From the NCBI GenBank assembly GCA_964403725.1, contig CAYOHI010000002.1, forward strand, positions 21,644-85,643: a stretch of DNA of 64,000 nucleotides, in the 5' to 3' direction. The number at the start of each line of letters is the position of its first letter. Positions within the stretch are counted from its first letter, which is position 1. The notes beneath the pieces were generated by a model. It saw nothing but the letters and a program-made list of their open reading frames with translations, did not search any database and was not told the origin of the DNA. Positions 1 through 64,000 of this stretch are shown here, one piece after another. This DNA is from an uncultured Candidatus Saccharibacteria bacterium (lineage in GTDB: Bacteria; Patescibacteriota; Minisyncoccia; Portnoybacterales; UBA2143). A program made the translations under genes and the position numbers.

Positions 1-176
1 GGATCTCAAATTTATCCTAGTGAAAGAAAAATGTTAGAATCGATGAATAATTATAGATCTTTCTTTTTAAGGGGATATGACAACATAGATTGTGCTGAAG
101 CATTTGAAATCCCAGATCATTTTCCAGTGTATATGAATAGGGTTCTTGAGATTTTCTCCAAGAAGTAACTTATTAA

Positions 177-1874
177 TCATTCCTCCTCATCTTCCTCTTC
201 TTCTCCATTATCTACTGGATACAGGTCAGGGGATTTGTAATATGATCGGAATTCCTGTTCTTCAAGAATCTCACCACTTAGCTTGTAAACTTCCTGGGTC
301 AGAATGGTTTTCATAGACCCATCCTCATTGCTTTCTAAAACATAAGGACCTTTGACTTTGACTGTTCTCTTGTCATCGGTAGCATAGAAATTAACAAAAA
401 CTTGATTACCTGAAACATAAGCTTCTATTAAAAGATGATTAGGCGTATTGTTTATAAACATTAAATCAGGCTTTGGATCATAGATTGTAGCGTCAAATCC
501 TTGAGGGTTGTAATAGACAACAGGAAAGGAATGATTCTGTCTTTCAGTGATTTTTAATCCTGAATTAATAGCTGCTCTGAAAAAAGTCGTTGAAACCTGA
601 CAAACACCCCCACCATACTCAAGGGTTGTTTTTTTATCCTTAATTACTAATTCAGCCAAATATCCCTGTTCTGCTTCAGTTGGTCCTAATGTATTAACAA
701 AAGAAAATTCTTCTTCTGGAGCTATGATATATCCATCCAGTTTATTAATCGCTGTCTGGATATTGTGTTTTCTGTTAGCTGGTGATCCGGCAAAACTGGA
801 GTACCCCTGGCCTACTAATTTTTTAATACCCAAGCTATTGGTTTGCCATAACCTAATCTCAGGCAAGGCCTTATCAGATACAATAGGAGTTGTTTTAATA
901 GATGGACTAGCCAAAAGATTAGCTACCAAATTGTCAAAGGTAGTGTCTTTTTTGACTTCAAAGCCAGGCTGATCGGGAATAAAGACAGTCGCCCTATTAT
1001 CCTCAATCTCCATCTGAGCATTGGTTACGGGTTGGTCTACCTGATAGGCAACAGTATTTAAATATTTTTTGACCTTTTCATAATCCAGACTGAAACCAAG
1101 AATTAAATTTTCTGAATTTTCTTCTTTAATTGGTTCAAAAGAAATCCAATCAATCAGTCTGTTGCGATCAATAGTCAGATTCTTGACTTCATGGGTCAGA
1201 TAGTATGGCTGATTAGTCATAATGCGCTGGGCTTCCTGCTTGGCTGTTTCCACTTCGTCATTTTGAACCTCTGGTTCATCAATGATTAATTCTAAAGTAA
1301 TTAACTGATTAGAAAAAGAGGTAATCTGATTATCAATATTATCAATCAATTGATCTCTGTCTATGGTAATTCCTTCAACTGAATGCTGGAGGGAAAAATC
1401 ATTAACTTCTGTATTGAAAAACAAGGTTGCATTTTGGGCAGGTGTTTCAATGTTTTTGAAAAGCTCGTTTGTCTTTAATTCAAACTGCTCTTCATCTATT
1501 TCATAAACTGGACTAACATCATATTTTCCAAAAAGAGATGAGTATTGCTCTTTAGAAGTCTTAAAAATGTTTGAATAATGGCCGATAGAATATATTTTGT
1601 CTATTGTCTTAACAAGATCCAATTGAAAACCTAAATCCTTTAAAGTGATTATCCAGGTTTGATCTTTGTAATTCAGTCTTAATTCCTGATTAATAAACTT
1701 ATTCCATTTATCTTGGATTAATTGTTCGCTTTGTGAGATATCTTTTCCACCCAAAGAAAAACCAGCCATCTTTATCCCCCAAATCATGCTATTTGCATTG
1801 ACAATTTGGATAAATATGGTAGTATATATGAAACAGATTAGAATGGAGAGTAAGATTACTTTAATCTTTTTCAT
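177..1874 (-). CDS. VanW-domain protein, secreted or membrane-anchored, with C-terminal poly-acidic tail
   Basis: N-terminal hydrophobic signal/anchor. Carries the VanW-like motif YGGGVCQVSTTFFRAAINSGL. C-terminus ends NGEEEEDEEE. Confidence 0.6.
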   Translation of the reverse strand: MKKIKVILLSILICFIYTTIFIQIVNANSMIWGIKMAGFSLGGKDISQSEQLIQDKWNKFINQELRLNYKDQTWIITLKDLGFQLDLVKTIDKIYSIGHYSNIFKTSKEQYSSLFGKYDVSPVYEIDEEQFELKTNELFKNIETPAQNATLFFNTEVNDFSLQHSVEGITIDRDQLIDNIDNQITSFSNQLITLELIIDEPEVQNDEVETAKQEAQRIMTNQPYYLTHEVKNLTIDRNRLIDWISFEPIKEENSENLILGFSLDYEKVKKYLNTVAYQVDQPVTNAQMEIEDNRATVFIPDQPGFEVKKDTTFDNLVANLLASPSIKTTPIVSDKALPEIRLWQTNSLGIKKLVGQGYSSFAGSPANRKHNIQTAINKLDGYIIAPEEEFSFVNTLGPTEAEQGYLAELVIKDKKTTLEYGGGVCQVSTTFFRAAINSGLKITERQNHSFPVVYYNPQGFDATIYDPKPDLMFINNTPNHLLIEAYVSGNQVFVNFYATDDKRTVKVKGPYVLESNEDGSMKTILTQEVYKLSGEILEEQEFRSYYKSPDLYPVDNGEEEEDEEE

Positions 1875-1884
1875 GGAGGGTGCA

Positions 1885-2109
1885 ATGAAGTTATTTAAGA
1901 AGTTAATCGTAGCATGGAAGAATCTCCAAGAAGACCAAAAGACTCTTGTTATTACTCTAACTATGGCTATAACGATGGCGATCGTTTTTGCGGGTATCCC
2001 CTTAATGGTCTTTGGCTATATGCTGTTTGTCAAAGCGTGGGAAATATCTTCTTTGGCTTTTATAAGCCTGGTTGTAGGTTTTCTCGTCTTTATGGCCAGT
2101 AAGGCATAG
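1885..2109 (+). CDS. small two-helix membrane protein (hypothetical)
   Basis: Internal ATG at 1885 is preceded by GGAGGG. Two hydrophobic helices. The ORF-track start at 1786 overlaps the VanW gene start and is probably too long. Confidence 0.35.
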   Translation: MKLFKKLIVAWKNLQEDQKTLVITLTMAITMAIVFAGIPLMVFGYMLFVKAWEISSLAFISLVVGFLVFMASKA

Positions 2110-2147
2110 TATAACACGAAACGCAACTTTTTATAAGAAAGGGGAAT

Positions 2148-2300
2148 ATGGAAAAAGATCATGAAGATATTGCAATAGAAGAAGAGTGGGATCCAGACTC
2201 TTGGAGCCTGCCATTGGGCTGGGGTTTGCTCATCGCTTTTATCGATATTACTGGAGCCTGTATTTGGGCAATAATCTCGGAAGTGCCGACTTTCTAACCA
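2148..2300 (+). CDS. 50-aa hypothetical small membrane protein (below the ORF-track cutoff)
   Basis: ATG preceded by AAAGGGGA. Open frame MEKDHEDIAIEEEWDPDSWSLPLGWGLLIAFIDITGACIWAIISEVPTF, followed by a terminator hairpin. Confidence 0.3.
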
Positions 2301-2330
2301 ATAAACCTTCTAATCAACGGAAAACAAAAA

Positions 2331-2358
2331 CAGGGGACGCGTAAGCTCCCCTGCTTTT
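2331..2358. terminator. bidirectional rho-independent terminator between convergent genes
   Basis: Stem CAGGGGA/TCCCCTG with loop cgcgtaagc, flanked by T-runs on both strands. Confidence 0.55.
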
Positions 2359-2378
2359 AATTTCTAAAATATTTGATC

Positions 2379-2939
2379 TTACTGGGCTTTAATTCTTATC
2401 TTCTTTGTCTTGATCTTTTCAATCTTAGGTAATCTGATGGTTAGGATGCCATTCTTCATACCGGCATCTGCATTATCAACTTCAACATCGACTGGCAGAA
2501 TTACTGAGCGGGAAAACGGTCCCCAGTAGCATTCTTGATAGTAGTAATCTTCTTCCTTAACTTCCTCATCTTTCTTTCGATTACCTTTAATGGTAATCAT
2601 GTCGTTAGTCATGCTAATATCAATATCCTCTGGCTTTACTCCAGCAATAGTTGATTTGATGACAATTTCAGTAGGCGTCTGGTAAACATCGATTGTTAAC
2701 TGACCTTCCGATTCAGTTAACCATTCTTCTTGTTTTTTGTCATCTTTTTTCTCTGTTTTTTTAGGCATGGCTACTTTTTTTGCCCTTTCAGCTGGCTGGA
2801 CTACAGAAATATCTTTCTTAGTCGCCTTAGCTTTAACGGGCTTTTTTTTAGCTGTTTTTTTTCTTTTTGTTGTTTTCTTTTTAGATTCAGATTCATCTGA
2901 GAAGTTAGCACCAGTTAACTTTTCAAAAAATGAAGGCAT
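2379..2939 (-). CDS. Hsp20/alpha-crystallin family small heat-shock protein with Lys-rich N-terminal extension
   Basis: Alpha-crystallin-domain-like C-terminal half (LTIDVYQTPTEIVIK...ITIKGNRK...GPFSRSVILPVDVEVDNADAGMKNGILTIRLPK). The N-terminal ~75 aa are KKKTTKRKKTAKKKPVKAKATKK-type low complexity. Confidence 0.75.
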   Translation of the reverse strand: MPSFFEKLTGANFSDESESKKKTTKRKKTAKKKPVKAKATKKDISVVQPAERAKKVAMPKKTEKKDDKKQEEWLTESEGQLTIDVYQTPTEIVIKSTIAGVKPEDIDISMTNDMITIKGNRKKDEEVKEEDYYYQECYWGPFSRSVILPVDVEVDNADAGMKNGILTIRLPKIEKIKTKKIRIKAQ

Positions 2940-3021
2940 ATTTTTGCTATCATTTAATCCTAACCAAAAGATCTGTCAGTTGCACCTCAAGGTCTTCTTG
3001 TCAGTATCTTAAATGACACTC

Positions 3022-3771
3022 TTAAGTTTTACAAATTGATTGTTGTTTTTTTAATTTTTTAAAGCAAAGCGAGACAGTCATGGCTACGGATATCAGAAGG
3101 ATAGCAGTCAGACACAGATAGAATAATTCGCTGTATTTCTCGCCAAAAGTTGTTAAGATAAGGAAATTATAGCAGGCGTGGAAGATAATTGCAAGAGTCA
3201 GTCCAATTAAGACAAATTTCTTTCTTTTCTTCAATTCCATCAGTCCGCGAGCCAGCCAATAGCCGACAATGGCTGAAGCTAAGGCATGAAGGAGGGTTGC
3301 TCCTAAGAAACGGAAACTAATTATCCATAAAGCCTGTTCAAAATCTGGAAAATCTATACTAAAGAGAATCAATAGATTTTCCACAGCGGCAAATCCGAGG
3401 GCCGCTACAATACAGTATATCATAGCGTCAACTGGCTCGTCAAATACAGACTTTTTGATGACTTGATACCTGACTACAGCATATTTCAGGTATTCTTCAA
3501 CCAAAGCAGGAACCAAAGTGGCAGCTAAGACTGCGCTTAAATAGCTGCTTTGAGGAATGCGCGAGATAATATCTAGAGGATTCATTGTCGGATTGAGGAG
3601 CCAGATTAAAAGGAGCTCAAAAAACACTGCCAAAGGCGCTATGGCCATGCCTAGGATAAAGACCCTGATAATCATGCGATTTGGCTCAGGGTTCTTGTCT
3701 TTTTTAAGATAATATGAGAGCCAGACTAAACTAGGCAAAAGTCCCAGTAGAATGTAGAAAATATATTTCAT
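3022..3771 (-). CDS. PrsW-like intramembrane protease family membrane protein
   Basis: Multi-pass membrane protein with EEYLKY and GFAAVENLL motifs resembling the PrsW EExxK / FxxxExN signature. Confidence 0.45.
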   Translation of the reverse strand: MKYIFYILLGLLPSLVWLSYYLKKDKNPEPNRMIIRVFILGMAIAPLAVFFELLLIWLLNPTMNPLDIISRIPQSSYLSAVLAATLVPALVEEYLKYAVVRYQVIKKSVFDEPVDAMIYCIVAALGFAAVENLLILFSIDFPDFEQALWIISFRFLGATLLHALASAIVGYWLARGLMELKKRKKFVLIGLTLAIIFHACYNFLILTTFGEKYSELFYLCLTAILLISVAMTVSLCFKKLKKQQSICKT

Positions 3772-5835
3772 CTATTTTGGCCAGTTTTCGACCATTAAGA
3801 ATTTTCCTTCTTTAAATGGCAAGTTTTGATAGATTGCTTCAGTAACAAAAGGCATAAATGGATGCAGGAGCTTTAGAGAATTAACCAAAACAAAGGCTAG
3901 AATTTCCTTAGTTTGCTTATCACCCTGCTTTTTGGCAGATTCGATATATTTATCGCAGAAATCATGCCAGAAGAAATCATAGAGGATATGGGCAGCCTGG
4001 CCAAATCTGAATTTATTAAGTTCTTTATCAACTTTTTCTCTTGTCTGAGATAGTTTTTTCAGGATTCTCTTATCAGCTGCCGTCATGCGCTTGTTATTAG
4101 GCGCTCTTTTAGGCAGTTTAATCTTTTCACCTTCCATCTGCATCAGGGCAAACCGACTGGCATTCCACACCTTATTTGCAAATTTCTTGCCCATCATGAT
4201 GTTTTCTTCTGAAAAATGAATGTCTTGTCCGCCCAGTGACTGGTAAATCATGCCGAATCTGGTTGCATCAGCGCCGTATTGATTAACTAAATCAAGCGGA
4301 TTAATGCCAGTTCCTAAGGATTTAGACATTCTTCTGCCATCTTTTGTTAAGATAGTGGCGTGAATAATCACGTCAGTAAAAGGATTCTTTTTAGTTAATT
4401 CTAACCCAGAAAATATCATTCTAGCTACCCAGAGATTAATGATATCGCGAGCAGTGCTTAAAACATTGGTTGGATAGAATTCTTTCAAATCTTTTGTTTT
4501 TTTAGGCCAGCCTAATATGGCAAAAGGCCATAGGGCTGAAGAAAACCAAGTATCTAAAACATCAGTTTCGCCTTCAATAGGAATTTTGTGTCCCCACCAG
4601 ATCTGTCTTGAGATACACCAGTCCCTAATATTCTCGTGCCAGTCAAGGAAGACTTTTTCCCAGCGCTTTGGATGGAATTTAACCTGTCCGCTTTTAACTG
4701 CTTTGATAGCCTTTTCAGCTAGTTTATCCATCTTAACAAACCATTGATTACTAACCAGAGGCTCAATGATGCTGTCACAGCGATAGCAGGTTGGCACTTG
4801 GTGGGTATAATCTTCAGTTTTAACCAGTAAGTTCTTTTTCTCTAATCTTTCAACAACTTTCTGTCGAGCATCTAAGACAGTCAAGCTAGCAAAATCCTTA
4901 CCTGCTTTCTTAGTCATTCTTCCCTTATCGCTAATTACTTGAATTGATTCTAGTTCATGTCTTTGTGCAATTTCAGCATCAACAGGTGAATGAGCTGGGG
5001 TAACTTTAACAGCTCCTGTTCCAAATTCAGCTTCAATGGCTTTATCAGCAATGATTGGAATTTTGCGGTCAACTAAAGGCAGTAATACCTTTTTGCCAAT
5101 CAATTTCTTGTATCTCTTGTCATTAGGGTTAACTGCTACAGCTGTATCGCCAAGCATTGTTTCTGGCCTGGTAGTAGCAACTTGGATTGATTCTTTAGAA
5201 TTAACTAGAGGGTATTTAATATACCATAAATGGCTTTTCTCTTCTTTATGTTCCAGTTCTAGATCAGATAGGCTGGTCTGGCATCTTGGACACCAGTTAA
5301 TTACTCTTTTGCCTTTGTAAATCCAGCCCTTCTTGTAGAAGTGAAGGAAAGTTTCTTCAACTGCTTTTTGGTAATCAGGATCCATAGTAAAAGCAGTTCT
5401 AGACCAATCGCAAGAATTACCTAATTTTTTAAACTGATTTAGAATCAGGTTTCCATACTTATCTTTCCATTTCCATACTTCTTTAAGGAATTTTTCTTTG
5501 CCTAGGTCGTGTCGAGTGATGCCTTTTTTCTTTAACATTTTCTCAACCACGTTCTGAGTAGCAATACCAGCATGATCTGTTCCAAAAATCCATAAGGTCT
5601 TGTATCCCTTCATTCTTTTCCAGCGAATCAATATATCTTGGGTAAAGGAATTTAAAGCATGGCCCATATGCAATTCACCTGTTACATTAGGAGGCGGATT
5701 AGCAATAGTATATTTTTTAGCTGTCTTTTTAACTTTTAACTTATCAGGATTAAAAAAACCTGATTTTTCCCATAAAGAATAGATTTTGTCTTCAGATTCT
5801 TTGGGATTGTATGATTTTGGTAATTCGGTTGACAT
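3772..5835 (-). CDS. valS: valine--tRNA ligase (short, 687 aa)
   Basis: PPPNVTGELHMGHA (HIGH region) and KMSKSLGTG (KMSKS) class I signatures with a ValRS-type N-terminus. Only ~184 aa follow KMSKS. Confidence 0.85.
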   Translation of the reverse strand: MSTELPKSYNPKESEDKIYSLWEKSGFFNPDKLKVKKTAKKYTIANPPPNVTGELHMGHALNSFTQDILIRWKRMKGYKTLWIFGTDHAGIATQNVVEKMLKKKGITRHDLGKEKFLKEVWKWKDKYGNLILNQFKKLGNSCDWSRTAFTMDPDYQKAVEETFLHFYKKGWIYKGKRVINWCPRCQTSLSDLELEHKEEKSHLWYIKYPLVNSKESIQVATTRPETMLGDTAVAVNPNDKRYKKLIGKKVLLPLVDRKIPIIADKAIEAEFGTGAVKVTPAHSPVDAEIAQRHELESIQVISDKGRMTKKAGKDFASLTVLDARQKVVERLEKKNLLVKTEDYTHQVPTCYRCDSIIEPLVSNQWFVKMDKLAEKAIKAVKSGQVKFHPKRWEKVFLDWHENIRDWCISRQIWWGHKIPIEGETDVLDTWFSSALWPFAILGWPKKTKDLKEFYPTNVLSTARDIINLWVARMIFSGLELTKKNPFTDVIIHATILTKDGRRMSKSLGTGINPLDLVNQYGADATRFGMIYQSLGGQDIHFSEENIMMGKKFANKVWNASRFALMQMEGEKIKLPKRAPNNKRMTAADKRILKKLSQTREKVDKELNKFRFGQAAHILYDFFWHDFCDKYIESAKKQGDKQTKEILAFVLVNSLKLLHPFMPFVTEAIYQNLPFKEGKFLMVENWPK

Positions 5836-5929
5836 GTGTGTGTTTTTAATCTATATTTCAAAATATATCGACTAGTTCCTAATATGTTACTTGATAAACC
5901 AGTTTTTTTCAAGAAGGGGGATGTTAATT

Positions 5930-6211
5930 ATGGAAGAAACAGCGGTTGGAAACGCCTCAAGCGAGGTGGGTAGGAAAATTTATTCCTACTTGAGAACGGT
6001 GATCAAAGAGGTAATGGGCGTTAAGCTTGTTGCCGAACACACTACCTTTAATGCTGCGGAATGCGGGGAAATAAAGCGGCGGTTAATCGATGGGCCGCTC
6101 AACTGCTATTTCACAGACGGAAATGTGGGTAAAATCATGTCCGTATCAGATTTGTTTCTGATCTTTCGTGTACAACCCCCAATTCCGGAAGACCTCCCGC
6201 AGTATCGTTAA
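5930..6211 (+). CDS. hypothetical 94-aa protein in a GC-richer intergenic islet (could instead be a structured RNA region)
   Basis: Internal ATG at 5930 is preceded by AAGGGGGA. No recognisable motifs. Local GC is visibly higher than in the flanks. Confidence 0.25.
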   Translation: MEETAVGNASSEVGRKIYSYLRTVIKEVMGVKLVAEHTTFNAAECGEIKRRLIDGPLNCYFTDGNVGKIMSVSDLFLIFRVQPPIPEDLPQYR

Positions 6212-6253
6212 ATTTCCGGGGGATTATTCAATCAGTTCAAAGCGAGGCTCGTT

Positions 6254-7213
6254 TCAGACGGGCCTTTTTCTATGCGCTGCGGCCATGGCGATCATGGCTC
6301 CATTATCAGTGCATAATTTAAATTCTGGCATTTGAAATTCAATATCTAATTTCTTAATATTCTCTTCCATCTGCTTCCTTAATTCTGGATTAGCAGCCAC
6401 GCCGCCAGAGAGAATGACAGTCTTAACTTTGAATTCCTCGGCTGCTTCAACAGTCTTGTTAATCAAGACATCAACAGCTGCTTGTTGAAAAGAGGCAGCC
6501 ATATTATCAATATATTCTTCTGTAATTCTCTTTTCTTTTTTGACTTCATAAAGGACTGCTGTCTTAAGTCCTGAAAAAGAGAAATCATAATCATTGGAAT
6601 TGATCATTGGCCTTGGCAGGTCAAAGGCATCAATACTTCCATTCAAAGCCCTTTTTGAAATGATTGGTCCGCCTGGATAGCCAAGGTCTAAAAGCTTGGC
6701 TACCTTGTCAAAAGCCTCGCCAGCTGCATCATCTCTTGTTTCTCCTAATATTTCAAAAGATCCGTGTTTTTTCATCAAGACTAATTGCGTGTGACCTCCT
6801 GAAACAACTAGAGCTAAAAGAGGAAATTCAGGTTTTTCTTCATTGAACCAATTAGCATAAATATGTCCTTCAACATGGTTGATTTCTATCAATTCTTTTT
6901 GCCAATTGTATGCCAAAGCTTTGGCAAAGTTCAAGCCAACCAAAAGACAGGGAATTAGCCCGGGTTTTTCAGTTGCAGCAATCAAATCAATTTCCGGGTT
7001 ATCCGCTTTTTTTAAAGCTTCTTGTAAGACGGGTTCAATGTTTTTTAAATGAGCTCTGGCAGCCAAATTAGGCACAACGCCGCCATAGGGCTCATGCACC
7101 TTGATTTGGGATGAAATGACATTGGATAGAATCCTGCAATTTTGATTTTTATCGCATTCTATCAAAGCAATGCCCGTGTCATCACATGATGTTTCTATTC
7201 CTAGGATAACCAT
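6254..7213 (-). CDS. tsaD: tRNA N6-adenosine threonylcarbamoyltransferase
   Basis: MVILGIETSCDDTGIALIE N-terminus, HVEGH metal motif, GGVAAN C-terminal motif. Kae1/TsaD family. Confidence 0.9.
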   Translation of the reverse strand: MVILGIETSCDDTGIALIECDKNQNCRILSNVISSQIKVHEPYGGVVPNLAARAHLKNIEPVLQEALKKADNPEIDLIAATEKPGLIPCLLVGLNFAKALAYNWQKELIEINHVEGHIYANWFNEEKPEFPLLALVVSGGHTQLVLMKKHGSFEILGETRDDAAGEAFDKVAKLLDLGYPGGPIISKRALNGSIDAFDLPRPMINSNDYDFSFSGLKTAVLYEVKKEKRITEEYIDNMAASFQQAAVDVLINKTVEAAEEFKVKTVILSGGVAANPELRKQMEENIKKLDIEFQMPEFKLCTDNGAMIAMAAAHRKRPV

Positions 7214-7258
7214 ACTTTACAAATAGTAACTTAGGTTGTAGTATATTACAAGATAGAT

Positions 7259-7333
7259 GGCCCTATCGTCTAGTGGTTAGGACGCCAGATTTTCATTCTG
7301 GTAACCGGGGTTCGATTCCCCGTAGGGCTGCCA
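7259..7333 (+). tRNA. tRNA-Glu (anticodon TTC)
   Basis: Cloverleaf traced by hand: acceptor GGCCCTA/TAGGGCT, 3-bp D stem GTC/GAC, anticodon stem CCAGA/TCTGG with loop TTTTCAT, T arm CGGGG TTCGATT CCCCG, CCA end. Confidence 0.85.
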
Positions 7334-7346
7334 TTAAAATTAATTT

Positions 7347-8225
7347 ATGAAAACATCAATTCATAGAATTTATACCAAAGAAGGATTAGAATTGCACGGC
7401 GCTCTATACCAGCCAGATAAAAAAGTTAAAACTGTTTTAGCTCACATTCATGGGATGGCTGGTAATTTTTATGAAAATAAGTTCTTAGATCATATTGCTG
7501 AAACTTTAACTAAGAATAACATTGCTTTTGCTCCTTTTAATAATAGAGGTAATGGATCAATTAAAGATTTCGTTAAGATAACCAGAAAGGGTCTTAGTTT
7601 TGATATTATTGGCAATGCTTATGAAAGATTTGAAGATTGTGTTTCAGATATTAAAGCTCAGATTGATTTTTTAGAAAGACAAGGTTATGAAAACATTCAT
7701 CTTTCTGGACATAGTCTTGGTTCACCTAAAATAGCGTACTATTTAGCTAAAACAAAAGATAAGAGAATAAAATCAATAATTCTTGTTTCTCCTTCTGATA
7801 TGCTTGGTTTAGTAAGAGATGAGCCAAAAAGATTTAAACAAGATATTTCAATTGCCAAGAAAATGATTAAACAAGGCAAAGGAAATGAGTTAATGCCAAG
7901 ATTTGTTTGGGATGAATACCCAATTTCAGCTAAAACATACTTGAGTATTTTTAATGATAATTCTAAGGCTGGTATTTTTAACTTTTATAATCCAAAAGAT
8001 GAATACAAAACTTTATCTAAAATAAATTGTCCAATATTTACTGTTATGGGTAGAAAAGACGATGTTTTAATTATTCCAATCGAGGATATTATGAGAATAA
8101 TTAAGGAAAAATCAAAATCCAGTCCAAGATGTGAATCTAAAATTATTAGCAATGCTGATCATATTTACGTGGGATTTGAAAAGTCACTGGCTAAAGCAAT
8201 ATTAACTTGGATTAAAAGTTTTTAA
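7347..8225 (+). CDS. alpha/beta-fold hydrolase
   Basis: GHSLGS nucleophile elbow (GxSxG), HGMAGNFYEN oxyanion region, C-terminal Asp/His-containing segments. Confidence 0.6.
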   Translation: MKTSIHRIYTKEGLELHGALYQPDKKVKTVLAHIHGMAGNFYENKFLDHIAETLTKNNIAFAPFNNRGNGSIKDFVKITRKGLSFDIIGNAYERFEDCVSDIKAQIDFLERQGYENIHLSGHSLGSPKIAYYLAKTKDKRIKSIILVSPSDMLGLVRDEPKRFKQDISIAKKMIKQGKGNELMPRFVWDEYPISAKTYLSIFNDNSKAGIFNFYNPKDEYKTLSKINCPIFTVMGRKDDVLIIPIEDIMRIIKEKSKSSPRCESKIISNADHIYVGFEKSLAKAILTWIKSF

Positions 8226-8229
8226 ATTC

Positions 8230-8886
8230 ATGAAAATATATCCAAAAATGAGTCAATCAAATACTGCTCTTCTATTAATTGATATTGTTAATGGCTGTGC
8301 ACATCAAAAATGCGAGGATCCTGAAGTTGGTATTACTTTTTCTAAAATTAGGGAGATGATCCCTAATTTAATTGATTTTGTTAAAGAATATAAAGAGAGA
8401 GTAAATAACAATGTTTTTTACATTAATATTACTCCTTGGGATAAAAAGCATTTACCTCAAAATCTTCAAGAGCTATACACTGATCCTAGTGTAGAATATT
8501 ATTCAGATGATGATAGTGGCTTTCCAGAAGAGTTTTACAAAATCAAACCAGATAAAGAGGATATCATTATTACTAAAAACACCTACGATGCTTTTGTTGA
8601 TACAGAATTAGAGAAAATTTTAAGAGATAAAGGTGTTCAGTATTTAGTAACTACAGGAATTTTTACAGAAGGTTGTGTTTTATCTACAATAGTTAATGGT
8701 TTTTCAAAAGGATTTAATTTTATTCTTTTAAAAGATTTAATAGAAACAGCCGATAATAAGGAAAGACAAGAAATATCAAGACTATTAAAAAGACGTGTTT
8801 TTCCATTTCTCTATGGAAAAACCATAACTTCAAAAGATTTTTTAAATAATTTAAATGCAAACAATCAAAAAGAAAACTTGGCCTGA
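8230..8886 (+). CDS. isochorismatase-family cysteine hydrolase
   Basis: ALLLIDIVNG N-terminal Asp region and TGIFTEGCVLST catalytic Cys segment typical of the isochorismatase/CSHase fold. Confidence 0.55.
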   Translation: MKIYPKMSQSNTALLLIDIVNGCAHQKCEDPEVGITFSKIREMIPNLIDFVKEYKERVNNNVFYINITPWDKKHLPQNLQELYTDPSVEYYSDDDSGFPEEFYKIKPDKEDIIITKNTYDAFVDTELEKILRDKGVQYLVTTGIFTEGCVLSTIVNGFSKGFNFILLKDLIETADNKERQEISRLLKRRVFPFLYGKTITSKDFLNNLNANNQKENLA

Positions 8887-9124
8887 CCTATTTGAAAAGA
8901 TTTTAAATGGCGAGAAAACATATGAATTCAGATTGGCTGACTTCAATATTGAACCAGGCGATAAATTAATCCTTGAAGAATGGGATCCAAAAACAAAAGA
9001 ATATACAGGAAGAAAAATCGAAAAAATTGCAGGCCATGTCGGAAAGATAGATTTAGATAATTATGCATACTGGACAAAAGAAGAGGCCGAGAAATACGGC
9101 TACTATATAATATCGTTGAAATAG
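8855..9124 (+). CDS. small ASCH/DUF3850-like beta-barrel protein
   Basis: KTYEFRLADFNIEPGDKLILEEWD resembles the ASCH-type fold. Overlaps the upstream gene end. Confidence 0.35.
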   Translation: MQTIKKKTWPDLFEKILNGEKTYEFRLADFNIEPGDKLILEEWDPKTKEYTGRKIEKIAGHVGKIDLDNYAYWTKEEAEKYGYYIISLK

Positions 9125-9154
9125 TACACTAAAAAACCAGATAAGGAGGTAACC

Positions 9155-9592
9155 ATGGACATGCCGGAGAAAACACCTCTTTGGGAGGTGTTTGATGTTG
9201 GAAAGACAGCTTGGGATTTGGTCATTAAGGCAATAAGAATCAGATTGTCTATTCCCAGGAAAAACGATGATATACTGCGACAGCTTCGCTTGTGCGTGCA
9301 GGAAGCTGACTGTATGCTTAAAATGATCAAGGATACTAAGTCTAATTTGTCTAAGGTCTCTTCCATGATGACATGGAAGTCTAATATGGGAGAATACATC
9401 GCAAACTGTCTTTGGAGGTTAATGGACCGGCTGGAGGCTGATATCCCTAAAAATTGGCAAGAGAAAATCAATCGGACCGTAGAAAGACATTTGTGGTTCA
9501 TTGATAAATATATCTTTGATTACAGAAAGCGTTGGCAGGAGCTCCGGGGTAGATTCAAATCATTGGCATTTTTTGACAGAAGGGGGTGTTAA
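9155..9592 (+). CDS. hypothetical protein (GC-richer islet gene 1)
   Basis: Strong SD AAGGAGGT 6 nt upstream of the ATG. No recognisable domain. Confidence 0.35.
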   Translation: MDMPEKTPLWEVFDVGKTAWDLVIKAIRIRLSIPRKNDDILRQLRLCVQEADCMLKMIKDTKSNLSKVSSMMTWKSNMGEYIANCLWRLMDRLEADIPKNWQEKINRTVERHLWFIDKYIFDYRKRWQELRGRFKSLAFFDRRGC

Positions 9593-9922
9593 ATGTCTGA
9601 ACACAAGCACAATTGGAGAAAGGTGATGGTATCTAATCCAATAACAGACCCAAGGCAGTACGCCCTTAAAGGGCAAGAGGTTTTCGTTGGTCGGGTCTGT
9701 ATCAGATGCAACGAAGATGAACATCGTAGACCAGGTCCGCCCTGGCAAGTGTGCCATATGTGTGGGTCAGATATGACAGATTGCGGTCAAAAGGATGTCC
9801 TGACCCACCTTTTTGAGTGTAGTCGTACTGGCTGTGGTCATAAGTATCGTAAACGGGAATACGACCCAATTGTTCTGGAGGAACTAACTGTCGCTTCCAA
9901 AGAAGCTGAAGTGGTGGCATAA
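9593..9922 (+). CDS. hypothetical Cys-rich zinc-ribbon-like protein (GC-richer islet gene 2)
   Basis: SD GAAGGGGGTG upstream. CIRC...CHMCGSD...CGQ...CSRTGCGH Cys pairs. Followed by a hairpin. Confidence 0.35.
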   Translation: MSEHKHNWRKVMVSNPITDPRQYALKGQEVFVGRVCIRCNEDEHRRPGPPWQVCHMCGSDMTDCGQKDVLTHLFECSRTGCGHKYRKREYDPIVLEELTVASKEAEVVA

Positions 9923-9935
9923 CCAGGTCCCCTGC

Positions 9936-9964
9936 GCAAAGGCGCCGGGGGCCTTTGCATTTAT
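9936..9964 (+). terminator. putative terminator hairpin
   Basis: Stem GCAAAGGC/GCCTTTGC with loop GCCGGGG, followed by ATTTAT. Confidence 0.35.
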
Positions 9965-9989
9965 CCATCCTTTATGCCAGAATAAAAAT

Positions 9990-11051
9990 ATGCCATTAAG
10001 TATAGGGATAGTTGGCTTGCCAAATGTCGGCAAGTCAACACTTTTCCAAACTTTAACTAAAAAACCAATAGACAGGGCAAATTACCCGTTTTGCACAATT
10101 GATCCCAATGTGGGCGTTGTTACCGTGCCTGATAAAAGGGTGAATGAATTAGCGAAACTAACCAAATCAGCCAAGAAAATATATACTACAATAGAATTTA
10201 TTGATATTGCCGGTCTTGTTGAAGGCGCTCATCAAGGAGAAGGATTAGGGAATAAATTCTTAGCAAACATTAGGGAAACTGATGCTATCCTCTATATCCT
10301 AAGAATTTTTAAAAATGAAAAAATTGTTAACAATCAGAATAAGATTGATCCTTTAGGAGCCAAGGAAACATTAGATACTGAAATGGCTTTGAAGGATTTA
10401 TCAACTTTGGAGAAAAGATTAGTATCACTTGAAAAAGAAGCTAAAAAATCCAAAGAAGCCCAGAAAGAAATGGAAGTTGTCAAAAGTGCTAAAGAAATAT
10501 TGGAAGAAGGGAAACTGCTTTGTGAAAACATTTCAGAAGATGATAGAGAAACATTAAGGCAATACCAGCTACTAACTTTAAAACCAAGACTATTCCTTCT
10601 AAACGGAAACAAGAATGAATTAACTGATGAAATTAAAGAAAAATTTAAAAAAAATAATTATCAGTATTTAACCTTAGACATCCTAAATGAATTTGAAGTA
10701 GATCAATTAAGCAAAGAAGAAAAAGATGATTTGGGAGTGACTAACGATTCAGGATTAGATTCTTTAATTAAAGAGTCATACAAGCTATTAAATCTAATTA
10801 CTTTTCTTACTACGGGGCCTGATGAAACAAGGGCCTGGACCATAGAGAAAGGAAGCACTGCACCTCAAGCTGGAGGTGTAATCCATACTGATTTTGAAAA
10901 AAACTTCATTAAAGCAGATGTCATTTCATATGAAGATTTAATTGAGTCAGGCAGTCTAGCCAAAGCCAGAGAAAAAGGATTGATTAGAATGGAAGGCAAG
11001 GAATATATTATTAAAGACGGTGATGTAATTGAAATTAAGCACGGAGCTTAA
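9990..11051 (+). CDS. ychF: ribosome-binding ATPase YchF (Obg-like ATPase)
   Basis: GIVGLPNVGKSTLF P-loop, NKxD-like region, C-terminal TGS domain (RAWTIEKGSTAPQAGGVIHTDFEKNFI). 353 aa. Confidence 0.9.
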   Translation: MPLSIGIVGLPNVGKSTLFQTLTKKPIDRANYPFCTIDPNVGVVTVPDKRVNELAKLTKSAKKIYTTIEFIDIAGLVEGAHQGEGLGNKFLANIRETDAILYILRIFKNEKIVNNQNKIDPLGAKETLDTEMALKDLSTLEKRLVSLEKEAKKSKEAQKEMEVVKSAKEILEEGKLLCENISEDDRETLRQYQLLTLKPRLFLLNGNKNELTDEIKEKFKKNNYQYLTLDILNEFEVDQLSKEEKDDLGVTNDSGLDSLIKESYKLLNLITFLTTGPDETRAWTIEKGSTAPQAGGVIHTDFEKNFIKADVISYEDLIESGSLAKAREKGLIRMEGKEYIIKDGDVIEIKHGA

Positions 11052-11054
11052 AAT

Positions 11055-11399
11055 ATGGCAAAAAAGATATCCAAAATTAAAGATGCCCAGCAATTAGTCA
11101 AAGATTTTGCCAAAAGGAATAAATGGAAAGATATTCCTAATTTAGATAAATTCGACCATTTGCATGAAGAATTAATTGAAATGTCACAGCATTTGAGATA
11201 CAAGAATGAAAAAGAAAGAAAGCAATTCATTAAAAAGAACAAAGAAATATTCATAGACGGACTAGGAGACCTATTCTTCGGAACATGTCGATTAGCCAAT
11301 CAATTAAACATTGATTTAGAAGAAGCATTTAATTTTGTTAAAGATGAGATATTAGAGAAATATGACCATCAAAAGAAAGAGAATAATATTGTAAAATAG
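11055..11399 (+). CDS. MazG-like nucleotide pyrophosphohydrolase domain protein
   Basis: HLHEELIE...DGLGDLFF all-alpha NTP-PPase-like EExxE/D motifs. Confidence 0.5.
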   Translation: MAKKISKIKDAQQLVKDFAKRNKWKDIPNLDKFDHLHEELIEMSQHLRYKNEKERKQFIKKNKEIFIDGLGDLFFGTCRLANQLNIDLEEAFNFVKDEILEKYDHQKKENNIVK

Positions 11400-11429
11400 G
11401 TTTAATTTAAGTTTGACAGAATAGTAATC

Positions 11430-13286
11430 ATGTGCTATTCTTTTTTTATTGAAATGAAGAAAATACTATCAATATTTCTAATATTGTCCCTGGGAGGGGC
11501 TTTTAGTTTTCCGGCAAATGCCTTTGACAAAAAGGAGGATTTCCCTAAAATTGCCAACTACTATCTCCAGCCTCTGGTTCCAAAGGACCATTATGATGAT
11601 TTGGCTAAGTATGACCTATTAATCCTAGATGTAGACACCCAGACAATTGACACAAGCTTGTTTTCCCAAATTAAGCATTTAAATCCAGAAACCCAATTCT
11701 TAGCATACATCCCAAGCCAAAGCGTTAATACCCAAGATTTAAGTTCCTGGGCCAGATTCAGGAATATGACAAATGATAAAGTTAATCAAGAAAATTGGTG
11801 GCTCAGAGACAGTTCTGGAAACGTTGTTGGACTAGGAGAACCTTGGCCAACAATTAAATTTGTTGACCCAGGCAAAGGCTGGGCAGGTTATTTATCAGAT
11901 TTAGCTAAAAACGACGTGGCTAACAGGGATATTTGGGATGGCATATTCTACGATATGGTCTTTGCCAATATTGATTGGCTAAATAGCGGAGATATCGATA
12001 TTGACCAAGATGGGCAAAAAGATGATCCAAATTCAATCAATCAATACTGGCAAACGCACATCCAAGATCTATTAGATAAGACAAGTTCCAAGGTCAATAA
12101 AGTCATATTAATTAATCTAGATAAAATCAATAGTTATGAAAGTAATTTAGACGGATTTTTAATGGAGAATCTGCCAAGTCCTCATTTGGCAAGTAATTGG
12201 CCTGATTTAATTAATTACTATTTAAACAACCATTTTTCAAAGATAAAGATTATTAATGCTAATACGAATAACGCTGGTCATATGGGAAATTACCAGAAAA
12301 TGAGGTTTGGTTTGACCAGTACGCTTTTAGGAAACGGATATTATTCTTTCGATTTCGGAGATCAGAATCATGGCCAAGTCTGGTGGTATGATGAATACAA
12401 CATTAATCTAGGCAAAGCCATTTCAAATCCAGTCAATCTATTGGATCAGAATAATTCAGAAATTAAGCCAGGACTATGGCGAAGAGATTTTGAACAAGGA
12501 ATTTCTTTAATCAATTCAACAGGCCAAAAACAAACTTACGTTTTCCAAAACGAGCAATTTGAAAAAATTAACGGAACCCAGGACAGAAGAGTAAACAACG
12601 GGACTAAAATTAATTTGGTTACCATAGATTCAAACGATGGAATTGTCTTGCTAAAGACAAATCAGGAAATTAGGAATAGCGATTTCAAAAACGGAAGCTT
12701 TGTCAGAGTTTTTAACAAAGAAGGCCAACAGACCCAAAACGGATTCTTTGCCTTTAAAAGCCAGTTTCCAGGCAATGTTCAAATCTTAGTGACTGATCTG
12801 GATAATGACAATCAGGATGAAACATTGGTCAATGGCAATGGAATAATTTCAATTTACAAAAACGATAGAAAAATTAAAGAATTCAAGCCATACGATTTTG
12901 AAGGCGATGTTTTTGTTTCTGTTGGTGATATAGATGGTAATGGAACAAATGAAATTGTAACTGGCGTGGGTTTGGGTGGCGGACCACATGTAAAGATTTT
13001 AAATCAAAACGGAGAAACCATTAACGAATTCATGGCCTATGACGAGAGATTTCGAGGCGGAGTGAATTTATCTCTGGGAGACGTTAATGATGACGGATAC
13101 GATGAAATCATTACCGGAGCTGGGCCAACCGGCGGACCGCATGTCAAAGTATTCAACAGATACAACACAGTCTTAAACGAATTCATGGCATATGATGAGA
13201 ATAACAGGGATGGTATAATGATTATGAGTGATGATTTGGATAATGATAATATAAATGAAATTTTAGTTGGAATAATTAATTTTTAA
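11430..13286 (+). CDS. secreted protein with C-terminal FG-GAP/beta-propeller-like repeats
   Basis: Signal peptide. Repeated DxDxDGxxE-type loops (DLDNDNQDE, DIDGNGTNEIVTG, DVNDDGYDEIITG) each followed by GGPHVKxxN. Confidence 0.5.
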   Translation: MCYSFFIEMKKILSIFLILSLGGAFSFPANAFDKKEDFPKIANYYLQPLVPKDHYDDLAKYDLLILDVDTQTIDTSLFSQIKHLNPETQFLAYIPSQSVNTQDLSSWARFRNMTNDKVNQENWWLRDSSGNVVGLGEPWPTIKFVDPGKGWAGYLSDLAKNDVANRDIWDGIFYDMVFANIDWLNSGDIDIDQDGQKDDPNSINQYWQTHIQDLLDKTSSKVNKVILINLDKINSYESNLDGFLMENLPSPHLASNWPDLINYYLNNHFSKIKIINANTNNAGHMGNYQKMRFGLTSTLLGNGYYSFDFGDQNHGQVWWYDEYNINLGKAISNPVNLLDQNNSEIKPGLWRRDFEQGISLINSTGQKQTYVFQNEQFEKINGTQDRRVNNGTKINLVTIDSNDGIVLLKTNQEIRNSDFKNGSFVRVFNKEGQQTQNGFFAFKSQFPGNVQILVTDLDNDNQDETLVNGNGIISIYKNDRKIKEFKPYDFEGDVFVSVGDIDGNGTNEIVTGVGLGGGPHVKILNQNGETINEFMAYDERFRGGVNLSLGDVNDDGYDEIITGAGPTGGPHVKVFNRYNTVLNEFMAYDENNRDGIMIMSDDLDNDNINEILVGIINF

Positions 13287-13290
13287 AAAT

Positions 13291-13986
13291 ATGACAAAAA
13301 AATACAACAAAAACTATTGTGTCTTTCTAGCTTTCATCACCATTATTGCCATGGGACTTGTTTGGTATTACAGCCAGGCAACAGTTGATGAGCTTAATAT
13401 GCTAACTGGCAATATTAGCAGTCTTGTTATTGAGAAAAAAGACAAGCCAGCAGATGATCCGAAAGATAAAAACAATCTAGAAGAAGAATTTACCTGCAGC
13501 CAACCAGTCTTAAAGGTAAATTCAGCCGGATATTACTATGGACCCCAAGGAGACCAACTAGGGGTTGGTCCTTTGCCGCCCAAAGCTGGAGTTCAAACCA
13601 GCTATTGGGTTTTCTGGGAAATTTCAGATTTAAACGAAGATTTGGAAAACTTTGAAATTACAGCCCAATTACCAGACAGAGTTGTTTGGAATAATAAAAA
13701 AACTGCTTTAGCTGGTAGTCTGCAGTATGGCGAGATAACCAGAAAAGTAATCTGGACAGCTGATGAGGTTAATAAGAAAGGAACTTACAAAGTTGGATTT
13801 GAAATTGGCTTGATTCCAGAAAATGAAGATATAGGCAAAATCCTAAATCTATTGACTAATATCAAATACAATGGTATAGATAAGAGTTGTGGTGAAAAAG
13901 TTAGCGGTAATTTAGCTAATATCACTACAGATTTAAAAGAAGATAAGCTGGGAGGCAATAAAGGAACAGTTGTTCCTTTTGAGTGA
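13291..13986 (+). CDS. membrane-anchored secreted hypothetical protein
   Basis: N-terminal TM anchor, no recognisable domain. Adjacent to, and likely co-transcribed with, the FG-GAP protein. Confidence 0.4.
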   Translation: MTKKYNKNYCVFLAFITIIAMGLVWYYSQATVDELNMLTGNISSLVIEKKDKPADDPKDKNNLEEEFTCSQPVLKVNSAGYYYGPQGDQLGVGPLPPKAGVQTSYWVFWEISDLNEDLENFEITAQLPDRVVWNNKKTALAGSLQYGEITRKVIWTADEVNKKGTYKVGFEIGLIPENEDIGKILNLLTNIKYNGIDKSCGEKVSGNLANITTDLKEDKLGGNKGTVVPFE

Positions 13987-14037
13987 TAGTTGGTAAGAAT
14001 GATTCGTTTTTCGCAACACTAACTAAAGGGGGTAGTG

Positions 14038-14214
14038 ATGGCAGGAAAATGTGAAGGCGGATGTCCGTATTGCAGCGACGAAGAGAGATGTCCGACCAAA
14101 GAGGAGTTGGGCAGTTGCTGTAATCTTTCGGCAAAACGGCAGTGTTGTAGCGGCGACCAGAAAGAGGGTTGCTGTGGCGGCCAAAACTGTGGCGGAGGCG
14201 GCTGCTCGAAATAA
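14038..14214 (+). CDS. 58-aa cysteine-rich small peptide (13 Cys), not in the ORF track
   Basis: SD AAAGGGGG 5 nt upstream of the ATG. In-frame stop upstream at 14020. Sequence MAGKCEGGCPYCSDEERCPTKEELGSCCNLSAKRQCCSGDQKEGCCGGQNCGGGGCSK. Strong terminator downstream. Confidence 0.4.
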   Translation: MAGKCEGGCPYCSDEERCPTKEELGSCCNLSAKRQCCSGDQKEGCCGGQNCGGGGCSK

Positions 14215-14241
14215 GAGTAGCCAGTAAAACGGCATAAAAAG

Positions 14242-14270
14242 CGGCAGGGTATCCAAGACCCTGCCGTTTT
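14242..14270 (+). terminator. rho-independent terminator
   Basis: Stem CGGCAGGGT/ACCCTGCCG with loop atccaag, then TTTT. Confidence 0.6.
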
Positions 14271-14309
14271 CCTTGCTTAATAAATTTTTTTAAGATAACA
14301 TAATTCTAG

Positions 14310-15848
14310 ATGCTAACCAAAGACCAATACTATTTAAAATTAGGCAAAGCACCTGATTTGAAAGATTCTAAAGAGCGATTCATTTATCGTTTCTTTGAAA
14401 TTATACCTGGCACTCTAGCTTGGGCTACGATTCTAGGCGTGATTTTCTTTTCTTGGTATAGGCCAGTTTGGGTGGCTTTTTTCATTATTGCTTTTGACGT
14501 TTACTGGGTCCTGAAAACCATATATTTCTCAGTCCATCTGAGAGCCAGTTACAAGCAGATGAAGAAGAATATGAAGATTGATTGGTTTAGTAAAGTCAAA
14601 GAACAAAAAGACTGGCAAAGAATTCATCACCTATTAATCCTTCCTTTTTACAAAGAGCCATATGATGTGATTGCAAAAACATTACAAGCTTTAGTTGATT
14701 CTGATTATCCAAAAGACAAAATGATTGTTGTCCTGGGAGCTGAAGAAAGAGTTGGAAAACCAGCTCAAGAAATTTTAAAAAAAGCAGAAAAAGAATTTGG
14801 CCATAAATTTTTTAAATTCTTAGGGACAACGCATATTTTAAAAGAGGGTGAAATGGCTGCCAAAGGAGCGAACAGTACATGGGCAATCAGACAAGTCAAA
14901 AGAGAGATTATTGATCCTTTGAAAATCTCATATGAAGATATTGTTGTCTCATGCGGCGATGTTGATACTGTATTTTTACCTAAGTATTTTTCAATATTAA
15001 CTTATCACTATTTGACAGTTGATAAGCCAACCAGAACTGGTTATCAGCCAATTCCTGTTTTTAATAATAATATTTGGCAAACATCATGCTTTTCCAGAGT
15101 AGTGGCTACTTCAGGAACTTTCTGGCAAATGATTCAGCAAATGAGACCAGAAAGATTATCTAGTTTCTCTTCTCAATCATTGAGCTTCAAGACCTTGGTT
15201 GACGTTGATTTCTGGCCAGTTAACATGGTTTCAGAAGATTCAAGAATATTCTGGCAGAATCTACTTTACTATGATGGAGATTATAAAGTGGTTCCTTTGT
15301 ATTATCCTGTTTCAATGGATGCTAACTTAGCTGACAACTTTTGGCAAACTTCAGCCAATGTCTACAGACAGCAGAAACGCTGGGGTTGGGGAGTAGAGAA
15401 TATCCCATATTTACTATTTGGATTTTTAAAAAACAAGAAAATTTCTAAAAAAATTAAATGGCATTGGACTTGGGTCCAATTTGAAGGATTTTGGTCTTGG
15501 GCAACCAATGCCTTATTAATATTCATGCTTGGTTGGCTACCACTGTATTTGGGCGGAGATTGGTTCAATGCCACAATCCTTTCATACAATTTGCCGTTTA
15601 TAACCAGGACCTTGATGAACATCGCTATGATCGGCTTGATTGGCTCAGCAATCTATTCAACTTTACTTTTGCCAAAAAGACCAAAGGATTTTGGAATTTT
15701 AAAGCATTTAGGAATGGTTATCCAGTGGATATTAGTGCCTTTCACTATTCTGATCTTTGGGGCCATTCCAGGACTAGAAGCCCAGACTAGACTGTTACTA
15801 GGGAAATATATGGGTTTTTGGGTAACGCCTAAGAAGCATAAAAAGTAG
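14310..15848 (+). CDS. family-2 glycosyltransferase, processive type (membrane)
   Basis: D/D/D region (VVSCGDVDT) and QQKRW (QxxRW) motif, plus multiple TM helices. Cellulose/chitin-synthase-like architecture. Confidence 0.55.
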   Translation: MLTKDQYYLKLGKAPDLKDSKERFIYRFFEIIPGTLAWATILGVIFFSWYRPVWVAFFIIAFDVYWVLKTIYFSVHLRASYKQMKKNMKIDWFSKVKEQKDWQRIHHLLILPFYKEPYDVIAKTLQALVDSDYPKDKMIVVLGAEERVGKPAQEILKKAEKEFGHKFFKFLGTTHILKEGEMAAKGANSTWAIRQVKREIIDPLKISYEDIVVSCGDVDTVFLPKYFSILTYHYLTVDKPTRTGYQPIPVFNNNIWQTSCFSRVVATSGTFWQMIQQMRPERLSSFSSQSLSFKTLVDVDFWPVNMVSEDSRIFWQNLLYYDGDYKVVPLYYPVSMDANLADNFWQTSANVYRQQKRWGWGVENIPYLLFGFLKNKKISKKIKWHWTWVQFEGFWSWATNALLIFMLGWLPLYLGGDWFNATILSYNLPFITRTLMNIAMIGLIGSAIYSTLLLPKRPKDFGILKHLGMVIQWILVPFTILIFGAIPGLEAQTRLLLGKYMGFWVTPKKHKK

Positions 15849-15884
15849 AAAGGCCGCATCCATTTGGATACGACCTTCTTGGTG

Positions 15885-15916
15885 AGTCTCTGTCCGTACA
15901 GAGACTTTTATTTTTT
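15885..15916 (+). terminator. rho-independent terminator
   Basis: Stem AGTCTCTG/CAGAGACT with loop tccgta, then TTTTATTTTTT. Confidence 0.6.
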
Positions 15917-16029
15917 GTGGGGTTCGACTCGCTACTATTGAATCGCTCTCGAGAAAGAACAAAAATTCATTAGCAGCGAGCGAACCATTTTCAATGATAC
16001 TCATTTTTTTTATTTAGTCAAGGATTTAA

Positions 16030-16058
16030 AAAGCCGGAAACACTAAGTTTCCGGCTTT
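16030..16058. terminator. bidirectional terminator hairpin (serves the minus-strand gene 16117..16506)
   Basis: Perfect 12-bp stem AAAGCCGGAAAC/GTTTCCGGCTTT with loop actaa and T-runs on both sides. Confidence 0.55.
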
Positions 16059-16116
16059 GTTGATTTTAATTTGACGACTAGGTGTCTCGAGAGCTTGCGC
16101 TCACCTAGTCGTGAAA

Positions 16117-16506
16117 TTAAGATAGAGGTTGGCAGAACTTCCTGAATTTGTACAGGGGTTCTGCGGTTTCGGCACAGGTCGTGCAATGCATTGTTTGCGG
16201 TACTTGCCTCAATCTAGGCGTGGGGATCTCGTCTTCGCAGACAATGCAGATGCCATATCGGCCTTCTTTTATTGCTCGAATAGCGTGACTGAAGGCGCAT
16301 AGTAGAGCATTTAGGCTTTGAATGCGAGCCGATGAAACATGAGAAACGAGCGAACAATTGTTTTCGGGTTTGCAATCCCGATCAGGTACCCGTAATTCCT
16401 GTTTCGCTTCTTCTAGTTTCTTTCGATAAAATCCCTGGACTGTCTCTAAAAAATCAATACTAGGTCTTCCAGGGTACCTTGCCTTAATTACTTCCAACGA
16501 ATCCAT
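16117..16506 (-). CDS. DksA/TraR-family C4 zinc-finger protein
   Basis: CIVC-x17-CTTC (CxxC-x17-CxxC) near the C-terminus. GC-richer than the flanks. Confidence 0.5.
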   Translation of the reverse strand: MDSLEVIKARYPGRPSIDFLETVQGFYRKKLEEAKQELRVPDRDCKPENNCSLVSHVSSARIQSLNALLCAFSHAIRAIKEGRYGICIVCEDEIPTPRLRQVPQTMHCTTCAETAEPLYKFRKFCQPLS

Positions 16507-16580
16507 GTATTACCTCTCTAATATGGGGTTAATAAAACGTACTAATATATATTATACACAAAATACAGAATTTGTCAATG

Positions 16581-18665
16581 TTATTCCAAATGAATGTCTT
16601 GATGGAAATTTTCAATTCTTTTCTCCATGTCAGGATTGATCATCTCATTCTCAATTACCAAATTAGCAGCCTGTCTGCTTTTTTTAATTAATTCCAAATC
16701 ATCTAAAGAAGCCATGGCTAAATCAGGTAATCCCCACTGTCTAGTGCCGATAAAATTGCCAGGACCTCTTAATTTCAAATCTTTTTCTGCTAATTCAAAG
16801 CCATCTTTAGCTTTAATTATGGCTTTTAATCTCTCGTCGGTCTTTTGGGTCTCTGAATCGGTGAAAAGGAAGCAATATGACTGGTGTTTGCCTCTGCCAA
16901 TTCTGCCTCTGAATTGATGCAGCTGGGAAAGGCCAAATCTGTCAGCTCCTTCAATAATCATAACTGTCGCATTAGGTATATCAACGCCAACTTCAATGAC
17001 TGAAGTTGAAACCAAAATATCTGTTTTGCCATCTTTGAAATCTTTCATTATTTTTTCTTTTTCTTTTGGCTTTAATTTCCCATGAAGCATGTCTGTCTGA
17101 AAATGCGGGAAGATTTCTTTGGAAAGCATTTCATGCTCTTGAGAAACTGATTTAACATCTAATTTTTCTGATTCGTCAATTAAAGGACAAATGACAAAAA
17201 CTTGCCTTTTCTTCTTAATTTGCTTGGTTATGAAATCATATGCTTCTTGTCTTTTGTCCGGGGTAACTAGTTCAGTAATGATTTTCTGCCTTCCTTTGGG
17301 CAATTCTTTGATTAAAGAAATATCAAGATCGCCATAAATTGTCAAAGCCAGAGTCCTGGGAATTGGCGTAGCAGTCATTGATAAAAGATGAGGGATAGTT
17401 GGCAGGCCGTCTTCCATATTGTATATCTTTTTCTGCAAAGCTGCTCTTTGGGCAACGCCAAATCTGTGCTGTTCATCAATGATGGCCAGGGCTAAGTTTT
17501 TAAAAGACATATTCTCTTGAATCAAGGCATGGGTGCCAATGATAATATCTACATTTCCATTCAATATTTCTTTTTTTAATTGAGGTTTAGTGATTTTTTC
17601 CTTACTGCTAATATCCTTATCTGTTCCAGTTAAAAGACCAACAGTTAATTTTTGTTTTTTTAAGAAATTAACAAAGCTCTCATAATGCTGCCTAGCCAAT
17701 ATTTCAGTTGGCGCCATCAGGGCCACCTGGTACCCGGCTTTAGCGGTCTCTAAAGCAGCCATCAGGGCAACGATGGTTTTGCCTGATCCGACATCGCCGT
17801 TCATTAATCTGTTCATGGGCTGGTTTTTAGACATGTCCTGGAATATTTCCCAAGCAGCCAGACGCTGGTCATTAGTTAATTTAAAAGGCAAGCTTTTGAC
17901 AAAAGATTTAATTAATTTTTGATTAAATTCAACACTGATTGATTTTTCTTTGTTGTATCTTCTCTTTTGCAAAAGAGTTGTTAATTGAATTAAAAAAAGC
18001 TCGTCAAAGCTCAATCTTTGGCGGGCTTTCTGGGCAAAGGAAAGATTTTCAGGGAAATGAATTTGCTTAATGGCTTCGCTTAAGTTCAATAATTCAAATT
18101 TCTTCTTAATCCCATCGGGTAAAAAATCCGTAAAATGATCTGTTAAATAGGTGATGGGCTTAATGATGTATCTAATGTATCTAGAGCTTAATCCTTCTGT
18201 TTCGTGATAGACGGGAACCAAGCGACCGGTATGAACTGTGTCTAATTTAGCTAATTCATAGGCGGGATTAGACAGACAAAGAGTTTTTTTAGAAAAAGTA
18301 AGTTTGCCTGAAAGGCTAATGACTCTTCCTTTTTTTAGACTCTGGGTTAAGTATGGCTGGTTATACCAGACAACTTTAATACTGCCAGTGTCATCTTTAA
18401 TTAAAGCTTCAGTTAGAATTAATTTTCTCTTTATTCTCTGATAGGGAATCCTAATATTCTTAATATCTACAATTTCTCCCTGGACGGTTGCTTTTTGGCC
18501 TTCTTTTAACTGACTAATGGGAACAGTTTGTGAAAAATCCTCATAGCGGTGGGGAAAATGAAAAAATAGGTCCCGGACGCTTTTGATATTAAGCTTATGC
18601 AGCTTTTTCAAATATGCGGGACCTACTTTGGAAATATCTTCAATTTTTGATGATAATGATAACAT
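16581..18665 (-). CDS. recG: ATP-dependent DNA helicase RecG
   Basis: GDVGSGKT Walker A, DEQHRFGV box, TATPIPRTLA motif, wedge-domain N-terminus. Start trimmed to MLSLSS because the ORF-track start at 18710 runs through a tRNA gene. Confidence 0.9.
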   Translation of the reverse strand: MLSLSSKIEDISKVGPAYLKKLHKLNIKSVRDLFFHFPHRYEDFSQTVPISQLKEGQKATVQGEIVDIKNIRIPYQRIKRKLILTEALIKDDTGSIKVVWYNQPYLTQSLKKGRVISLSGKLTFSKKTLCLSNPAYELAKLDTVHTGRLVPVYHETEGLSSRYIRYIIKPITYLTDHFTDFLPDGIKKKFELLNLSEAIKQIHFPENLSFAQKARQRLSFDELFLIQLTTLLQKRRYNKEKSISVEFNQKLIKSFVKSLPFKLTNDQRLAAWEIFQDMSKNQPMNRLMNGDVGSGKTIVALMAALETAKAGYQVALMAPTEILARQHYESFVNFLKKQKLTVGLLTGTDKDISSKEKITKPQLKKEILNGNVDIIIGTHALIQENMSFKNLALAIIDEQHRFGVAQRAALQKKIYNMEDGLPTIPHLLSMTATPIPRTLALTIYGDLDISLIKELPKGRQKIITELVTPDKRQEAYDFITKQIKKKRQVFVICPLIDESEKLDVKSVSQEHEMLSKEIFPHFQTDMLHGKLKPKEKEKIMKDFKDGKTDILVSTSVIEVGVDIPNATVMIIEGADRFGLSQLHQFRGRIGRGKHQSYCFLFTDSETQKTDERLKAIIKAKDGFELAEKDLKLRGPGNFIGTRQWGLPDLAMASLDDLELIKKSRQAANLVIENEMINPDMEKRIENFHQDIHLE

Positions 18666-18743
18666 TGGCGTCCTCGGAGGGACTCGAACCCCCGGCCTCT
18701 GGAACCGCAATCCAGCGCTCTAATCCGGCTGAGCTACGAGGAC
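18666..18743 (-). tRNA. tRNA-Arg (anticodon read as GCG)
   Basis: The reverse complement folds as GTCCTCG / GCTC-AGCCGGATTA-GAGC / CTGGA-TTGCGGT-TCCAG / GGGGG-TTCGAGT-CCCTC / CGAGGAC-G-CCA. The anticodon identity needs tRNAscan confirmation. Confidence 0.7.
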
Positions 18744-19292
18744 TTATAACTTTATGACGATAACCATTTCTCCTGGTGCTGTTCCCCAGCTTAACCCATC
18801 ACCGCGAATAAATCCAGTACTTAGATTCCCGTCATCTGCCATTTCATCTATTCTCAACATCGATTCGGATGGGATAACGCCCTGATTATTAGATGAGCTT
18901 GTTCCAGGCCGATCATCATCAAAAACAATTCCTAATTCATTGCCTGGGATTCCATCCCAATCGGCAACTGATAATCCCGTGTGTCCTGTCCAAGGATGAG
19001 TTGAATCATATATTTGATGATATGGCCCTGCCCAACCGGTTATTCCCAAGGCGTTAAGAAAGGGATCGGTTGATTCAGTGCAATCTAATCTGCAATTTGG
19101 GGGATATTGATTAGTATCATCAAGATAAAGCGCAGTGGCTTTAGTGATTTCTCTAATTTGGGCAACTGCTTTTGATATTCTTGCTTTTTCTCTGGCAGTA
19201 TTAAGGCTTACTAAGACAATAGTCGCTAAAAGACCAATTATAGCGATAACTACTAAGAGTTCTATTAAAGTAAAGCCTTTGTTAATCTTCAT
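18744..19292 (-). CDS. prepilin-type N-terminal cleavage/methylation domain protein (pilin/pseudopilin)
   Basis: MKINKGFTLIELLVVIAIIGLLATIV class III signal with G-1 and F+1/E+5. Confidence 0.65.
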   Translation of the reverse strand: MKINKGFTLIELLVVIAIIGLLATIVLVSLNTAREKARISKAVAQIREITKATALYLDDTNQYPPNCRLDCTESTDPFLNALGITGWAGPYHQIYDSTHPWTGHTGLSVADWDGIPGNELGIVFDDDRPGTSSSNNQGVIPSESMLRIDEMADDGNLSTGFIRGDGLSWGTAPGEMVIVIKL

Positions 19293-19293
19293 T

Positions 19294-19761
19294 TTAAAAC
19301 CTTATCTGCCTGGCCAAATTATCCGTTATGGATTCCTGATGCTTTTTCTCTGGCAAGTATTTAATCAGCATCTGTCTTATTTCAACCGGGTCTTGCTCGC
19401 CTAAAGGAATTCTAATATATGGCATAACTGTCTTTTTGCTTCTCAAGCTCAACTCTCTAATTTCAGGAGGATCATAGAAAAGCCAGAATGATCTTAAATT
19501 TTCGTAAGTATACAGAGTTCTTTCAACTTTTACTCCCTGAGGAGTAATGGCCAGACTTATCTCCCTAGGCCTCTTAGAAGCATACATGGATAAGATGAAG
19601 TAGGTCAAAGCAATCATCAAGGCAAAAAGCAGATTCTTTGTAAAAATAGCTATCAAAAAAAGAATGCCGGTAATCGCTCCGGTAACGATGTACCAGGATC
19701 CACTTTTTTCATAGTATTCAAATTCAGGAGCTGTCCATTCAATTTGATTTTTTTTATCCAT
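19294..19761 (-). CDS. hypothetical membrane protein
   Basis: Start trimmed to MDKKNQ because the ORF-track N-terminus is encoded by tRNA-Ser sequence. Two TM helices. Confidence 0.4.
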   Translation of the reverse strand: MDKKNQIEWTAPEFEYYEKSGSWYIVTGAITGILFLIAIFTKNLLFALMIALTYFILSMYASKRPREISLAITPQGVKVERTLYTYENLRSFWLFYDPPEIRELSLRSKKTVMPYIRIPLGEQDPVEIRQMLIKYLPEKKHQESITDNLARQIRF

Positions 19762-19846
19762 GGCGGAGAGAGAGGGATTCGAACCCTCATGTCCAATAGG
19801 ACGCCAGTTTTCAAGACTGGTGCAATAGCCGTTATGCGATCTCTCC
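19761..19846 (-). tRNA. tRNA-Ser (anticodon TGA)
   Basis: The reverse complement is GGAGAGA...CCAGT-CTTGAAA-ACTGG with a long variable arm (CGTCCTATTGGACA), T arm GAGGG-TTCGAAT-CCCTC and CCA end. Confidence 0.8.
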
Positions 19847-19848
19847 AA

Positions 19849-20112
19849 TTAAGAATATAACTTATTATGTGTTCCAACAGCAACAAAATATATTATTTTA
19901 TTTTTTGCTATTTCTCGGAATACCGCTCGCCAATCTGAGTTGATATTAATACTTCTGTAACTTTTTAACTTTCCGTGAAGTTTGTGATTGTTTAAGGCAG
20001 GACTATAAGGATCTTTTATAAATATCTCTAATTTGTTTTTAAATAATTTTCTAATTTTTACCGGACACTTCCTAAATTCTTTAATGAATTTTTTAGAATA
20101 CTCGATTTGCAT
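19849..20112 (-). CDS. type II toxin, RelE/ParE (YoeB-like) family
   Basis: 87 aa. FIKEFRK...KIRKLFKNKLEIFIKDPYSP...LHGKLKSYRSININSDWRAVF..IIYFVAVGTHNKLY matches RelE-fold toxin patterns. Confidence 0.65.
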   Translation of the reverse strand: MQIEYSKKFIKEFRKCPVKIRKLFKNKLEIFIKDPYSPALNNHKLHGKLKSYRSININSDWRAVFREIAKNKIIYFVAVGTHNKLYS

Positions 20113-20118
20113 AATTCA

Positions 20119-20391
20119 TTACTTATCGAGAAATTTAATTGCTTTTTCACTGTCTTTGAAAGAGTAAAAATCATTACTCTCTCTTTCTTTTTCTGATTCC
20201 CTTATAGATGACAATAAATAATCACTAGGTGAATTTTCGTTTAAAGTAAAAACAATAGTCTTGTCGCGAACAAACTGTCTTAAGAAACCATTGATTGCTC
20301 CGCTCAGGGTTAATCCCATCTGAGCAGCAACTTTTTTAGCTTCCTTTTTAACCTTGGGATCTGTTTTAATGTTTATAATTGTTGAATTCAT
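20119..20391 (-). CDS. type II antitoxin (RelB/DinJ-like)
   Basis: 90 aa, 6 bp upstream of the toxin. INIKTDPKVKKEAKKVAAQMGLTLSGAINGFLRQFV ribbon-helix-helix-like N-terminus. Confidence 0.5.
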   Translation of the reverse strand: MNSTIINIKTDPKVKKEAKKVAAQMGLTLSGAINGFLRQFVRDKTIVFTLNENSPSDYLLSSIRESEKERESNDFYSFKDSEKAIKFLDK

Positions 20392-20410
20392 AATTCTGTT
20401 AATTCTATTA

Positions 20411-20440
20411 ATATATACTTTGTATATACTAAGTATATAT
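20411..20440 (-). promoter_or_regulatory. candidate TA promoter/operator
   Basis: Three tandem palindromic RTATATAY units (atatatac, gtatatac, gtatatat) immediately upstream of the antitoxin gene. Confidence 0.2.
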
Positions 20441-20471
20441 TTAATAATTCATAATGTCAAGGTATATTCTT

Positions 20472-20558
20472 TGGCGGAAGAGGCGGGATTCGAACCCGCG
20501 AGTCCAAAAAGGACGACAGATTAGCAATCTGTTGCAATAGCCACTATGCGACTCTTCC
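20472..20558 (-). tRNA. tRNA-Ser (anticodon GCT)
   Basis: The reverse complement is GGAAGAG...ACAGA-TTGCTAA-TCTGT with a long variable arm, T arm CGCGGG-TTCGAAT-CCCGC and CCA end. Confidence 0.8.
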
Positions 20559-20596
20559 AGTAAGTTTAATTTACCACTTTATTTATTAACAGTCAA

Positions 20597-20926
20597 TCAA
20601 TCTTTGGCAATGACTAATCCTATAATTTTATTCGGATTTAGAGTTTTCAAAGCTTCACTTGCCTCATTTATGGTAGACCCGCTGGTACAGATGTCATCTA
20701 CTATAATAATATTTTTATTCTCTAAATTCTCTTTAAAATTCAAATTAATTTGAAAAGAATCTTTAATATTCTCACTCCTTAAATCTGTATTCTGTATTTT
20801 AGCCTGAGGCAATGAATATTTACTTCTAATCAAAATATTACTTAACACAGGAATATTTAACTTTTTTCCAATTTCTTGAGATAGTAGTTCACTTTGGTGA
20901 AAACCGAGCTTTCCAGTGGAGAATTA
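20597..20926 (-). pseudogene. 5'-truncated duplicate of the comF 3' region (PRTase domain fragment)
   Basis: Translates to ...KLGFHQSELLSQEIGKKLNIPVLSNILIRSKYSLPQAKIQNTDLRSENIKDSF...NIIIVDDICTSGSTINEASEALKTLNPNKIIGLVIAKD. This matches comF (21413..22201) residues ~140-262 at DNA level (~85% by eye). Confidence 0.6.
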
Positions 20927-21063
20927 TTATTTTATTTAAAGGTTGAGTTCAGTCCAAATAAGTTTGACAAGAATATGTTTATATGTTATTCTATCTTCAG
21001 TTCCAACATTAACAAGGGGATTAAATGGTCTAGATATATAGAAATAGAAAAGGAGAAGTAGCA

Positions 21064-21342
21064 ATGAAAAAAGTGATTGATACTCGTGGCTATGGTACCT
21101 CCGAGGGATTTGCAACGCAAATCACTCTGCCTAGTGGCAAATATATGTATACTGGGGTTGGTTCTGTTGCAGAACAAATTGCCAAAGACAAGGGCTTGGA
21201 ATGCAAAACAGTCAGTTATTTCGGGGCGTGTATTTACTGTAATATAAATGATCGCGCTCATCAGGATATGCCGATTCAAATTGACGGTGTTAGCGTAGCT
21301 GACTTCATAGATAAAATTGCTACTGATGAAGAATGCTTCTAA
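21064..21342 (+). CDS. hypothetical 92-aa protein (GC-richer) lodged between comF and its partial duplicate
   Basis: SD GGAGAAG upstream. No recognisable domain. Terminator downstream. Confidence 0.35.
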   Translation: MKKVIDTRGYGTSEGFATQITLPSGKYMYTGVGSVAEQIAKDKGLECKTVSYFGACIYCNINDRAHQDMPIQIDGVSVADFIDKIATDEECF

Positions 21343-21382
21343 TCTACTAAATCCGTATCCCTGCCATTTTTGTTTAAATGTG

Positions 21383-21415
21383 AAAGCCGCATGGTTTGCC
21401 CAGCGGCTTTTTTTA
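21383..21415 (+). terminator. rho-independent terminator
   Basis: Stem AAAGCCGC/GCGGCTTT followed by TTTTTTT. Confidence 0.5.
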
Positions 21416-22201
21416 CTCCCTAGCGATGACTAATTTATAAATATTTTTGGGTTTTAAGGTTTCTAAAGCTCTAACACACTCATCAAGCGTAGATCCACTA
21501 GTGCAAATATCATCTACTAAGATGATATTTTTGTTAACCCACCCCAGTCCTCCCTTATCAGGGAGGGAGTTATTCAAAAGATTATTCCTCTCCTGATAAG
21601 GGGAGGTTAGGAGGGGTTTTCTTAACTCAAAAGAATCTTTAATATTCTCCCTCCTCAAATCTGCATTCTGTATTTTGGCCTGAGGCAGTGAATATTTGGT
21701 TCTGATTAGAATATTGTCAAAAATAGGAATATCCATTTTCTTCCCAATTTCTCGGGCTAATAATTCTGATTGATTAAATCCACGCCATTTTAATCTTTTT
21801 GTATGCAAAGGAATAGGGACAAGAATTAGATTTTCAATATTTTCCCTTTTTAATCTTTCAATCATTAGAAGACTCAAAGGCTTTGCTAAGTCTCTTACAA
21901 AATCATACTTATACCTATGGATTAATTCTTTAACTAATTGGTTTTTGTAATAGCTGGAAATTAACAGATTATCTTTTGTTTCCTTGGTATTTAAAGGGAT
22001 GCTCTTAAAACAAGAGTGACACAAAAATTTACCTTCTTGATTACAGCCAAGGCATTGAATAGGAAAAAGAATATCTAAAATAGTTTTCCACATGTTTAAT
22101 TTCTTTGTTCTTTCATTTATGTTATACTTTTCAATAGATAAAGAAAAGGAAGAAATGAAAGAGATTAGCTGACCAGGAGATCTTATCCCGAAGAAGTACA
22201 A
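21413..22201 (-). CDS. comF: ComF/GntX-family phosphoribosyltransferase-domain protein with an in-frame palindromic insertion
   Basis: N-terminal Zn finger CLGCNQEGKFLCHSC. C-terminal PRTase motif ILVDDICTSGSTL. Carries an extra ~20-aa segment (PLLTSPYQERNNLLNNSLPDKGGLGW) that the duplicate copy lacks. Confidence 0.65.
   Translation of the reverse strand: MYFFGIRSPGQLISFISSFSLSIEKYNINERTKKLNMWKTILDILFPIQCLGCNQEGKFLCHSCFKSIPLNTKETKDNLLISSYYKNQLVKELIHRYKYDFVRDLAKPLSLLMIERLKRENIENLILVPIPLHTKRLKWRGFNQSELLAREIGKKMDIPIFDNILIRTKYSLPQAKIQNADLRRENIKDSFELRKPLLTSPYQERNNLLNNSLPDKGGLGWVNKNIILVDDICTSGSTLDECVRALETLKPKNIYKLVIARE
21548..21616. repeat. GC-rich compound inverted-repeat miniature insertion inside comF (in frame)
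   Basis: Two hairpins, CTCCCT-tatc-AGGGAG and CCTCTCC-tgataa-GGGGAGG. They are mutually inverted (ttatcag vs ctgataa). Absent from the duplicate copy. Confidence 0.45.
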
Positions 22202-22233
22202 GGGTGGATTTAGGTAATTTAAGAGATTAAAAT

Positions 22234-23295
22234 ATGTTTTTATTAAAAAAAAAGCTAAAGAATCGTCTGGGTATTGATATTAGCGCTTCGGCTGTAAAAA
22301 TGGTTGAACTGGGAAAAGAGGATGGCAGACATAAATTAAATAACTATGCAGTCTTTTCTCTGGAAAAATATTTGAAAAGCAAAGGTCAGCAGCCTGATGC
22401 TGAAGATTTTCAAATCCCCAGTGATGAAATGGCCAAGATAATCAAGCAGACTATCAAAGAGGCTAAGATTAAATCCAAGGATGTCTATCTCTCTGTTCCG
22501 GTTTATTCCAGCTTCTATACATTGATTGATTTCCCAGATATGTCCCAGAAGGAAATTGAAGCAGCTATTCCTTTTGAAGCGAGAAAATATGTGCCTATCC
22601 CAATTTCAGAAGTAATCCTAGACTGGAGTGTCGTTGATACGCCTAACAAGAAGGATAGCAAGCAAGTTCTCCTTATTGCCGTACCTAAGAAAGTTATCAA
22701 TAACTATAACCAGATAGTTAAAGCAGCTGGTTTAAATTTAAAAGGAATTGAAGGAGAAACCTTCAGTCTGACCCGTGCTTTGATAGGTAATGATAAAAGT
22801 GGTATTATTCTAGTAGATAACGGAGCCCGTTCAATCAATGTCAGTATCATCGATGGCGGATACATCAGGGTAACCCATAACTTAGAGATGGGTGGCCGGA
22901 AGATCACCAAGGCTATTGCCCAGCAAATGAATCTTGATCTGGAAAAAGCAGAGCATTTCAAAAGAAGATTATCTGATAAAAAATCAATTGAGCCAACAGA
23001 TCCTCAATTAAGAAGCGTTATTCAATCTTCCTTAGGGATGATCGTAGTTGAGATTAAGAAGATAATAGATAACTACCAGAATAAGTATAACAGGAAAATT
23101 GAAAAAAGCGTCCTGGTTGGCAGCGGAGTATATTTATCAGGATTTGATAGTAGCTTAGTCAGTAGATTATCTTTAGACACATCGATAGGCGACCCTTTTG
23201 CTCGGGTAACCTGTCCTGATGTCATCAAGCCAGTCTTAAAGGACTTGGGTCCTCCATTGGCTGTAGCCACGGGATTGGCTATGAGAGAGGAATAA
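22234..23295 (+). CDS. pilM: type IV pilus assembly ATPase-like protein PilM
   Basis: Actin-like fold. GIDISASAVKMVEL N-terminus typical of PilM. 353 aa. Confidence 0.8.
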   Translation: MFLLKKKLKNRLGIDISASAVKMVELGKEDGRHKLNNYAVFSLEKYLKSKGQQPDAEDFQIPSDEMAKIIKQTIKEAKIKSKDVYLSVPVYSSFYTLIDFPDMSQKEIEAAIPFEARKYVPIPISEVILDWSVVDTPNKKDSKQVLLIAVPKKVINNYNQIVKAAGLNLKGIEGETFSLTRALIGNDKSGIILVDNGARSINVSIIDGGYIRVTHNLEMGGRKITKAIAQQMNLDLEKAEHFKRRLSDKKSIEPTDPQLRSVIQSSLGMIVVEIKKIIDNYQNKYNRKIEKSVLVGSGVYLSGFDSSLVSRLSLDTSIGDPFARVTCPDVIKPVLKDLGPPLAVATGLAMREE

Positions 23296-23307
23296 GGATT
23301 TTCAAAT

Positions 23308-23886
23308 ATGGATATAAAGTTAATGCCAGAAAAATATAAGAAGAGAGGGATTGGCGGCGGAGTCAATCTGGGCGGCGATCCGTTAAAGGCTTTTAAAAAA
23401 GCCGGTCTTTGGCTCACCTTGTCGATTATTTTGTCGGTTGGCGCAGCTCTGGTTTGCTTCGGTCTCTGGGGTTACAAAATCAGCTTGAATAACAACAAGG
23501 AGGAATTAACCCAGAAATTAGAAGACTTGCAAGGTGAGAGAGATTTGGAACTGGAAGGCAATTTCATAGAATTAAAAGAGACAATCGAAAATTTTGAAGA
23601 AATATTGAGCCAAAGAGTCTATTTATCCAATGTTTTTGGCATGCTTGAAGATATTACCTTATCTCAGGTTAAGTATGAAAGCTTTACGATCAATCTTTCT
23701 GATTCAACTCTTGATTTGAAAACAGAAGCTACCAGCTATGAGTCTTTAGTCAAACAAGTAATGGCTTTTAGAGAAGATAGCAGGATAAAGGAAATCATTT
23801 TCTCTGAAGCTACTTTGGAAAAGGGAGGCTTTGTTGGGACTACCTTTAATCTTGAATTTGAACCTAGTCTTTTATCTTTAGAATAA
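23308..23886 (+). CDS. pilN: PilN-like bitopic membrane protein
   Basis: One TM helix then coiled coil. Positioned after pilM. Confidence 0.45.
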   Translation: MDIKLMPEKYKKRGIGGGVNLGGDPLKAFKKAGLWLTLSIILSVGAALVCFGLWGYKISLNNNKEELTQKLEDLQGERDLELEGNFIELKETIENFEEILSQRVYLSNVFGMLEDITLSQVKYESFTINLSDSTLDLKTEATSYESLVKQVMAFREDSRIKEIIFSEATLEKGGFVGTTFNLEFEPSLLSLE

Positions 23887-23889
23887 TTT

Positions 23890-24510
23890 ATGAATAAAAA
23901 AGTAATAATCATTTTAGTAAATATCCTAGTAGGCATAGCTCTGCTGTTTGTCTTTGCTGATCCTCTGTGGAATTCGATCAAGGTTTTAAGAGCTGAAATT
24001 GACAAGCAAAATGAAGAGATAAGCAAAGTTGAAGAGCTTTTAGTAAAAGTCCAGGAATTAGAGGCAGAATATCAGGAAACGGGTGGCGAGGCCATAGAGG
24101 GGATTCTTGAAGCTTTGCCTGAGGAAAAGGATCTGCCATACTTAATCAATCAATTTGAAGCTATGGCCGTGAATAACGGCTTATTAATGGAGTCAATAAA
24201 ATTCAGCGAAGACATTAAAAGCGATAAAAAAAGCACTCAGCAGTCTAGTCAAATGGATGAATTTAGCGCGAGTAGTAATAGTGACAGCCAGGAAGTCATT
24301 TCACCTTTCCCATATCTAACCGTTGAAATGACACTGAGTGGATCCTATGAAGGATTCAAAACCTATTTGGAAGATTTAGAAAGCAATATCCGCTTAATGG
24401 ATATCAAGGATGTCGACTTTGCCAGTGAACAAAGCAAAGACAGCGAAGGTGAATCATCAGGTTTGCCTATTTTCAAATTTAACATGGGATTATTGGTCTA
24501 TTATCAATAA
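23890..24510 (+). CDS. pilO: PilO-like bitopic membrane protein
   Basis: One TM helix then coiled coil. Positioned after pilN. Confidence 0.4.
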   Translation: MNKKVIIILVNILVGIALLFVFADPLWNSIKVLRAEIDKQNEEISKVEELLVKVQELEAEYQETGGEAIEGILEALPEEKDLPYLINQFEAMAVNNGLLMESIKFSEDIKSDKKSTQQSSQMDEFSASSNSDSQEVISPFPYLTVEMTLSGSYEGFKTYLEDLESNIRLMDIKDVDFASEQSKDSEGESSGLPIFKFNMGLLVYYQ

Positions 24511-24520
24511 TTAATTAAAA

Positions 24521-24940
24521 ATGAATCTTAAATCAATTTTATCAATTTTTTCAAAGAATTCTCTAGATCAGGATAAGAAGCAGAAGATAATGATAGGCGC
24601 CTTTGTCGGTGTCGTCGTAGCTATTGTCGCGATCCTGTATTTCGGCATGTGGCGTTCGCCGTCAATTCCTGATGATGCGCTTATGGATGAAGGAGTACCT
24701 GGTGGCGAATTGGGCATGATTGAAGATCCAACAATGATTGGAGATGGTTTTGAAAATACTGAAGCTATTGCGATGCCTAGTGGTGGGAGTAATTTTGTTG
24801 GAGATATCATTAACAAAATCAATTTTGATACTAGCTTTTTGAAAACATCTCGTTTCCAGGATTTAAAAGCTTATGGGGAATGGCCTTTGGAAATAGGGGA
24901 AAAAGGTCGGCTAAACCCATTTTTACCACACGGTCAGTGA
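24521..24940 (+). CDS. hypothetical membrane protein in the pilus locus (PilP-position)
   Basis: TM anchor. Assigned by position only. Confidence 0.3.
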   Translation: MNLKSILSIFSKNSLDQDKKQKIMIGAFVGVVVAIVAILYFGMWRSPSIPDDALMDEGVPGGELGMIEDPTMIGDGFENTEAIAMPSGGSNFVGDIINKINFDTSFLKTSRFQDLKAYGEWPLEIGEKGRLNPFLPHGQ

Positions 24941-25006
24941 GCAGCTAACAATGAATAGTAAATAATATTGTTTTTGTTTCCTGTTCATTGCTTGTTGTGA
25001 TGGTTT

Positions 25007-26638
25007 ATGGTGACTGATAAAAAAGACAATTCAAATGAAAAAAAAATATCGGAAGACAAAACACAGACGTCTGAAGCACCCCTTGTTGACTTAGCTCACA
25101 AAGAGATTCCGGTAGAAGTATTAAAAGAGGTTCCCGAAGAGGCAGCGTCTTTTTATAGCTTTGTTCCCATAACCAGAAGCGGTAATGTTTTGGAAGTGGG
25201 TATGGTTGACCCAACTAATCTTAAGGCTAAGGAGGCTTTAAGATTCATTACTCGCAGAAGCGGCCTGGAAACAAAGATATTTACTATCAGCCAAACCGAT
25301 TTTAATAACGTATTGAGACAGTATCGCAGCTTAAGAGGCGAGGTCAACAAGGCCTTAAAAGAATTAGAAGAAGAAATTGAAGCAGAAGAAAGTATTGGTT
25401 CGCCTAAAGGGAAACCTGGAGAAATGGCTGAAAAGATCGTTGCCGAGGCGCCGATTACTAAAATTGTAGCAGTTGTTCTGAGACATGCAACCGAAGGAAA
25501 AGCTTCAGATGTACACATTGAAGCAGCAGAGGATAAGGTAAAGGTTCGTTTCAGAGTTGATGGAGTCCTCTATACTAGCCTGATTTTACCCAAAGAAGTT
25601 CATTCAGCTATTGTTTCCAGAATTAAGATACTTTCTGATTTGAAAATTGATGAAACAAGAGTTCCTCAAGATGGTCGATTCCATACTGTTGTGGCTGGCA
25701 AGAAGATCGATTTCCGTGTTTCTACCCTGCCAACAGCTGGTGGAGAGAAAGTCGTTTTAAGGGTTTTAGACCCATCAGCTGGCCTGAGAGATTTTACCAA
25801 ATTAGGATTAAGCGGCTATAATCTAGAAGTTCTTAAAAAAGAAATCAAGCAGCCTTTCGGCATGGTTTTAATTACCGGTCCGACTGGTTCCGGTAAATCA
25901 ACAACTCTTTACGCTATTTTAAACAGCTTAAACCAAGAGGGAGTCAATATTATCAGCCTGGAAGATCCGGTAGAATATTTCGTTGAAGGAATTAACCAAT
26001 CCCAGATTATGCCAGAGATCGGATATACCTTTGCTTCTGGTCTGCGCCATATCTTAAGGCAAGACCCAGATATTATCATGGTCGGAGAGATTAGAGACCA
26101 AGAAACAGCTGAACTGTCTATTCATGCAGCTTTGACCGGACACATTCTTCTTTCTACCCTGCATACCAACGATGCTATAGGGGTAGTTCCAAGATTGGTT
26201 GATATGAAGATTGGATCATTTCTTCTGCCTTCTTCGTTGAATTTGATGATTGCCCAGCGTCTAGCCAGAAGATTATGCGAGAAGTGCAAAAAAGAAGTAG
26301 CAGCTCCGCCCAAGGTCAATGAAATGATTGAAGAAGAGCTAGCTAAGCTAAATCCAATGCATAAGGAAGCGTTTCCTTGGGAGAGGCCGTTTAAGATATA
26401 TCGTCCAGTTGGCTGTAAATTTTGTGGAAATAAGGGGACAAAAGGTCGAATTGCCCTTTATGAAATATTACAAATGACTCCTCAATTAGAAGAAATCATT
26501 GCTGGAGAGTTAAACGAAGTGAAAATTAAAGAAGAAGCCTATAGGCAAGGAATGATTACGATGAAGCAGGACGGCGTAGCTAAATCGCTTCAAGGAACCA
26601 TTTCTTTTGAAGAGATGATTAGGATGGTTGAGGAATAA
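25007..26638 (+). CDS. pilB: type IV pilus assembly ATPase PilB (GspE family)
   Basis: GPTGSGKSTT Walker A, Asp box, His box, C-terminal tetracysteine (CEKCKK...CKFCG). Confidence 0.9.
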   Translation: MVTDKKDNSNEKKISEDKTQTSEAPLVDLAHKEIPVEVLKEVPEEAASFYSFVPITRSGNVLEVGMVDPTNLKAKEALRFITRRSGLETKIFTISQTDFNNVLRQYRSLRGEVNKALKELEEEIEAEESIGSPKGKPGEMAEKIVAEAPITKIVAVVLRHATEGKASDVHIEAAEDKVKVRFRVDGVLYTSLILPKEVHSAIVSRIKILSDLKIDETRVPQDGRFHTVVAGKKIDFRVSTLPTAGGEKVVLRVLDPSAGLRDFTKLGLSGYNLEVLKKEIKQPFGMVLITGPTGSGKSTTLYAILNSLNQEGVNIISLEDPVEYFVEGINQSQIMPEIGYTFASGLRHILRQDPDIIMVGEIRDQETAELSIHAALTGHILLSTLHTNDAIGVVPRLVDMKIGSFLLPSSLNLMIAQRLARRLCEKCKKEVAAPPKVNEMIEEELAKLNPMHKEAFPWERPFKIYRPVGCKFCGNKGTKGRIALYEILQMTPQLEEIIAGELNEVKIKEEAYRQGMITMKQDGVAKSLQGTISFEEMIRMVEE

Positions 26639-27077
26639 AATTAAATATATGAAAAACAAAGGATTTACTTTAATAGAGCTTTTAATAGTTATTGCCATAA
26701 TTGGAATTTTGGCAACAACGGCTTTTTACAGCCTGAGTTCTATTAAATCTAAAAGCAGGGATGCCCGTCGGGTAGCAGATATTAGGGCAGTCCAGCAAGG
26801 ATTATCAATGTATTACAATGATAATTCTCTTTATCCTGATTCAGGAGGGAGTGCCATTGAGATTGATGGAAGCGGTGACGCCATGTCACAGGCTTTGATT
26901 GATGAAGAGTTAATGAACAGTATTCCACTTGATCCGTTTAATAAGGATGTGGATGGAACAGTGTATAAATACTATTATGAATCACTTGATGATGAAAGTG
27001 ACTATGAGTTAACTTTTTATCTAGAGACAGATTCAATTCAAAATAGGTCACAAGGAGAAAATATAGTTAGTCCATAA
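26628..27077 (+). CDS. type IV pilin
   Basis: MKNKGFTLIELLIVIAIIGILA prepilin signal. Confidence 0.7.
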   Translation: MRNKIKYMKNKGFTLIELLIVIAIIGILATTAFYSLSSIKSKSRDARRVADIRAVQQGLSMYYNDNSLYPDSGGSAIEIDGSGDAMSQALIDEELMNSIPLDPFNKDVDGTVYKYYYESLDDESDYELTFYLETDSIQNRSQGENIVSP

Positions 27078-27086
27078 TATAAAAAT

Positions 27087-27458
27087 ATGAAAAAAGTATT
27101 AATCATAGAAGATGATCCGTTTTTAAGTGAAATGTATGCTGCTAAGTTTGCTGAAAGCGGCTTTGAAGCAGAAGTAGCTTCAGATGGCGGTCAAGGTCTG
27201 ACCAAGGTTGCTGAGTTCAAGCCAGATCTTGTTCTTTTAGATATTGTTTTGCCAAAGATGGATGGTTTTGAAATCTTGAAAAAGATTAAGGAAAACGATG
27301 AATTAAAAGGAATTCCTGTCATCCTTCTGACTAATTTGGGCCAGAAGAATGAAGTGGAAAAGGGATTATCTTTGGGAGCTGAGGAATATATTATTAAAGC
27401 TCACTTTACGCCAACGGCTGTAGTAGCCAAGGTGAAAGATGTGTTGAATAAACTATAA
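27087..27458 (+). CDS. single-domain response regulator receiver (CheY/PilH-like)
   Basis: DD acid pocket, phospho-acceptor Asp in LVLLDIVLPKMDG, conserved Thr and Lys positions. Confidence 0.75.
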   Translation: MKKVLIIEDDPFLSEMYAAKFAESGFEAEVASDGGQGLTKVAEFKPDLVLLDIVLPKMDGFEILKKIKENDELKGIPVILLTNLGQKNEVEKGLSLGAEEYIIKAHFTPTAVVAKVKDVLNKL

Positions 27459-27460
27459 TT

Positions 27461-28531
27461 ATGAGTGAATTCCAAAAAAAACTTGATGATATTTTAGATA
27501 ATGCGATCAAGGATGGAGCTAGTGATGTTCATCTTTCAGCTGGCCGGGCGCCAACATTCAGGGTGCATGGCTCTCTGATTACTTATGATAAATATCCCGT
27601 TTTGTCAAAAGAAGATACCGAGCAGCTTGCCTTCATTATCCTTCCTGAAGAGCGTAAAGAACAATTTTTGAGCCAGAGAGATATTGATCTATCTTACTCC
27701 CATCAGGATAAAAGCAGATTCAGGGTTAACGTCTATCATCAATTAGGCAGTATTAGCATCGCCATGCGTCTGATTCCTAATAAGATTAGGACAATCGATG
27801 AATTGAACCTACCGGCTGCTATTCATAATTTCAGCAGCGTGCCTCAGGGATTCTTCTTGGTAGTTGGTCCTTCTGGCCAGGGTAAATCAGCTGCTTTGGT
27901 AGCCATGGTTGATGAGATAAACCACACTCGCCAAGATCACATAATTACCATTGAAGATCCGGTAGAATATCTATTCAAGCAAGACAAGTGCATTATTGAC
28001 CAGCGTGAAGTTGGTGAAGATGTCCAGAACTTTCACCGTGGTCTAAGAGAGGCTCTGCGCCAAGATCCAGACGTAATTATGATCGGTGAAATGCGTGATC
28101 CAGAAACTATCAGCAGCGCTGTCACTGCAGCTGAAACAGGTCATCTGGTTTTGGCTACCCTGCATACCAATACGGCTGCCCAGACAATTGACAGGATTAT
28201 CGATAGCTTTCCTCCTCACCAACAGAATCAGATCAGAATACAATTATCATCAACTATTTTAGGCATTCTTTCCCGTCGTTTAATTCCTTGCCTGAAAGGC
28301 GAAGTAATTAACGCAGTTGAATTGATGATCGCTAACTCAGCTGTCAGGAATCTAATTAGGGAAGGAAAAACGCATCAGATTGATATGATTATTGAAACTG
28401 GTTCTGAAGAAGGAATGATTTCTTTAAACCGTTCTTTGGCTGATTTGGTTAATAACGGAATGATAACTAGAGAACATGCTGAGATGCATTCAACTAATAT
28501 TAATGAATTAAGAATGTTACTGAGACAATAA
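27461..28531 (+). CDS. pilT: twitching-motility retraction ATPase PilT
   Basis: GPSGQGKS Walker A, PilT-type Asp/His boxes, AIRNLIREGK motif. Confidence 0.9.
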   Translation: MSEFQKKLDDILDNAIKDGASDVHLSAGRAPTFRVHGSLITYDKYPVLSKEDTEQLAFIILPEERKEQFLSQRDIDLSYSHQDKSRFRVNVYHQLGSISIAMRLIPNKIRTIDELNLPAAIHNFSSVPQGFFLVVGPSGQGKSAALVAMVDEINHTRQDHIITIEDPVEYLFKQDKCIIDQREVGEDVQNFHRGLREALRQDPDVIMIGEMRDPETISSAVTAAETGHLVLATLHTNTAAQTIDRIIDSFPPHQQNQIRIQLSSTILGILSRRLIPCLKGEVINAVELMIANSAVRNLIREGKTHQIDMIIETGSEEGMISLNRSLADLVNNGMITREHAEMHSTNINELRMLLRQ

Positions 28532-28539
28532 TATAGATT

Positions 28540-29745
28540 ATGAAATTTAATTATATTGTCAGAAACAAGGAGGGTGAAACGCAATCAGGAGTAATAGAGG
28601 CTATTAATAAGCAGACTGCCTTAAAGGCTCTTCAAGATCGCGATCTTATAATTGTCAGACTTCAAGGAATTGACGAAGGTCCTCTTTTTTCCAAAAGGAT
28701 TAAGTTTTTTGAGAGAGTTAAGCGTAAAGAAATCTTTGTTTTCTTTCGCCAGTTGGCTATTTTAGTTGACGCTAACGTTCCTTTGGTTCAATCTTTAAAA
28801 TCATTGGGCAAACAGGTTGATAGTGAGTACTTTAAGGAAATTATTTTAGAAGTAGCTAATGATATTGATGGCGGAGAAGCTTTTTCCAAGGCTTTGTCAA
28901 AATATCCAAAAGTTTTTTCCAAGTTTGCCATTAACCTGATGAAAACAGGCGAGGTCAGCGGACGCCTTCAGGAATCATTGATTTATTTAGCTGATCATCT
29001 TGAGAATGAATATTATTTAATTTCAAAAGTTAGAGGGGCTATGACTTACCCTCTTTTTATTATGGGTGCGTTTTTAATTATCGGCGTATTGGTGATGGTT
29101 TTAGTTATTCCTCAATTAACTTCCATTTTAACAGAAGCTGGACAGGAGTTGCCTTGGTCGACTAAAATTGTCATTTTTTTAAGTGAAGCTACTAGGAAAT
29201 GGGGCTGGTTGATGTTACTTGCTAGTATTGCAGCCTTTATTGCTTTCTGGAGGTATAAGAGCACTCCTAAGGGCAGGGCTATCTGGGATACGGTCAAGTT
29301 AAAAATCCCAATTTTTGGCAAAATTCTTCAAAAGACATACTTGGCTCGAATAGCTGATAACTTGAGCGCTTTAATTAAAGGGGGCGTTTCAGTTATCCAG
29401 AGCCTGAATGTTTCTGGGGAAGTGGTGGGCAACTCTGTCTTCAAGGCTATTCTTTTCCAAGCCAGGGATGAAATTAAGGTAGGACGGACTATTAGCTCTT
29501 CTTTAGAACAGCATGAAGAATTTCCTCCTTTATTCACTCAGATGATAAAGACCGGAGAACAGACTGGCAAGTTAGACAGTATTTTAGGAAAGTTAAGTAC
29601 GTTTTATAATAAAGAGGTGGCTAATGTAGTTGATAATTTAAGTCAATTAATCGAACCGCTTCTACTTGTAATGCTGGGCATTGGAGTAAGTATTTTGGTA
29701 TTTTCAGTATTTATGCCTATTTATAATCTAGCTGGAGGAATGTAA
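28540..29745 (+). CDS. pilC: type IV pilus platform protein PilC (GspF family)
   Basis: Two T2SS-F domains and three TM segments. Confidence 0.85.
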   Translation: MKFNYIVRNKEGETQSGVIEAINKQTALKALQDRDLIIVRLQGIDEGPLFSKRIKFFERVKRKEIFVFFRQLAILVDANVPLVQSLKSLGKQVDSEYFKEIILEVANDIDGGEAFSKALSKYPKVFSKFAINLMKTGEVSGRLQESLIYLADHLENEYYLISKVRGAMTYPLFIMGAFLIIGVLVMVLVIPQLTSILTEAGQELPWSTKIVIFLSEATRKWGWLMLLASIAAFIAFWRYKSTPKGRAIWDTVKLKIPIFGKILQKTYLARIADNLSALIKGGVSVIQSLNVSGEVVGNSVFKAILFQARDEIKVGRTISSSLEQHEEFPPLFTQMIKTGEQTGKLDSILGKLSTFYNKEVANVVDNLSQLIEPLLLVMLGIGVSILVFSVFMPIYNLAGGM

Positions 29746-29782
29746 AAATTAAAGGTCGGGGTTAATTAAAACAAGGGGAAAA

Positions 29783-30232
29783 ATGTTAAAAATCTTAAGA
29801 CAAAAAAATAGAGGTTTTACGTTGATTGAACTATTGGTAGTTATTGCCATTATTGGAACATTAGCTACTGTTGTTTTAGTTTCTTTAAATGAAGCCAGGA
29901 GCAAAGCGCGTGATGTTAGGCGATTGGCTGATTTAAGGCAACTGGCTTTAGCTTTGGAATTGTATTATGATACTAGTGGTGCCTATATTGATTCCGGTGG
30001 AGTATGTGTCGTGGCCAATGAAGCGAATATGGGCGATCTGACACCTGACTATATCGGCTCCATGCCAGCTGATCCGGGAGCGACTACTGAATATTATTAT
30101 GGAGCAGCTACTGATGAGCAAGCATATGTCTTGCGAGCAGTAATGGAAGGAACCGTGCCAGATGGCTCTTATACGGTTGATGAGTTCGGCTGTAGCTGTG
30201 ATCAGGCCAGTGAATATTGTATCAGGCCATAA
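29783..30232 (+). CDS. type IV pilin with C-terminal disulfide pair
   Basis: RGFTLIELLVVIAIIG prepilin signal. C-terminal GCSCDQASEYCIRP. Confidence 0.7.
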   Translation: MLKILRQKNRGFTLIELLVVIAIIGTLATVVLVSLNEARSKARDVRRLADLRQLALALELYYDTSGAYIDSGGVCVVANEANMGDLTPDYIGSMPADPGATTEYYYGAATDEQAYVLRAVMEGTVPDGSYTVDEFGCSCDQASEYCIRP

Positions 30233-30296
30233 ATTAATTATTGGTTAACAAAGGTCGAGTAATTAGATTTTAAATTTCATCTATTTACGAAAGGGG

Positions 30297-30758
30297 GTGA
30301 AAAAAATGATAAAGTATTTTCACGAAAAGAAAGTCCAGAAAGGTTTTACATTGATTGAACTATTAGTAGTTATCGCTATTATTGGTGTATTGGCTACTAT
30401 CGTATTAGTTTCTCTTAATACAGCTCGAAGCAAGGCACGTGATAGTCGAAGGGTTAGTGATATGAGACAGTTGGCTTTGGCTTTAGAGATGTATTACGAT
30501 GATAATGATGCTTATATTGATTCAGGTGCAGCATGTGTGGCAGCAACTGAAGCTAACTTAGGCGGCCTAACACCTGACTATATGGGAACTCTACCATCAG
30601 ATCCAGGAACAGGCTCATATTCTTACGGAGCAGATGCTACTGAACAAGACTACGTTTTAAGAGCAGTAGTAGAAAACTCTTTGCCTGATGGCTCTTATAC
30701 AACGGATATTTACGGTTGTAGTTGTGACCAAGCAACAGAATATTGTATTAGGCCTTAA
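30297..30758 (+). CDS. type IV pilin paralog (tandem duplicate)
   Basis: KGFTLIELLVVIAIIG signal. C-terminal GCSCDQATEYCIRP. Strongly resembles the pilin at 29783..30232. Confidence 0.7.
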   Translation: MKKMIKYFHEKKVQKGFTLIELLVVIAIIGVLATIVLVSLNTARSKARDSRRVSDMRQLALALEMYYDDNDAYIDSGAACVAATEANLGGLTPDYMGTLPSDPGTGSYSYGADATEQDYVLRAVVENSLPDGSYTTDIYGCSCDQATEYCIRP

Positions 30759-30800
30759 TTAGTTTTTAAACAGTCTGGTAACCAGAGACCTCATGAGATA

Positions 30801-31592
30801 ATGGAGGAATTATCTCGTGGGGTTAGGGTTGTCAGACTGTTTGCTTCTATTATGTTTTTAATTATTTTCATTTTAGGCTTGTTAATTGGCAGTTTTCTTA
30901 ATGTAGTAATTTGCCGATTGAAAATTAAGCAGACAATTCTTTTTAATCGTTCCTATTGTCCGAAATGCGGGAATGTTTTGAAATGGCATGATCTGATTCC
31001 CTTATTCAGTTTTTTGATTCAAAAAGGGAAATGTCGCTATTGCGGGAAAAAAATTAGCTGGCAATATCCTTTGGTTGAATTGGCTACGGGACTGTTATTC
31101 GTTTTAGTTTTTTACAAGTTTTTTCCTGATTATTTAAATTTGACCTATCACTTGATTATTGTTTCATTTTTAATAATTGTTTTTGTTTATGATTTAAAGC
31201 ATTATTTAATTCTTGATAAGATTGTTTTTCCAGCAGCAGTTATTGTCTTTATTTATCAGATTATAAATGGTAATTATTTCAATCCCTTATTAGCTGCAAT
31301 ATCAGCCAGTGGATTTTTCTTAAGTTTGGTTCTTTTTTCAAAAGGAAAATGGATGGGTTTAGGAGATGTAAAATTCGCTTTTTTCATGGGCTTGTTTTTA
31401 GGTTGGCCGAATATTTTATTGGCTTTGCTTTTATCTTTTGTTTCAGGAGCTATTATTGGTATAGTGTTAATTTCTTTTGGCAAGAAGGGAATTAAATCTG
31501 AAATTCCTTTTGGGCCCTTTTTGGTCGGAGCAACTGTTTTGACAATGTTTTACGGGGGAGATATAATTAGAATGTATTTAGGTTTCTTGTAA
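30801..31592 (+). CDS. pilD: prepilin peptidase PilD (A24 family)
   Basis: CPKCGN...CRYCGKK zinc motifs. Catalytic Asp in DLKHYLILD and GLGDVKF. Confidence 0.85.
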   Translation: MEELSRGVRVVRLFASIMFLIIFILGLLIGSFLNVVICRLKIKQTILFNRSYCPKCGNVLKWHDLIPLFSFLIQKGKCRYCGKKISWQYPLVELATGLLFVLVFYKFFPDYLNLTYHLIIVSFLIIVFVYDLKHYLILDKIVFPAAVIVFIYQIINGNYFNPLLAAISASGFFLSLVLFSKGKWMGLGDVKFAFFMGLFLGWPNILLALLLSFVSGAIIGIVLISFGKKGIKSEIPFGPFLVGATVLTMFYGGDIIRMYLGFL

Positions 31593-31622
31593 TTTAATAT
31601 TTAAATTGATAAAATTAGGCTT

Positions 31623-32105
31623 ATGAATAAAAAAATATATACAATTCTTTTTTTAATAGTTGTTTTGTTTCTTGGTGGATATTATTATTTCTACTTCCAG
31701 AATTCAGAAGTAAAAACACAAGATGATCAGAATGAAGTAGTCCAAGAAGAACAAAACGGAGAAGTTGAAGTATCAGGGGGTGGCGAATGTCCAATTGGGG
31801 TTAATAGGATTATTGATGGTGCTTTTCAAAAAACTGAAGATGGTTTTATCTATCTCCAAATTGAAGGTCAAGATTCTGTAGAGATGATTAAAGTAACGGA
31901 TGATACTTCTTTCTTGAAAATAGATCTTACATCATCAATGGATGTTATTGATCAATCAAATATCACTGTGGACGAATTAGGGGAAGGAAATCAGCTTTCA
32001 GTCATATCTCTTTGCAATGAGTGTGCTGAAAATGAGGAGGGATGTATTGAAGAAAAAACAGCTTTAACAGTCAGATATATGAATGTTGAAGGCGAAAGGG
32101 AATAA
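31623..32105 (+). CDS. secreted hypothetical protein
   Basis: N-terminal TM/signal segment. Acidic, Cys-containing C-terminal domain. Confidence 0.35.
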   Translation: MNKKIYTILFLIVVLFLGGYYYFYFQNSEVKTQDDQNEVVQEEQNGEVEVSGGGECPIGVNRIIDGAFQKTEDGFIYLQIEGQDSVEMIKVTDDTSFLKIDLTSSMDVIDQSNITVDELGEGNQLSVISLCNECAENEEGCIEEKTALTVRYMNVEGERE

Positions 32106-32107
32106 AT

Positions 32108-32515
32108 ATGATGACTAAAATAAAAGGCAATACTTTAAAATTTTCTTTTAATCTCAAAGATTATCCGTTAGAAGCTCTTTACGGAGCAGCCTATGTCTTT
32201 CTTGATAAAGTCTATTTGTTTTTAAACAGTAAGCCTAAAGAAAAGATAGAGGTTTCTCTAAAAGGCAAGAAAAAGTTAAGTAAAAAACAATTAGAGAAAT
32301 TAAAGGGGGAGTTCTTAAACGAACTCTTTAATTATACTATCAGGATTAAGATGGCCAAGGGTAATCGGAAAATTAGGGAATTTATCATTGGCCAGGCTTT
32401 AATTTCGGCTTATGGCAGCGAGTCCAATCAGGAAGATGAAATGAAATATAAGGATGATCCTTTAGGTATCGCTATGTCTTGGGAGGATAAGTACGAGAAA
32501 AAAGGCAAGAAATAA
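32108..32515 (+). CDS. hypothetical protein immediately upstream of the Hxs-like module
   Basis: 135 aa, no recognisable domain. Start is adjacent to the upstream gene's stop. Confidence 0.3.
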   Translation: MMTKIKGNTLKFSFNLKDYPLEALYGAAYVFLDKVYLFLNSKPKEKIEVSLKGKKKLSKKQLEKLKGEFLNELFNYTIRIKMAKGNRKIREFIIGQALISAYGSESNQEDEMKYKDDPLGIAMSWEDKYEKKGKK

Positions 32516-32718
32516 TGCAGATAAAATTTAATAAAAAAATATACAGCTTAAAAGCTATAAAATTAGCCATTAAAGACTATCAGGGATTGGCTGATTTTAA
32601 TTTGGAGAAAAAAGGAGAATATATTTTAGTTAAATTAACTAAAATTGACAAAGAATACAAAGGAATAATTAAAGATGAATTCTGTAATTATATCCTTTCT
32701 TTAATGAAAACAGATTAA
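32515..32718 (+). CDS. small hypothetical protein (HxsD-position accessory candidate)
   Basis: 67 aa, overlaps the previous stop and lies 4 nt before the radical SAM gene. Assigned by position only. Confidence 0.3.
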   Translation: MQIKFNKKIYSLKAIKLAIKDYQGLADFNLEKKGEYILVKLTKIDKEYKGIIKDEFCNYILSLMKTD

Positions 32719-32721
32719 TTT

Positions 32722-34173
32722 ATGTCCCTTGATTCAGATAAAATTAAATACAACCAATTAGGATTCTTTCGTTTTAAAGAGTTCAAGAATAAATATCTTT
32801 TAACCAATGATGTTGGTCAATATTTATTTTTAACAAAAAAGGAATTTAAAAGTTTCTTGGAGAATAAATTGGAAAAAGATAAAGAGCCATATTTGTCTTT
32901 GAAAAAAAAGAATTTTCTAAAAAACGAATTAGACTTAACAGAATCAATTGACAGATACAGGTCAAAGAAGGATTTTCTTTTTGGCGGACCTAGTTTGCAT
33001 ATTATAGTGGTAACCTTGAGATGTAACCATAGATGCGTTTATTGCCATGCTAGTGCCCAGGCTATGGACAAAGAAGAGCTTGATATGGATGAAGTAACAG
33101 CCAGAGAGACAGTTGATAAGATTTTTGAAACAACTAGTCCCTTTGTAGCCATTGAATTTCAAGGCGGTGAGCCATTAGTCAATTGGCCAATAGTCAAATT
33201 TATTATTGAATATGCCCAGAAGAAGAACAGGAAAATAAAGAAAGATCTGGAGTTGCGCTTGGTCTCTAATATGTCTTTGATGACTAAGGAAAAATTTGAT
33301 TATTTGATCAAGAAAAAGGTGAGTATGTGTGTGTCTTTAGATGGATCTGAGAAAATACACAACAAAAACCGACCCTTGGTAGGCGATAAAACTGGGAGTT
33401 ACAAACATGCAGCCAAATGGGTTAAGAAATTCTATAAGCTCTATCCTCAATTGAGAAAGAAAGGATATATTTTCAAAATGGGCGTGGCTATTACAGTCAG
33501 TCGATTTTCACTGCCTCATTACAAGAAAATGGTTGATGAATTTATGAAATTGGGCTTTAACGATATTTACTTGCGTCCTCTAAATCCTTTCGGCTTTACT
33601 AAAAATCATTTTCAGAAAATCGGCTATGGCGTTAAGGATTACATGAAATTCTATAAAGGTGCTCTGGATTACATGATTGATTTAAACCTTAAGGGTAAGG
33701 AATTCAAGGAAAAAACAGCAATTACTTTTCTGACCAAAATTTTAACCAGAAATGATCCTAATCACTTAGATTTTCGCTCTCCTTGCGGAGCAGGTATTGG
33801 TCAATTAGCTTATAATTATAACGGAGATGTCTATACTTGCGATGAAGGAAGAATGCTATCTATGATGGATGATGAAAGTTTTCGTTTAGGCAATGTTAAA
33901 GAAAATACTTATCAGGAAATGGTAGGTAATCCAGTAGTTAGAACGATGTGCACAGCCTCTTGTTTAGAAGGCTTGCCTCATTGCAGTGATTGCGTTTACA
34001 AGCTCTATTGCGGGGTCTGTCCGATTTATAATTATTTTGAACAGGGTAATATTTTTGGCCAGATGCCGACTAATGAAAGATGCCAGATAAATATGGCTAC
34101 TTTGGATTTATTATTTGAAAAACTGCAAGATAAAAAAGCAGGACCTGTTTTGAAGTCTTGGCTGGATAAATAA
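32722..34173 (+). CDS. radical SAM/SPASM-domain peptide maturase candidate (HxsB/HxsC-like)
   Basis: CNHRCVYC (CxxxCxxC) cluster. C-terminal SPASM-like Cys array (CGAG..YTCDEG...CTASC...HCSDC...CGVCPIYN). ~85-aa N-terminal extension. Encoded directly upstream of the His-Gly-Ser repeat peptide. Confidence 0.75.
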   Translation: MSLDSDKIKYNQLGFFRFKEFKNKYLLTNDVGQYLFLTKKEFKSFLENKLEKDKEPYLSLKKKNFLKNELDLTESIDRYRSKKDFLFGGPSLHIIVVTLRCNHRCVYCHASAQAMDKEELDMDEVTARETVDKIFETTSPFVAIEFQGGEPLVNWPIVKFIIEYAQKKNRKIKKDLELRLVSNMSLMTKEKFDYLIKKKVSMCVSLDGSEKIHNKNRPLVGDKTGSYKHAAKWVKKFYKLYPQLRKKGYIFKMGVAITVSRFSLPHYKKMVDEFMKLGFNDIYLRPLNPFGFTKNHFQKIGYGVKDYMKFYKGALDYMIDLNLKGKEFKEKTAITFLTKILTRNDPNHLDFRSPCGAGIGQLAYNYNGDVYTCDEGRMLSMMDDESFRLGNVKENTYQEMVGNPVVRTMCTASCLEGLPHCSDCVYKLYCGVCPIYNYFEQGNIFGQMPTNERCQINMATLDLLFEKLQDKKAGPVLKSWLDK

Positions 34174-34237
34174 GTTTTGTGTTATCCACAGGCGGATTAG
34201 TTTTATTTAAAAAATTTTGCTATAATAAAGTAAATAA

Positions 34238-34558
34238 ATGAAAAAGACAAAATTACCTCAAATCAAGAAAGACATTAAGGCTTTCTTAACGAGCGAAGAA
34301 GGAAGGATAAATAAAAAGAAAGTAGCCAAAGTGGCTATGGGTCTTTTGGCTTTAGGAGTTGGTTTAGCTGGTGCTATGAAGCCAGATCCAACTTCAGCTG
34401 CCTGTTCTCATGCCTCTCACGGCTCACACGGATCCCATAGTTCCCACGGATCCCACGGCTCTCACGGCTCACACGGTTCTCATGGAAGTCATGGATCACA
34501 TGGTAGTCACGGCTCACACGGCTCACACGGCTCACACGGATCTCATAGTAATTATTAA
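34238..34558 (+). CDS. His-Xaa-Ser repeat precursor peptide (HxsA-like) with 14 His-Gly-Ser repeats
   Basis: 106 aa: Lys-rich leader, hydrophobic VAMGLLALGVGLAGAM segment, then SHASHGSHGSHSSHGSHG...(HGS)n...SHSNY. Confidence 0.65.
   Translation: MKKTKLPQIKKDIKAFLTSEEGRINKKKVAKVAMGLLALGVGLAGAMKPDPTSAACSHASHGSHGSHSSHGSHGSHGSHGSHGSHGSHGSHGSHGSHGSHGSHSNY
34406..34549 (+). repeat. in-frame 9-nt tandem repeat (TCN CAY GGN)x~15 encoding the SHG repeats
   Basis: Direct reading shows tctcacggc / tcacacgga / tcccatagt / tcccacgga... Third positions vary, so units are non-identical at DNA level. Confidence 0.8.
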
Positions 34559-34571
34559 TCTATAAATCATT

Positions 34572-35441
34572 ATGGGTTTTCTAAAAGAAAACAAATTATT
34601 AATAGGAATAGTAGTAGTGGTTTTGGTAGTTGTTGCTGGAATGGCAGCAATTTTTAATTGGCAAAAAACTCATCTTCCTCTAGATATTTCTCCAGAAGGA
34701 GTGAAAGCTAAATGTATTGAAGATATTACAGATATGACTGATGATGAATTAATCAATGAAGTTGATAGCTTGAAATATCCGGGAGAGGAAATATCTCCAG
34801 GAGAAACTAGAATGAATTACGGTCATAAGAATATTGTTAATTATTTAATCTGTAGATCAGTTAATGATGAAAATTACAGTAGAGCAAAAAGCTATATAGA
34901 AGGAGTGAATATCCAGGAGGAAAATAGAAAGGTGTCATTAAGTCGATTAAATGAGACTTACAATGAAGAAAATATGAATTTTTTAGAGTTATTAGCTAAT
35001 GGTAATTTAGATGATAACTGTCCTGATAAATTATCAAATCTTTGTCTTGAGAAAGCTAAGAATATATTAGGTGTTAATGAAAAAGTAGAAGAAGATTGTA
35101 ATAATATATGTGAAATTGCCAAAAATTCAAGCGAAGATGAATATTTAGAGAGCAAATTATTGAATTTAATTACTCCATCAGATGTCATATTCTACCCAGA
35201 ATCAATTATTGACGATTCTAATAAGATCATATCTCCAGAGTGGATATACGCCATAATATATAGATACAAGAAAGAAGAAGGAATACTAAAGACATGTGAA
35301 GTATTCGAGGGTGATCAAAAGAATGAATGTCTATCTTATGCAAATGATATTATCGATAGAATCAAAAAAACTGAAGGTGATTGTAGTTCTATTAGAGAAG
35401 ATTTAAGTCAGGTTATTTGTGATATTGTTGATGATAAATGA
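34572..35441 (+). CDS. membrane-anchored Cys-containing hypothetical protein
   Basis: N-terminal TM anchor. Acidic extracytoplasmic domain with several Cys pairs. Confidence 0.4.
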   Translation: MGFLKENKLLIGIVVVVLVVVAGMAAIFNWQKTHLPLDISPEGVKAKCIEDITDMTDDELINEVDSLKYPGEEISPGETRMNYGHKNIVNYLICRSVNDENYSRAKSYIEGVNIQEENRKVSLSRLNETYNEENMNFLELLANGNLDDNCPDKLSNLCLEKAKNILGVNEKVEEDCNNICEIAKNSSEDEYLESKLLNLITPSDVIFYPESIIDDSNKIISPEWIYAIIYRYKKEEGILKTCEVFEGDQKNECLSYANDIIDRIKKTEGDCSSIREDLSQVICDIVDDK

Positions 35442-36265
35442 GTTTAGAAAATAAATATCTGGATTGGAGTGGGGTTGTTCCGCTTTGGGGGGAGTATACT
35501 TCGCCCTTTAGGCCGTCTGAAAAAGAAATATTGATTTATTCTGAATATATAAAGGAGTTGGGTGAAAATATATTATTACTCGGTGCTACTCCAGAAATCA
35601 GAGAAGTTTTATCAAAATTTAAATTAAAAGTAACACTTTTAGATTCGTCCCTTGATATGATCAAGGGTATGTTTAATTATGGGAAGATTGATCGTAAAAA
35701 TGAAACCTGGATCAATGATAATTGGCTAAAAATAGATAAGGTTTTTGAAAAAAATAATTTTGATCTTATTTTAGGAGATTTAGTTTTGAGGAATATTGAT
35801 GCTAGCCAACAAGAGAAGTTTCTTAAAAAAACAGCAAATGTTTTAAGTAGTGATGGCCTACTTTTGTTAAGGATTCATTGTTGCGATTGTTATTGTGGTC
35901 AAGACGCAGATAAAGTAGTTGATGAATTTTTTAATAATTTCTCAAATGAAAATAAGAAAATAGCTGAAGACTTATTAACTTCTCGCTTATTTGATTGTTT
36001 TACTAATAAGAAAAACAAGGCTATTGATAAAAATAAATTCATTGATTATGTAAATAGTAAATTAAAAGAAGAAAAACAAGATCAGATAGAAATATTTAAT
36101 CGGATTAGCAGTAAATGGTGTGGTAATGATAGGACTTGGATACAGAGGACTAGTGATGAGATAAATAAAATGATTAATAAATATTTTAAAATTGAATATA
36201 TTTTCGCGGGAAATGATTATCCTGATTCTGAATTCTACCCGATATATGCAATTGTAAAGAAATAA
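35438..36265 (+). CDS. hypothetical protein, possibly class I methyltransferase fold with a degenerate SAM-binding loop
   Basis: ILLLGATPE / VTLLDSS / FDLILGDLVL / LSSDGLLLL follows motif I, post-I, II and III spacing, but lacks GxGxG. Confidence 0.3.
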   Translation: MSLENKYLDWSGVVPLWGEYTSPFRPSEKEILIYSEYIKELGENILLLGATPEIREVLSKFKLKVTLLDSSLDMIKGMFNYGKIDRKNETWINDNWLKIDKVFEKNNFDLILGDLVLRNIDASQQEKFLKKTANVLSSDGLLLLRIHCCDCYCGQDADKVVDEFFNNFSNENKKIAEDLLTSRLFDCFTNKKNKAIDKNKFIDYVNSKLKEEKQDQIEIFNRISSKWCGNDRTWIQRTSDEINKMINKYFKIEYIFAGNDYPDSEFYPIYAIVKK

Positions 36266-36308
36266 AATACCTCTATAGTAGAGGTATTTTATTTTCACTA
36301 ACTGAATT

Positions 36309-37688
36309 TTAGTACGAGAATGCGTTAAGATTAGTCGACAGATTGCGCATATGTTCTAGTGTATCAGATATTTCTTGATGAGAAGTTTTACAATTATATT
36401 TAATCCAGTCTTTGATAACGTTGCTCCAGTTTATAATATCTTTATCAATATATTTATTTCCAGTTTTTTTCTTAATCATATCAAATGACATTGAATTGGG
36501 GAGAGGCGTTAAATAGGACGGTACAATTAGATTATTAGGATCAGATTGTATTATTCTTTCAGCCAGTTTAATAGTCTTTTTAAGGCCTTTACTGGTTTCT
36601 CCAAGATTACCTAAGACAAAATAGCCTTCTATTGGAATTTTGTATTTTATTAATAACTCAACAGCTTTTTCATTCATGGCAGAAGTTGTTCCCTTGTTCA
36701 TAAGTTTGAGACAGTCGTCATCATTGCTTTCTATGCCGATGAATAGCTGTCTGACTTTTATTTCTGATAGTTTTTTAACTATTTTTTCATCAGCGAGATG
36801 ATTTATTCTTGCTTGAATTTTTAAATAAGGTGCATTCTTATATTTCTTTGCTTCTCTGTAGTATTTGTTAAACCATTTAATATCACCTAATAAATCATCT
36901 GTTGTTTCCCATATGTAATCAACTTTGTATTTAGAAGCTAGATTATTGTATTCAGACCAAACAGTAGCTGGGTCTTTGAAAATGTGTTCATTGTGCATCA
37001 ATGAGCAAAAAAGACACCATTTATTGTTATTCGCTCTCCAGGCACATCCTTTTTGAGAATAAGTGGTAAAAGGATTTTTGTAGTTTGAATGTGGAAAGTT
37101 TTTCTGATAGCTTTTAAAATATTTTTGAGGATCAATTATATCCTTGTTTATCTCTAATTTAGAAAAAGGAGTTATTATTAATTCATTAATCTTTATCTTA
37201 TCATTATCGCAATAGGCGATATTTTTTATTTCTGATAATTTTTTTTGAGTTATATATTCATAGAATGCTTTTTCTCCATCGCCGCGGATGACTATATCAA
37301 CGCAATAGTCTTTGGAATATATGCCTCTGTTCTTTAATATTTCCTGGTAAATTGAAGAAGGATAATGTCCGCCAAAGACCACTTTGGCTTTTATTTTTTT
37401 GCATTCTCTGGCTAGGATTAATGATTTTTCATATCCAGTAAACATCGATCCTATTCCTACGATGGTTGGTTTGAATTTTTTGATTTCTTTCTTTATTTCG
37501 TTGGTGGATAATAGCTGGTCATCCAGGATTAATAATGGAGTATTAGGTAGCTTTTCTTTGAGGTAGGATCCTATTATATTGACTCCCAAAGGAAAATGAG
37601 GTCCTTGTCGAAGTTCAAAGATATTTTTTGGTTTTGAATTGTAAGGCAGAGGATTAACTACGTTAATCAGTATTATTTTTTCTCCCAT
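36309..37688 (-). CDS. B12-binding-domain radical SAM protein (class B-like)
   Basis: N-terminal cobalamin-binding-like Rossmann region (IVGIGSMFTGYEKS..VVFGGHYPS). Then CAWRANNNKWCLFC (C-x9-C-x2-C) in the radical SAM core. Confidence 0.55.
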   Translation of the reverse strand: MGEKIILINVVNPLPYNSKPKNIFELRQGPHFPLGVNIIGSYLKEKLPNTPLLILDDQLLSTNEIKKEIKKFKPTIVGIGSMFTGYEKSLILARECKKIKAKVVFGGHYPSSIYQEILKNRGIYSKDYCVDIVIRGDGEKAFYEYITQKKLSEIKNIAYCDNDKIKINELIITPFSKLEINKDIIDPQKYFKSYQKNFPHSNYKNPFTTYSQKGCAWRANNNKWCLFCSLMHNEHIFKDPATVWSEYNNLASKYKVDYIWETTDDLLGDIKWFNKYYREAKKYKNAPYLKIQARINHLADEKIVKKLSEIKVRQLFIGIESNDDDCLKLMNKGTTSAMNEKAVELLIKYKIPIEGYFVLGNLGETSKGLKKTIKLAERIIQSDPNNLIVPSYLTPLPNSMSFDMIKKKTGNKYIDKDIINWSNVIKDWIKYNCKTSHQEISDTLEHMRNLSTNLNAFSY

Positions 37689-38599
37689 CCTCTTATTAAT
37701 CCTTTCTTTTTATAGCTAGTTTTGTCTTTTAGTTTATTTTTATTATGAGCTATTTTTCTGACATAGCATGAGACACATTCTCCACAATGATCATCATCCC
37801 ATTTAATGCAACTCCGAGCTCTATCTATCGGTATATCTTGATCTGTCGCCCATTTTAGTAAATCTGCTTTTGAGAGGAAAAAGCCAAATTCTTTTTCTAA
37901 TGGCAGGGAAGTGACTTGCCAGGAGTAGTCATTCATCAAAGAACAAACAGATAAGTTATTAGTTCTCATAGCTGTTAGTGTCTCATCTCTCATGACATAG
38001 CCATCTTCGGCAACAATGGCTGTAAAGATGTTTCTTACTTTGATATTTTCCTTGATCTTAAGGAAGATTGCGTATTGTACCCCATATGAAGTTAAAAGAT
38101 TAGTGTACATCGGGATCCCTAAATGTTGGCCTAGTTTATTAACTGGCTTGCTGGAAACATCAATGATTGGGAAGCGAATCTCCATCGGCGGGATATAGGC
38201 GTTCATTTTTTTAACTTTATGCCAATATTTAGGATATCTTTTTTTATAATATTTGGAAAAGTAGTCTACAGACTTTTCTTCAAAGGCAACTCTTTTTTGT
38301 CCTCTTCTTAAAAATACTGGATGAACGTGTACTTTATAGACTTCCATTAGATAAGCCCAGGTAGTGACGCTATCCATTCCTCCAGAAAACATTAATATTA
38401 CATGAGAATTAGCTAAGGGCCTTTTCATTACATGGCCTTTTTGTTCTTTAAATATATTTTCAATTGTCTGGATGAGCTTGGGGTCTTCTAATTTTCTTGA
38501 ATTTAAGAGATTTTGAATTTCTTTTTTTGTTTTTGTTTTGAATTTATTCATATTATTTCTTGATATAGTTTTGTTTGATAATTCCCTCCCACCAGTCAT
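37673..38599 (-). CDS. QueC-like PP-loop ATPase (7-cyano-7-deazaguanine synthase family) with N-terminal extension
   Basis: VILMFSGGMDSV PP-loop and C-terminal Zn-ribbon CIKWDDDHCGECVSCY matching the QueC C-terminal CxxC..CxxC. 308 aa, longer than typical QueC. Confidence 0.5.
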   Translation of the reverse strand: MTGGRELSNKTISRNNMNKFKTKTKKEIQNLLNSRKLEDPKLIQTIENIFKEQKGHVMKRPLANSHVILMFSGGMDSVTTWAYLMEVYKVHVHPVFLRRGQKRVAFEEKSVDYFSKYYKKRYPKYWHKVKKMNAYIPPMEIRFPIIDVSSKPVNKLGQHLGIPMYTNLLTSYGVQYAIFLKIKENIKVRNIFTAIVAEDGYVMRDETLTAMRTNNLSVCSLMNDYSWQVTSLPLEKEFGFFLSKADLLKWATDQDIPIDRARSCIKWDDDHCGECVSCYVRKIAHNKNKLKDKTSYKKKGLIRGWEKK

Positions 38600-39134
38600 T
38601 AGATTTTTGTTTTAGAATCTTATTACCTATTAATTTTCCATGTTTAGTAGTTAATTTCTTTACTGAGAAATTCATCCATTTCTTTGCTTCTTTTAATCCG
38701 TCATCATATTGCTGCTTTTCAGTCAGTAATTCTTCTAATATGTCTGCATCATGTATAATTTTAATTTCCTTGGTTTTGTTTTTTTGATATTCTTTAAAGA
38801 TATTATTAATATTTTTTTCGATAGGTAAATCTTTTAAAGTATCCTTTAGTGCCTTTAATTCATTTATTTTTAAATAGCATCTGTTAACCAGATCAGCATC
38901 GCCGGTTCTGGTTTCTGGAATGTCATGGAATAGGCACATTAGCAGGGTTTTTTCTATATCGGCTTTTTCCAGAGTGGCTAATATATAGCCTATAATAGTC
39001 ACGCGAAAACTGTGTTCAGCTATGGAATTTTTCTGTTTTTTTAATTTGCTTCTTGTTATTTTATTCAAATAGCCAACTTCAAAAAGAAAATCAGCTATCT
39101 TTTTTGTATTTAATTTTTTATTTCCATGGTTCAT
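38553..39134 (-). CDS. HD-domain phosphohydrolase (YfbR-like 5'-deoxynucleotidase family)
   Basis: H...HD....D signature: EHSFRV...LFHDIPETRTGD. Confidence 0.65.
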   Translation of the reverse strand: MNHGNKKLNTKKIADFLFEVGYLNKITRSKLKKQKNSIAEHSFRVTIIGYILATLEKADIEKTLLMCLFHDIPETRTGDADLVNRCYLKINELKALKDTLKDLPIEKNINNIFKEYQKNKTKEIKIIHDADILEELLTEKQQYDDGLKEAKKWMNFSVKKLTTKHGKLIGNKILKQKSNDWWEGIIKQNYIKK

Positions 39135-39669
39135 ATCTTATTAAGGGATTTAATTGATATTTTTTAAATTGGTCTTTAGTTTTTCTATCCATTGAATCAA
39201 GCAGAAAGCTAAAGCCAATGATCCTACCTCTTTTAATTCTTTTTATTAGCTTAATGGCAGCTTTGGCGTGCTGGCCAGTAGCAAACCAATCATCGATAAT
39301 CAGTATCCTGTCTTTTTTGTTGATTATATACTCATTGTCTTCAATTTCCAAAGCTTTTTTCTGTTTACTGTAATCAAAGAATGATTCAGTATATATTTTA
39401 TGCAGTTTCTTTATATGTGGATCAGGTGTATATATATTACCTTTTTTTCTTATGGTAACCAAACCAGCCTTGAGGATATATGCAACGCTTGAAGCAAGTA
39501 GGAAACCACGCGATTCGATTCCGATTACTTTAGTAATGTCTGATTTTAAAAATGGTTTTGCTAGTGATTTTGATATTTTTTGGAAAAGTAATTTATCAGA
39601 AATCGGGCTGTAAATAGAGCATTCCTCGTGCAATCTTATTATTTTTTCCTTATCTTTTTTGGTTAACAT
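39118..39669 (-). CDS. phosphoribosyltransferase (adenine PRTase-like)
   Basis: PRPP-binding motif ILIIDDWFATGQHA. Confidence 0.55.
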   Translation of the reverse strand: MLTKKDKEKIIRLHEECSIYSPISDKLLFQKISKSLAKPFLKSDITKVIGIESRGFLLASSVAYILKAGLVTIRKKGNIYTPDPHIKKLHKIYTESFFDYSKQKKALEIEDNEYIINKKDRILIIDDWFATGQHAKAAIKLIKRIKRGRIIGFSFLLDSMDRKTKDQFKKYQLNPLIRYEPWK

Positions 39670-40358
39670 ACTTCTATGCTGCCCAAGGCTATTTTAATGG
39701 CCTTATTTAAATATTTGTTAAAAGTTTTTTTATCTAAATATTTATGTTCAACTTTTTTGTTTTTGGTACTTATCTTATCTATTCCTACGAGTATGCTGTC
39801 GACGGATATTTTGTGTTTCTTGCCGAAATAGAAGAGAATGCTGCTTTCCATTTCTATTGCGCCTATTTTTTCTTTTTTCCATTTTTTGATATCACGAAGC
39901 AGATAAGGGTTGTAAAAAGCATCTACTGTAACAATTTTTTCTCCTTTTATTTCTTTGAAATTGCTGTTTGTGAGAATTGTTTTAATTGAGTTGTTTGTAT
40001 AATGCTTGGTGGTGCCGTCGTTTATCAATATAGATCTTGCAAATATTATATCGCCAAGTTTTTTATTATTGATAAAGCAGCATGAACCGATTCTGATTAT
40101 CTTTTTAATCTTATGCTGGGATAATAGTTCCTCTAATAGGATTGCAGCAGAAGGAGTTCCTATTCCACTAGACTGGATTGTTATTTTATTCTTCTTGTAG
40201 TATCCGGTATAAGCGCTAAAGCTGCGTTCTTTGATTATTGATTTGTAATTTTTTAAATATTTTTTAGCAATCAATTCAGCTCTTTCAGGATCTCCTACTA
40301 AAATTATTTTATCGCTGTAGTCCCTATTTTTGATTTTTAGGTGGAATTCCTTATTCAT
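39663..40358 (-). CDS. purine/uridine nucleoside phosphorylase family protein (PNP/MTAP/DeoD-like)
   Basis: ILVGDPERAELIA and SSGIGTPSAAILLEEL motifs of the PNP_UDP_1 fold. Confidence 0.55.
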   Translation of the reverse strand: MNKEFHLKIKNRDYSDKIILVGDPERAELIAKKYLKNYKSIIKERSFSAYTGYYKKNKITIQSSGIGTPSAAILLEELLSQHKIKKIIRIGSCCFINNKKLGDIIFARSILINDGTTKHYTNNSIKTILTNSNFKEIKGEKIVTVDAFYNPYLLRDIKKWKKEKIGAIEMESSILFYFGKKHKISVDSILVGIDKISTKNKKVEHKYLDKKTFNKYLNKAIKIALGSIEVC

Positions 40359-40360
40359 GA

Positions 40361-41605
40361 TTAGAAATTTATGAAATATATTTTAGAGGCGATTATTTCT
40401 TTAGTTTTATCTGTGAATTTTATATTTATTTTTTTAAAAAACATACTGTATTTATCTTTGAAGTATTCAGTATCTTTCTCTTTTTCTGCCAATACAGTGA
40501 CAACTAAATTATCCTTAGAAGTGATTAATTCTATGCCTGATTTGTCTTTGTATTTGTTTAAGAATTTTTCTTTGAATTTTAAGTTTCTCTGTATTTTTTC
40601 TTGGAATCCTTTTCTGCCTAGAGATAGTATGGTTAGAAGGGAGGCAACTGGCGAGATGGCAGTTCTAGTGGATAGTAGAGTGTTGTCGTTTCTGCTCAGA
40701 AAATCTATTGGCTCGGCGATCAGGTTTAATAGCTTTCTTCTGTGTAAGACTAATCCTGCTGGACAAGGGGTATGTCCAAATTTATGAAAATCAACGGCCA
40801 AGGCTTTGATTTCAGAATATTTGAAGGGAGAGAAACTGTTGTCTGTAAACGGATTAATCAAACCGCTCATGGCAGCATCTATCCAGCAAAAGAATTCTAC
40901 ATGTTTGTATTCTTTTTTGATTGCTCTGATAGTTTGTACTGTTTTCTCTATATTATCATCTGTGCCAGTTAGGGTGTATCCTAGGGTTAAGGGAATGATA
41001 AATCCTTTTATGTCTTTCTTGATTAATTTCTTTATTTTCTTTGATAAATCAAAACAATCTAGGTTCCACTCCTTTTCATTTACAGCAATGATTTCATTTT
41101 TAATGCCCACTATTTTGGCTGATTTTCTGATAGAATAGTGAGTTAAATTATTACTCAAGAATCTGATTTGATTAAAGTCTATCTTTTTCTTTCTTAGCCA
41201 GTCTCTTGCCAACCAGGCAGAAAATATGTTTCCTTCTGTTGAGCCGGTGGTTGAATAGCCTGTTAAGTCTCGGTCTTTGGCGTTATACAGATCTATCATT
41301 TTAAAAACTAATTCTTTTTCAATCGATTCATTGGTTGTTTCAGAATATTCTGATTCGGTTGTATTGCCCAATAGTACGGGATTGTGCTTGATTAGGTCTT
41401 GCCAAGCTTTGATAGATATCTGGGATGGGGTTGATACTAAATGGGCGATTTTAGCTGATTTTCTAAATTCTTTTAAATGTTTTTTAAGTTTTTGTATTTT
41501 AAGCTCTATATTCTTCTTTGTTTCTGGGTTTTTATTAAAATTAAATCCATCATTATTGTTGTGATTGGATTTTGGTAATAAGTTTTTTTTAGGTTGTTTT
41601 TTCAT
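40361..41605 (-). CDS. PLP-dependent group II decarboxylase-like protein
   Basis: GYSTTGSTEGNIFSAW and DFHKFGHTPCPAGLVL resemble the fold-type I decarboxylase Gly-rich and HK (PLP-Lys) regions. Confidence 0.45.
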   Translation of the reverse strand: MKKQPKKNLLPKSNHNNNDGFNFNKNPETKKNIELKIQKLKKHLKEFRKSAKIAHLVSTPSQISIKAWQDLIKHNPVLLGNTTESEYSETTNESIEKELVFKMIDLYNAKDRDLTGYSTTGSTEGNIFSAWLARDWLRKKKIDFNQIRFLSNNLTHYSIRKSAKIVGIKNEIIAVNEKEWNLDCFDLSKKIKKLIKKDIKGFIIPLTLGYTLTGTDDNIEKTVQTIRAIKKEYKHVEFFCWIDAAMSGLINPFTDNSFSPFKYSEIKALAVDFHKFGHTPCPAGLVLHRRKLLNLIAEPIDFLSRNDNTLLSTRTAISPVASLLTILSLGRKGFQEKIQRNLKFKEKFLNKYKDKSGIELITSKDNLVVTVLAEKEKDTEYFKDKYSMFFKKINIKFTDKTKEIIASKIYFINF

Positions 41606-41734
41606 GATTTGCTAGTAATATGTAGAATGCAGGGGTATAATTAAGTTAACAAGGTTAATTTAGTGTTATTATATCACAATTGCATTGCGGTAAGTAGCTA
41701 TCTTATATACTCATATATAGGCTTGAATTAGTCA
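41606..41734. promoter_or_regulatory. AT-rich divergent promoter region between the minus-strand nucleoside-like module and the 22-kb plus-strand operon
   Basis: 129-bp intergenic, the only sizeable gap from 36309 to the window end. Contains TATAAT-like and TTGCAT-like elements on both strands. Confidence 0.3.
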
Positions 41735-42580
41735 ATGATGTTAAATATTAAAAAAATTAGGGTTAAGAAAATAATATCGCCGACAAATCTGGCTAATAGC
41801 GATTATGGCATAGATCCCTATGTCGGCTGCGAGATCGCCTGTTCTTACTGTTATGTCAGGTATATAGGCGATAGTAATGATAATAAGTGGGGCTCTTATG
41901 TTTTTGTTAAAGAAAATGCTCCTGATTTGATTATTGAAGATAAGGCTTATGATAATAAGACAATATCCATTGGAACCTTAACTGATCCTTATCAATTTGC
42001 AGAGAAAGAGTATGAAGTTACTAGAAAAATTTTGGAAAAATTAATTTCTTTTAACTCAGAGATCGCAATAATTACAAAATCTGATTTGGTTTTAAGAGAT
42101 ATTGATCTATTAAAGAAATTTAAAGATATTATTGTAGCTATTTCATTATCCTATGTTGATGACAAGATAAGGAAGGAATTAGAGCCAAAGGCTATAAGCA
42201 CAGAAAAGAGGATTAAAGTCTTAAAAGAATTGCATAGTAATGGGATAAAAACAGCTTTATTCATAGATCCAATATTTCCTGGCATTACTGACTGGAAAAA
42301 ACTTGTAAAATCTACCAGAAGTTATGTCGATAAATATCTATTTGAAAATCTGAATATCTATCCATCAACAGAAAATATTATCTTTAGCTTCCTTAAAAAG
42401 AATAAGCCAGAATTAATTGATGAATATAAGGAAATCTATTCAGACGAAAAGAAATATTGGCGAGGAATCGAGAGTGATATTAAGGATTATTGTGAAAAAG
42501 AAAAGATAAATTACGTTTCAACCATATTAAATTATTATAAATACTATCATTCAGATAGATTTTCTAGTAATAAGAAATGA
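41735..42580 (+). CDS. radical SAM protein, SplB/COG1533-like (DNA-photolyase-type radical SAM fold)
   Basis: SPTNLANSDYGIDPYVGCEIACSYCY (CxxxCxxC) near the N-terminus, as in SplB-family enzymes. Confidence 0.6.
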   Translation: MMLNIKKIRVKKIISPTNLANSDYGIDPYVGCEIACSYCYVRYIGDSNDNKWGSYVFVKENAPDLIIEDKAYDNKTISIGTLTDPYQFAEKEYEVTRKILEKLISFNSEIAIITKSDLVLRDIDLLKKFKDIIVAISLSYVDDKIRKELEPKAISTEKRIKVLKELHSNGIKTALFIDPIFPGITDWKKLVKSTRSYVDKYLFENLNIYPSTENIIFSFLKKNKPELIDEYKEIYSDEKKYWRGIESDIKDYCEKEKINYVSTILNYYKYYHSDRFSSNKK

Positions 42581-43452
42581 AAATAATATCAGGTTTTTCA
42601 AAAATAGAAGAAGTAAGTAATTTAATCAACAGAGGGGCTTCTGTTTTATTTTGTGGAATTTTATCAGAAGCTTTTAATAATCACAGGCCTAAATTGGCTC
42701 TTTTTAATTTGAAAGATTTAAATGAGTTAAGAAAAGCGACTAAAATAACGCATGATTTAAAAAAAGAAATATATGTTGTCGTTAATGCCATGGATTATGA
42801 AGACAAAGATAGAAAGAATGTTATTAAAGAGCTTAAGAAAATCGAGAGAATTAACGTTGATGGCCTAATAGTTTCAGACATCTCCATTCTCATGCTTATT
42901 AAAGAGAATGATATAAAAATTCCTGTGAGCTTGAGTAGCGTAGCTGCCTGTTATAATTCCATGGCTATTAAATTCTACGAGGATTTGAATGTCAGCTCCA
43001 TTATCCTGCCCCAGCAAATATCAGCTCCTGAAGTCAAGAAGATAAAAGAGTTAACCAATTTGCCCTTGGAAGTCTTTTATCGCAATAGCATGTTCAATAC
43101 CTGCCAGCAAGTGGATGGAATGTGTCTGTTATGCAATGTAATAGATCGCAAGAAATTCATTGTCAGGCCTAGAAGCAGTACAGATAGATTTAATGTTAAG
43201 TGCTTGAGGGGTAATAAGAATAATTTGGGCAGTTTAATCAAAGGCAATATTGATAGCGAGTTAAGATATATCTATGATACATATAATATAGGAGTGGAAT
43301 ATGTAAAAATGGGAGAAAGAGGATTGAAATCAGAATCTAAATACTTGGCAGTTGATATATTATCAAAGGTTATAAAAATACTAGGCAAGCATCCTAGTAA
43401 AAAAATGTTTATTAAAGAAGCAAAGGACATATGGAAAGAATTATATTGCTAG
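42577..43452 (+). CDS. peptidase U32-family protein (UbiU/RlhA-like large subunit candidate)
   Basis: N-terminus resembles the U32 'ELLAPAG..AGADAVYFG' start. EVFYRNSMFNTCQQVDGMC matches the U32 E-x-F...C-x4-G-x-C signature. Confidence 0.45.
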   Translation: MKIISGFSKIEEVSNLINRGASVLFCGILSEAFNNHRPKLALFNLKDLNELRKATKITHDLKKEIYVVVNAMDYEDKDRKNVIKELKKIERINVDGLIVSDISILMLIKENDIKIPVSLSSVAACYNSMAIKFYEDLNVSSIILPQQISAPEVKKIKELTNLPLEVFYRNSMFNTCQQVDGMCLLCNVIDRKKFIVRPRSSTDRFNVKCLRGNKNNLGSLIKGNIDSELRYIYDTYNIGVEYVKMGERGLKSESKYLAVDILSKVIKILGKHPSKKMFIKEAKDIWKELYC

Positions 43453-44195
43453 ATAAAGTTAAAAACTACCAAGAGATCAAAGATTTTGATCGTGTCTATC
43501 TTGGCAATGAATTTTGTCAGAATTTAATACCGACATTAAGCGATTTTAAATTACAAGTTAAAAAAATAAAGGATAAGGATTTTAGTTTTGTAACTCCGTT
43601 TGTAATTGATAAGAATATCAGTAAGCTGGAAAGGATATTCAAGTATTTAGACAAGGAATATGATGAGCCAGAGGTGATTGTAAATGATTTAGGAATACTA
43701 TATCTTCTTCACGAAAACTATCCAAAGATTAAAAAAGTATTTGGCAGAATATTGTATCCAAATATTTTCCTAAAGCCAAAAGATGAAATAATTAAGATTA
43801 AATCAAAATCTACAATTGAGTTGTTTAAGAAATATAATATAGATAGATATGAATTATCTGTTAAAAAATCAGATTTAACGCTTAATATTTTGGATAAACA
43901 AGTTAAATCAGAAAAAATGTTTAAGGATTTGAAATTCTCGCTCTATTATCCATACTTTCCAGTTTCAGTTACCAGAAAATGCAAGATGAGAAATCAGAAA
44001 GGCTTTGATGACTATGGAGCTTGCCAGCATGGATGTGCTGATAATCTATATGAAATAAAATACTCAGATTACCTTTGTCGGCACGCCATGGTTAATGATA
44101 AGATTTATATGAAAGGCAACGCATATTTTATCAAAAGCAAGAAACCAGCTAATATATCTAAATTAATATCCAGATTAGTTTTTCAATCAATGTAA
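43431..44195 (+). CDS. small U32-family protein (UbiV-like partner candidate)
   Basis: VYLGNEFC near the N-terminus (like UbiV VIYLGE..C). C-terminal C-x13-C-x3-C (CKMRN...GACQHGC) resembling the UbiV Cx12Cx3C [4Fe-4S] ligands. Confidence 0.4.
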   Translation: MERIILLDKVKNYQEIKDFDRVYLGNEFCQNLIPTLSDFKLQVKKIKDKDFSFVTPFVIDKNISKLERIFKYLDKEYDEPEVIVNDLGILYLLHENYPKIKKVFGRILYPNIFLKPKDEIIKIKSKSTIELFKKYNIDRYELSVKKSDLTLNILDKQVKSEKMFKDLKFSLYYPYFPVSVTRKCKMRNQKGFDDYGACQHGCADNLYEIKYSDYLCRHAMVNDKIYMKGNAYFIKSKKPANISKLISRLVFQSM

Positions 44196-44199
44196 TTTT

Positions 44200-45405
44200 A
44201 TGAAAATCATTAAAGATTTAGAAAAAATAGAAAAAAGGAATAAAGATTTCTTGCATTTGACAGCTAATGAGAATGTAATTTCAAATACGGCCAGGAAATA
44301 TCTATCTTCTGAATTAGGTAATAGGTATTTTTTAGGATCAGGGAAAAAAGGAATTGTTAGGAATAAAGCTTTGGAACTGTTGGGCTTGGAAGAAGTAGAT
44401 AAATTAGTAAATAAGGCTGAAGGATCTGCCAATAAGATACTAGGAGCATCACTGACATCTTTTAATCTTTTATCAGGAATCAATGCGATGACATCTCTAA
44501 TGCTAGCGATTTCCAAGCCAAATGATGTAATCATGACCTTGAACCCTGATTTTGGGGGTCACTTCATAACCAAGTCGATAATTGAAAGAATTGGACGCAA
44601 GCAGATTGTTACCCAGCACAAAGATAATGGAGAAATAGATATTAAAAAAACAGTAGACTTGTTAAACAAAAATAAATCTAAGGTATTGTACTTAGACAGT
44701 ATGTCAGTTTTAAATAGATTTCCATTGTCTGAAATTAGATCTATGATGAAAAATGAAGGTAGGTTAATTTTTGATGCAAGTCATACTATGGGATTGATTA
44801 TGGGAGGTCAATATCAATCTCCGCTAAAAGAAGGAGCTGATATTATTGTTGGTAACTCACATAAAACATTTCCCGGACCGCACAAGGCGATAATTGCTTT
44901 TAAGAATAAGAATTATGGAAAAAGAGTTATGTCTGTGATTAACAATTGTCTGATTTCTACTGTTCAAACGAGTAATCTAATAGCCTTGGCAATAACTGTT
45001 TTAGAAATGGAAAAGTTTGGCAAATCATATGCCAAGCAAATAATGTTGAATTCCCAAAAATTGGCAAAAGAAATAGAGAGCAAAGGCTATGACCTGATTA
45101 GATCTTCTAATAACAGCTATACTTATAACCATCAGATACATATTTCATTTAAAAATATTAAGGATTCAAAAACACTAATGGATAGTTTTTATAAAAACAA
45201 TATCAGTATTAATGTCATTAAACCTGGTCAGCCAAATTCATTTATAAGATTAGGAACTCAAGAGATTACTCGAAGAGGGATGAAGGAAAAAGATATGATA
45301 AAAATCGCTGAGTTTTTTGATAAATCTATTAAAAGAGAAAATATTAAAAACGAGGTCTTGAGGTTCAATAAAAAGTTTAAAAAGATACATTATTCTTTTG
45401 ATTAA
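44200..45405 (+). CDS. serine hydroxymethyltransferase-like PLP-dependent enzyme (fold type I)
   Basis: HLTANENVIS (cf. ELIASEN), DFGGHFITKS (cf. GGHLTHGS), NSHKTFPGP (cf. THKTLRGP, PLP-Lys). Confidence 0.55.
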   Translation: MKIIKDLEKIEKRNKDFLHLTANENVISNTARKYLSSELGNRYFLGSGKKGIVRNKALELLGLEEVDKLVNKAEGSANKILGASLTSFNLLSGINAMTSLMLAISKPNDVIMTLNPDFGGHFITKSIIERIGRKQIVTQHKDNGEIDIKKTVDLLNKNKSKVLYLDSMSVLNRFPLSEIRSMMKNEGRLIFDASHTMGLIMGGQYQSPLKEGADIIVGNSHKTFPGPHKAIIAFKNKNYGKRVMSVINNCLISTVQTSNLIALAITVLEMEKFGKSYAKQIMLNSQKLAKEIESKGYDLIRSSNNSYTYNHQIHISFKNIKDSKTLMDSFYKNNISINVIKPGQPNSFIRLGTQEITRRGMKEKDMIKIAEFFDKSIKRENIKNEVLRFNKKFKKIHYSFD

Positions 45406-46333
45406 GATGAATAAAATTAAGATTTTAACCCCGATTGATAATGTTGATGAATTTGAATTACTATCATCAGCTGGTGCTGATGAATTCTATTGCGGGGTCA
45501 TTATAAATGACAAAAAATATAACAGCGATAGAATTGGAAAACAGAAACAGGAAAATATTTCTGGGATCAGTGAATTGAAGAAATTAGTCAAAAAGATAAA
45601 AGATAATAAAAAAGATTTGTATCTAGTTTTGAACGCCCAATACTTATCTTCAAGAGATATAAATGAAGCTGGAAGAAGAATAGATGCCTTTAAGAAAATA
45701 GGAATAGATAATTATATAGTATCTAACTTGAATCTAATAGATAAGGTAAAGGATAAGGATATCAATATCATTATCAGTTCCTTTTTAGAAGCTAAAAATG
45801 TCGAAACGGTAAAATTTCTCAAGAAATTCAAGCCAAAGAGAATCATATTAGACAGGCAGATTACAGCCAGTGATTTAAAAGCCATAACATCTGAATTTCC
45901 AAGATTAGAATTTGAAACATTTATCATGGAAGCAGCATGCCGGAGCCTGGACAGTTACTGCAACCGACATATTTTCAACTATAAAAAACATACTTGTAGA
46001 GAAAATTTCAAAATAGACAACAAGAAAGGATTAACAAGGTCAGAATTGAATACGATTACTTCAAGATTAAAGATGCCGATTGTTAATTGCGGTATTTGCG
46101 CTTTATACCAATTTAGGAATTTAAATGTTGAATCGGTTAAGATAGTAGGGCGCGGCTATCCAACTAAATGGAAAGTTAAAAATGTTAAGCATGTCAGAGA
46201 TGCCTTGGGCGTATTAAATGACACTAAGAGCAAAAAAGAATATCATCAGAAATGCCTAAGTCTGTTTAAGAAAACTTATAATTTCCCTTGTAATAAAGAG
46301 TATTGCTATTACCCTCATTTTTTTAAAAATTAA
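45398..46333 (+). CDS. peptidase U32-family protein (second large-subunit candidate)
   Basis: ILTPIDNVDEFELLSSAGADEFYCGV start, FETFIMEAACRS...C and CGICALYQF Cys-containing segments. Confidence 0.45.
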   Translation: MIKMNKIKILTPIDNVDEFELLSSAGADEFYCGVIINDKKYNSDRIGKQKQENISGISELKKLVKKIKDNKKDLYLVLNAQYLSSRDINEAGRRIDAFKKIGIDNYIVSNLNLIDKVKDKDINIIISSFLEAKNVETVKFLKKFKPKRIILDRQITASDLKAITSEFPRLEFETFIMEAACRSLDSYCNRHIFNYKKHTCRENFKIDNKKGLTRSELNTITSRLKMPIVNCGICALYQFRNLNVESVKIVGRGYPTKWKVKNVKHVRDALGVLNDTKSKKEYHQKCLSLFKKTYNFPCNKEYCYYPHFFKN

Positions 46334-46337
46334 GATT

Positions 46338-47051
46338 ATGGAAAATGTCTTGTTAATCAACAGAATAGAAGATATTAAATTATTAACCGATAAGTATTCT
46401 CGTGTTTATCTTGGCAACGAGTTCTGTTCTAGATTGTTGCCGACTGAATCTGAGATAAAGAAGATATTAGCTGTAGTTAAGAAAGAAAAACTAAAATTAA
46501 CTATTGTCACATCATTTGCCGGTGAAGATGAATTAAAAAAGATAAAGAAGTTTTTTAGCATAGTTAATAAGCATGAGATGTTAGATGAAGTAGTTGTAAA
46601 TGATTATGGAATCTTGAATCTTTTAATCAATAAATATCCAAAAGTTAAATTGGTTGCTGGCCGGGCTCTATCAAGATTCTATAATTTTGATAAAAAGAAT
46701 TATTTGTATGATAAGATTGGAATAAGGAGGTTTGAATTCGATAGTAATCGCATTAATGAAGATGCTTTAAAAAATATATCTTCAGTAAAATTTTCCTATT
46801 ATCATCCCTATTCTATCCTGAATACGACGCGCTATTGTTCAGTAGTAGACAAGAAAAACAAAAGTAGTAATATTGGTATTCTAAAATGCAATCAGGAATG
46901 TCAAAAAATCGGTTCTCTAAAGCTGAAAAACAAGCTTATTAGAAACAAATTAACTCTTAGAGGAAATGCAATATTTATTAATAATAAAGAAGATAAGTTA
47001 AAAGTCATAAAGAATATTAAAGCGATCGATCGTTTAGTATTTCAAAATTAA
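46338..47051 (+). CDS. small U32-family protein paralog (second UbiV-like candidate)
   Basis: RVYLGNEFCSRLLP and C-x16-C-x3-C (RYCSVV...ILKCNQEC). Paralog of 43431..44195. Confidence 0.4.
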   Translation: MENVLLINRIEDIKLLTDKYSRVYLGNEFCSRLLPTESEIKKILAVVKKEKLKLTIVTSFAGEDELKKIKKFFSIVNKHEMLDEVVVNDYGILNLLINKYPKVKLVAGRALSRFYNFDKKNYLYDKIGIRRFEFDSNRINEDALKNISSVKFSYYHPYSILNTTRYCSVVDKKNKSSNIGILKCNQECQKIGSLKLKNKLIRNKLTLRGNAIFINNKEDKLKVIKNIKAIDRLVFQN

Positions 47052-47053
47052 TT

Positions 47054-47905
47054 ATGCCTAATATCTTAATAACAAATACTTGCAATCAGAAATGCCCATA
47101 TTGTTTCGCCCGAGATGAAATGAAGAATAAGAAAAAGCCGAATGAAATGTCTTTTGGTGATTTTAAAAAGATAATCAATCTTTTCAAGAAAGACGAAGAG
47201 CGATGCATCCGGTTAATGGGCGGAGAACCAACCCTTCATTCTAAATTTAAAGAGATTGTAGATTATTCCCTAAACGAAGGTTTTCTTGTCCAAATTTTTA
47301 CCAATGGTATTTTTAATAATGATATTTTAGAATTTCTTTTAAGCAAGAAAGATTTGATTAAATACAGTTTCAATCTTAATCATCCCAATAAATACGATAA
47401 AAAAACATGGGAATTGATCAATAGAAATATTAAAGAATTATCTGTCTTCAAGAAAGTGCTTGTTGGAGGAGTGGTGTCTGATAAGAATTTCAATATAGAC
47501 TACTTAGTAGAGATTGCAGATAAAAATAAGATAATAAATATTGCTTTGCGCCCAGATAATACTGTTGATAAGAATAAGGATATTGCAAAAACAATAATTA
47601 GAGAAATTAAAAAAGTTGATAAGAAAAAGTTTAATATTTGCTATGGTTGCGGCTTGTCAAAAGATGATTTAACGGATAATCAAATAAAGTTAATCGAAAG
47701 TCATTGTCGCCAAGAAGTGAAGTATGGATGTGATGGTAATAGCGGGCGTTTTGATATTGATGTGGATCTATCTGTCTTTCGTTGTTTCCCTTTATCAAAA
47801 TGGCATGTTAAAAAAATTGATGATTTTAATAATTTAGAAGAAATAGAAGAATACTTTAATAGTTTAATTAGGAACAATAAGGTTAATTGTGCTTTGATTG
47901 AATAA
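47054..47905 (+). CDS. radical SAM protein with C-terminal auxiliary Cys motifs
   Basis: ITNTCNQKCPYC (CxxxCxxC) and GGEPTLH. C-terminal CYGCG...C...YGCDGNSG. Confidence 0.7.
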   Translation: MPNILITNTCNQKCPYCFARDEMKNKKKPNEMSFGDFKKIINLFKKDEERCIRLMGGEPTLHSKFKEIVDYSLNEGFLVQIFTNGIFNNDILEFLLSKKDLIKYSFNLNHPNKYDKKTWELINRNIKELSVFKKVLVGGVVSDKNFNIDYLVEIADKNKIINIALRPDNTVDKNKDIAKTIIREIKKVDKKKFNICYGCGLSKDDLTDNQIKLIESHCRQEVKYGCDGNSGRFDIDVDLSVFRCFPLSKWHVKKIDDFNNLEEIEEYFNSLIRNNKVNCALIE

Positions 47906-48974
47906 TATGAAAATAGCTTTATTTTGCTCATCAAGAAATAGGATTCCATCAATCAAGACTGGCGGCACTGAACAGCCAATTTACTATTTGGCTAAAACTT
48001 TAGCTGAGCGTAAGCATGATGTCACGGTTTTTGCCGCTAAAGGATCAAGAATACCAAAAGTAAAAGTAAAGGAGATATCGCCTTTCGTGACTTTTGCTAA
48101 GCAAAAATTCTTAAATCTCCAAGAAAGGATTTCCAGCTTTTACGACTTGTCTGCCTTGGCTGATTTTTTCCACAATGAAGCTGATAAATATGATATCATT
48201 CAATTCAACAGCTATATATTCTATGAAATATTACCCTTTCTTAAATTAACTGAAAAGCCAGTAATAATTAGGATTAACTATCCTCATAATCTGATTTATC
48301 CATATATTAAAGATGAGTTGTTAAAGTATAAAAATGTTCATTACCTGCCAATATCTAAATTTATAAAATCAGCTATGCCAGACTTGAATTATTTGAATCC
48401 GATTTATCCAGGAATAGATATTAATGATTTTAAATACTCTGCAAAACACAAAGACTATTTACTATTCATAGGACGAGTTTGTCATAATAAAGGTGCTCAT
48501 CTGGCAATTGAAGTCGCTAGGAAAACTAATAATAAATTAATAATTGCTGGAAGGATTGATCAGGAAGACGGAGATAAATATTATAAAGAAGAAGTAGAGC
48601 CATATTTAAATGATAAAATACAATATATAGGAGAAGTGGATTTTAAAACTAAAGTAAAATTATACCGAGGAGCAATAACTACTTTATTCCCAATTCTCTG
48701 GGATGAGCCCTTTGGCAATGTTCCAATTGAATCCATGGCTTGTGGTACGCCAGTAATAGCGTTTGATAGAGCTGCCATGAAAGAATCAGTCAAAGATAAG
48801 CTTAGTGGGTTTTTAGTTAAAAATATCAGCCAAATGATTAAAAAGGTTAGTGAAATAGAGAAAATAGATAGAGAAAAAACAAGGAAGTGGGCAATTGATA
48901 ATTTTTCTAATGAAATAATAACTGATAAATATATTAAATCATACAAAAAGTTAAATGATAAAAAAACCGATTAA
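47898..48974 (+). CDS. family-1/4 glycosyltransferase (GT-B)
   Basis: EPFGNVPIESMACGTPVIA matches the GT4 E-x7-E motif. Confidence 0.7.
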   Translation: MNNMKIALFCSSRNRIPSIKTGGTEQPIYYLAKTLAERKHDVTVFAAKGSRIPKVKVKEISPFVTFAKQKFLNLQERISSFYDLSALADFFHNEADKYDIIQFNSYIFYEILPFLKLTEKPVIIRINYPHNLIYPYIKDELLKYKNVHYLPISKFIKSAMPDLNYLNPIYPGIDINDFKYSAKHKDYLLFIGRVCHNKGAHLAIEVARKTNNKLIIAGRIDQEDGDKYYKEEVEPYLNDKIQYIGEVDFKTKVKLYRGAITTLFPILWDEPFGNVPIESMACGTPVIAFDRAAMKESVKDKLSGFLVKNISQMIKKVSEIEKIDREKTRKWAIDNFSNEIITDKYIKSYKKLNDKKTD

Positions 48975-49809
48975 ATCCTTGCATTGGAGTGTAAACCGGA
49001 CTTGTAATTATAATTGCACCTACTGCGTGTCAGGCAACAGAAAGAGAAGTTTTTCTCCACATCCTAAGCTTTTCTTAAGTGAATTGGAAAAGCATCTTAA
49101 AGGAAGTTGGTTGATTCTTTTTACTGGTTCAGGTGAACCGTTCTTGACTCCAGATTTTCTTTCTATCGTAAACAAGCTTGTTAAGATGGGCCATAAAATT
49201 GGGGTAATAACTAATTTTTCATCATCATTAGACGACTTGGTAAAATTTTGCAAAATCACTAAAGGAAATTTACATGAGTTTGGCGCCAGCCTGCATCTTG
49301 AGAAAGTTGATGTGAATGAATTCATTGAAAAAGCTAAGGTCATTAATGATTTAACTGATGGTCTTCTAATAGTCAGGTCGGTAGCCGTTAAAGACAAAGT
49401 AAAAGAAATCTATAATATTGGTGAAAGATTTAAAAAAGAAGGTATAAAGTTTAGCTTGCAATTACAAAGAGTTCATGATCGAAAGTTAGGTGATAAAGAC
49501 AATCCCTATGTTAATTACAATAAGGAAGAAAAAAATATATTAAAGAGTTTAGGAAAGTTTCATTATAATAAGGATAATCTTAGATTTAAAGGCAAAAGGT
49601 GCTGGGCCGGTATCAAATATTTATCAATTAGCGAGGATGGTGAGGTTTGGAAGTGTCTTCCAGCAAGACGCTATAAGTTAAGCCAGGAAGATTATTTAGG
49701 CAATGTACTGGATAAAAGTTTTAAATTAAAAAAAGAACCTGACGTTTGTAGATACAATTATTGTTACTGTTTAGACGCATATATGAATAACATTGTCATT
49801 AACGATTAA
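48955..49809 (+). CDS. radical SAM protein (paralog A)
   Basis: VNRTCNYNCTYC (CxxxCxxC) and GSGEPFL. C-terminal CRYNYCYC. Confidence 0.65.
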   Translation: MIKKPIKSLHWSVNRTCNYNCTYCVSGNRKRSFSPHPKLFLSELEKHLKGSWLILFTGSGEPFLTPDFLSIVNKLVKMGHKIGVITNFSSSLDDLVKFCKITKGNLHEFGASLHLEKVDVNEFIEKAKVINDLTDGLLIVRSVAVKDKVKEIYNIGERFKKEGIKFSLQLQRVHDRKLGDKDNPYVNYNKEEKNILKSLGKFHYNKDNLRFKGKRCWAGIKYLSISEDGEVWKCLPARRYKLSQEDYLGNVLDKSFKLKKEPDVCRYNYCYCLDAYMNNIVIND

Positions 49810-50706
49810 TTGCATATGAATAAGATAGAAAATCACAAAAGAAAAAACAGGAGAAAACCGGTTAAATCTGTTAATTGGAATATCTCTGGAATTTGCAACT
49901 ACGATTGTAGTTATTGTGTCAGTAAGCCGGGTTTAAACAAGAAGATTTCTTATCCAGATCCATATGGATTTTTAGATATGTTTTCAAAAAAGTTAAAAGG
50001 AAGCTGGCGTTTTCATTTGGCTGGAAGCGGAGAACCTCTTTTGGTGCCTAATTTTTCAAAGATAGTTAGCGAACTAACAAAAATGGGACATGGAATTTAT
50101 ATCTCTACTAATTTTTCTTTGCCTTTAGAAAAACTTTTAGAAATTTGCAATGTTGCCAATAGGGATAATTTGTGGCTTTCTGTAAGTTTGCATCTTGAAT
50201 TTGCTGATGTTGATGATTTTTTTAAAAAAGCAATTGAAGTTAGAAAGAATATCGGGTATAGATTTTCAGCTACCTCAGTGGCTAGGAAAGATCAAGTATC
50301 AAAACTTAAAGAAATAGGTAATCGTTTTAGAAAAGAAAAAATTAGATTCATAATGCGACCAGAAAGGACTGTCAATAATACGGCTCAGCCATTTGTTGAT
50401 TATAGTAAAAAAGAATTGGATATCATTAGTAAATTCAACAAGAAAAAAGTTTTTTTTGATGAAAGTATTTCCAATTTAAAAGGTAAGCTGTGTCTGGCTG
50501 GAAGTAAATATTTCATAATTTCTGAAAAAGGTGATGTTTGGCGATGTTTTCCAGCAGCTAGACACAAAGATAAAAATGGTTATCTGGGCAACCTATTGAA
50601 GGGTGATTTTGAATTAAAGAAAGATCCTTCTGTTTGTCCTTATGAAAATTGCTATTGTCGATTGCCTATTACTAATAATTTGATTGTAGATGATATAGAT
50701 TTATGA
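49810..50706 (+). CDS. radical SAM protein (paralog A', tandem duplicate of the previous)
   Basis: SGICNYDCSYC and GSGEPLL. C-terminal CPYENCYC. Collinear similarity with 48955..49809. Confidence 0.65.
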   Translation: MHMNKIENHKRKNRRKPVKSVNWNISGICNYDCSYCVSKPGLNKKISYPDPYGFLDMFSKKLKGSWRFHLAGSGEPLLVPNFSKIVSELTKMGHGIYISTNFSLPLEKLLEICNVANRDNLWLSVSLHLEFADVDDFFKKAIEVRKNIGYRFSATSVARKDQVSKLKEIGNRFRKEKIRFIMRPERTVNNTAQPFVDYSKKELDIISKFNKKKVFFDESISNLKGKLCLAGSKYFIISEKGDVWRCFPAARHKDKNGYLGNLLKGDFELKKDPSVCPYENCYCRLPITNNLIVDDIDL

Positions 50707-51629
50707 ATGGAAAAACTAGAAAATACTTTAATACTTTAATAATTGAGCCGACTAATAGGTGTAATTTAATGTGTCCTATTTGTCCTACGGGTAGTAACAT
50801 TAATGAAAAATTAAAGGGAGACATGACTTTTCAACAATTCAAAAATATTATTAATTCAACTAAGCATTTTTTGAAATTTGTTAATTTATGGGGTTATGGC
50901 GAACCATTTTTAGCGCCGGATATAATGAAGATGATAAATTATACTGGAGAGAACGATATAAAAGTCAACGTTCATACTAATGGCAATGTTTTAAATAAAA
51001 AAACAATGGATCAGTTTAAGGAAAACCATAAGGTGGCAATTTCTTTTTCTGTAGATGGCCTTACTCGAGAATCATATAGTTATTACAGAAGAGGTGGTAA
51101 TCTTAAAAAAGTGCTAGATAATTTATCTTATTTAGTTAATTTAAAGAGGAAGCATAATTTATGCAATTTAGAGATTACTTGGCAGTTTCTAATAAATAAA
51201 GGGAATGAACATGAAGCGGAAAATGCCAGTGAATTTGCCAGGAAAATAGGAGTTGACTATTTCAAACAAAAAACAATTAACGTTAATGAGAAACATCCTG
51301 ATTACAATGATTTCATACCCAGAAGTAGTAAATACAAGAGAAAGAAAGAAACAATTATTAGTACTAAATCATGTATTTTTATTGATCCAGGAATGCCTAA
51401 TGTCTTTTGGGATGGTGATGTTTTGCCTTGTTGTAGATATTATAAAAAAAATAATTACATGGGCAATGTATTTAAAAAAGATTTAATAAAAATTTGGGAT
51501 AGTAAGGTATATAGAAAATTTAGAGATGATCATAAAAAAGGGACAAATAAATTATGCAACAGAAACTGTGGGTTTAGTAAAAAATCAGTAATCTATATTA
51601 ATGAAAAGAATTTTACTTTACGCAGCTAA
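50703..51629 (+). CDS. radical SAM/SPASM-like protein
   Basis: PTNRCNLMCPICP (CxxxCxxC). C-terminal Cys-rich region (CIFID...LPCCRYY...CNRNC). Confidence 0.7.
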   Translation: MNGKTRKYFNTLIIEPTNRCNLMCPICPTGSNINEKLKGDMTFQQFKNIINSTKHFLKFVNLWGYGEPFLAPDIMKMINYTGENDIKVNVHTNGNVLNKKTMDQFKENHKVAISFSVDGLTRESYSYYRRGGNLKKVLDNLSYLVNLKRKHNLCNLEITWQFLINKGNEHEAENASEFARKIGVDYFKQKTINVNEKHPDYNDFIPRSSKYKRKKETIISTKSCIFIDPGMPNVFWDGDVLPCCRYYKKNNYMGNVFKKDLIKIWDSKVYRKFRDDHKKGTNKLCNRNCGFSKKSVIYINEKNFTLRS

Positions 51630-53691
51630 TGGAGTTGGACTGGGTCATTTAAAGAGGGTTAGTTTGGTTGCAGAAAATTTTAAATCAGAAAAGATCGAGA
51701 TAATATTGGCAACTTCATCAAAAAAGCCTAATGCTTTTGGTAAATTCTATAACCACCTTATTAAATTACATCCAATTTCAAACAAAATAATAAAAAGTAG
51801 TTCAGAGAATTTAGATAAAAGACAGAAAAACAAAGAGATTCTTTTGAAATCTTTTAAGAAATTTAAACCAGACTTAGTAATAGCTGATTTTCTCCTGAAT
51901 TCTTGGGAATTTACTTTTCATCCTCTAAGAAGTGCTTTAGATAAGTTTAAAACTAGAGCTGTTTTTGTTTGGCGATTCAAAGATTTTAAGAATTTAGATG
52001 ATGACTTAGATAATAAGGAAGTCAGGAATAAATTAAGGTATTTTGATAAAATTGTAATCTCTCATGACGAAGATGAAATGAAATATCTCTTATCTTCAAA
52101 AGCCCTAAAGAAGATAAAAGATATTCCAAATGCTGAAATTTGCGGACCGATTATTCAAGATTTAGATAAGGATAAAATAAAAAAGACACGCTCAAGGCAC
52201 AAGATATCCAGTGAGGATTTCTTGATAACAGTTACTCTAGGAGCCGGAGGCGTACTAAAAGAAGGTAGTTGTGAGTCGGCTAAAAAAATTGTTGATAATT
52301 TTTTAGCCATTCATAATAGATTAATTAAAAATACCCCAAATCTAAAAGCAATAATCGTTACTGGTCCATATTTTAAAAATACAGAAAAGAAGAAATTTCC
52401 AAAATTAAAATTTGTTAAATTTGAAAAGAATCTACCAGAATTATTATCCCTATCTAATCTAGTTATTTCTGCTGCCGGGTATAATACTTGCAATGAGATT
52501 ATACAAGCAAAAACCCCAGCCATTTTGATTCCGTTATTAAGAGGCAGTAATGAGCAATTTGAAAGAGCCAAGTATCTAAGGAAAAAAGGAATAGCTCTGG
52601 TTCCTAGGAATAATTCTTCAGATGAACTTTTTAATTCAATAATGGATTCCAAAGCGAAAAAGAGGAAATCTTTCAATTTGAAACCAGGAAACAAGAAAGC
52701 AGCTGAAATAGCCTTAAATTTATTAAATGAAAACAATAGGGATTTAAAAGATAATCCATACTTGCCTGATGATAAGGATTTTTTTGATACTGATAAAGCA
52801 AAAATTAAGATAAATTTCAAAAAGAATAAATCCAAACCGAAATTCAGTATTGTTATTCCGACATATAATAAGAAAGAAAGCTTGGAATTCGTTCTGAAAA
52901 GTTTTTTTAATCAAGGTTATCCAAAATCAAAATATGAAATAATAGTCATAGATGACGGTAGTAATGATAATACTTTGGAAATGATAAAAAAACTCAAACC
53001 GACCTGTAATTTCAAATATATCTATTGGCCAAGAAAAAATATAAAAGTCAAAAAGGAGCACAGAAGATTCGCTAAATTCTATAACCGAGCCGGATTAGCC
53101 AGAAATATTGGCATTAAGTATTCAAAAGGAAATATCATTTTATTCAACGACTCAGATATTTTGACAGATAAGGATTGTTTAAAGAAACACAAGAAATATC
53201 ATAGCAAATATTCAAACATAGTAGTTCGTGGATATAGGATGCTTTTGCCAAAGGAATTCAATATTAAAAAAAATAATGATTTAACATTGATTAAGAAAAG
53301 CTCTGTCCAAGAGAAACCTAAAGATGAAACCAAGCTTCATTGTCGAATGTATGACTTATCAAAAGAAGGATGGCAAAGAATTGTTACTTGTAATTTATCA
53401 ATAAAGAAAAAGTATCTTGAAGAAGTAAATGGTTTTAGTAAGGATTTTGTTTTTTGGGGATTTGAAGATGTTGATTTGGGTTATAGATTAAAGAAATTAG
53501 ATTTAAAATTCATTTGGGATGAAAAGATAAAGGTATATCATATCTGGCATCCAAGAGAAGCGGGGAAAAAGAAAAAGGACTTGGAAGCTTTTAAAATAGG
53601 TGCTAATATTCTTTATAACAAGCATAAAGACTGGGAAATAATTAATATTTTTACAGACGTCATAAAACGACGTTTTGGTAAGTTATTATGA
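51601..53691 (+). CDS. bifunctional glycosyltransferase: N-terminal GT-B (MurG/GT28-like) fused to C-terminal GT2
   Basis: N-terminal AANGVGLGHLKR and ISAAGYNTCNEI (GT28 C-terminal-like). C-terminal FSIVIPTYNK..IIVIDDGSNDNT (GT2 DxD) and FWGFEDVDLGYR. Confidence 0.6.
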   Translation: MKRILLYAANGVGLGHLKRVSLVAENFKSEKIEIILATSSKKPNAFGKFYNHLIKLHPISNKIIKSSSENLDKRQKNKEILLKSFKKFKPDLVIADFLLNSWEFTFHPLRSALDKFKTRAVFVWRFKDFKNLDDDLDNKEVRNKLRYFDKIVISHDEDEMKYLLSSKALKKIKDIPNAEICGPIIQDLDKDKIKKTRSRHKISSEDFLITVTLGAGGVLKEGSCESAKKIVDNFLAIHNRLIKNTPNLKAIIVTGPYFKNTEKKKFPKLKFVKFEKNLPELLSLSNLVISAAGYNTCNEIIQAKTPAILIPLLRGSNEQFERAKYLRKKGIALVPRNNSSDELFNSIMDSKAKKRKSFNLKPGNKKAAEIALNLLNENNRDLKDNPYLPDDKDFFDTDKAKIKINFKKNKSKPKFSIVIPTYNKKESLEFVLKSFFNQGYPKSKYEIIVIDDGSNDNTLEMIKKLKPTCNFKYIYWPRKNIKVKKEHRRFAKFYNRAGLARNIGIKYSKGNIILFNDSDILTDKDCLKKHKKYHSKYSNIVVRGYRMLLPKEFNIKKNNDLTLIKKSSVQEKPKDETKLHCRMYDLSKEGWQRIVTCNLSIKKKYLEEVNGFSKDFVFWGFEDVDLGYRLKKLDLKFIWDEKIKVYHIWHPREAGKKKKDLEAFKIGANILYNKHKDWEIINIFTDVIKRRFGKLL

Positions 53692-54707
53692 AAATTTTAG
53701 CTATAGATACAACTGGATTCAGTGCTGGCTTGGCCATAGTTAAGGATGGCAACGAGGTTTTAATGAATAAGATTGGTTCAGGCTATGTTCCTAATAAGCT
53801 TTGGAGTGATTTTCCATATATCTTGCCAGACCAGCACATTAAATTCTTAATTAAAAATACAAAAAAAATTAATTGGAATGAAATTGATGCAATTGCAGTG
53901 AGTGCAGATTCAGGCATATATACCTGTATTTTGGCGGGCGTGGCTATAGCTGAGACCTTAAGTCAGTGTCATAAAAAACAATTAATTAAAGTAGACCATA
54001 TCTTATCTCATCTTTATTCGACTTGGCTTGAAAGGAATCACAAAGATTTTCAATTCCCCATACTAGTTTTTTCTGCCTCGGGCAGTCATAGTGATCTTTC
54101 ATTGCTTAAGGATAGAAAGAGCTGTCAGACAGTTTTTGATACTGTGCCTAAAAAAACTAAAGATGAAGTGAGTTTTTTTATAGGAATTGGTAAGATTTTT
54201 TATCAAGTTGGCAAAAGACTAGGTTTAATTTCCTCATCAGAAGCCGGAGTTGATAGCTTAATAAAGGCAGCTTCTTTAGGTGATGCTAATAAGTTTGATT
54301 TTACTAAATTCTATAAAGGCCCTTTAATGGATCTTAATTTTTTTGATTTTATGGAATCTATCATTAGCTTTGCTGAAAAAGAAAAGAAAAAGAACAGTCA
54401 ATTCATTAATGATGTAGCAGCTAGTTTCCAAGAATCAATTGTTCAAATACTTTCCGATAAGATATTTAGAATAGCTGAAATTAAGAAAGCTAAGGAAATC
54501 CATATTGCTGGTGGCATTTCAATGAATAAGTATTTGGAAAAAACATTGAAACAGAGGATAAAGAAAGAAAAATTGCCTTTTACTCTGCGTTATCCAACTA
54601 AGAAAAATTACCGCTTAGATAATGCTGCTATGATCGGCGCTTTAGCCTATTATCAGAAGAAATATAAGATAAAATTCAAAAACTTTAAACCAAGCGTTAC
54701 AAAATGA
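53688..54707 (+). CDS. Kae1/TsaD/Qri7-family paralog (ASKHA fold), divergent
   Basis: MKILAIDTTG N-terminus, DHILSH in place of the HxEGH metal motif, IHIAGGISMNKYL in place of AGGVxAN. Confidence 0.5.
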   Translation: MKILAIDTTGFSAGLAIVKDGNEVLMNKIGSGYVPNKLWSDFPYILPDQHIKFLIKNTKKINWNEIDAIAVSADSGIYTCILAGVAIAETLSQCHKKQLIKVDHILSHLYSTWLERNHKDFQFPILVFSASGSHSDLSLLKDRKSCQTVFDTVPKKTKDEVSFFIGIGKIFYQVGKRLGLISSSEAGVDSLIKAASLGDANKFDFTKFYKGPLMDLNFFDFMESIISFAEKEKKKNSQFINDVAASFQESIVQILSDKIFRIAEIKKAKEIHIAGGISMNKYLEKTLKQRIKKEKLPFTLRYPTKKNYRLDNAAMIGALAYYQKKYKIKFKNFKPSVTK

Positions 54708-55306
54708 ATATTTTAAAATTCAATCCTAAAAGTAAATTAGAAACTCAAAGAGCGGTTGACGAATCGGTGATAGTTTTAAAAAAGGGAGGTATCATCATTC
54801 ATCCAACTGATACTTGCTATGGCATTGCTGCTGATATGGGAAATGAAAAGGCAATTAAGAAAGTATACCGATTTAAAGGCAGGGATTTTAACAAACCTTG
54901 CTTCATCATTGCTAGAAATGTAAATCAGTTTAAAAAATATGGATCTTGGAATAAATTAGCCCAAGAAATGATTGAAAAGAATCCTAGGAAAATGTTCACT
55001 TTTGTCGTTTCTAGAAAAAAAATGGTGCCTGAATTTTTAAATCCTGATTTTGATACTGTGGGTATTCAAATGCCTAAACGTCCTTTTTCTCAAGTATTGC
55101 TTAAAGATTTTGGCAGGCCGCTGGTTGGCACAAGCGCTAATCTATCTAGTTTGCCAGTTGTCTATTCAATAGAGGAATTAATGGATCAGTTAAGTGATGT
55201 GAAGATTTATCCAGATCTAATTTTAGATGGCGGCCGGTTTCCCATAAAAAAACCTTCTAGTATAATTAGAATAAAAGGAAGGAAAGTCGAAATACTAAGA
55301 AAATGA
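54704..55306 (+). CDS. YrdC/Sua5-family (threonylcarbamoyl-AMP synthase fold) protein
   Basis: IIHPTDTCYGIAADMGNEKAIKKVYRFKGRDFNKP matches the YrdC signature. GRPLVGTSANLS C-terminal motif. Confidence 0.65.
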   Translation: MNILKFNPKSKLETQRAVDESVIVLKKGGIIIHPTDTCYGIAADMGNEKAIKKVYRFKGRDFNKPCFIIARNVNQFKKYGSWNKLAQEMIEKNPRKMFTFVVSRKKMVPEFLNPDFDTVGIQMPKRPFSQVLLKDFGRPLVGTSANLSSLPVVYSIEELMDQLSDVKIYPDLILDGGRFPIKKPSSIIRIKGRKVEILRK

Positions 55307-56661
55307 GATTTAAAATAGATCAATCAAATTATGGAATGCTTCCTCGGTTGGGGGATTTTTTAATAAATAACAAGATAGATAAGGTAGAAATAGAAATAAC
55401 TGATGATTTGGAAAAACTACCATACTTTTCAGATATCATTCCATCTATATATCAATTACTTGATTATGAAATGTATTTTCAAGTTTGGTTAAAAAATATT
55501 CCAATTTGTGTCATTTCGCCGCAAGCCATTGACCATATTTTGCCCAGTAGCGATTTTAAAGGAGAAAAAGATAAACAATGCAAGGATTGCTATTGGAATA
55601 AGAAATGCTCTGGTTTTCCAAAAGGATACTTTAAAAAATATGATTCTCAAGAGATTTGCCCTAAGCCTGACTTGCCTGAAGAGATAATGATTGAAGTCGA
55701 GCCGAAATGTAATTTTGATTGTCAGTTTTGCTTTAATAAGGTTTCTTTTGCTAAACATGGCAGGGATATTAAGGAAATAAGTACAAAAAGCATTAAGAAA
55801 TTAATTGATAATATTACTGGATTGGGTATAGGAATAATTAGGTTTACTGGCGGAGAGCCGCTATTGAGAAAAGATATTTTTCAATTATTAAAATATTCTA
55901 AAGATAAGGGCTTAGAAGTTAGATTGAATACTAATGGATCTTTAATTGATAATAAAGTAGCTAGTAAGCTAAGGGGTATAGTTGATAATGTTTTGATTCC
56001 AATTGAGAGCTATACAGACAAAGAAGAAACAAAGCTTACCAATACTAAAAATTCATTAAAGAAAAAAGTAAAAGCAATAGAATTATTAAAAAAGCAGAAT
56101 ATTCCTGTAGTCAGGGCCGGAACGGTTGCAACACAGGAAAATATCTTATCATTTGATAAGATCGCCCAATTCATTTCCAAACTTCCTCTAGATGAATGGG
56201 AACTGTACCGTCCAGTTCCAATCTCTAAGAAAAAAGATTTAAATTCAAAACATATCAATATTCTAGTTGATAAGCTGATTAACTTGAGAAAAGCGACTGA
56301 CAAGCCCGTATTTATTGCCAATGCAATTCCTTTTTGCAGCATTAAGGATATGAATAGAATTAATAGTGTTAGCAAAGGTGCTTTGCACGATGATGGTCAC
56401 AGTAGATTGGTTATCGATCCGCGTGGATTTGTTAAGCCGCACTATTTCTTAAATGAAGATTTGGGTTCTTTCAAGGATATTATAAGAGCTTGGCATAATC
56501 CTTTTATTAAAAAAATGAGAAATCTGGAATTTCTACCAAAAGAATGCCAGAATTGTCCGTTTTCTTTCAAATGCCGGGGTGGCAGTCGACATGCGGCAAA
56601 AATAATTAACGGAGGATATGACAGATTAGATCCTCTAGCTAAATATTATGGAAAGAGTTGA
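55303..56661 (+). CDS. radical SAM protein with N-terminal Cys-motif domain and C-terminal twitch/SPASM-like Cys cluster
   Basis: N-terminal CKDCYWNKKCSGFPKGY. EPKCNFDCQFC (CxxxCxxC) and TGGEPLL. C-terminal CQNCPFSFKCRGG. Confidence 0.7.
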   Translation: MRFKIDQSNYGMLPRLGDFLINNKIDKVEIEITDDLEKLPYFSDIIPSIYQLLDYEMYFQVWLKNIPICVISPQAIDHILPSSDFKGEKDKQCKDCYWNKKCSGFPKGYFKKYDSQEICPKPDLPEEIMIEVEPKCNFDCQFCFNKVSFAKHGRDIKEISTKSIKKLIDNITGLGIGIIRFTGGEPLLRKDIFQLLKYSKDKGLEVRLNTNGSLIDNKVASKLRGIVDNVLIPIESYTDKEETKLTNTKNSLKKKVKAIELLKKQNIPVVRAGTVATQENILSFDKIAQFISKLPLDEWELYRPVPISKKKDLNSKHINILVDKLINLRKATDKPVFIANAIPFCSIKDMNRINSVSKGALHDDGHSRLVIDPRGFVKPHYFLNEDLGSFKDIIRAWHNPFIKKMRNLEFLPKECQNCPFSFKCRGGSRHAAKIINGGYDRLDPLAKYYGKS

Positions 56662-57541
56662 TATTAAAATAGGGTTTGGCTGTAATAATCATTGTCTTTT
56701 TTGTGTTCAAGGTGATAAAAGGAATTTTTGCCAGTCCAAGCCAAAAAAAGAAATAGAAAGATCTCTTAAAGAGGCTTTTAAGAAAAACAAGGAAGAGGTT
56801 GTTTTCACTGGCGGTGAGCCGTGCATGCATCCTAATTTTTTAGAATTGGTTAAAATAGCCAAAAATATCGGTTTTAAAGAAATTCAAGTTCAAACCAATG
56901 GTCGGATGTTGGCTTACGATGATTTCTGTCTAAAGGTTGTCCAGGCTGGAGCAACTCAATTTTCACCAGCCCTGCATGGGTCAAATGCTAGAACCCATGA
57001 CTATCTGACCTGCGCTAAAGGCAGCTTTGACCAGACAATCCAAGGAATTAAAAATCTTAAGAAGTTAAACCAGTATGTTTTAACTAATACGGTTATTACC
57101 TCGAAAAACTATAAGCAAATTCCTAAGATAGCTGAAATATTGGTTAATTTAGATGTTGATCAATTCCAGTTTGCCTTTATTCACTTGGGTGGAATTGCTT
57201 GGGAAAACAAAGATTGGATTGTTCCTAAAAAAATCCTAATCATGCCTTTTGTTAAAAAAGGATTAGATGTTGGATTAAAGGCTAAGAAGAGGGTAACTAC
57301 CGAAGCAATCCCATATTGCTTGATGAAAGGTTACGAGGATTGTATTGCTGAAAGAATCATTCCCAAATCGATGGTTTTTGATTCTGATTTCGTGGTTGAG
57401 GATTACTCAGGGTATCGAAAAGATAAAGGGAAAGCTAAAGGACCGAATTGCAAGAAATGCAAATATGATAAAATCTGTGAAGGGCCTTGGAAAGAATATC
57501 CTGAATTGTTTGGTTGGAAAGAATTTAAGCCAGTGAAATAA
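56648..57541 (+). CDS. radical SAM protein, CNNxCxFC/twitch-type family (paralog 1)
   Basis: GFGCNNHCLFC, TGGEPC, GSFDQTIQGIKNL. C-terminal CKKCKYDKICEGPWKEYPELFGWKEFKP. Confidence 0.7.
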   Translation: MERVDIKIGFGCNNHCLFCVQGDKRNFCQSKPKKEIERSLKEAFKKNKEEVVFTGGEPCMHPNFLELVKIAKNIGFKEIQVQTNGRMLAYDDFCLKVVQAGATQFSPALHGSNARTHDYLTCAKGSFDQTIQGIKNLKKLNQYVLTNTVITSKNYKQIPKIAEILVNLDVDQFQFAFIHLGGIAWENKDWIVPKKILIMPFVKKGLDVGLKAKKRVTTEAIPYCLMKGYEDCIAERIIPKSMVFDSDFVVEDYSGYRKDKGKAKGPNCKKCKYDKICEGPWKEYPELFGWKEFKPVK

Positions 57542-57543
57542 AT

Positions 57544-58269
57544 ATGGGAAATTTTTCTGGATTAGTTAAAAGAATAAAAGTAGCAAGAAATATCATTTCA
57601 GTCGAAGATCCTCTGTTGATTGATATCCTGTCCAGTAATTATGGCCGAAAAATCAGATCTATCAAAAGGATAAATAGAAAGAAATCCTTCATTTGTAGAG
57701 CTTGGAAAGTCGAATTTATTTCCCATAAATCTGCTTTTATGAAAATAGATTTTGATGTTGATTCAAAGAACTTGCTGTTACAGGAAAAAGTCTTTCAATC
57801 TAAAATTTTTAAAGCAAATGAAGTTGTCTTACCTTTATGGCCGACAAAAGATAACCATCCTATGCTGTCGTTGAAATGCCCTAGAAAGCCATTTAATCTT
57901 ACGCTTTCCGATTATTTAGAAAATACTATTAATTTTAAAAAGAAATATTTTTCAGACTTAGCAGTAATATTGGCCAAATTGCATTCGAAGAAAAGAAATA
58001 ATCTTGTTTTATCTCACGGTGATTTTACAAGGGAGAACATTCTATTGGATGAGAATAAGAATATATGGTTGGTTGATTGGGAAAATTCTAAATTTGGCTA
58101 TCCAGAATGCGATATAAGCTATTTTGTAAGAGATGGCATGGATGCTTATGGATTGGAAATAAATAATCCATTGCATAAGTCATTTCTCAAAACATATGAA
58201 AAATATTCTAAATTAAAGGTTGATTGCAATCGTTTAGAGAAATATTTAAAGGATTTTAATAAGAAATGA
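57544..58269 (+). CDS. protein-kinase-like fold small-molecule kinase (APH/choline kinase family)
   Basis: HGDFTRENILL (HGDxxxxN catalytic loop) and WLVDWENS (DxE metal-binding). Confidence 0.55.
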   Translation: MGNFSGLVKRIKVARNIISVEDPLLIDILSSNYGRKIRSIKRINRKKSFICRAWKVEFISHKSAFMKIDFDVDSKNLLLQEKVFQSKIFKANEVVLPLWPTKDNHPMLSLKCPRKPFNLTLSDYLENTINFKKKYFSDLAVILAKLHSKKRNNLVLSHGDFTRENILLDENKNIWLVDWENSKFGYPECDISYFVRDGMDAYGLEINNPLHKSFLKTYEKYSKLKVDCNRLEKYLKDFNKK

Positions 58270-60170
58270 AAAAAAGACTATACTTTGCCAGTTTAGACAA
58301 ATGCAATGAAGATTGTCTTTTTTGTGTGCGCGGCGGCGATGAAAAACCGATTGGCCACATTGATACAAAACGAGCAAAAAAGATTATTTCAGAAAAAAAG
58401 AAAAAAGGTTATCAGGAAATTTTTTTTGATGGCGGAGAACCGACTTTAAGGGATGACTTGACTGAATTAATTGAATTTTCTAAAAAGAAAAAATATTCAG
58501 CAGCCAATATTTTGACCAATGGAGTTCTGCTTTCAAAAGAAAAATTAGTCAAAGACCTATTATCAGTAAAAAACACAAAAAACTTCAGTTTATCTTTTTC
58601 CGTCTCTCTTCACTCACATAAAAAAGATATTTCAGAAAAACTAGTTGGCAGAAAAAATACTTTTAACAGAACTATTAAAGGAATAGATAATCTGATTAAG
58701 AATGGATGTGATAGCATTTCCATTTATCATGTCATTACCAAATACAACTACAAAGATCTGCCAGGCTTTGTTAAGTTTATCAACAAAAAGTTTCCTCAAG
58801 TTAAAAATATTACTTTCTCATATATCTACCCAGTCGGGGCTGCCTTGAAAAATAAAAAGATTTTCCCGCAACTTTCCAAAACAGAAATATATTTCCAAAA
58901 AGCCTTAAAGCTATGCAAAGAATATAAGATGAATTTTTCAATCACTACTTGCGGCACTATTCCTTTATGCTTTTTAAAAGGTTATGAAGATATCCTATTA
59001 AACCAACAGGAATTAGATCAACCAGGAAAAGTGGGTATAGTGGATACGGTTAAAGATGAACAATATCAGTTAGCTACAGATCAATTTCATGAAAAAACTA
59101 AAATTAAATCATCTAAATGCAAGGATTGTTTGTATGATGATAAATGTGGTGGTATTTGGCGAACTTATGTTGAACTTTATGGATTAAACGAATTAAAGCC
59201 AATAAAAAAGAAAAAACCTGAAAATCAGAATGTCCTCCTATTACTAACAGGATTCTCTTGTAATAATAATTGTGTTTTTTGCTCTAACGTAGCTGACCGC
59301 AATTTTAATAGCTCAACCAAAGAACTGTTTAAAAAAATTGATCAGGGCTATGAAAAAGGATTTAGAATTCTAGAACTCATTGGCGGCGAAGTTCCCATTA
59401 GGCCTGATTTTTTTGAATTAATTAATTATGCCAAAAAAGCTGGCTTTAAAGATATTAGATTGACTTCTAATGGCCGGATCTTTTCCTATCCGGAATATGC
59501 CAAGAAAGTAGCTCAAGCAGGATTAAAAGTTATGACTGTTTCTCTGTATGGTCACAAGAAATCATTGCATGACGGAGTCACCAGGACACCGGGATCATTT
59601 GACCAGTGTATCAAAGGCATTAAAAATATTTCTAAAACAGGAATAGAATTAGTCATCAATACCGTTATCTCAAAAGTAAATTACAAATATCTGTATGAAA
59701 TCGGTAATTTTGTCAGTCAATTGGGAGTTAAAGAATGGCATCCTTTAGAATTGCTGCCTGATGGCCAAGGCGCTAAGCATTATGATAGTCTAGCTGTTCC
59801 ATACAAGGAGCTTTCAAAATATATTAGGAAGATTAATAAATTAGCTGGTTCTAAATTTAAAAGAATAGATTTCTTTGATTTTCCTTTCTGTGTTTTCAAC
59901 AAAGAGATGCTGAAAAACAAAAATATTGTCATGTTCACGCCCGAGAGAAGATGTGAAGATATTAAGATGGAAGCTCATGACTCATCTTCAAGAGTTGATA
60001 AGGTCATAAAAAAAGGAAAAGTAGTTTACCAGGACAAATACAAGACTAAGCCAAAATTCTGCCAAAGCTGCTCGTATTTCAGTCAGTGTGGCGGCGTAAC
60101 TAAGTCATATTTTAAAAAATATGGCGATGAGGAAATAAGGGAATTAGCTAAAAAGAATAAATTTGTATGA
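58266..60170 (+). CDS. fused tandem di-domain radical SAM protein (paralogs 2 and 3 of the CNNxCxFC family)
   Basis: Domain 1: LDKCNEDCLFC...CKDCLYDDKCGGIWRTYVELYGLNELKP. Domain 2: FSCNNNCVFC...GSFDQCIKGIKN...CQSCSYFSQCGGVTKSYFKKYGDEE. Confidence 0.7.
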   Translation: MKKRLYFASLDKCNEDCLFCVRGGDEKPIGHIDTKRAKKIISEKKKKGYQEIFFDGGEPTLRDDLTELIEFSKKKKYSAANILTNGVLLSKEKLVKDLLSVKNTKNFSLSFSVSLHSHKKDISEKLVGRKNTFNRTIKGIDNLIKNGCDSISIYHVITKYNYKDLPGFVKFINKKFPQVKNITFSYIYPVGAALKNKKIFPQLSKTEIYFQKALKLCKEYKMNFSITTCGTIPLCFLKGYEDILLNQQELDQPGKVGIVDTVKDEQYQLATDQFHEKTKIKSSKCKDCLYDDKCGGIWRTYVELYGLNELKPIKKKKPENQNVLLLLTGFSCNNNCVFCSNVADRNFNSSTKELFKKIDQGYEKGFRILELIGGEVPIRPDFFELINYAKKAGFKDIRLTSNGRIFSYPEYAKKVAQAGLKVMTVSLYGHKKSLHDGVTRTPGSFDQCIKGIKNISKTGIELVINTVISKVNYKYLYEIGNFVSQLGVKEWHPLELLPDGQGAKHYDSLAVPYKELSKYIRKINKLAGSKFKRIDFFDFPFCVFNKEMLKNKNIVMFTPERRCEDIKMEAHDSSSRVDKVIKKGKVVYQDKYKTKPKFCQSCSYFSQCGGVTKSYFKKYGDEEIRELAKKNKFV

Positions 60171-61021
60171 AGGAAAAATATTATACAGTAGGCAATAGTC
60201 CGTTTCTTTATGCAGGATATGAATGCAATAATTTGTGTATTTTTTGTTTTGAAGCTGATAGGGAATTTCCCCAGAAAAGCACTAAGAATTTAAAAAAAGA
60301 AATGAAGATTATCAGAAAGAATTTCAATTTCATCAATATTATGGGCCAGGAGCCAACACTAAGAAAAGATATTATTGAACTGATTGATTATGCCAAAGAA
60401 TTGAAATTTAAAGATATAAGCATAACAACAAATGGAAGAATGTTCGCCTATCCTGATTTTACTAAAAATATTTTAAATAGCGGCTTGACTCAGATCGGAT
60501 TAACGATGATGGGCAAAACAGCCAAAATGCATGATCTGCACACTCGGGCTAAAGGAAGCTTTGACCAGGCTTTGATGGGTATTAAAAATATTATGAAATA
60601 CAAGAATGATAATTTCAGTTTTTTGCTTAACTTGATGGTTACTCAGAAAAATTACAAAGATTTAGTTGAAATTATTGATTTCTATGTTGGTCTTGGATTT
60701 AAAGAAATAAATGTCGGCCACATTATGCCCATTAATAGAGCTATTACTAAATCCAAATCAATAGTGGCTCAGATTAGCAAAGTTACTCCATACTTGGTAA
60801 AATGCCAAAAGAAGCATGGAAATGAAGTTAAGTTTCTGTTTGTTGAATATCCAGCTTGTTCTTTTTCTGAAAAATATCGTCATCTGTCATTTCCTTGCCT
60901 GGAAGAAAATCCTGATAAGATAAGGATTAAGATATGCGGGAAGTGCGAATACAGGGATAAATGTGCAGGAATAGGCAAGAGTTACTTAAATCTCTATGGA
61001 GATAAGGAGTTTAAGATATAA
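60167..61021 (+). CDS. radical SAM protein, CNNxCxFC/twitch-type family (paralog 4)
   Basis: YECNNLCIFC, GQEPTL, GSFDQALMGIKN. C-terminal CGKCEYRDKCAGIGKSYLNLYGDKEFK. Confidence 0.7.
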   Translation: MKEKYYTVGNSPFLYAGYECNNLCIFCFEADREFPQKSTKNLKKEMKIIRKNFNFINIMGQEPTLRKDIIELIDYAKELKFKDISITTNGRMFAYPDFTKNILNSGLTQIGLTMMGKTAKMHDLHTRAKGSFDQALMGIKNIMKYKNDNFSFLLNLMVTQKNYKDLVEIIDFYVGLGFKEINVGHIMPINRAITKSKSIVAQISKVTPYLVKCQKKHGNEVKFLFVEYPACSFSEKYRHLSFPCLEENPDKIRIKICGKCEYRDKCAGIGKSYLNLYGDKEFKI

Positions 61022-61938
61022 TGAAAAACAAGATTAAAAAAACAGTCATCATTACCGGATATAAATGCAATAATCATTGCCGTTTTTGTATTGATGCCGA
61101 TAAGAGAGAATTGTCTGACAAGACTACTTTGGAAATTAAAAATGAAATGATTGAAGCAAGAAAAAGAGGTACGACATATTTAGAATTAATTGGCGGGGAA
61201 ACAACTATTAGGCCAGATGCTTTAGAACTTGTCAGTTTTGCTAAGAATTTAGGCTTTAAGACAATCAATATGGCTACTAATGGCCGGATGTTTTCTTATC
61301 CAGAATACACACAAAAGATGATTGATGCGGGACTGACTGACATTATCTTTTCTATTCATGGTCATGATACAAAACTTCATGATAAATTGACTCAAGTCTC
61401 TGGCAGCTTTAAACAATTAGTTAAAGGTTTGAATAATTTTAAGAATCTTGGTTTTAAAAATATTGGTTCTAATACGACCATTGTTAAACAAAACTACAAA
61501 TACCTGCCTCAAATTGCCAAATTCATTTTTGATTCCGGTATTAGAAATTCTGAATTCATTTTTGTTGATCCAAATTATGGAGCAGCCAAAACCCATTTTA
61601 AAGAGTTGGTTCCTAAGATCTCTCAAATTGCACCATATGTTAAAAAATGCCTTGATGTCGGCAAGAAGAATAAGATTCCTCATTGGGCAATCCGCTATGT
61701 TCCCTTATGTTATTTTGAGGACTATTTGGATCAGATCAGTGAATTGCAAGAAGTTAAAACTTTTAAGACAGAACATTTGGCTCCTGATTTTGAAAATTTC
61801 AATGTTGAAGAATCAAGACAAGAGATTGGACGGACTAAATCTAAGAAATGCAAGGAATGTAAGCTATTTAATAAATGTGAAGGTATTTGGAAAGAATACA
61901 TTAAACAATACGGCGATAAGGAATTAAAACCTTTGTAA
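61021..61938 (+). CDS. radical SAM protein, CNNxCxFC/twitch-type family (paralog 5)
   Basis: YKCNNHCRFC, GGETTI, GSFKQLVKGLNN. C-terminal CKECKLFNKCEGIWKEYIKQYGDKELKP. Confidence 0.7.
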   Translation: MKNKIKKTVIITGYKCNNHCRFCIDADKRELSDKTTLEIKNEMIEARKRGTTYLELIGGETTIRPDALELVSFAKNLGFKTINMATNGRMFSYPEYTQKMIDAGLTDIIFSIHGHDTKLHDKLTQVSGSFKQLVKGLNNFKNLGFKNIGSNTTIVKQNYKYLPQIAKFIFDSGIRNSEFIFVDPNYGAAKTHFKELVPKISQIAPYVKKCLDVGKKNKIPHWAIRYVPLCYFEDYLDQISELQEVKTFKTEHLAPDFENFNVEESRQEIGRTKSKKCKECKLFNKCEGIWKEYIKQYGDKELKPL

Positions 61939-61940
61939 TT

Positions 61941-62870
61941 ATGGATATTTGTATTTGGGATAAATGTAATAATTTCTGCTTAATGTGCACTAATCCGGAT
62001 AAGCCCTGGCTTTCTTTTGATGGAAGACCGGAAGAAGGATATGATTATGAAACTTTGACTAAAAGAATTGAAAGATTAAAAGAAAAAATAGATCCCAATG
62101 ATGCAATTATCCTAACTGGCGGAGAACCAACTCTTCATCCTAGATTTTTGGATGTTTTAAAGTTTGTTAGGAAAACTTTTCCTAAACAAGAGGTTAGAGT
62201 TCTGACTAATGGTCGCTGTTTTATGTATAAGGATTTTGTTCAAAATGTTTTAAAAACTAATAATCTTCATTTAGCTGTTTCTTTGTACGGGCCTACTCCA
62301 AAAATTCACGATGGCATAACTAGGGCTAAGAATAGCTTTGAACAGACTATTGGAGGACTGAAGAATATATTGGCTAATAAGAAGGATGACCAGAGTGTTG
62401 AAATTAGAATAGTTATTAGTAAATTATCATATAGGTATCTGGATCAGTTCTTAAATTTAATTAGGAATTCCTTTCCTTTAATAGACCGGGTGATTTTAAT
62501 TTTCATAGAACATGAAGGACAAGCTAGTAAAAACTTAAAAAGTGTCAGTCTCGCATATTCCAAGGTAAAGCCATATTTAGATAAGGCGTATCCGCTTTTT
62601 GAATATTTCAAAGAAATTAGGCTTTATCATTTTCCTTTATGCACTGTTGATTCAAAGTTCTGGCCTTTTGTCTGGCGAACTTTGCCAGAAAAAGAAGTGA
62701 CTTTCATTTCATCTTGTAATCAGTGTAAGTACAAGAATTTTTGTCTAGGTATCCACAGGGATCATCCCAATAAGGTAAAAGGAAAAGAATTCAATCCCAT
62801 AAAAGAAGATTTGATTATTGAAGAAACAAAGGATTTTTATCATCCAATTATTAAAGTAGGTAAGAAATAA
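61941..62870 (+). CDS. radical SAM protein, CNNxCxFC/twitch-type family (paralog 6, most divergent)
   Basis: WDKCNNFCLMC, TGGEPTLHP, NSFEQTIGGLKN. C-terminal CNQCKYKNFCLGIHRDHPNKVKGKEFNP. Confidence 0.65.
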   Translation: MDICIWDKCNNFCLMCTNPDKPWLSFDGRPEEGYDYETLTKRIERLKEKIDPNDAIILTGGEPTLHPRFLDVLKFVRKTFPKQEVRVLTNGRCFMYKDFVQNVLKTNNLHLAVSLYGPTPKIHDGITRAKNSFEQTIGGLKNILANKKDDQSVEIRIVISKLSYRYLDQFLNLIRNSFPLIDRVILIFIEHEGQASKNLKSVSLAYSKVKPYLDKAYPLFEYFKEIRLYHFPLCTVDSKFWPFVWRTLPEKEVTFISSCNQCKYKNFCLGIHRDHPNKVKGKEFNPIKEDLIIEETKDFYHPIIKVGKK

Positions 62871-64000
62871 TGATTTTTAATATTTTATTTTTACCATTTG
62901 TTTTCTTTCTTGGTCTGATTACTAGTTACCAAGATACTAAATACGGCAAAGTTAAGAATAAGTGGATTATTCTGGGTTTGAGCTGGGGATTAATTGTTAT
63001 TGTGTTCTTTTTTGCCTGGTATTTTGTCGCCTCGCCAATTACCCGCTATTACTATTTTGAAATCCAGAATTTGCCAGATGATTCTCCAGCTCCTGTCTTT
63101 ACCGTTTCTCTGGGATATCTAAGTAGGGTTATGACCAATGCTATCATTGCTTTAGTCCTTTCATATCTGATGTGGCGCTTTGGCGCCTGGGCAGCCGGGG
63201 ATGCCAAGCTTTTTGCCGTTTATGCCCTATTGATACCTCTGGAATATTATTGGAAATCATATTTACCATATTTTCCTTCTTTTGTCTTGCTAATAAATAT
63301 TTTTATTCCTATTTTTCTGTACCTTTTAATTAGATCCATCATATATTTTATAAAATTTCTTTATCTTAAATTATCTGATCCAAAAGAGAGGAATAAGAAG
63401 ATAAAGCTTGATAAGAAGAGAATTAAAGGGAGGATCAAAGGAATGGGAATAATGGCTCTCATTTTTATCACTATCTTTTTAGCCTTTGGCTTGTTCCAGG
63501 AGCCAATTCAGAATGCTTTCAATATTAATATATCTTCCATCCAGATCTTTATCTTTGCCGGTTTAATAATCTTTAGCAGCTTTTTAGCTGCTTTCTTTAA
63601 AAAACCAATTGTTTTCAAGGTATTTCTTGCTTTATTAGTTGTAATGCTAATCTATGGCTTGAGCGATTCTCCTTCGGCTACTTGGCAGATTATCCAGCGG
63701 ACATTAAAAATGATGATTATATTCATGACTATTTTAAATATATTCAGGGCCTTGATCGATTTCCATATCTTGAAAACTGGAACCAGAGAGATAAGGGTTA
63801 AGGATTTGAAACCAGGAATGAATTTGGATGAAGAGATAATCAACAGGATGAAAAGAAAAAAGAAACTTTTCAAGAAATATATGGGCCATATTTATCCTGG
63901 AGGATTGACTCCAGAACAAGTTGATTTTACAAAAAAATGGTTGAAAAAGACTGATTTGAAAAAAGTTAGTATCTACAAGCTTTTCCCTTTTGTGACTTGG
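62870..64000 (+). CDS. A24-family (prepilin/preflagellin peptidase-like) aspartyl peptidase membrane protein, 3' partial at the window edge
   Basis: ORF open to the window end (absent from the ORF track). ATG overlaps the upstream TAA (ATGA). SYQDTKYGKVKN (first Asp region) and AWAAGDAKLFAV (GxGDxKL second catalytic Asp), cf. PilD MGLGDVKF at 30801..31592. Multiple TM helices, Lys-rich soluble C-terminal part. Confidence 0.45.
   Translation, partial: MIFNILFLPFVFFLGLITSYQDTKYGKVKNKWIILGLSWGLIVIVFFFAWYFVASPITRYYYFEIQNLPDDSPAPVFTVSLGYLSRVMTNAIIALVLSYLMWRFGAWAAGDAKLFAVYALLIPLEYYWKSYLPYFPSFVLLINIFIPIFLYLLIRSIIYFIKFLYLKLSDPKERNKKIKLDKKRIKGRIKGMGIMALIFITIFLAFGLFQEPIQNAFNINISSIQIFIFAGLIIFSSFLAAFFKKPIVFKVFLALLVVMLIYGLSDSPSATWQIIQRTLKMMIIFMTILNIFRALIDFHILKTGTREIRVKDLKPGMNLDEEIINRMKRKKKLFKKYMGHIYPGGLTPEQVDFTKKWLKKTDLKKVSIYKLFPFVTW

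Follow-up and report, generated by a model that had tools for sequence, protein, structure and literature searches.

The plus strand of the window, by which we mean the whole 64,000-nucleotide stretch of DNA analyzed here, contains a 58-codon open reading frame (ORF) at positions 14038..14214 that looks like a real coding sequence by its codon statistics. No homolog of its Cys- and Gly-rich product turned up in the databases that we searched. The reading that we tentatively prefer, at somewhat less than an even chance, is that of a small gene, complete in itself and acquired recently, whose product is a metallothionein-like peptide rich in thiols and located in the cytoplasm. Provided that the peptide is made, a Patescibacteria (CPR) genome would encode a metallothionein-like protein without sequence relatives, which would bear on metal or thiol-stress handling in minimal-genome episymbionts. 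The locus would then also be a clean case of an operon that has received a self-contained mini-gene, made up of a Shine-Dalgarno (SD) motif, an ORF and a terminator, whose signals are foreign to a host in which most translation starts without an SD. If unexpressed, it simply adds another case to the orphan small ORFs, which are common, in this instance on a small insertion. The locus is made up of the following elements.

13987..14309, unstranded: intergenic spacer of 323 nt, a lineage-specific insertion with a GC-rich core at about 14023-14270
14020-14022, plus strand: TAA stop upstream of, and in frame with, the 58-codon ORF
14025..14032, plus strand: SD-like AAAGGGGG, 5 nt 5' of the ATG of the ORF, by direct sequence reading
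14038..14214, plus strand: 58-codon ORF with ATG start and TAA stop (14212-14214), product MAGKCEGGCPYCSDEERCPTKEELGSCCNLSAKRQCCSGDQKEGCCGGQNCGGGGCSK
14238..14270, unstranded: hairpin of 13 bp (9 strong pairs) with a 7-nt loop, -21 kcal/mol, an apparent bidirectional intrinsic terminator
14277..14304, plus strand: promoter-like TTAATA-16-CATAAT, a consensus match only, ending 5 nt 5' of the ATG of the downstream GT2-like gene

The ORF is intact from the SD to the stop codon, with no frameshift or premature stop. The in-frame upstream stop described in an earlier, sequence-only reading of this DNA is present at 14020-14022, and the strong terminator described there corresponds to the 13-bp hairpin at 14238-14270. 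U-runs flank this hairpin on both strands (TTTTCCTT on the plus strand, CTTTTTAT on the minus strand), and it conforms to the definition of a Rho-independent terminator, a GC-rich stem-loop with a U-run directly after it. It begins 24 nt beyond the stop codon of the ORF and reads as a probable terminator on both strands. The same reading had called the SD strong; AAAGGGGG is indeed found at a distance of 5 nt from the ATG, but is atypical for this genome, as an SD-like motif is missing from the 18 nt next to the start in 41 of the window's 46 ORFs of 200 aa or more, and the upstream regions are A/T-rich. A -10-like box is located just 5' of the ATG in some genes, for example at 34238 and 14310. 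These boxes and the scarcity of SD motifs suggest that the organism may initiate translation independently of an SD or on leaderless transcripts. A consensus-based look at the locus found no promoter-like site 5' of the 58-codon ORF.

The length of the ORF is by itself unremarkable, with P ~0.10 on the plus strand and 0.27 in any frame of composition-matched random sequence. Its Cys codons are distributed in a different manner: all 12 TGY triplets found between 14000 and 14236 share the frame of the ORF (12/0/0 split, P ~6e-6). At local composition, at least 12 Cys in 58 codons corresponds to a binomial P of 2e-8, and the maximum reached in 3000 composition-matched Markov simulations was 8 Cys, never 12. 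In addition, T accounts for only 5% of codon position 2. As in real genes, composition is flattest at position 3, and position 1 is rich in purines and in G. These observations support the plus frame 14038..14214 as the best reading of the DNA at this locus.

The predicted peptide has a mass of 5.9 kDa and a pI of 5.2, and contains 12 Cys (20.7%) and 12 Gly (20.7%). The sequence-only reading had counted 13 Cys (22%), which is wrong, and about 21% Gly, which is right. The Cys residues are located at positions 5, 9, 12, 18, 27/28, 36/37, 45/46, 51 and 56, in the pattern C-x3-C-x2-C-x5-CP ... CC-x7-CC-x7-CC-x4-C-x4-C. The CC and CxxC pairs reported before can thus be specified as three CC pairs (27/28, 36/37 and 45/46) and a single CxxC (C9-P-Y-C12). 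One Tyr is the only aromatic residue, and His is absent. The N-terminus (MAGKCEGG) is hydrophilic, and we found neither a hydrophobic N-terminus nor a transmembrane segment (maximum Kyte-Doolittle value over 15 residues 0.08, GRAVY -0.77), in agreement with the claimed lack of a signal peptide. An AlphaFold single-sequence model was uninformative, its pLDDT of 52 being too low for a fold search. The segment CPTKEELGSCCNLSAK within the predicted 58-aa product is a candidate target for proteomics.

We compared the peptide to known metallothioneins. The SmtA/BmtA family and MymT are small, Cys-rich, cytoplasmic stand-alone metallothioneins that act in metal binding by thiolate clusters or in the buffering of oxidants. 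Low mass, high Cys content, CC/CxC/CxxC motifs and few aromatics characterize the metallothionein class (PMC11237414), and the peptide shares these generic traits (5.9 kDa, 20.7% Cys, CC/CxxC motifs, 1 Tyr, 0 His). The earlier guess of a metallothionein-like peptide therefore stands at the level of loose composition, but finds no counterpart among profiles, as no metallothionein family (for example PF02069, Metallothio_Pro) or any other Pfam or NCBIfam model matched at E values up to 10. Like the bacterial SmtA/BmtA, Pseudomonas PmtA and Mycobacterium MymT proteins, the peptide is small (these have ~50-80 aa), Cys-rich and poor in aromatics. It differs from them in having no sequence relationship to them by these scans, no His ligands, and three CC pairs at 9-residue spacing in place of CxC/CxxC knots, and no SmtB/ArsR-type regulator is located near the ORF. 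Whereas PmtA has been reported in ~90% of Pseudomonas species (PMC11237414), the peptide is confined to a single species.

No relative of the peptide was found by any search. Scans of Pfam, NCBIfam (E up to 10) and PHROGs returned no family, and the sole PDB match by sequence was a designed repeat protein (E 0.82). A word-indexed search of 5.8 billion protein clusters contained no protein with three 5-mers in common with the peptide. Exhaustive phmmer against 1.84 billion representatives gave one match, the SprB/Ig-repeat protein P0001, which we judged to be spurious and compositionally biased. Exact-sequence look-ups of the 58- and 59-aa products and back-translated scans of metagenome and viral contigs yielded no relative, and tblastn/blastn against phages and plasmids produced chance matches of 25-38 nt only. 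The Cys motifs of HdrB-type CCG domains, DnaJ, rubredoxin and WhiB-like proteins resemble parts of the peptide by eye and were rejected for want of a profile match. Conservation of the Cys pattern had been named as a check on the peptide; by tblastn, the pattern is not conserved in any related genome, and the ORF is missing in all syntenic relatives.

The insertion is flanked by genes whose order is found elsewhere. Upstream, a secreted GHL15/FG-GAP protein (Pfam domains; signal peptide by eye) is followed by a 231-aa protein with an N-terminal membrane anchor (13291..13986), and the 323-nt spacer separates the gene for the latter from the GT2-like gene (14310..15848). The product of 14310..15848 is a multi-pass membrane protein with weak CelA/GT2 resemblance. 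The evidence for its earlier GT2 label is a sub-threshold CelA match (E 4e-5) and a QxxRW-like motif seen by eye; Pfam returned nothing. DksA/TraR, RecG and pilin genes lie beyond it. We assembled 160 loci around homologs of the GT2-like protein (L001-L080 and L086-L165); five further loci (L081-L085) represent the same strain as the window and were not counted as relatives. In L003, L006, L012 and L086, the 231-aa gene ends 2-11 nt 5' of the GT2-like start, without a spacer. The order GHL15-like, 231-aa, GT2-like is kept in the first three, and L086, where the downstream protein is 83% identical, has only the C-terminal end of the 231-aa gene on its contig. In L001 and L002, a ychF or mazG-like gene abuts the GT2-like gene instead. 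Since the flanking genes are only 2-11 nt apart in relatives, the 323-nt spacer is an insertion specific to this species. The ORF was absent next to the GT2-like gene from all non-strain loci among L001-L165, which thus contain no syntenic ortholog. By blastn against the window and the 160 loci, the insert has no second copy; within the available sequence it is thus neither a repeat nor a MITE.

Two assemblies, JGI 3300009374 and ENA ERZ23499079 (sample SAMN11854493), span the whole insertion with 100% identity. Logan SRR9166041 is likewise 100% identical and covers the insertion in part, ending at 14129; ENA ERZ23498905 (sample SAMN10231923) ends at 14038 and holds only the first 52 bases of the insertion, again at 100% identity. 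A chimera or assembly artefact could be ruled out, as the insertion is identical in independent assemblies (two full, one partial). Because the copies are all identical, they contain no polymorphism for a dN/dS or purifying-selection test. The only differences between the window and same-strain assemblies are 10 clustered substitutions within 31 nt (12986..13016), where the gene for the 618-aa GHL15 protein encodes FG-GAP repeats, and further upstream L084 diverges to 97%. This suggests repeat-mediated variation or assembly differences in the GHL15 gene.

The insert differs in composition from its surroundings. Its GC-rich island has 57% GC, compared to 34% for the window, and the GC3 of the ORF is 52%, compared to 30% for the host. 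At 54%, the GC content of the ORF is higher than its amino-acid content by itself would predict (48.6 +/- 2.1%), and its synonymous-codon likelihood is 3.7 sd below that of the same peptide written in host usage (z = -3.7). Genes of the window are of the Patescibacteria/Parcubacteria type, and the closest relatives of the downstream protein all come from such metagenome-assembled genomes (MAGs). Together, GC3, codon usage, GC content and the atypical SD suggest that a self-contained cassette was acquired recently by horizontal transfer.

Translation, metal or redox chemistry, horizontal origin and transcript architecture are what we infer for the preferred metallothionein-like reading. In this model, the spacer would be a recent, species-specific insertion of a composition foreign to the host, which carries a self-contained gene with its own SD, ATG, 58 codons, stop and hairpin terminator. 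As there is no promoter-like site before the ORF, transcription would occur by read-through from the upstream GHL15/231-aa genes; translation would be led by the SD, and the transcript would end at the gene's own hairpin terminator. Translation would yield a slightly acidic 5.9-kDa peptide, soluble in the cytoplasm. By the most economical mechanism, its 12 thiols, laid out as an N-terminal C-x3-C-x2-C-x5-CP segment, three vicinal CC pairs 9 residues apart and two more Cys, would form thiolate clusters that coordinate soft metals (Zn, Cu, Cd) or an Fe-S cluster, or would serve as a thiol buffer. The peptide would thus work like a metallothionein, outside every known metallothionein family. In relatives, the GT2-like gene belongs to a tightly coupled operon, from which the insertion would separate it, and the promoter-like site at 14277..14304 could provide this gene with its own, nearly leaderless transcript after the inserted terminator.

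It is possible, though rather unlikely, that the insert is a silent foreign scrap: a small gene or gene fragment from a donor of ~50% GC that is unexpressed or without function, its only effect being the hairpin that separates the GT2-like gene. The presence of the insert in one species only, its absence from relatives and the lack of homologs would all be expected of such a scrap, as would GC3 and codon usage that have not drifted toward the host. The missing promoter-like site also favors it, and the SD, which 41 of 46 host genes do without, may not work here. Other small inserts occur at the same junction and are compatible with the insertion of scraps: a 150-nt spacer upstream of the GT2-like gene in L007 (~5854..6000) contains a long inverted repeat of the gccccgtagag...ctctacggggc type, and hairpin repeats (ggaagtcgtacttcc) precede the GT2-like gene in L002 (~4810..4956). 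The junction 5' of the GT2-like gene thus seems to be a hot spot for small, unrelated insertions. A silent scrap is harder to reconcile with an ORF that is intact from SD to stop and with the full identity between independent assemblies over the bases that they cover; a tiny CPR genome would moreover be expected to shed useless DNA fast.

We next considered the RNA. The plus strand folds into a stable structure, with z = -5.8 for 13990-14285 (terminator included) and z = -3.96 for 14000-14236, without the terminator, where none of 200 shuffles was as stable. The minus strand is not unusual (z = -1.15 and +0.14). When synonymous codons were permuted with the peptide kept, z was -1.9 for the ORF alone (10 of 300 permutations) and -3.2 in context (2 of 300), and shuffling the order of codons gave z = -2.0. 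Some of the plus-strand structure therefore exceeds what the peptide dictates, while much of its stability is due to the ability of Cys, Ser, Gln and Gly codons to pair with each other. The word AAACGGCA / AAGCGGCA is present three times, independent of frame. Rfam 15 contained no gathering-level match to the region, the best sub-threshold hit having E >=0.69, far under the cut-offs. We rejected a housekeeping noncoding RNA, as there is no Rfam match and as the fold is not the single long hairpin that 6S RNA needs.

A stable mRNA, an RNA of dual function and an element that acts purely as RNA would all fit this structure. That the plus-strand transcript of ~14000-14270 is a small RNA or cis element of three to four hairpins plus the terminator, with an incidental or dual-function ORF, appears unlikely to us. 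The difference in fold stability between the two strands speaks for it, as do the better folding of the native synonymous codons compared to their permutations, the thrice-repeated, frame-independent word, and the GC-rich island within an AT-rich genome. Such an element leaves unexplained the perfect 3-nt phase of the 12 TGY triplets and the 5% T at one codon position; Rfam gives no match for it at E values as high as 10, there is no related sequence for covariation, and part of its stability comes from complementary Cys/Ser/Gln/Gly codons, the codon-order shuffle giving a z of only -2.0. RNA structure cannot yield the TGY phase signal, which indicates DNA that codes for protein or did so until recently.

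Four ORFs of at least 57 aa overlap at the locus, among them two candidates for another coding frame.

14051..14227, plus strand: alternative-frame ORF with GTG start, 58 aa, Ala/Arg/Val-rich, the frame called by the JGI pipeline
14023..14256, minus strand: antisense, codon-aligned ORF of 77 aa (TTG start) or 70 aa (ATG at 14236), Ala/Thr/Leu/Phe-rich and hydrophobic

Gene callers disagree here: JGI predicts 14051..14227, and the ENA annotation contains no call. It seems quite improbable that one of the two represents the real gene, the antisense ORF as a small membrane or toxin-like peptide, or the ORF chosen by JGI. The antisense ORF has the same 3-periodicity as the 58-codon ORF, which it shares by construction, and a transmembrane-like stretch (maximum Kyte-Doolittle value over 19 residues 1.91). 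Its start is however located within or directly after the hairpin and its T-run, no promoter-like site was found for it, its product is absent from the protein collection, and its codon positions are reversed compared to normal genes, with a flat position 1 and a skewed position 3. The sequence-only reading had listed two minus-strand ORFs, 13925..14134 and 14023..14256, as less plausible; both exist, and both are indeed less plausible, lacking start signals. The JGI ORF has a GTG start with a weak SD and contains no TGY triplet, and a homolog search with its product returned only itself, from the same contig. Neither candidate has a family match. The locus is one where three annotation pipelines disagree and where codon-phase statistics can choose the frame without homology.

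The sequence-only reading had offered a bacteriocin or RiPP-like precursor as further options. We found no metal-responsive regulator, efflux or transporter gene, redox partner, and no peptide-modification or export gene near the ORF. The context lends no support to the bacteriocin option, as there is no leader, signal peptide, ABC/C39 transporter or immunity gene nearby. Radical SAM enzymes are encoded farther downstream in the window.

32722..34173, plus strand: HxsB radical SAM maturase (TIGR03978, 527 bits, cut-off 370), the nearest radical SAM gene, ~18.5 kb from the ORF
34238..34558, plus strand: HxsA4 repeat peptide (NF038313, 72 bits, cut-off 55) with ~15 GSH/SHG repeats after an N-terminal membrane-like segment
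41735, plus strand: 'mobile pair B'-like (NCBIfam, below curated cut-off)
47054, plus strand: generic radical SAM matches only
48955 and 49816, plus strand: STM4011-like (NCBIfam, below curated cut-offs)
50703 and 55303, plus strand: SPASM/W-cofactor-maturase-like (NCBIfam, below curated cut-offs)
56648, 58266 (double domain), 60167 and 61021, plus strand: HxsC/HxsC4-like (NCBIfam, below curated cut-offs)
61941, plus strand: radical SAM candidate by its CxxxCxxC motif alone

The region 41735..62870 comprises 21 tightly packed genes on the plus strand, of which ~12 encode products with an N-terminal CxxxCxxC radical SAM motif, interleaved with U32-peptidase-like and glycosyltransferase-like genes (by eye). 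This density of radical SAM genes is unusually high for a small CPR genome.

A mobile, dual-purpose cassette is slightly less probable still than a gene in another frame. It would combine a new thiol-rich metallopeptide family, or a substrate encoded in trans for one of the ~12 radical SAM enzymes, with a selected structured mRNA; acquired horizontally by an ultra-small CPR symbiont, it would rewire an exopolysaccharide-type operon. We consider it very unlikely that the peptide is a RiPP precursor, cross-linked via its Cys residues (as thioethers or disulfides) by a radical SAM enzyme encoded elsewhere in the window. SCIFF/ranthipeptide precursors are ~45-60 aa long; their N-terminal part is charged, and Cys and Gly abound in their C-terminal part. 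The peptide is similar to these and other precursors of Cys-rich radical SAM RiPPs in size and layout, its Cys/Gly-rich C-terminal half resembling SCIFF/ranthipeptide cores, and HxsB and ~12 more radical SAM proteins are at hand in the window. SCIFF/ranthipeptide precursors however adjoin a SPASM maturase, whereas the ORF has no maturase, protease or exporter within 18 kb, and the peptide has no leader and matches no precursor-family model (NCBIfam, E up to 10). Instead of an adjoining radical SAM/SPASM maturase, as expected for precursors of the SCIFF, ranthipeptide, sactipeptide, CcpA, CefA or CXXX-repeat types, the ORF has GHL15, the 231-aa protein, the GT2-like protein, DksA/TraR and RecG encoded around it. 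HxsB, 18.5 kb away, adjoins its own His-Xaa-Ser substrate HxsA4, and the cluster at 41.7-62.9 kb, with its U32-, glycosyltransferase- and HxsC-like genes, looks by eye like small-molecule or glycan chemistry. The radical SAM genes are located 18-49 kb from the ORF in conserved-looking clusters, and an ORF on a species-specific insert cannot be integral to a conserved pathway.

A Cys-sensing leader, in which ribosomes stalled on Cys codons would control the terminator and hence the GT2-like gene, scarcely merits consideration: the layout of Cys-rich ORF, terminator and gene would fit, and mycobacteria are known to use polycysteine short ORFs as cysteine-responsive attenuators (bioRxiv 10.1101/834739), but the 5' arm of the terminator (14238-14250) pairs only with its own 3' arm, which leaves no antiterminator, alternative pairings involve the 3' arm only, 24 nt separate the stop codon from the hairpin, an ORF of 58 codons in which the Cys are scattered is unlike short polycysteine leaders, the downstream gene encodes a glycosyltransferase-like membrane protein outside Cys metabolism, and relatives express the same GT2-like gene without such a leader. 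The mycobacterial ORFs are leaderless, contain a compact polycysteine tract, unmask a downstream ribosome-binding site and control Cys-metabolism loci (bioRxiv 10.1101/834739). Our ORF resembles them as an unannotated, Cys-rich short ORF 5' of another gene, whereas leaderlessness, the compact tract, unmasking of a ribosome-binding site and a Cys-metabolism target are all absent here.

Other GC-rich islands are found in the window. The HxsA4 repeat region is the most GC-rich of them (58%), and 9155..9968 and 16117..16506 have 52% GC each. The former of these two contains small ORFs, one of 145 aa and a Cys-rich one of 109 aa (9593..9922), with no Pfam or NCBIfam match, and the latter encodes a DksA/TraR-type zinc-finger protein (PF01258). 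Upstream of ychF, the sequence is unlike that in L001 and may represent another variable or acquired segment.

A small Cys-rich orphan of another Patescibacteria MAG invites comparison. Locus L025 encodes, at 9668..9913 on the minus strand, a 66-aa peptide, MEKYKCEKCG...(GKCCG)x5... (P0002 / MEK7452683.1), for which a homolog search with the (GKCCG)n peptide returned only the query itself, a cluster of one. Both are small Cys/Gly-rich orphans of Patescibacteria, and their likeness (tblastn E 9e-4 within a 1-Mb set) derives from composition only. MEK7452683.1 has an N-terminal CxxC and C-terminal CCGG repeats, is encoded by a perfect 15-nt tandem repeat and is located directly downstream of a glutaredoxin-like ORF, a different genomic context. 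Unrelated Cys/Gly-rich orphan mini-ORFs may thus recur among Patescibacteria.

Follow-up and report, generated by a model that had tools for sequence, protein, structure and literature searches.

The locus analysed here raises the question of how a competence gene, comF, came to be followed by a second, truncated version of its own 3' end with another gene lodged between the two, and of how a palindromic stretch of DNA came to lie inside the reading frame of the copy that stayed whole. The window, i.e. the entire stretch of 64,000 nucleotides that was analysed, comes from an uncultured member of the Patescibacteria, and the features on which the argument turns are the following.

20472..20558, minus strand: tRNA-Ser(gct), which in the lineage regularly follows comF on its downstream side
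20597..20923, minus strand: 5'-truncated comF 3' fragment, 108 codons plus stop
20919..20920, no strand: sharp junction attributed to recombination, with the ORF92 segment on its right and the truncated comF fragment on its left
20964..20992, plus strand: sigma-70-like promoter of ORF92, a consensus match only
21064..21342, plus strand: ORF92, a 92-aa gene (name coined here) convergent with comF
21383..21414, plus strand: intrinsic terminator of ORF92, read from the sequence
21413..22093, minus strand: comF (ComF/ComFC-type), 226 aa plus stop, recognised from Pfam, NCBIfam, homologues and an AF2 model
21536..21618, no strand: compound palindromic element of 83 nt within comF, delimited from sequence and folding

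We consider it probable that this arrangement records two independent events of known kinds, namely recombination between diverged comF alleles and the insertion of a palindromic repeat. The locus is a new example of kinds of genome scar that are already known and not a new system, the duplication itself being an ordinary scar.

The intact comF and its truncated counterpart

Called mechanically, the comF reading frame covers 21413..22201 and opens with a TTG; the ATG at 22093, which gives 226 aa, is the likely start because the homologues begin MWKTILD. The protein joins an N-terminal four-cysteine zinc ribbon to a type-I PRTase domain. The ribbon has the CxxC ... CxxC form, its residues C14, C17, C25 and C28 being invariant in an alignment of 60 ComF sequences, and it matches PF18912 (DZR_2) at E=3e-5, under the gathering score, while the PRTase fold is recognised by PF00156 (28.8 bits for a cut-off of 26.3) and by the PRPP-binding motif IILVDDICTSGST. 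The best NCBIfam match is TIGR00201, at 84 bits and thus below the curated cut-off of 233.55, a kind of score that is usual for divergent sequences from Patescibacteria; this match is broken into two by the insertion discussed below. A total of 725 homologues, which NCBI and JGI name ComF, were found, the best non-self one being 59-62% identical, and the AF2 model has a pLDDT of 90.3. Here, as in all relatives examined, comF is divergent from pilM-pilN-pilO-pilB, the context from which its putative role in DNA uptake is read.

The first alternative to be weighed is that the assembler collapsed or concatenated the comF alleles of two strains. The data are metagenomic, there is strain heterogeneity around the locus (as seen in contig L004, discussed below) and two Logan contigs both stop at window position 20195, all of which would suit such an artefact. 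Against it, the whole arrangement of comF, ORF92 and fragment, with both junctions covered, is 100% identical across the JGI, the two Logan and the ENA/NCBI assemblies, four assemblies that stem from different samples and different assemblers, and the longest exact word common to the intact comF and the fragment has 21 nt. An assembly artefact is very unlikely as the source of the arrangement, to the point that we give it next to no weight.

The truncated copy, of some 330 bp and downstream of the full gene as the earlier note had described it, runs on the minus strand from 20923 to 20597 as 108 open codons (FSTGKLGFHQ at its beginning, VIAKD and a stop at its end) with two stops in front; it has neither a start codon nor the N-terminal half of ComF, and its homology to comF begins no more than three codons from the junction at 20919/20920. 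It aligns with ComF residues 105-226 (BLASTP E=4e-42; 56% identity counting a 20-aa gap, about 65% over the common columns), matches TIGR00201 positions 96-189 in one uninterrupted stretch and carries a short loop, INLNFKENLE, where the intact protein has its insert. The earlier note's observation of an in-frame insertion missing from the duplicate is thereby borne out.

How the two 3' parts are related is best read from their divergence. Their DNA is 73-80% identical; over 92 aligned codons 27% of the nucleotides and 45% of the third codon positions differ, with dS ~1.77 and dN ~0.18, which gives a dN/dS of 0.10. An open frame of 108 codons arose in none of 20,000 random sequences of the same composition, and under neutral change beyond 0.15 substitutions per site the fragment would have stayed open with P<=0.07. 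From dN/dS ~0.10, dS ~1.8 and the 108 open codons it follows that local duplication with later divergence does not account for the pair, so that the word "duplication", if taken to mean a local copy, has to be abandoned. A scheme in which comF was duplicated in tandem on the spot, the copies then diverged, the second lost its 5' half and ORF92 inserted between them might seem to be favoured by the fact that the copies are each other's closest relatives (65% amino acid identity as compared with at most 62% to any database homologue); nevertheless, a fragment devoid of promoter and start codon cannot stay under purifying selection for as long as these values demand, 0.15 neutral substitutions per site would have closed its frame with P>0.9, and all relatives examined have a single comF. 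We therefore accord very little weight to this course of events. Judging from these substitution patterns, the two 3' parts are old, diverged alleles, each of which appears to have evolved as a working gene and which appear to have been joined recently by recombination, and the fragment is a young pseudogene remnant rather than a working paralogue.

The gene order of relatives indicates which parts of the locus are ancestral. Their single comF has pilM on one side and tRNA-Ser(gct) on the other; from the comF stop to the tRNA there are 36 nt in L014/L015 and L016 and 155 nt in L017, and in L014/L015 and L016 tRNA-Ser(tga), tRNA-Arg(gcg) and recG come next, as in the window. The fragment ends 38 nt upstream of tRNA-Ser(gct), like the complete comF of the relatives, and, since their single comF abuts this tRNA, it sits in the ancestral position of comF. 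Both flanks are equally related to L014 (PilM 84%, hyp155 81%, tRNA-Ser(gct) near-identical), and foreign DNA would therefore be confined to the comF/ORF92 segment. That the locus bears the scar of a recombination or insertion, as had been suspected at the outset, is supported.

A probable meeting of two alleles

The segment that separates the comF repeats holds ORF92 alone and is, as noticed earlier, richer in GC, the gene having a GC of 0.41 as compared with 0.34 for the window (the 95th percentile of 300-nt coding chunks), with an unremarkable GC3 of 0.36. ORF92 has its own AAGGAG Shine-Dalgarno sequence upstream of the ATG and, by consensus match only, an extended -10 (TG) promoter at 20964..20992 composed of TTGACA, 17 nt and TATTCT. 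Its terminator, GCCGCATGG-TTTG-CCCAGCGGC followed by T7, was overlooked by the terminator scan because of a mismatch in the stem and was found by reading the sequence; the T-run overlaps the comF stop codon (21413..21415), and a similar terminator follows the ORF92 homologue in L009. The AF2 model of the ORF92 protein is confident (pLDDT 92.5), there are 27 homologues at 57-78% identity, and 63 clusters were counted among 1.84 billion representative proteins; no match was found in Pfam, NCBIfam, PHROG or PADLOC, nor any fold match. The homologues examined lie in unrelated contexts, none of them beside comF and none flanked by target duplications. The notion of ORF92 as a cassette that invariably brings a target duplication with it was rejected: the 137-nt repeats that flank it in L009 belong to a three-copy local intergenic repeat, and flanking repeats are absent from every other ORF92 locus.

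In the most likely course, two comF alleles, both functional genes that had grown apart in different lineages of Patescibacteria, would have been brought together when DNA of a related lineage, carrying the 3' part of comF (or a whole comF) and the convergent ORF92, entered the cell. On the comF/pilM side, homology would have guided the incoming DNA into the resident comF, whereas the other side would have been joined illegitimately at 20919/20920; this would amount to homology-facilitated illegitimate recombination (HFIR); comF would have been kept whole and the resident 3' end displaced, to decay between ORF92 and tRNA-Ser(gct). What is seen at the joint is the sharp 20919/20920 boundary and a comF remnant of the resident type, for which HFIR may be the mechanism. 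A donor or sister genome with an intact comF of the fragment type was not found among the homologues, the best non-self one being 59-62% identical, and we therefore infer both the direction of transfer, i.e. which of the 3' ends was the resident one, and the second crossover. A mosaic test in which the N-half and C-half of comF and the fragment were compared with 75 homologues gave no discriminating pattern, and the composition of the gene parts (GC, GC3) lies within the normal range of the window, with no foreign signal.

The polarity might also be the reverse, with comF and ORF92 resident and the truncated comF piece imported through an anchor in tRNA-Ser(gct) and an illegitimate joint at 20919/20920. 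Genes for tRNAs are good homology anchors, contig L004 is 100% identical on the ORF92 side and departs from the window on the left, which suggests that the left side is the variable one in the population, and the identities of the flanks with L014 fit both polarities equally. This order of events would, on the other hand, require a prior insertion of ORF92 between comF and the tRNA in the same lineage and then a second event in the same place; moreover, the tRNA and the genes beyond it are as related to L014 as pilM is, so that the imported tract could extend no further than ~130 nt. We regard the reverse polarity as decidedly unlikely.

Contig L004 also bears on whether an integrase was involved. 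It has 20920..21430 in common with the window at 100% identity, diverges exactly at 20919/20920 and has there, next to the ORF92 segment, a same-strand reading frame for the C-terminal 84 aa of a tyrosine integrase. A junction at the same nucleotide would not be predicted by a one-off illegitimate joint and hints at either a defined element end or an assembly chimera. L004 may be a chimera because the sequences related to its integrase part are themselves short pieces, found on short contigs, one of them labelled Porticoccaceae; the nearest of them (P0150/L151) is uninformative, and L004 gave no viral match. It is unlikely, although L004 hints at it, that the 0.5-kb ORF92 segment is mobile as a unit with a defined left end at 20920.

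A fuller version of the same idea holds that a comF-targeting element bearing a replacement comF 3' end and cargo (ORF92 and more) displaced the native 3' end by site-specific integration, its integrase and most of the cargo being deleted at a later step. The layout is the classical footprint of such an element, in that a foreign 3' end restores the gene and is followed by cargo and then by the displaced native 3' end, and L004 ties the identical ORF92 segment to an integrase at the very junction. Nevertheless, the called-gene table of the 12.3-kb stretch 15064..27342 contains no recombinase or integrase, tblastn found no homologue of the L004 integrase in the 64-kb window, and the repeats, at ~330 nt, 73-80% identity and with a longest exact match of 21 nt, are not short identical att cores. 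Furthermore, in the other genomes examined ORF92 homologues do not adjoin integrases, comF or duplications, save for one HTH_38/HTH_32 neighbour in L007, and L004 itself may be chimeric for the reason given above. Site-specific integration is thus an unlikely origin, if one deserving some attention. The earlier note's scenario, a small cargo gene integrating with a replacement 3' segment, stands insofar as the working comF has a 3' part unlike the displaced fragment; it is not supported as to the integrating gene, there being no recombinase in 15064..27342 and ORF92 homologues occurring in unrelated contexts, never beside comF.

A palindrome inside ComF

The second of the two events that we consider probable concerns the inverted repeat within the intact gene. 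First placed at 21548..21616 with a length of ~66 bp, it is real (when folded as DNA, it gives z=-2.9 over a stretch of 101 nt and z=-4.5 over the loop), but its extent is 83 nt, 21536..21618: a left unit AACCCACCCCagtCCTCCCTTATCAGGGAGGG, an AT-rich spacer and a right unit CCTCTCCTGATAAGGGGAGGTTAGGAGGGGTT. Translated along with comF, it yields (K)PLLTSPYQERNNLLNNSLPDKGGLGWV without any stop codon, the frame being kept. Its place is not between the zinc ribbon and the PRTase domain, as had been proposed, but in a loop inside the latter, between the strand of residues 155-157 and that of residues 189-193, which leads into the PRPP motif LVDDICTSGST. The pLDDT of the AF2 model falls below 50 for residues 163-181, the other 10-residue blocks reaching at least 78 and, save for the N-terminal block, more than 90; the element is thus modelled as a disordered surface loop of ~27 aa. 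We suggest that the 83-nt element inserted into a PRTase-domain surface loop, immediately ahead of the PRPP-binding motif, with the frame preserved, and that ComF may still be active despite it.

The uninserted state is found in the fragment and in most ComF homologues, and none of the 119 others among the matches listed carries the window's element. The site itself is a recurrent one: loops of 22-135 aa occupy it in 32 of 116 ComF homologues (28%), the norm being 10-19 aa, and four of the five inserted relatives checked at the DNA level have strong hairpins of unrelated sequence there (z -4.6 to -7.7).

Although the 64-kb window holds a single copy of the element, the proposed search in metagenomes found it elsewhere, the inner hairpin pattern in at least 120 stretches, the outer arm also in at least 64 and the full two-unit architecture in at least 37. 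Among the matches listed, the full elements have spacers of 7-42 nt and lie on contigs with a GC of 0.32-0.61, and most copies are intergenic, often directly after genes in a terminator-like position. The stems of the right unit co-vary on both sides (TCTCCCC/GGGGAGA, ATCCCCC/GGGGGAT, CCTCCCC/GGGGAGG), the ends of the element are inverted (AACCC...GGGTT), and inspection shows units that open with AACCC(A/T)CCC and close with GGGAGGG. Three contigs (L078, L085 and L111) have two copies each. In-frame copies occur in at least six housekeeping genes, encoding GlyRS, a glycosyltransferase, ApbE, MacB, GcvT and CysRS, and yield the same peptides (NPPQPSLIREG and SLPDKGGLGWV), which agrees with the earlier suspicion of a dispersed, mobile-looking family tolerated in frame. 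The flanks contain no consistent target-site duplication of the kind that a MITE would leave, and no parent IS is known; Rfam matched only tRNAs, apart from sub-threshold chance matches on the palindrome, and literature searches with words from the element's DNA or peptides returned nothing relevant, no paper on such repeats in Patescibacteria being found. The element belongs to a widespread family made of two inverted hairpin units, REPIN/RPE-like in kind, and is presumably mobile.

Patescibacteria are believed to rely on taking up DNA, with comF as part of the machinery; the locus would thus represent a competence gene rebuilt by recombination with a diverged allele and one that tolerates selfish DNA inside its catalytic domain. 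The wider result calls for no new mechanism: a widespread palindromic family is translated in several housekeeping proteins and one ComF loop has been invaded repeatedly; together they provide concrete and testable cases of how REP/RPE-like repeats spread and how proteins absorb them. A broader proposition, which we regard as possible though doubtful, is that the element represents a compound-palindrome family, with the architecture of REPINs but not bound to a lineage, that spreads horizontally across many lineages and, together with several unrelated palindrome families, repeatedly colonises the surface loops of housekeeping proteins in Patescibacteria and other uncultivated bacteria. If this were true, the ComF loop before the PRPP motif would be an insertion hot spot, used in 28% of homologues by at least four sequence families, and the "selfish DNA in proteins" of the RPE type would be a common trait of these reduced genomes and not a curiosity of Rickettsia.

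Comparison with known systems

The only solved structural relative of ComF that was found is ComFC of Helicobacter pylori (PDB 7P0H), which shares its plan, a zinc ribbon at the N-terminus followed by a PRTase fold whose PRPP loop reads xVDDxxTTGxT. The sequence similarity between the two is very weak (E=2e-4), and the window's ComF differs in the additional disordered loop of ~27 aa ahead of the PRPP motif.

As regards the recombined alleles, HFIR during natural transformation has been described in Acinetobacter and Streptococcus pneumoniae. There, as here, a homology anchor on one side is combined with an illegitimate joint on the other, and a foreign segment comes to lie beside what is left of the truncated resident gene; the host of the present locus encodes comF and pilMNO-pilB, a putative uptake apparatus, at this very place. 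Known integrative elements and prophages, such as the islands that target tRNA and tmRNA genes, enter a gene in its 3' part and bring a substitute for the 3' end with them. The locus resembles them in that the incoming 3' end keeps the target intact and the resident one, once displaced, persists beyond the cargo as a direct repeat; it differs from them in that the 12.3-kb gene table contains no recombinase, the repeats are long (~330 nt) and differ by 20-27%, where theirs are short and identical, and the cargo is one 92-aa gene.

For the palindrome, two families offer themselves for comparison. REPINs, or BIMEs, are hairpin-forming REP doublets mobilised by RAYT transposases, and REPINs are described as vertically inherited and lineage-specific (PMC3116915, PMC3337134). 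The present element is likewise an inverted hairpin doublet with a spacer, mostly extragenic and often situated just after genes in a terminator-like manner; in contrast to REPINs, its units show neither a GTAG nor a CGTC head by inspection, the family is found on very different contigs, and its intragenic in-frame copies are atypical of REPINs. These in-frame copies recall the second family. Rickettsia palindromic elements (RPEs) were reportedly described by Ogata and colleagues in 2000 and by Claverie and Ogata in 2003. Both RPEs, which are touched on in reviews (PMC1779305, PMC10969869), and the element in comF are short selfish palindromes that sit in coding genes of a small AT-rich genome, in frame and free of stops, and that are translated as an extra surface segment with the fold left intact, in addition to being found between genes. 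The element described here nevertheless has an unrelated, GC-rich sequence and consists of two inverted hairpin units with a variable spacer, and, while RPEs belong to one genus, its family extends over contigs of GC 0.32-0.61 and thus apparently over many lineages.

The comF locus and its two alleles

The segment of the window that holds comF is laid out as follows, in the order in which comF is read.

Features of the comF locus
22093..21413, minus strand: intact comF, 226 aa
21536..21618: palindromic element, 83 nt, with left unit AACCCACCCCagtCCTCCCTTATCAGGGAGGG, an AT-rich spacer and right unit CCTCTCCTGATAAGGGGAGGTTAGGAGGGGTT
between comF and ORF92: hairpin terminator adjoining the comF stop codon
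21064..21342, plus strand: ORF92, a 92-aa gene convergent with comF, with an AAGGAG SD
20964..20992, plus strand: ORF92 promoter, TTGACA-17-TATTCT
20919/20920: sharp junction between the ORF92 segment and the comF fragment
20923..20597, minus strand: comF 3' fragment, open for 108 codons, with two stops ahead of them
20558..20472, minus strand: tRNA-Ser(gct), separated from the fragment by a 38-nt spacer
beyond tRNA-Ser(gct), in order: RelB/YafQ pair, tRNA-Ser(tga), 155-aa gene, pilin, tRNA-Arg(gcg), recG

The protein encoded by intact comF retains the four-cysteine zinc ribbon and the PRPP loop of the PRTase domain, its top NCBIfam match is TIGR00201, and its homologues put the organism among the Patescibacteria, close to Paceibacterota and Portnoybacteria-type MAGs. 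Residues 105-226 of ComF are matched by the fragment (E=4e-42), whose DNA identity to the intact gene is 73-80%, varying by stretch, and identical sequence runs over both junctions in a JGI assembly, two Logan assemblies and the ENA/NCBI contigs; the alignment and the shared arrangement uphold the 3' duplication described in the earlier note. Since the longest exact word common to the two copies is 21 nt, assembly software could not have mistaken one for the other.

Local duplication of comF, by contrast, is ruled out by the divergence of the copies and by the state of the fragment's frame. Over 92 aligned codons dS is ~1.77, i.e. near saturation, with dN at 0.18 and dN/dS at 0.10, and only 55% of third codon positions agree; a low dN/dS at so high a dS indicates that both sequences evolved as working genes. 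The fragment has neither a start codon nor the N-terminal half, its frame being nonetheless open, and because in a neutral simulation such a frame is closed with P>0.9 from 0.15 substitutions per site, the truncation must be recent relative to the divergence of the copies. The codon comparison thus argues for two long-separated alleles brought together at this locus, and the proposed recombination scar, with its sharp junction at 20919/20920, is retained.

Relatives carry a single comF, divergent from pilM and followed by tRNA-Ser(gct) after 36 nt in the loci L014/L015 and L016 and after 155 nt in L017; tRNA-Ser(tga), tRNA-Arg(gcg) and recG come next in L014/L015 and L016. As the fragment lies at the same spot as the end of the relatives' comF, it occupies the ancestral 3' position; the 3' end of the working comF would be an addition, as would ORF92. 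Both flanks are equally related to the nearest relative, L014 (PilM 84%, hyp155 81%, tRNA near-identical), so that the foreign tract is short and restricted to comF/ORF92. The reverse polarity, whereby the fragment came from outside and the tRNA served as its anchor, is a possible reading because the second crossover was not located, gene-half similarity and composition giving no discriminating signal, and because there is no close sister genome in the databases (the top match is 59-62% identical).

The RelB/YafQ toxin-antitoxin pair (19849..20391) is wedged between the two tRNA-Ser genes, as it also is in L016; in L153, RelB follows comF, and in L014 the pair is absent and the two tRNA-Ser genes are adjacent. 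The Logan contigs L002 and L003 share a start at 20195, inside relB, which suggests a strain-level branch point.

ORF92 and the formation of the scar

Comparison with its homologues, 27 in number at 57-78% identity, indicates that ORF92 is a real gene, conserved but rare: it forms 63 clusters among 1.84 billion representative proteins and, of ~185,000 species genomes, 8 carry it, mostly under a Patescibacteria-type label. Every homologue sits in a different context and, at the loci examined, none lies next to comF or between flanking duplications; this patchy but well-conserved distribution suggests that ORF92 moves horizontally. Its AF2 model is confident (pLDDT 92.5) and finds no match in PDB or BFVD, nor does the sequence match a Pfam, NCBIfam, PHROG or PADLOC family. 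On contig L009, three copies of a ~130-nt terminator-bearing intergenic repeat (3547-3666, 4748-4884, 5386-5522) surround the ORF92 homologue, and a T-box leader (5581-5827) lies just downstream.

The simplest reading is that a diverged comF segment would have been imported together with its neighbour ORF92, by homology at one side and an illegitimate joint at the other, a reading that fits because the locus encodes DNA-uptake functions. Less likely is an integrative element bringing a replacement comF 3' end and its cargo, given that no recombinase is among the genes called in the 12.3 kb of 15064..27342 and the repeats show no short identical att cores. What keeps the integrative reading alive is L004, an 811-nt ENA contig 100% identical to window 20920..21430, whose left part (1-300) encodes, on the comF strand, the C-terminal 84 aa of a tyrosine integrase, in a frame open from the exact junction nucleotide at which the window's comF fragment is truncated. 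All relatives of this integrase are incomplete and come from short contigs, one of which is labelled Porticoccaceae, and a gene of this type is absent from the window; L004 may be a chimera at a real branch point in the assembly graph of its sample, or may show the ORF92 segment in another genomic setting. Of the suggestion that a cargo gene had integrated with a replacement 3' segment, the scar stands and the integration is unproven.

The palindromic element and the ComF loop

The element occurs once in the window, and a metagenome scan for its inner hairpin returned at least 120 stretches; among the matches listed, 64 share the outer arm and 37 the full two-unit architecture, with spacers of 7-42 nt and contig GC of 0.32-0.61. 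Copies on L070 and L047 are almost identical to that of the window, spacer included, and the right-unit stems, by reading, vary among copies, a change in one arm being matched by a change in the other. Most copies are intergenic, an A-run preceding 19 of the 37 and a T-run following some among the matches listed, which also include six in-frame copies inside recognisable genes (GlyRS, glycosyltransferase, ApbE, MacB, GcvT and CysRS; contigs L144, L149, L062, L114, L117 and L103), all encoding the same peptides as the element in ComF. With the family at no fewer than 37 full two-unit sites, six of them in genes, the earlier view of a mobile-type palindrome is supported. In the comF sense direction no T-run follows the hairpin; the antisense strand resembles a terminator. 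By eye, the sequence past the element in L091, L124 and L147 resembles an rpoC-type gene start. The literature covered yielded no paper on this repeat or on such insertions in Patescibacteria, which does not prove novelty.

Rather than separating the Zn-finger from the PRTase domain, as the earlier note had it, the element falls within the PRTase domain, where it follows strand 155-157 and precedes strand 189-193, which leads into LVDDICTSGST. HMM matches to ComF split at the element, and pLDDT in the AF2 model drops below 50 over residues 163-181, all other 10-residue blocks reaching at least 78 and, except for the N-terminal block, more than 90. Most homologues, like the fragment, keep the loop at this site short, at 10-19 aa; a long loop of 22-135 aa is found in 32 of 116 ComF homologues and in 28 of the 74 closest (homologues P0001-P0120 surveyed, with loci L016, L017, L152, L153 and L154 at the DNA level). 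Four of the five long-loop relatives checked at the DNA level carry strong GC-rich hairpins of unrelated sequence families (z -4.6 to -7.7), one being of the GTCATTCCC...GGGAATGAC type; the fifth insert forms no strong hairpin. Taken together, the frequency of long inserts and the hairpins within them argue that, in patescibacterial ComF, the loop before the PRPP motif is a place where palindromic repeats repeatedly land or are tolerated.

Other features of the window and likeness to known systems

Elsewhere in the window, a 9-nt tandem repeat, TCNCAYGGN, of ~14 to 20 copies (34388..34576) would encode a Ser-His-Gly run, and a run of paralogous genes (56600..62200), with common words encoding C-N-N-H-C-x-F-C and related motifs, looks like a tandem radical-SAM-type array. 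Pilin-like genes with a common N-terminal prepilin segment lie at 19182..19297, 26641..26741, 29804..30232 and 30333..30758, and include a tandem pair ~74% identical.

The locus is a further example of already known kinds of genome scars, and its interest lies chiefly in how widely the palindromic family is spread and in the hot spot formed by the ComF loop. As a product, the scar works like those of homology-facilitated illegitimate recombination; it is also like a decayed integrative element, a less likely match. In its action the in-frame palindrome resembles the Rickettsia palindromic elements, and in its build a REPIN or BIME; it has no GTAG or CGTC head, and would be at most a putative member of the REPIN/RAYT system.

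Follow-up and report, generated by a model that had tools for sequence, protein, structure and literature searches.

An island in the Patescibacteria that resembles a greatly expanded Hxs system

Introduction

In 2026 the four-gene HXS system of Escherichia coli was demonstrated to act against phage; its periplasmic protein, once processed, bears a mass change of +8 Da located in SHRSS (PMC13128918). Here we analyse a 64 000-nucleotide stretch of contig CAYOHI010000002.1, from an uncultured bacterium of the Patescibacteriota, hereafter the window. From ∼31.6 kb to past 64 kb it carries an expanded Hxs-type island (∼32 kb), in which ∼30 modifying enzymes accompany one predicted secreted peptide with ∼18 Ser-His-Gly repeats. 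In the literature we found no description of an expanded Hxs form and no characterised cluster with the same gene set and order; to that extent an earlier note on this DNA, which held that the island fits no characterised pathway, Hxs included, stands, but Hxs is the best fit. Genes were identified from an ORF map, followed by Pfam and NCBIfam profile searches on the ORFs, and nearly all of the families named in the note were confirmed. Coordinates refer to the + strand of the window unless stated otherwise.

Results

A bona fide Hxs module

Four proteins exceed the NCBIfam cut-offs for Hxs components: HxsD (32108–32515; TIGR03976, 56.5 bits, cut-off 50), an HxsD-like small protein (32515–32718; NF038315, 78.4 bits, cut-off 41), the radical SAM/SPASM maturase HxsB (32722–34173; TIGR03978, 527 bits, cut-off 370; CX3CX2C at residue 101) and the HxsA4 precursor (34238–34558; NF038313, 72.3 bits, cut-off 55), which is the HxsA-like peptide that had been claimed. 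HxsA4 consists of a leader, PQIKKDIKAFLxSEEGRINKK, a hydrophobic segment resembling the h-region of a signal peptide, an A-x-A-like site, ∼18 Ser-His-Gly (HxS) repeats and a C-terminal SNY. Orthologs share this leader as well as the A-x-A|AC(S/T/F)HAS junction, and repeat number ranges from ∼18 to ∼45. The 9-nt DNA units of the repeats are just 74% alike although the peptide repeat is near perfect; selection therefore acts on the peptide.

A membrane-anchored protein of 160 aa (31623–32105) adjoins HxsD on its 5′ side; it has no match in Pfam or NCBIfam, but its position is conserved, with weak homologs at the same place in related loci L088 and L119. Fifty-six nucleotides 5′ of this first gene of the unit lies a candidate promoter, TTGACA-17-TATAAT (31539–31567), proposed from its 12/12 consensus match, the sole perfect one within 31000–42500. 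HxsA4 is always followed by a membrane-anchored, Cys-rich protein of 289 aa (34572–35441), which matches no Pfam or NCBIfam family and has orthologs of 31–32% identity after HxsA4 in L085, L088 and L119. Next comes a methyltransferase-like protein (35438–36265), whose weak Pfam methyltransferase matches all fall under gathering and whose orthologs in L085 and L088 are 40–43% identical.

A divergent block and a tightly packed operon

Six genes on the − strand follow. The first encodes a B12-binding radical SAM protein of methyltransferase type (36309–37688; Pfam B12-binding 41.1, Radical_SAM 45.4 bits), whose CX9CX2C motif is conserved among its orthologs; in L085 and L088 these are co-directional with the Hxs genes. 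The others are accessory: a QueC-like PP-loop ATPase (37673–38599; Pfam QueC 49.3 bits, cut-off 22, but NCBIfam QueC 34 bits, far under 150), a YfbR-like HD-domain phosphohydrolase (38553–39134; HD_3, 88.1 bits), an adenine-phosphoribosyltransferase-like protein (39118–39669; NF002636, 83 bits, below its cut-off of 125), a DeoD-type nucleoside-phosphorylase-like protein (39663–40358; PNP_UDP_1, 84.8 bits) and a group II PLP-dependent decarboxylase (40361–41605; Pyridoxal_deC, 42.3 bits; NCBIfam histidine decarboxylase 151 bits, below the cut-off of 305). The phosphohydrolase, phosphorylase-like protein and decarboxylase have orthologs in L115 with 80, 67 and 70% identity respectively.

From 41735 to the window end, 21 complete genes and one truncated gene all lie on the + strand, in line with the one-strand operon of more than 22 kb previously described. 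The 21 junctions of this tightly packed unit range from −29 to +4 nt (in order −4, −22, 4, −8, 4, 2, −8, −20, 0, −4, −29, −4, −4, −4, −14, 2, −4, −4, −1, 2 and −1), overlaps that may be overestimated because longest-ORF starts were used. Since genes are densely packed in such genomes, co-transcription is weak evidence of shared function. Codon preference in island and flanks is alike (RSCU r = 0.97), as had been reported, but the accompanying claim that GC matches the host fails: the mean is 0.315 in island genes and 0.372 upstream (Mann–Whitney p = 6e-7), ∼6 points under the flanks, a difference for which the interpretation of the island as a single Hxs system offers no explanation. The closest homologs that bear names are from Patescibacteria/Parcubacteria.

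Fourteen radical SAM domains, six of them HxsC-like

The prediction of at least 12 radical SAM domains was exceeded, with 14 domains in 13 proteins between 31.6 and 64 kb, each scoring higher than 29.5, the Pfam gathering threshold; CX3CX2C is present in every domain except that of the B12-binding protein. The long operon begins with a PA0069/Rv2578c/‘mobile pair B’-like protein (41735–42580; ortholog in L115, 73% identity). There follow rSAM2 (47054–47905; 65.3 bits), a core component with orthologs of 49–51% identity in L085, L088, L115 and L119; two STM4011-like proteins (48955–49809 and 49810–50706), assigned by Pfam and NCBIfam; a radical SAM/SPASM protein (50703–51629; Radical_SAM 63.5, SPASM 47.4 bits); and rSAM6 (55303–56661), a 452-aa core component identified by Pfam, for which 26 related metagenome loci were found.

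The last six domains have HxsC or HxsC4 as their top NCBIfam match, while no protein of the island reaches the trusted cut-off of either family. They belong to the HxsC4-like rSAM7 (56648–57541; NF038332 166, TIGR03977 100 bits; orthologs 56–80% identical), a fusion of two HxsC-like domains (58266–60170; Radical_SAM 140 bits in two stretches, NF038332 258, TIGR03977 214 bits; ∼35 full-length homologs), HxsC-like rSAM10 (60167–61021) and HxsC4-like rSAM11 (61021–61938; orthologs 60–81% identical), both assigned by NCBIfam, and rSAM12 (61941–62870), nearest to canonical HxsC (TIGR03977, 189 bits, below the cut-off of 267.9). Relatives have a separate 1:1 ortholog for every HxsC-like paralog; identity is 54–81% to these orthologs and 27–38% between paralogs, which suggests that the paralogs carry out distinct, non-redundant steps.

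Tailoring genes and a membrane protease

Four U32 proteins had been proposed. Two match Pfam Peptidase_U32, a UbiU-like protein with a CX6C motif (42577–43452; 88.1 bits) and a second family member (45398–46333; 83.6 bits). The other two, their divergent UbiV-like partners (43431–44195, with C29...C184-X13-C198-X3-C202, and 46338–47051), have no Pfam match; they are paralogous (31% identity, all four Cys conserved), and profile comparison, fold and Cys pattern all mark them as U32-like. Profile searches also matched the predicted SHMT-like gene, three glycosyltransferase domains and APH-like kinase. The transaldolase-/SHMT-like PLP enzyme of SHMT fold (44200–45405; Pfam SHMT 89 bits) scores 280 bits against NCBIfam fluorothreonine transaldolase (cut-off 650) and 197 against SHMT (cut-off 335), and its top PDB match is 7k34 (163 bits). 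A GT4 glycosyltransferase (47898–48974; Glycos_transf_1, 92.8 bits) has orthologs of 61–70% identity in L088, L092, L109 and L119; a Pfam-defined fusion of GT28-C (MurG-like) and GT2 glycosyltransferases (51601–53691) has its halves split or fused in other ways in L001, L087 and L115. The accessory kinase, of APH/choline-kinase fold (57544–58269; APH, 38.7 bits, cut-off 23.2), occurs among the loci examined only in the near-identical contigs L002/L003.

The claimed split Kae1-like/YrdC-like pair is present, as a divergent TsaD/Kae1-like protein (53688–54707; NCBIfam TsaD 153 bits, cut-off 296) and a Sua5/YrdC-like protein (54704–55306; Pfam 149.9 bits; TIGR00057 154 bits, cut-off 123). A canonical TsaD is encoded elsewhere in the window (6254–7213; NCBIfam TsaD, 423 bits), and we therefore rejected the island protein as a t6A enzyme and regard it as a second, divergent copy.

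The final gene (62870–64000), cut by the window end, encodes a polytopic membrane protein, 400 aa at full length in L002, that carries aspartyl-protease motifs of the GxGD type (A24-like). As an A24 peptidase-like protein it scores just under Pfam gathering (25.0 against 26.5 bits), but 12 orthologs show no variation in the motifs with both catalytic Asp residues, SY(E/Q)D...GKxxN and W-x-AGDAKLF. The family comprises 987 representative clusters, and a secreted PKD-like protein is usually encoded next.

The cluster in relatives and in other phyla

Many tiny-genome Patescibacteria carry a cluster of this kind. On one 201-kb contig of a relative (L085 and L087), Hxs genes and operon form a single uninterrupted, co-directional cluster: HxsD, HxsD-like, HxsB, HxsA4, the 289-aa protein, the methyltransferase-like protein and B12 radical SAM protein and, further on, GT28, the TsaD-like and Sua5-like proteins, rSAM6 and, after other genes, the HxsC-like array, membrane protease and PKD-like protein. 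Long metagenome contigs retain most or all of the stretch from the TsaD-like/Sua5-like pair through rSAM6 and the array to the protease; the pair is present in nearly all long loci anchored on rSAM6, and in those reaching far enough rSAM6 is followed by array and protease. The L085/L087 cluster has no nucleoside-type genes, U32 pairs, SHMT-like gene or kinase. All but the kinase recur in L115, the one close relative with the phosphorylase, phosphoribosyltransferase, HD, QueC-like, decarboxylase, U32-pair and SHMT-like genes as a block. Judged from these comparisons, the four kinds of gene missing from L085/L087 are accessory.

The same parts are recombined in other phyla, HxsB occurring again with membrane-protease, U32-pair or glycosyltransferase genes in Elusimicrobia and Dehalococcoidia. 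L012, from another phylum, has HxsD, the HxsD-like protein and HxsB together with an SHG-repeat peptide and four or more HxsC-like genes; in L009 (Elusimicrobiales), HxsB and an SHG-repeat peptide occur with an rSAM7 ortholog (56% identity). L014 (Elusimicrobia) combines HxsB-like and HxsC-like genes with two U32/UbiV-like pairs and a homolog of the membrane protease, and no HxS peptide was found on the contig. In L116 (Dehalococcoidia), HxsD, HxsB and an HxS peptide are accompanied by a membrane-protease homolog, a U32 pair and GT28.

Discussion

The earlier note had set the Hxs-like module apart as a separate upstream element. With six terminal radical SAM domains that match HxsC or HxsC4, module and operon instead look like one system and, given also their contiguity in relatives, an expanded Hxs system is the best interpretation of the island. 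We think it fairly probable that it is one functional unit, a Patescibacteria-type variant that matures a ribosomally made peptide. Against this, the HxsC-like genes lie 22–28 kb from HxsB with the divergent block in between, the same domains also match the nucleoside-sugar decarboxylase BlsE (48–95 bits), and it is from sequence that HxsA4 is taken to be the substrate of the island enzymes. A glycan or small-molecule pathway would fit equally well the glycosyltransferases, carbamoyltransferase-like pair and kinase, as well as the sugar-type oxidoreductases, aminotransferases and sulfotransferase in clusters of relatives.

If the island is indeed an expanded Hxs system, HxsA4 would be made with its conserved ∼25-residue N-terminal recognition region, hydrophobic segment and A-x-A, ∼18 Ser-His-Gly repeats and aromatic end, all evident in its sequence. 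In the cytoplasm, HxsB and the six paralogous HxsC-like domains would modify the repeats; HxsD and its HxsD-like neighbour would help, as the HxsC–HxsD complex of E. coli suggests by analogy; the other radical SAM enzymes, including the B12-dependent one, would also take part. The two UbiU/UbiV-like pairs may perform O2-independent hydroxylation, the GT4 and GT28/GT2 glycosyltransferases and the kinase may add further groups, and the TsaD-like/Sua5-like pair may catalyse carbamoyl- or acyl-adenylate-type transfer; this tailoring gene set differs from genome to genome. The phosphorylase and adenine-phosphoribosyltransferase-like proteins might conceivably recycle 5′-deoxyadenosine and adenine from the 14 radical SAM domains. 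The peptide would then be exported, with cleavage by the GxGD-type protease of the cluster and/or signal peptidase, and the mature product would reside at the cell surface beside the secreted PKD-like protein. The signal-peptide-like h-region and A-x-A of HxsA4, and the terminal protease followed by secreted PKD-like proteins, make an exported or surface product, as envisaged in the note, plausible.

By analogy with E. coli HXS, the island could provide a surface barrier against incoming phage DNA. A U32/UbiV-like pair is found also inside a quinohemoprotein amine dehydrogenase operon (L117), another context of protein-cofactor maturation. E. coli HXS consists of a four-gene core, and the island described here is probably a greatly enlarged version of that system, with ∼30 modifying enzymes.

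Gene content of the island

Profile searches with Pfam and NCBIfam over an ORF map, in which the start of each gene is that of the longest ORF, resolved the island into three blocks, at 31623–36265 (plus strand), 36309–41605 (minus strand) and from 41735 to the end of the window (plus strand). The first begins at 31623 with a 160-aa membrane-anchored protein (unk160), followed by HxsD (TIGR03976, 56.5 bits, cut-off 50), an HxsD-like protein (NF038315, 78.4 bits, cut-off 41), the radical SAM (rSAM)/SPASM maturase HxsB (TIGR03978, 527 bits, cut-off 370) and the repeat peptide HxsA4 (NF038313, 72.3 bits, cut-off 55); its last two genes, ending at 36265, encode a 289-aa Cys-rich membrane-anchored protein (unk289) and a methyltransferase-like protein. 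The second block is translationally coupled and encodes a PLP-dependent decarboxylase, a DeoD-like nucleoside phosphorylase (PNP), an APRT-like phosphoribosyltransferase (PRTase), an HD-domain phosphohydrolase, a QueC-like ATPase and a B12-binding rSAM protein. The third holds 22 genes, 21 of them complete and the last truncated, whose junctions measure −29 to +4 nt. It opens with an rSAM protein, after which come two U32 proteins, each followed by its partner (254 aa for the first and 237 aa for the second), with an SHMT-fold enzyme between the two pairs, and then another rSAM protein and a GT4 glycosyltransferase (GT). It continues with three rSAM proteins, a GT28C–GT2 fusion, a TsaD-like protein, a Sua5-like protein and a 452-aa rSAM protein, and ends with five HxsC-like rSAM proteins and a polytopic membrane protein; of the five, the first is HxsC4-like and is followed by an APH-fold kinase, and the second is a fusion of two HxsC-like domains.

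The single-strand operon that the earlier note described from 41735 therefore stands. Its placing of the start of the island at 32108 does not fit as well, since a perfect match to the sigma-70 consensus (TTGACA-17-TATAAT, 31539–31567, plus strand) is located within the 3′ end of pilD and 56 nt ahead of unk160, suggesting that the unit begins at 31623. The count of at least 12 rSAM domains proved slightly too low; there are 14, in 13 proteins. Thirteen of the 14 domains have the CX3CX2C motif. The exception is the B12-binding enzyme (36309–37688, minus strand), whose non-canonical CX9CX2C (GCAWRANNNKWCLFC) is kept in its orthologs at the related metagenome loci L085 and L088. At both loci this gene lies on the strand of the Hxs genes; the window has it inverted, along with the nucleoside-type genes. 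The protein with two rSAM domains (58266) is 100% identical to a shorter call, P0001, on the near-identical contigs L002 and L003; an exact database look-up of the full-length protein returned no record.

The SHMT-fold enzyme passes the Pfam SHMT model (89 bits, cut-off 27) and falls short of the equivalog models for SHMT (NF000586, 197 bits, below 335) and fluorothreonine transaldolase (280 bits, below 650); its top PDB matches are 7k34, a ‘threonine aldolase’ (163 bits), and an archaeal SHMT (152 bits). The nucleoside phosphorylase is DeoD-like in NCBIfam, and not MTAP- or MTAN-like; because of this, we suggest only weakly that it and the APRT-like protein might clear the 5′-deoxyadenosine and adenine arising from 14 rSAM domains. 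An Rfam scan of the island detected no riboswitch or other RNA family. A 7-deazaguanine/queuosine pathway was considered and rejected, as the QueC-like match is weak, QueD and FolE gave no match and QueE-like similarity is limited to 34 bits. Known defence systems were likewise set aside, the matches to the PADLOC 2023 models, which are older than the description of HXS, being generic or weak (QueC/QatC, ShosT PRTase and pVip-type rSAM).

Conservation of the Hxs genes and the long operon as a probable single unit

Gene contexts at related loci were compared within ±10 kb of each anchor, with taxonomic assignments taken from the names of homologs. The HxsB of the window has a 100% identical counterpart on ENA contig ERZ23499079 scaffold_1064 (L084), and the distal genes of the island are 100% identical to those of L002 and L003, which run past the end of the window. 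L085 and L087 together are one 201-kb contig of GCA_964601305.1, with an HxsB 70% identical to that of the window. On this contig the Hxs genes and the rSAM, GT, TsaD-like and HxsC-like genes lie uninterrupted on one strand, in the order HxsD, HxsD-like, HxsB, HxsA4 (∼35 repeats), a homolog of unk289, two methyltransferase-like genes, the B12-rSAM gene, a 322-aa protein, an rSAM/SPASM protein, a 71-aa protein, rSAM2 (47054 in the window), GT28, TsaD-like, Sua5-like, rSAM6 (55303), a further rSAM/SPASM protein, rSAM7 (56648), the double rSAM protein, rSAM10, rSAM11 and rSAM12 (60167, 61021 and 61941), the membrane protease and a PKD-like protein. The 322-aa protein that follows the B12-rSAM gene in relatives is not a QueC-like homolog.

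A metagenome scan anchored on rSAM6 gave 26 loci, 12 of them long, and in most of the long ones the TsaD-like and Sua5-like genes, rSAM6, rSAM7, the double rSAM gene, rSAM10, rSAM11, rSAM12 and the membrane protease follow one another to the limit of the contig. Among the exceptions, L094 and L111 have no separate match to the double rSAM protein or rSAM12; L101 has rSAM6, two rSAM7-like genes and a weak double-rSAM match, without rSAM10–12 and the protease; L109 and L110 have GT and rSAM3/rSAM5-type genes in place of the array; and the L107 contig stops at rSAM6. A contig scan with the single protein at 41735 (rSAM1) found no relatives, and one with alignment A1 found three close loci only, among 80. 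As both the L085/L087 contig and the rSAM6-anchored loci show, the parts of the island travel together, and we conclude that the Hxs genes and the large operon are probably one unit.

Two further components of the related loci were observed in passing. A 69–74-aa protein precedes the rSAM7 ortholog in seven loci (for example at 8898–9107 of L001 and 5524–5748 of L118), and a DUF483-like protein of ∼330 aa is present in eight, typically between rSAM10 and rSAM11; the loci named for the two are L001, L118, L089, L092, L096, L101 and L104. A search of the window found neither protein, and there the kinase sits between rSAM7 and the double rSAM gene.

The earlier note had taken the GC content of the island to match its host. 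In fact the island genes have a mean GC of 0.315, as compared with 0.372 for 31 upstream genes (p = 6e-7), a difference that would be expected of a recently acquired mobile island, or of an assembly or binning chimera, without coherent function in this host. Nevertheless, codon usage is indeed like that of the host, as had been claimed (codon preference correlates with that of flanking genes at r = 0.97), the borders have no integrase, transposase or flanking tRNA, and the same junctions (PilD–unk160–HxsD and protease–PKD–minor pilins) recur in independent assemblies and in relatives. This shared synteny already largely refutes a mobile or chimeric origin, which we regard as very improbable.

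The precursor peptide and the HxsC-like array

In the window, HxsA4 reads MKKTKLPQIKKDIKAFLTSEEGRINKKKVAKVAMGLLALGVGLAGAMKPDPTSAACSHASHG(SHG)n...SHSNY, with ∼18 HxS repeats as counted from the sequence, and repeat number ranges from ∼18 to ∼45 among orthologs. These share a leader (∼80% identity), a hydrophobic segment, an A-x-A-like site (TSA|AC, SSA|DC or ASA|AC), a core that starts C(S/T/F)HAS and, in most cases, an aromatic C-terminal residue (SNY, GSY, GSW or SSY). The 9-nt DNA units are only 74% alike while the peptide repeat is almost perfect, which argues for selection on the peptide rather than recent slippage. Deposited gene calls missed the HxsA4 ORF at 4983–5327 of L118 and 12148–12714 of L119, giving an ORF on the wrong strand or in the wrong frame instead; HxS precursors are therefore probably under-annotated in metagenome databases. 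We also noticed by eye an extended −10-like sequence, TGCTATAAT, at 34216–34226 (plus strand), 11 nt before the HxsA4 start and with no obvious Shine–Dalgarno sequence, which could be a precursor-specific promoter giving a near-leaderless mRNA.

The gene order HxsD, HxsD-like, HxsB, HxsA4 is followed by ∼28 further genes. The island has an HxsA-type repeat precursor, HxsB and HxsD, and it departs from the Hxs pattern in having no canonical HxsC, no four-gene architecture and no peptidoglycan-binding effector. The proteins at 56648, 58266 (both domains), 60167, 61021 and 61941 have HxsC4 or HxsC as their top NCBIfam match (91–258 bits). HxsC4 is the best match for four of the five, with HxsC best for rSAM12. 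Scores with HxsC4 (NF038332) are 166, 258 (two domains), 121, 162 and 91 bits, all below the curated cut-off of 500, and the top scores with HxsC (TIGR03977), 213.9 bits for the two-domain protein and 189 bits for that at 61941, do not reach its cut-off of 267.9. That the last six rSAM domains are HxsC-like was overlooked in the earlier note, which had listed Hxs among the pathways that do not fit.

All the HxsC-like genes lie 22–28 kb downstream of HxsB, and no HxsC adjoins HxsB. As HxsC is a required partner in the E. coli system (PMC13128918), this indicates that the partner is provided here six times over, in diverged form, by genes at the distal end of the operon. Orthologs of the HxsC-like proteins are 54–81% identical between genomes and paralogs within one genome 27–38%, so the duplications are old and each copy has been retained. 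HxsC-like multi-domain proteins of ∼700–1,225 aa with three or more rSAM domains were also seen in Nealsonbacteria, Omnitrophica, myxobacteria and archaea (including database hits P0035–P0065, and locus L008).

Accessory genes and the possibility of independent systems

The QueC-like, HD, PRTase, PNP, PLP-decarboxylase, rSAM1, SHMT-like and kinase genes and both U32 pairs are missing from L085/L087 and are, by that token, accessory. Most of them recur together, at 67–80% identity, in the close relative L115, where the HD, methyltransferase, PNP and PLP decarboxylase genes are divergent from those for rSAM1, U32, the UbiV-like partner and the SHMT-like enzyme. Locus L115 also has, at 10683–13367, an 894-aa GT28C–rSAM–GT2 fusion. 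Replacement tailoring genes are found in other genomes: GFO/IDH/MocA in L001, SDR in L088, a DegT-type aminotransferase in L116, genes for a sulfotransferase, GT9 and PMT_2 (of the GT-C type) from L118 and L119, and an AsnB-like enzyme. What recurs is a constant Hxs/rSAM core surrounded by sugar-type tailoring.

This pattern is open to another interpretation, in which two or three independent systems are neighbours: a compact Hxs module (HxsD, HxsD-like, HxsB, HxsA4 and perhaps one HxsC-like enzyme), a purine-salvage operon, and an anaerobic pathway to a glycan or to an aminoglycoside-like or nucleoside-like small molecule, in which sugars and not the peptide would be the substrates of most rSAM enzymes and of the GTs, the kinase, the U32 hydroxylases and the carbamoyltransferase-like pair. 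GT4, GT28/GT2, the TobZ-like combination of TsaD-like and Sua5-like proteins, the APH-fold kinase, the PLP decarboxylase and the SHMT-fold enzyme are all sugar or nucleoside tailoring types, as are the genes that relatives add; the HxsC-like domains score 48–95 bits against the nucleoside-sugar enzyme BlsE; and PNP, PRTase and HD proteins are common housekeeping types. However, the Hxs genes of L085/L087 pass unbroken into the rSAM, GT, TsaD-like and HxsC-like genes, and a compact module with no canonical HxsC by HxsB would be missing a part on which the E. coli system depends (PMC13128918).

Moreover, HxsB-type genes accompany HxsC-like arrays in four other phylum-level groups, with both an HxS peptide and HxsD in two of the loci, one or the other in two, and neither in a fifth. 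L012 has an SHG-repeat peptide, HxsD, HxsD-like, HxsB and at least four HxsC-like genes; the Dehalococcoidia locus L116 has HxsD, HxsB, an HxS peptide, a protease homolog, an rSAM6-like protein, a U32/UbiV-like pair and GT28; L009 (Elusimicrobiales) has HxsB, an SHG-repeat peptide and an rSAM7 ortholog 56% identical to that of the window; and the archaeal locus L010 has HxsD, HxsB and two HxsC-like genes. L014 (Elusimicrobia) has HxsB-like and HxsC-like genes, a protease homolog and two U32/UbiV-like pairs, with neither an HxS peptide nor HxsD found on its contig. We consider independent systems rather unlikely, although the interpretation carries appreciable weight, and a glycosylated Ser-rich exported peptide would reconcile it with a single expanded Hxs system.

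The U32 pairs

Four U32-family proteins had been claimed. Those at 42577 and 45398 match Pfam Peptidase_U32 (88.1 and 83.6 bits, cut-off 22.4), but their partners at 43431 and 46338, which are paralogs of 31% identity, have no Pfam match. The partners align to U32 proteins by hhalign (E = 2.9e-5) and retain four Cys residues, C29...C184-X13-C198-X3-C202, resembling the CXnCX12CX3C motif of the 4Fe-4S protein UbiV (PMC6747719), and the U32 proteins retain a UbiU-type CX6C. These features support, though they do not decide, a UbiV-like/U32-like identity for the partners, and make ‘U32 pairs’ a fair name for what have the appearance of UbiU/UbiV-type heterodimers.

The apparent likeness to the O2-independent hydroxylase UbiU/UbiV (PMC6747719, PMC10990095) extends to the arrangement as two adjacent pairs, each of a U32 protein with CX6C and a smaller partner, and to the fold, a TIM barrel nearest to that of the U32 peptidase 5d88. 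In contrast to UbiU/UbiV, the island has no UbiT or quinone pathway, its partners are below Pfam U32 detection, and its U32 proteins score only 66 and 46 bits with the UbiU equivalog NF047963 (cut-off 440). The pairs presumably act on the side chain of a peptide or else on an attached sugar. A UbiV-like/U32 pair was also observed at 5147–12045 of locus L117, within a quinohemoprotein amine dehydrogenase operon in the order alpha subunit, rSAM, gamma subunit, beta-propeller, UbiV-like/U32 pair, ABC transporter, S8 protease. There the pair may be an anaerobic substitute for an oxygen-dependent step of cofactor formation, a gene context that fits a role of U32 pairs in the O2-independent oxidation of a protein-derived cofactor.

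The TsaD-like and Sua5-like pair

The TsaD-like gene of the island lies 47 kb downstream of a canonical TsaD at 6254–7213 (minus strand), which adjoins tRNA-Glu (7259–7333) and scores 318.6 bits in Pfam and 423 bits with TIGR03723 (cut-off 296). The island copy reaches 115.9 bits in Pfam and 153 bits with TIGR03723, and its best solved relatives are bacterial TsaD proteins at 89 bits only. With the canonical gene present, a housekeeping t6A role for the island copy was rejected; it is a paralog specific to the cluster and is retained at most of the related loci. The Sua5-like gene, which overlaps it by 4 nt, scores 149.9 bits with Pfam Sua5_yciO_yrdC; no second Sua5 was found within the 64-kb window, and the island protein is possibly shared with the housekeeping TsaD. 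TobZ/HypF-type transferases combine a YrdC-like and a Kae1-like domain. The island has the same domain types side by side, distinct from the t6A TsaD, and by analogy the pair would resemble those carbamoyltransferases in functional logic. Unlike them, it consists of two separate genes and not one fused polypeptide, is closest to the tRNA TsaD and Sua5, and has HypF scores of only 19 and 59 bits.

The membrane protease and the pilus surroundings

The A24 peptidase-like protein reported previously (62870–64000, cut by the end of the window) falls just short of the Pfam gathering threshold (25.0 against 26.5 bits), and yet 12 orthologs from three phyla all keep both catalytic Asp motifs without change, D22 in SY(E/Q)D...GKxxN and D115 in W-x-AGDAKLF. 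This GxGD membrane-protein family has no dedicated Pfam or NCBIfam model; a library of 1.84 billion proteins contains 987 representative clusters of it with E ≤ 1e-3, or 610 if E ≤ 1e-10 is required. On L002 and L003, which extend past the window end, the membrane protein is complete at 400 aa. Behind it (7831–12942 of L002) are genes for two secreted PKD/Ig-like proteins with a common CTSNVxQPACY N-terminus, then for four minor-pilin-like proteins and finally for a trypsin-like protease.

Upstream of the island lies a complete type IV pilus operon (22234–31592) encoding PilM, PilO, PilB, a pilin, a response regulator, PilT, PilC, two pilins and PilD. It is itself preceded by an ordinary context, a ComF-like phosphoribosyltransferase with a double zinc ribbon (21413–22201, minus strand), RecG (16581–18710, minus strand) and three tRNA genes (Arg, Ser, Ser; 18666–20558). 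This setting raises the alternative that the rSAM array, GTs and GxGD protease process or decorate pilins or PKD-like proteins, with HxsA4 a bystander or accessory. The order of pilus operon, PilD, unk160-like gene and HxsD is common to three lineages, those of the window, L088 and L119 (the last two with HxsB 72–75% identical to that of the window); the protease has Asp motifs of the prepilin-peptidase type; and a PKD-like protein follows it in seven loci, with minor-pilin-like genes after the cluster in L001, L002 and L104. Nevertheless, L085/L087 carries the full cluster with no pilus genes nearby, beside ribonucleotide reductase and a sigma factor, and the Elusimicrobia, Dehalococcoidia and archaeal loci likewise have none near them. 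The host already has a canonical PilD (30801–31592) with the A24_N_bact domain, which Pfam does not find in the protease, and it is the Hxs components that are the constant feature. The pilus link is thus lineage-specific synteny, and modification of pilins or surface proteins as the function of the cluster seems improbable to us.

Discussion

Family assignment and synteny have shown which parts the cluster contains, HxsA4 and an extensive set of enzymes among them, and that these parts travel together. In the mechanism that we favour, HxsA4 would be the substrate of the whole set: the U32 pairs would hydroxylate, the GTs would glycosylate Ser residues or a group attached to Ser, the GxGD protease would cleave HxsA4, and the mature product would be exposed at the surface. 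This need not hold for the non-Hxs enzymes, whose product could instead be a separate glycan or small molecule. Beyond this, we tentatively put forward the possibility that the cluster builds a ribosomally templated surface polymer of a new kind, in which each Ser-His-Gly unit of an exported peptide of 18–45 repeats would be converted into a unit that is non-proteinogenic and probably glycosylated, by a conserved assembly line of ∼7 paralogous HxsB/HxsC-type rSAM enzymes together with anaerobic U32 hydroxylases, GTs and the TsaD-like/Sua5-like transferase, giving a repetitive His-derived coat beside the type IV pilus. Such a coat might gate incoming phage DNA or form the interface of episymbionts with their host cell; the pathway would be the richest in rSAM enzymes among peptide pathways known to us, and a major conserved investment of reduced-genome Patescibacteria.

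Hxs was first defined in silico by Haft and Basu in 2011 (as cited in PMC9062424) and has been an orphan rSAM system since, its chemistry (+8 Da, ‘+C/−4H’) still unsolved after the E. coli work of 2026. The Patescibacteria form, with a simpler many-repeat substrate and a separable enzyme set, could make that chemistry tractable. To spend ∼30 kb and 14 rSAM domains on what is probably one exported product in tiny genomes points to a central role in surface biology or defence. The island also provides a context for three poorly understood families, the UbiV-like U32 partners, the non-tRNA TsaD/Sua5 paralogs and the ∼1000-cluster GxGD membrane proteases. As to distribution, 99.7% of HXS systems were reported to be in Pseudomonadota (PMC13128918), a figure with which the size of the Patescibacteria branch in metagenome data is at odds: among the matches listed, >120 database clusters, which NCBI already names HxsB, are at least 52% identical to the HxsB of the window, and all those with organism names are of the Patescibacteria group (Portnoy-, Falkow- and Magasanikbacteria) or unclassified ‘bacterium’. 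Hxs-type systems are abundant outside Pseudomonadota, against the distribution reported from isolate genomes.

Among the closest known systems is the HXS antiphage system of E. coli, HxsA/B/C/D (Li et al., Nat Commun 2026; PMC13128918), in which HxsC binds HxsD, the mature protein is periplasmic, and processed periplasmic HxsA bears a +8 Da (‘+C/−4H’) change within SHRSS. The HxsB, HxsD and repeat protein of the island pass the same NCBIfam models and its rSAM partners are HxsC-like; the N-terminal region of the precursor is likely removed, its predicted destination is extracytoplasmic, and its SHGS units resemble the modified SHRSS motif. The differences are extensive. The island has ∼35 genes rather than four, two HxsD-type proteins, and six HxsC-like domains of which none reaches the HxsC cut-off or adjoins HxsB; its precursor, orthologs included, has a short leader and 18–45 uniform SHG repeats without a peptidoglycan-binding domain; it adds further rSAM enzymes, the B12-rSAM protein, U32 pairs, GTs, the TsaD-like/Sua5-like pair, a kinase and a dedicated GxGD protease; and its host belongs to Patescibacteria, not Pseudomonadota.

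Multi-enzyme rSAM RiPP clusters (SCIFF, PQQ, mycofactocin and triceptide/cyclophane systems such as HaaB and HtkB; PMC11499958) share with the island a leader peptide and an rSAM/SPASM maturase, and the triceptides provide a precedent for His-centred cross-linking. In contrast to the island, these clusters have few rSAM enzymes each, and none combines U32 hydroxylases with GTs and a TsaD-like/Sua5-like pair; the scores of island proteins with the SCIFF, PQQ, mycofactocin and triceptide NCBIfam models are far below the cut-offs. A literature search on HxsB, His-Xaa-Ser and rSAM/RiPP systems of Patescibacteria yielded, among the papers covered, only the E. coli work and passing mentions of Hxs (e.g. 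PMC9062424), with no account of the ∼30-kb form, in keeping with the claim of the earlier note that no characterised pathway has this gene content. The NCBIfam ‘type 4’ models (NF038313, NF038332 and NF038315), for which we found no described function or extended gene set, are likewise close: HxsA4 and the HxsD-like protein pass them, whereas the HxsC4 scores of 91–258 bits against a cut-off of 500 indicate a different, much expanded branch. The Hxs family and its ‘type 4’ models were thus already known; what is new is a real, conserved, ∼30-kb expanded form.
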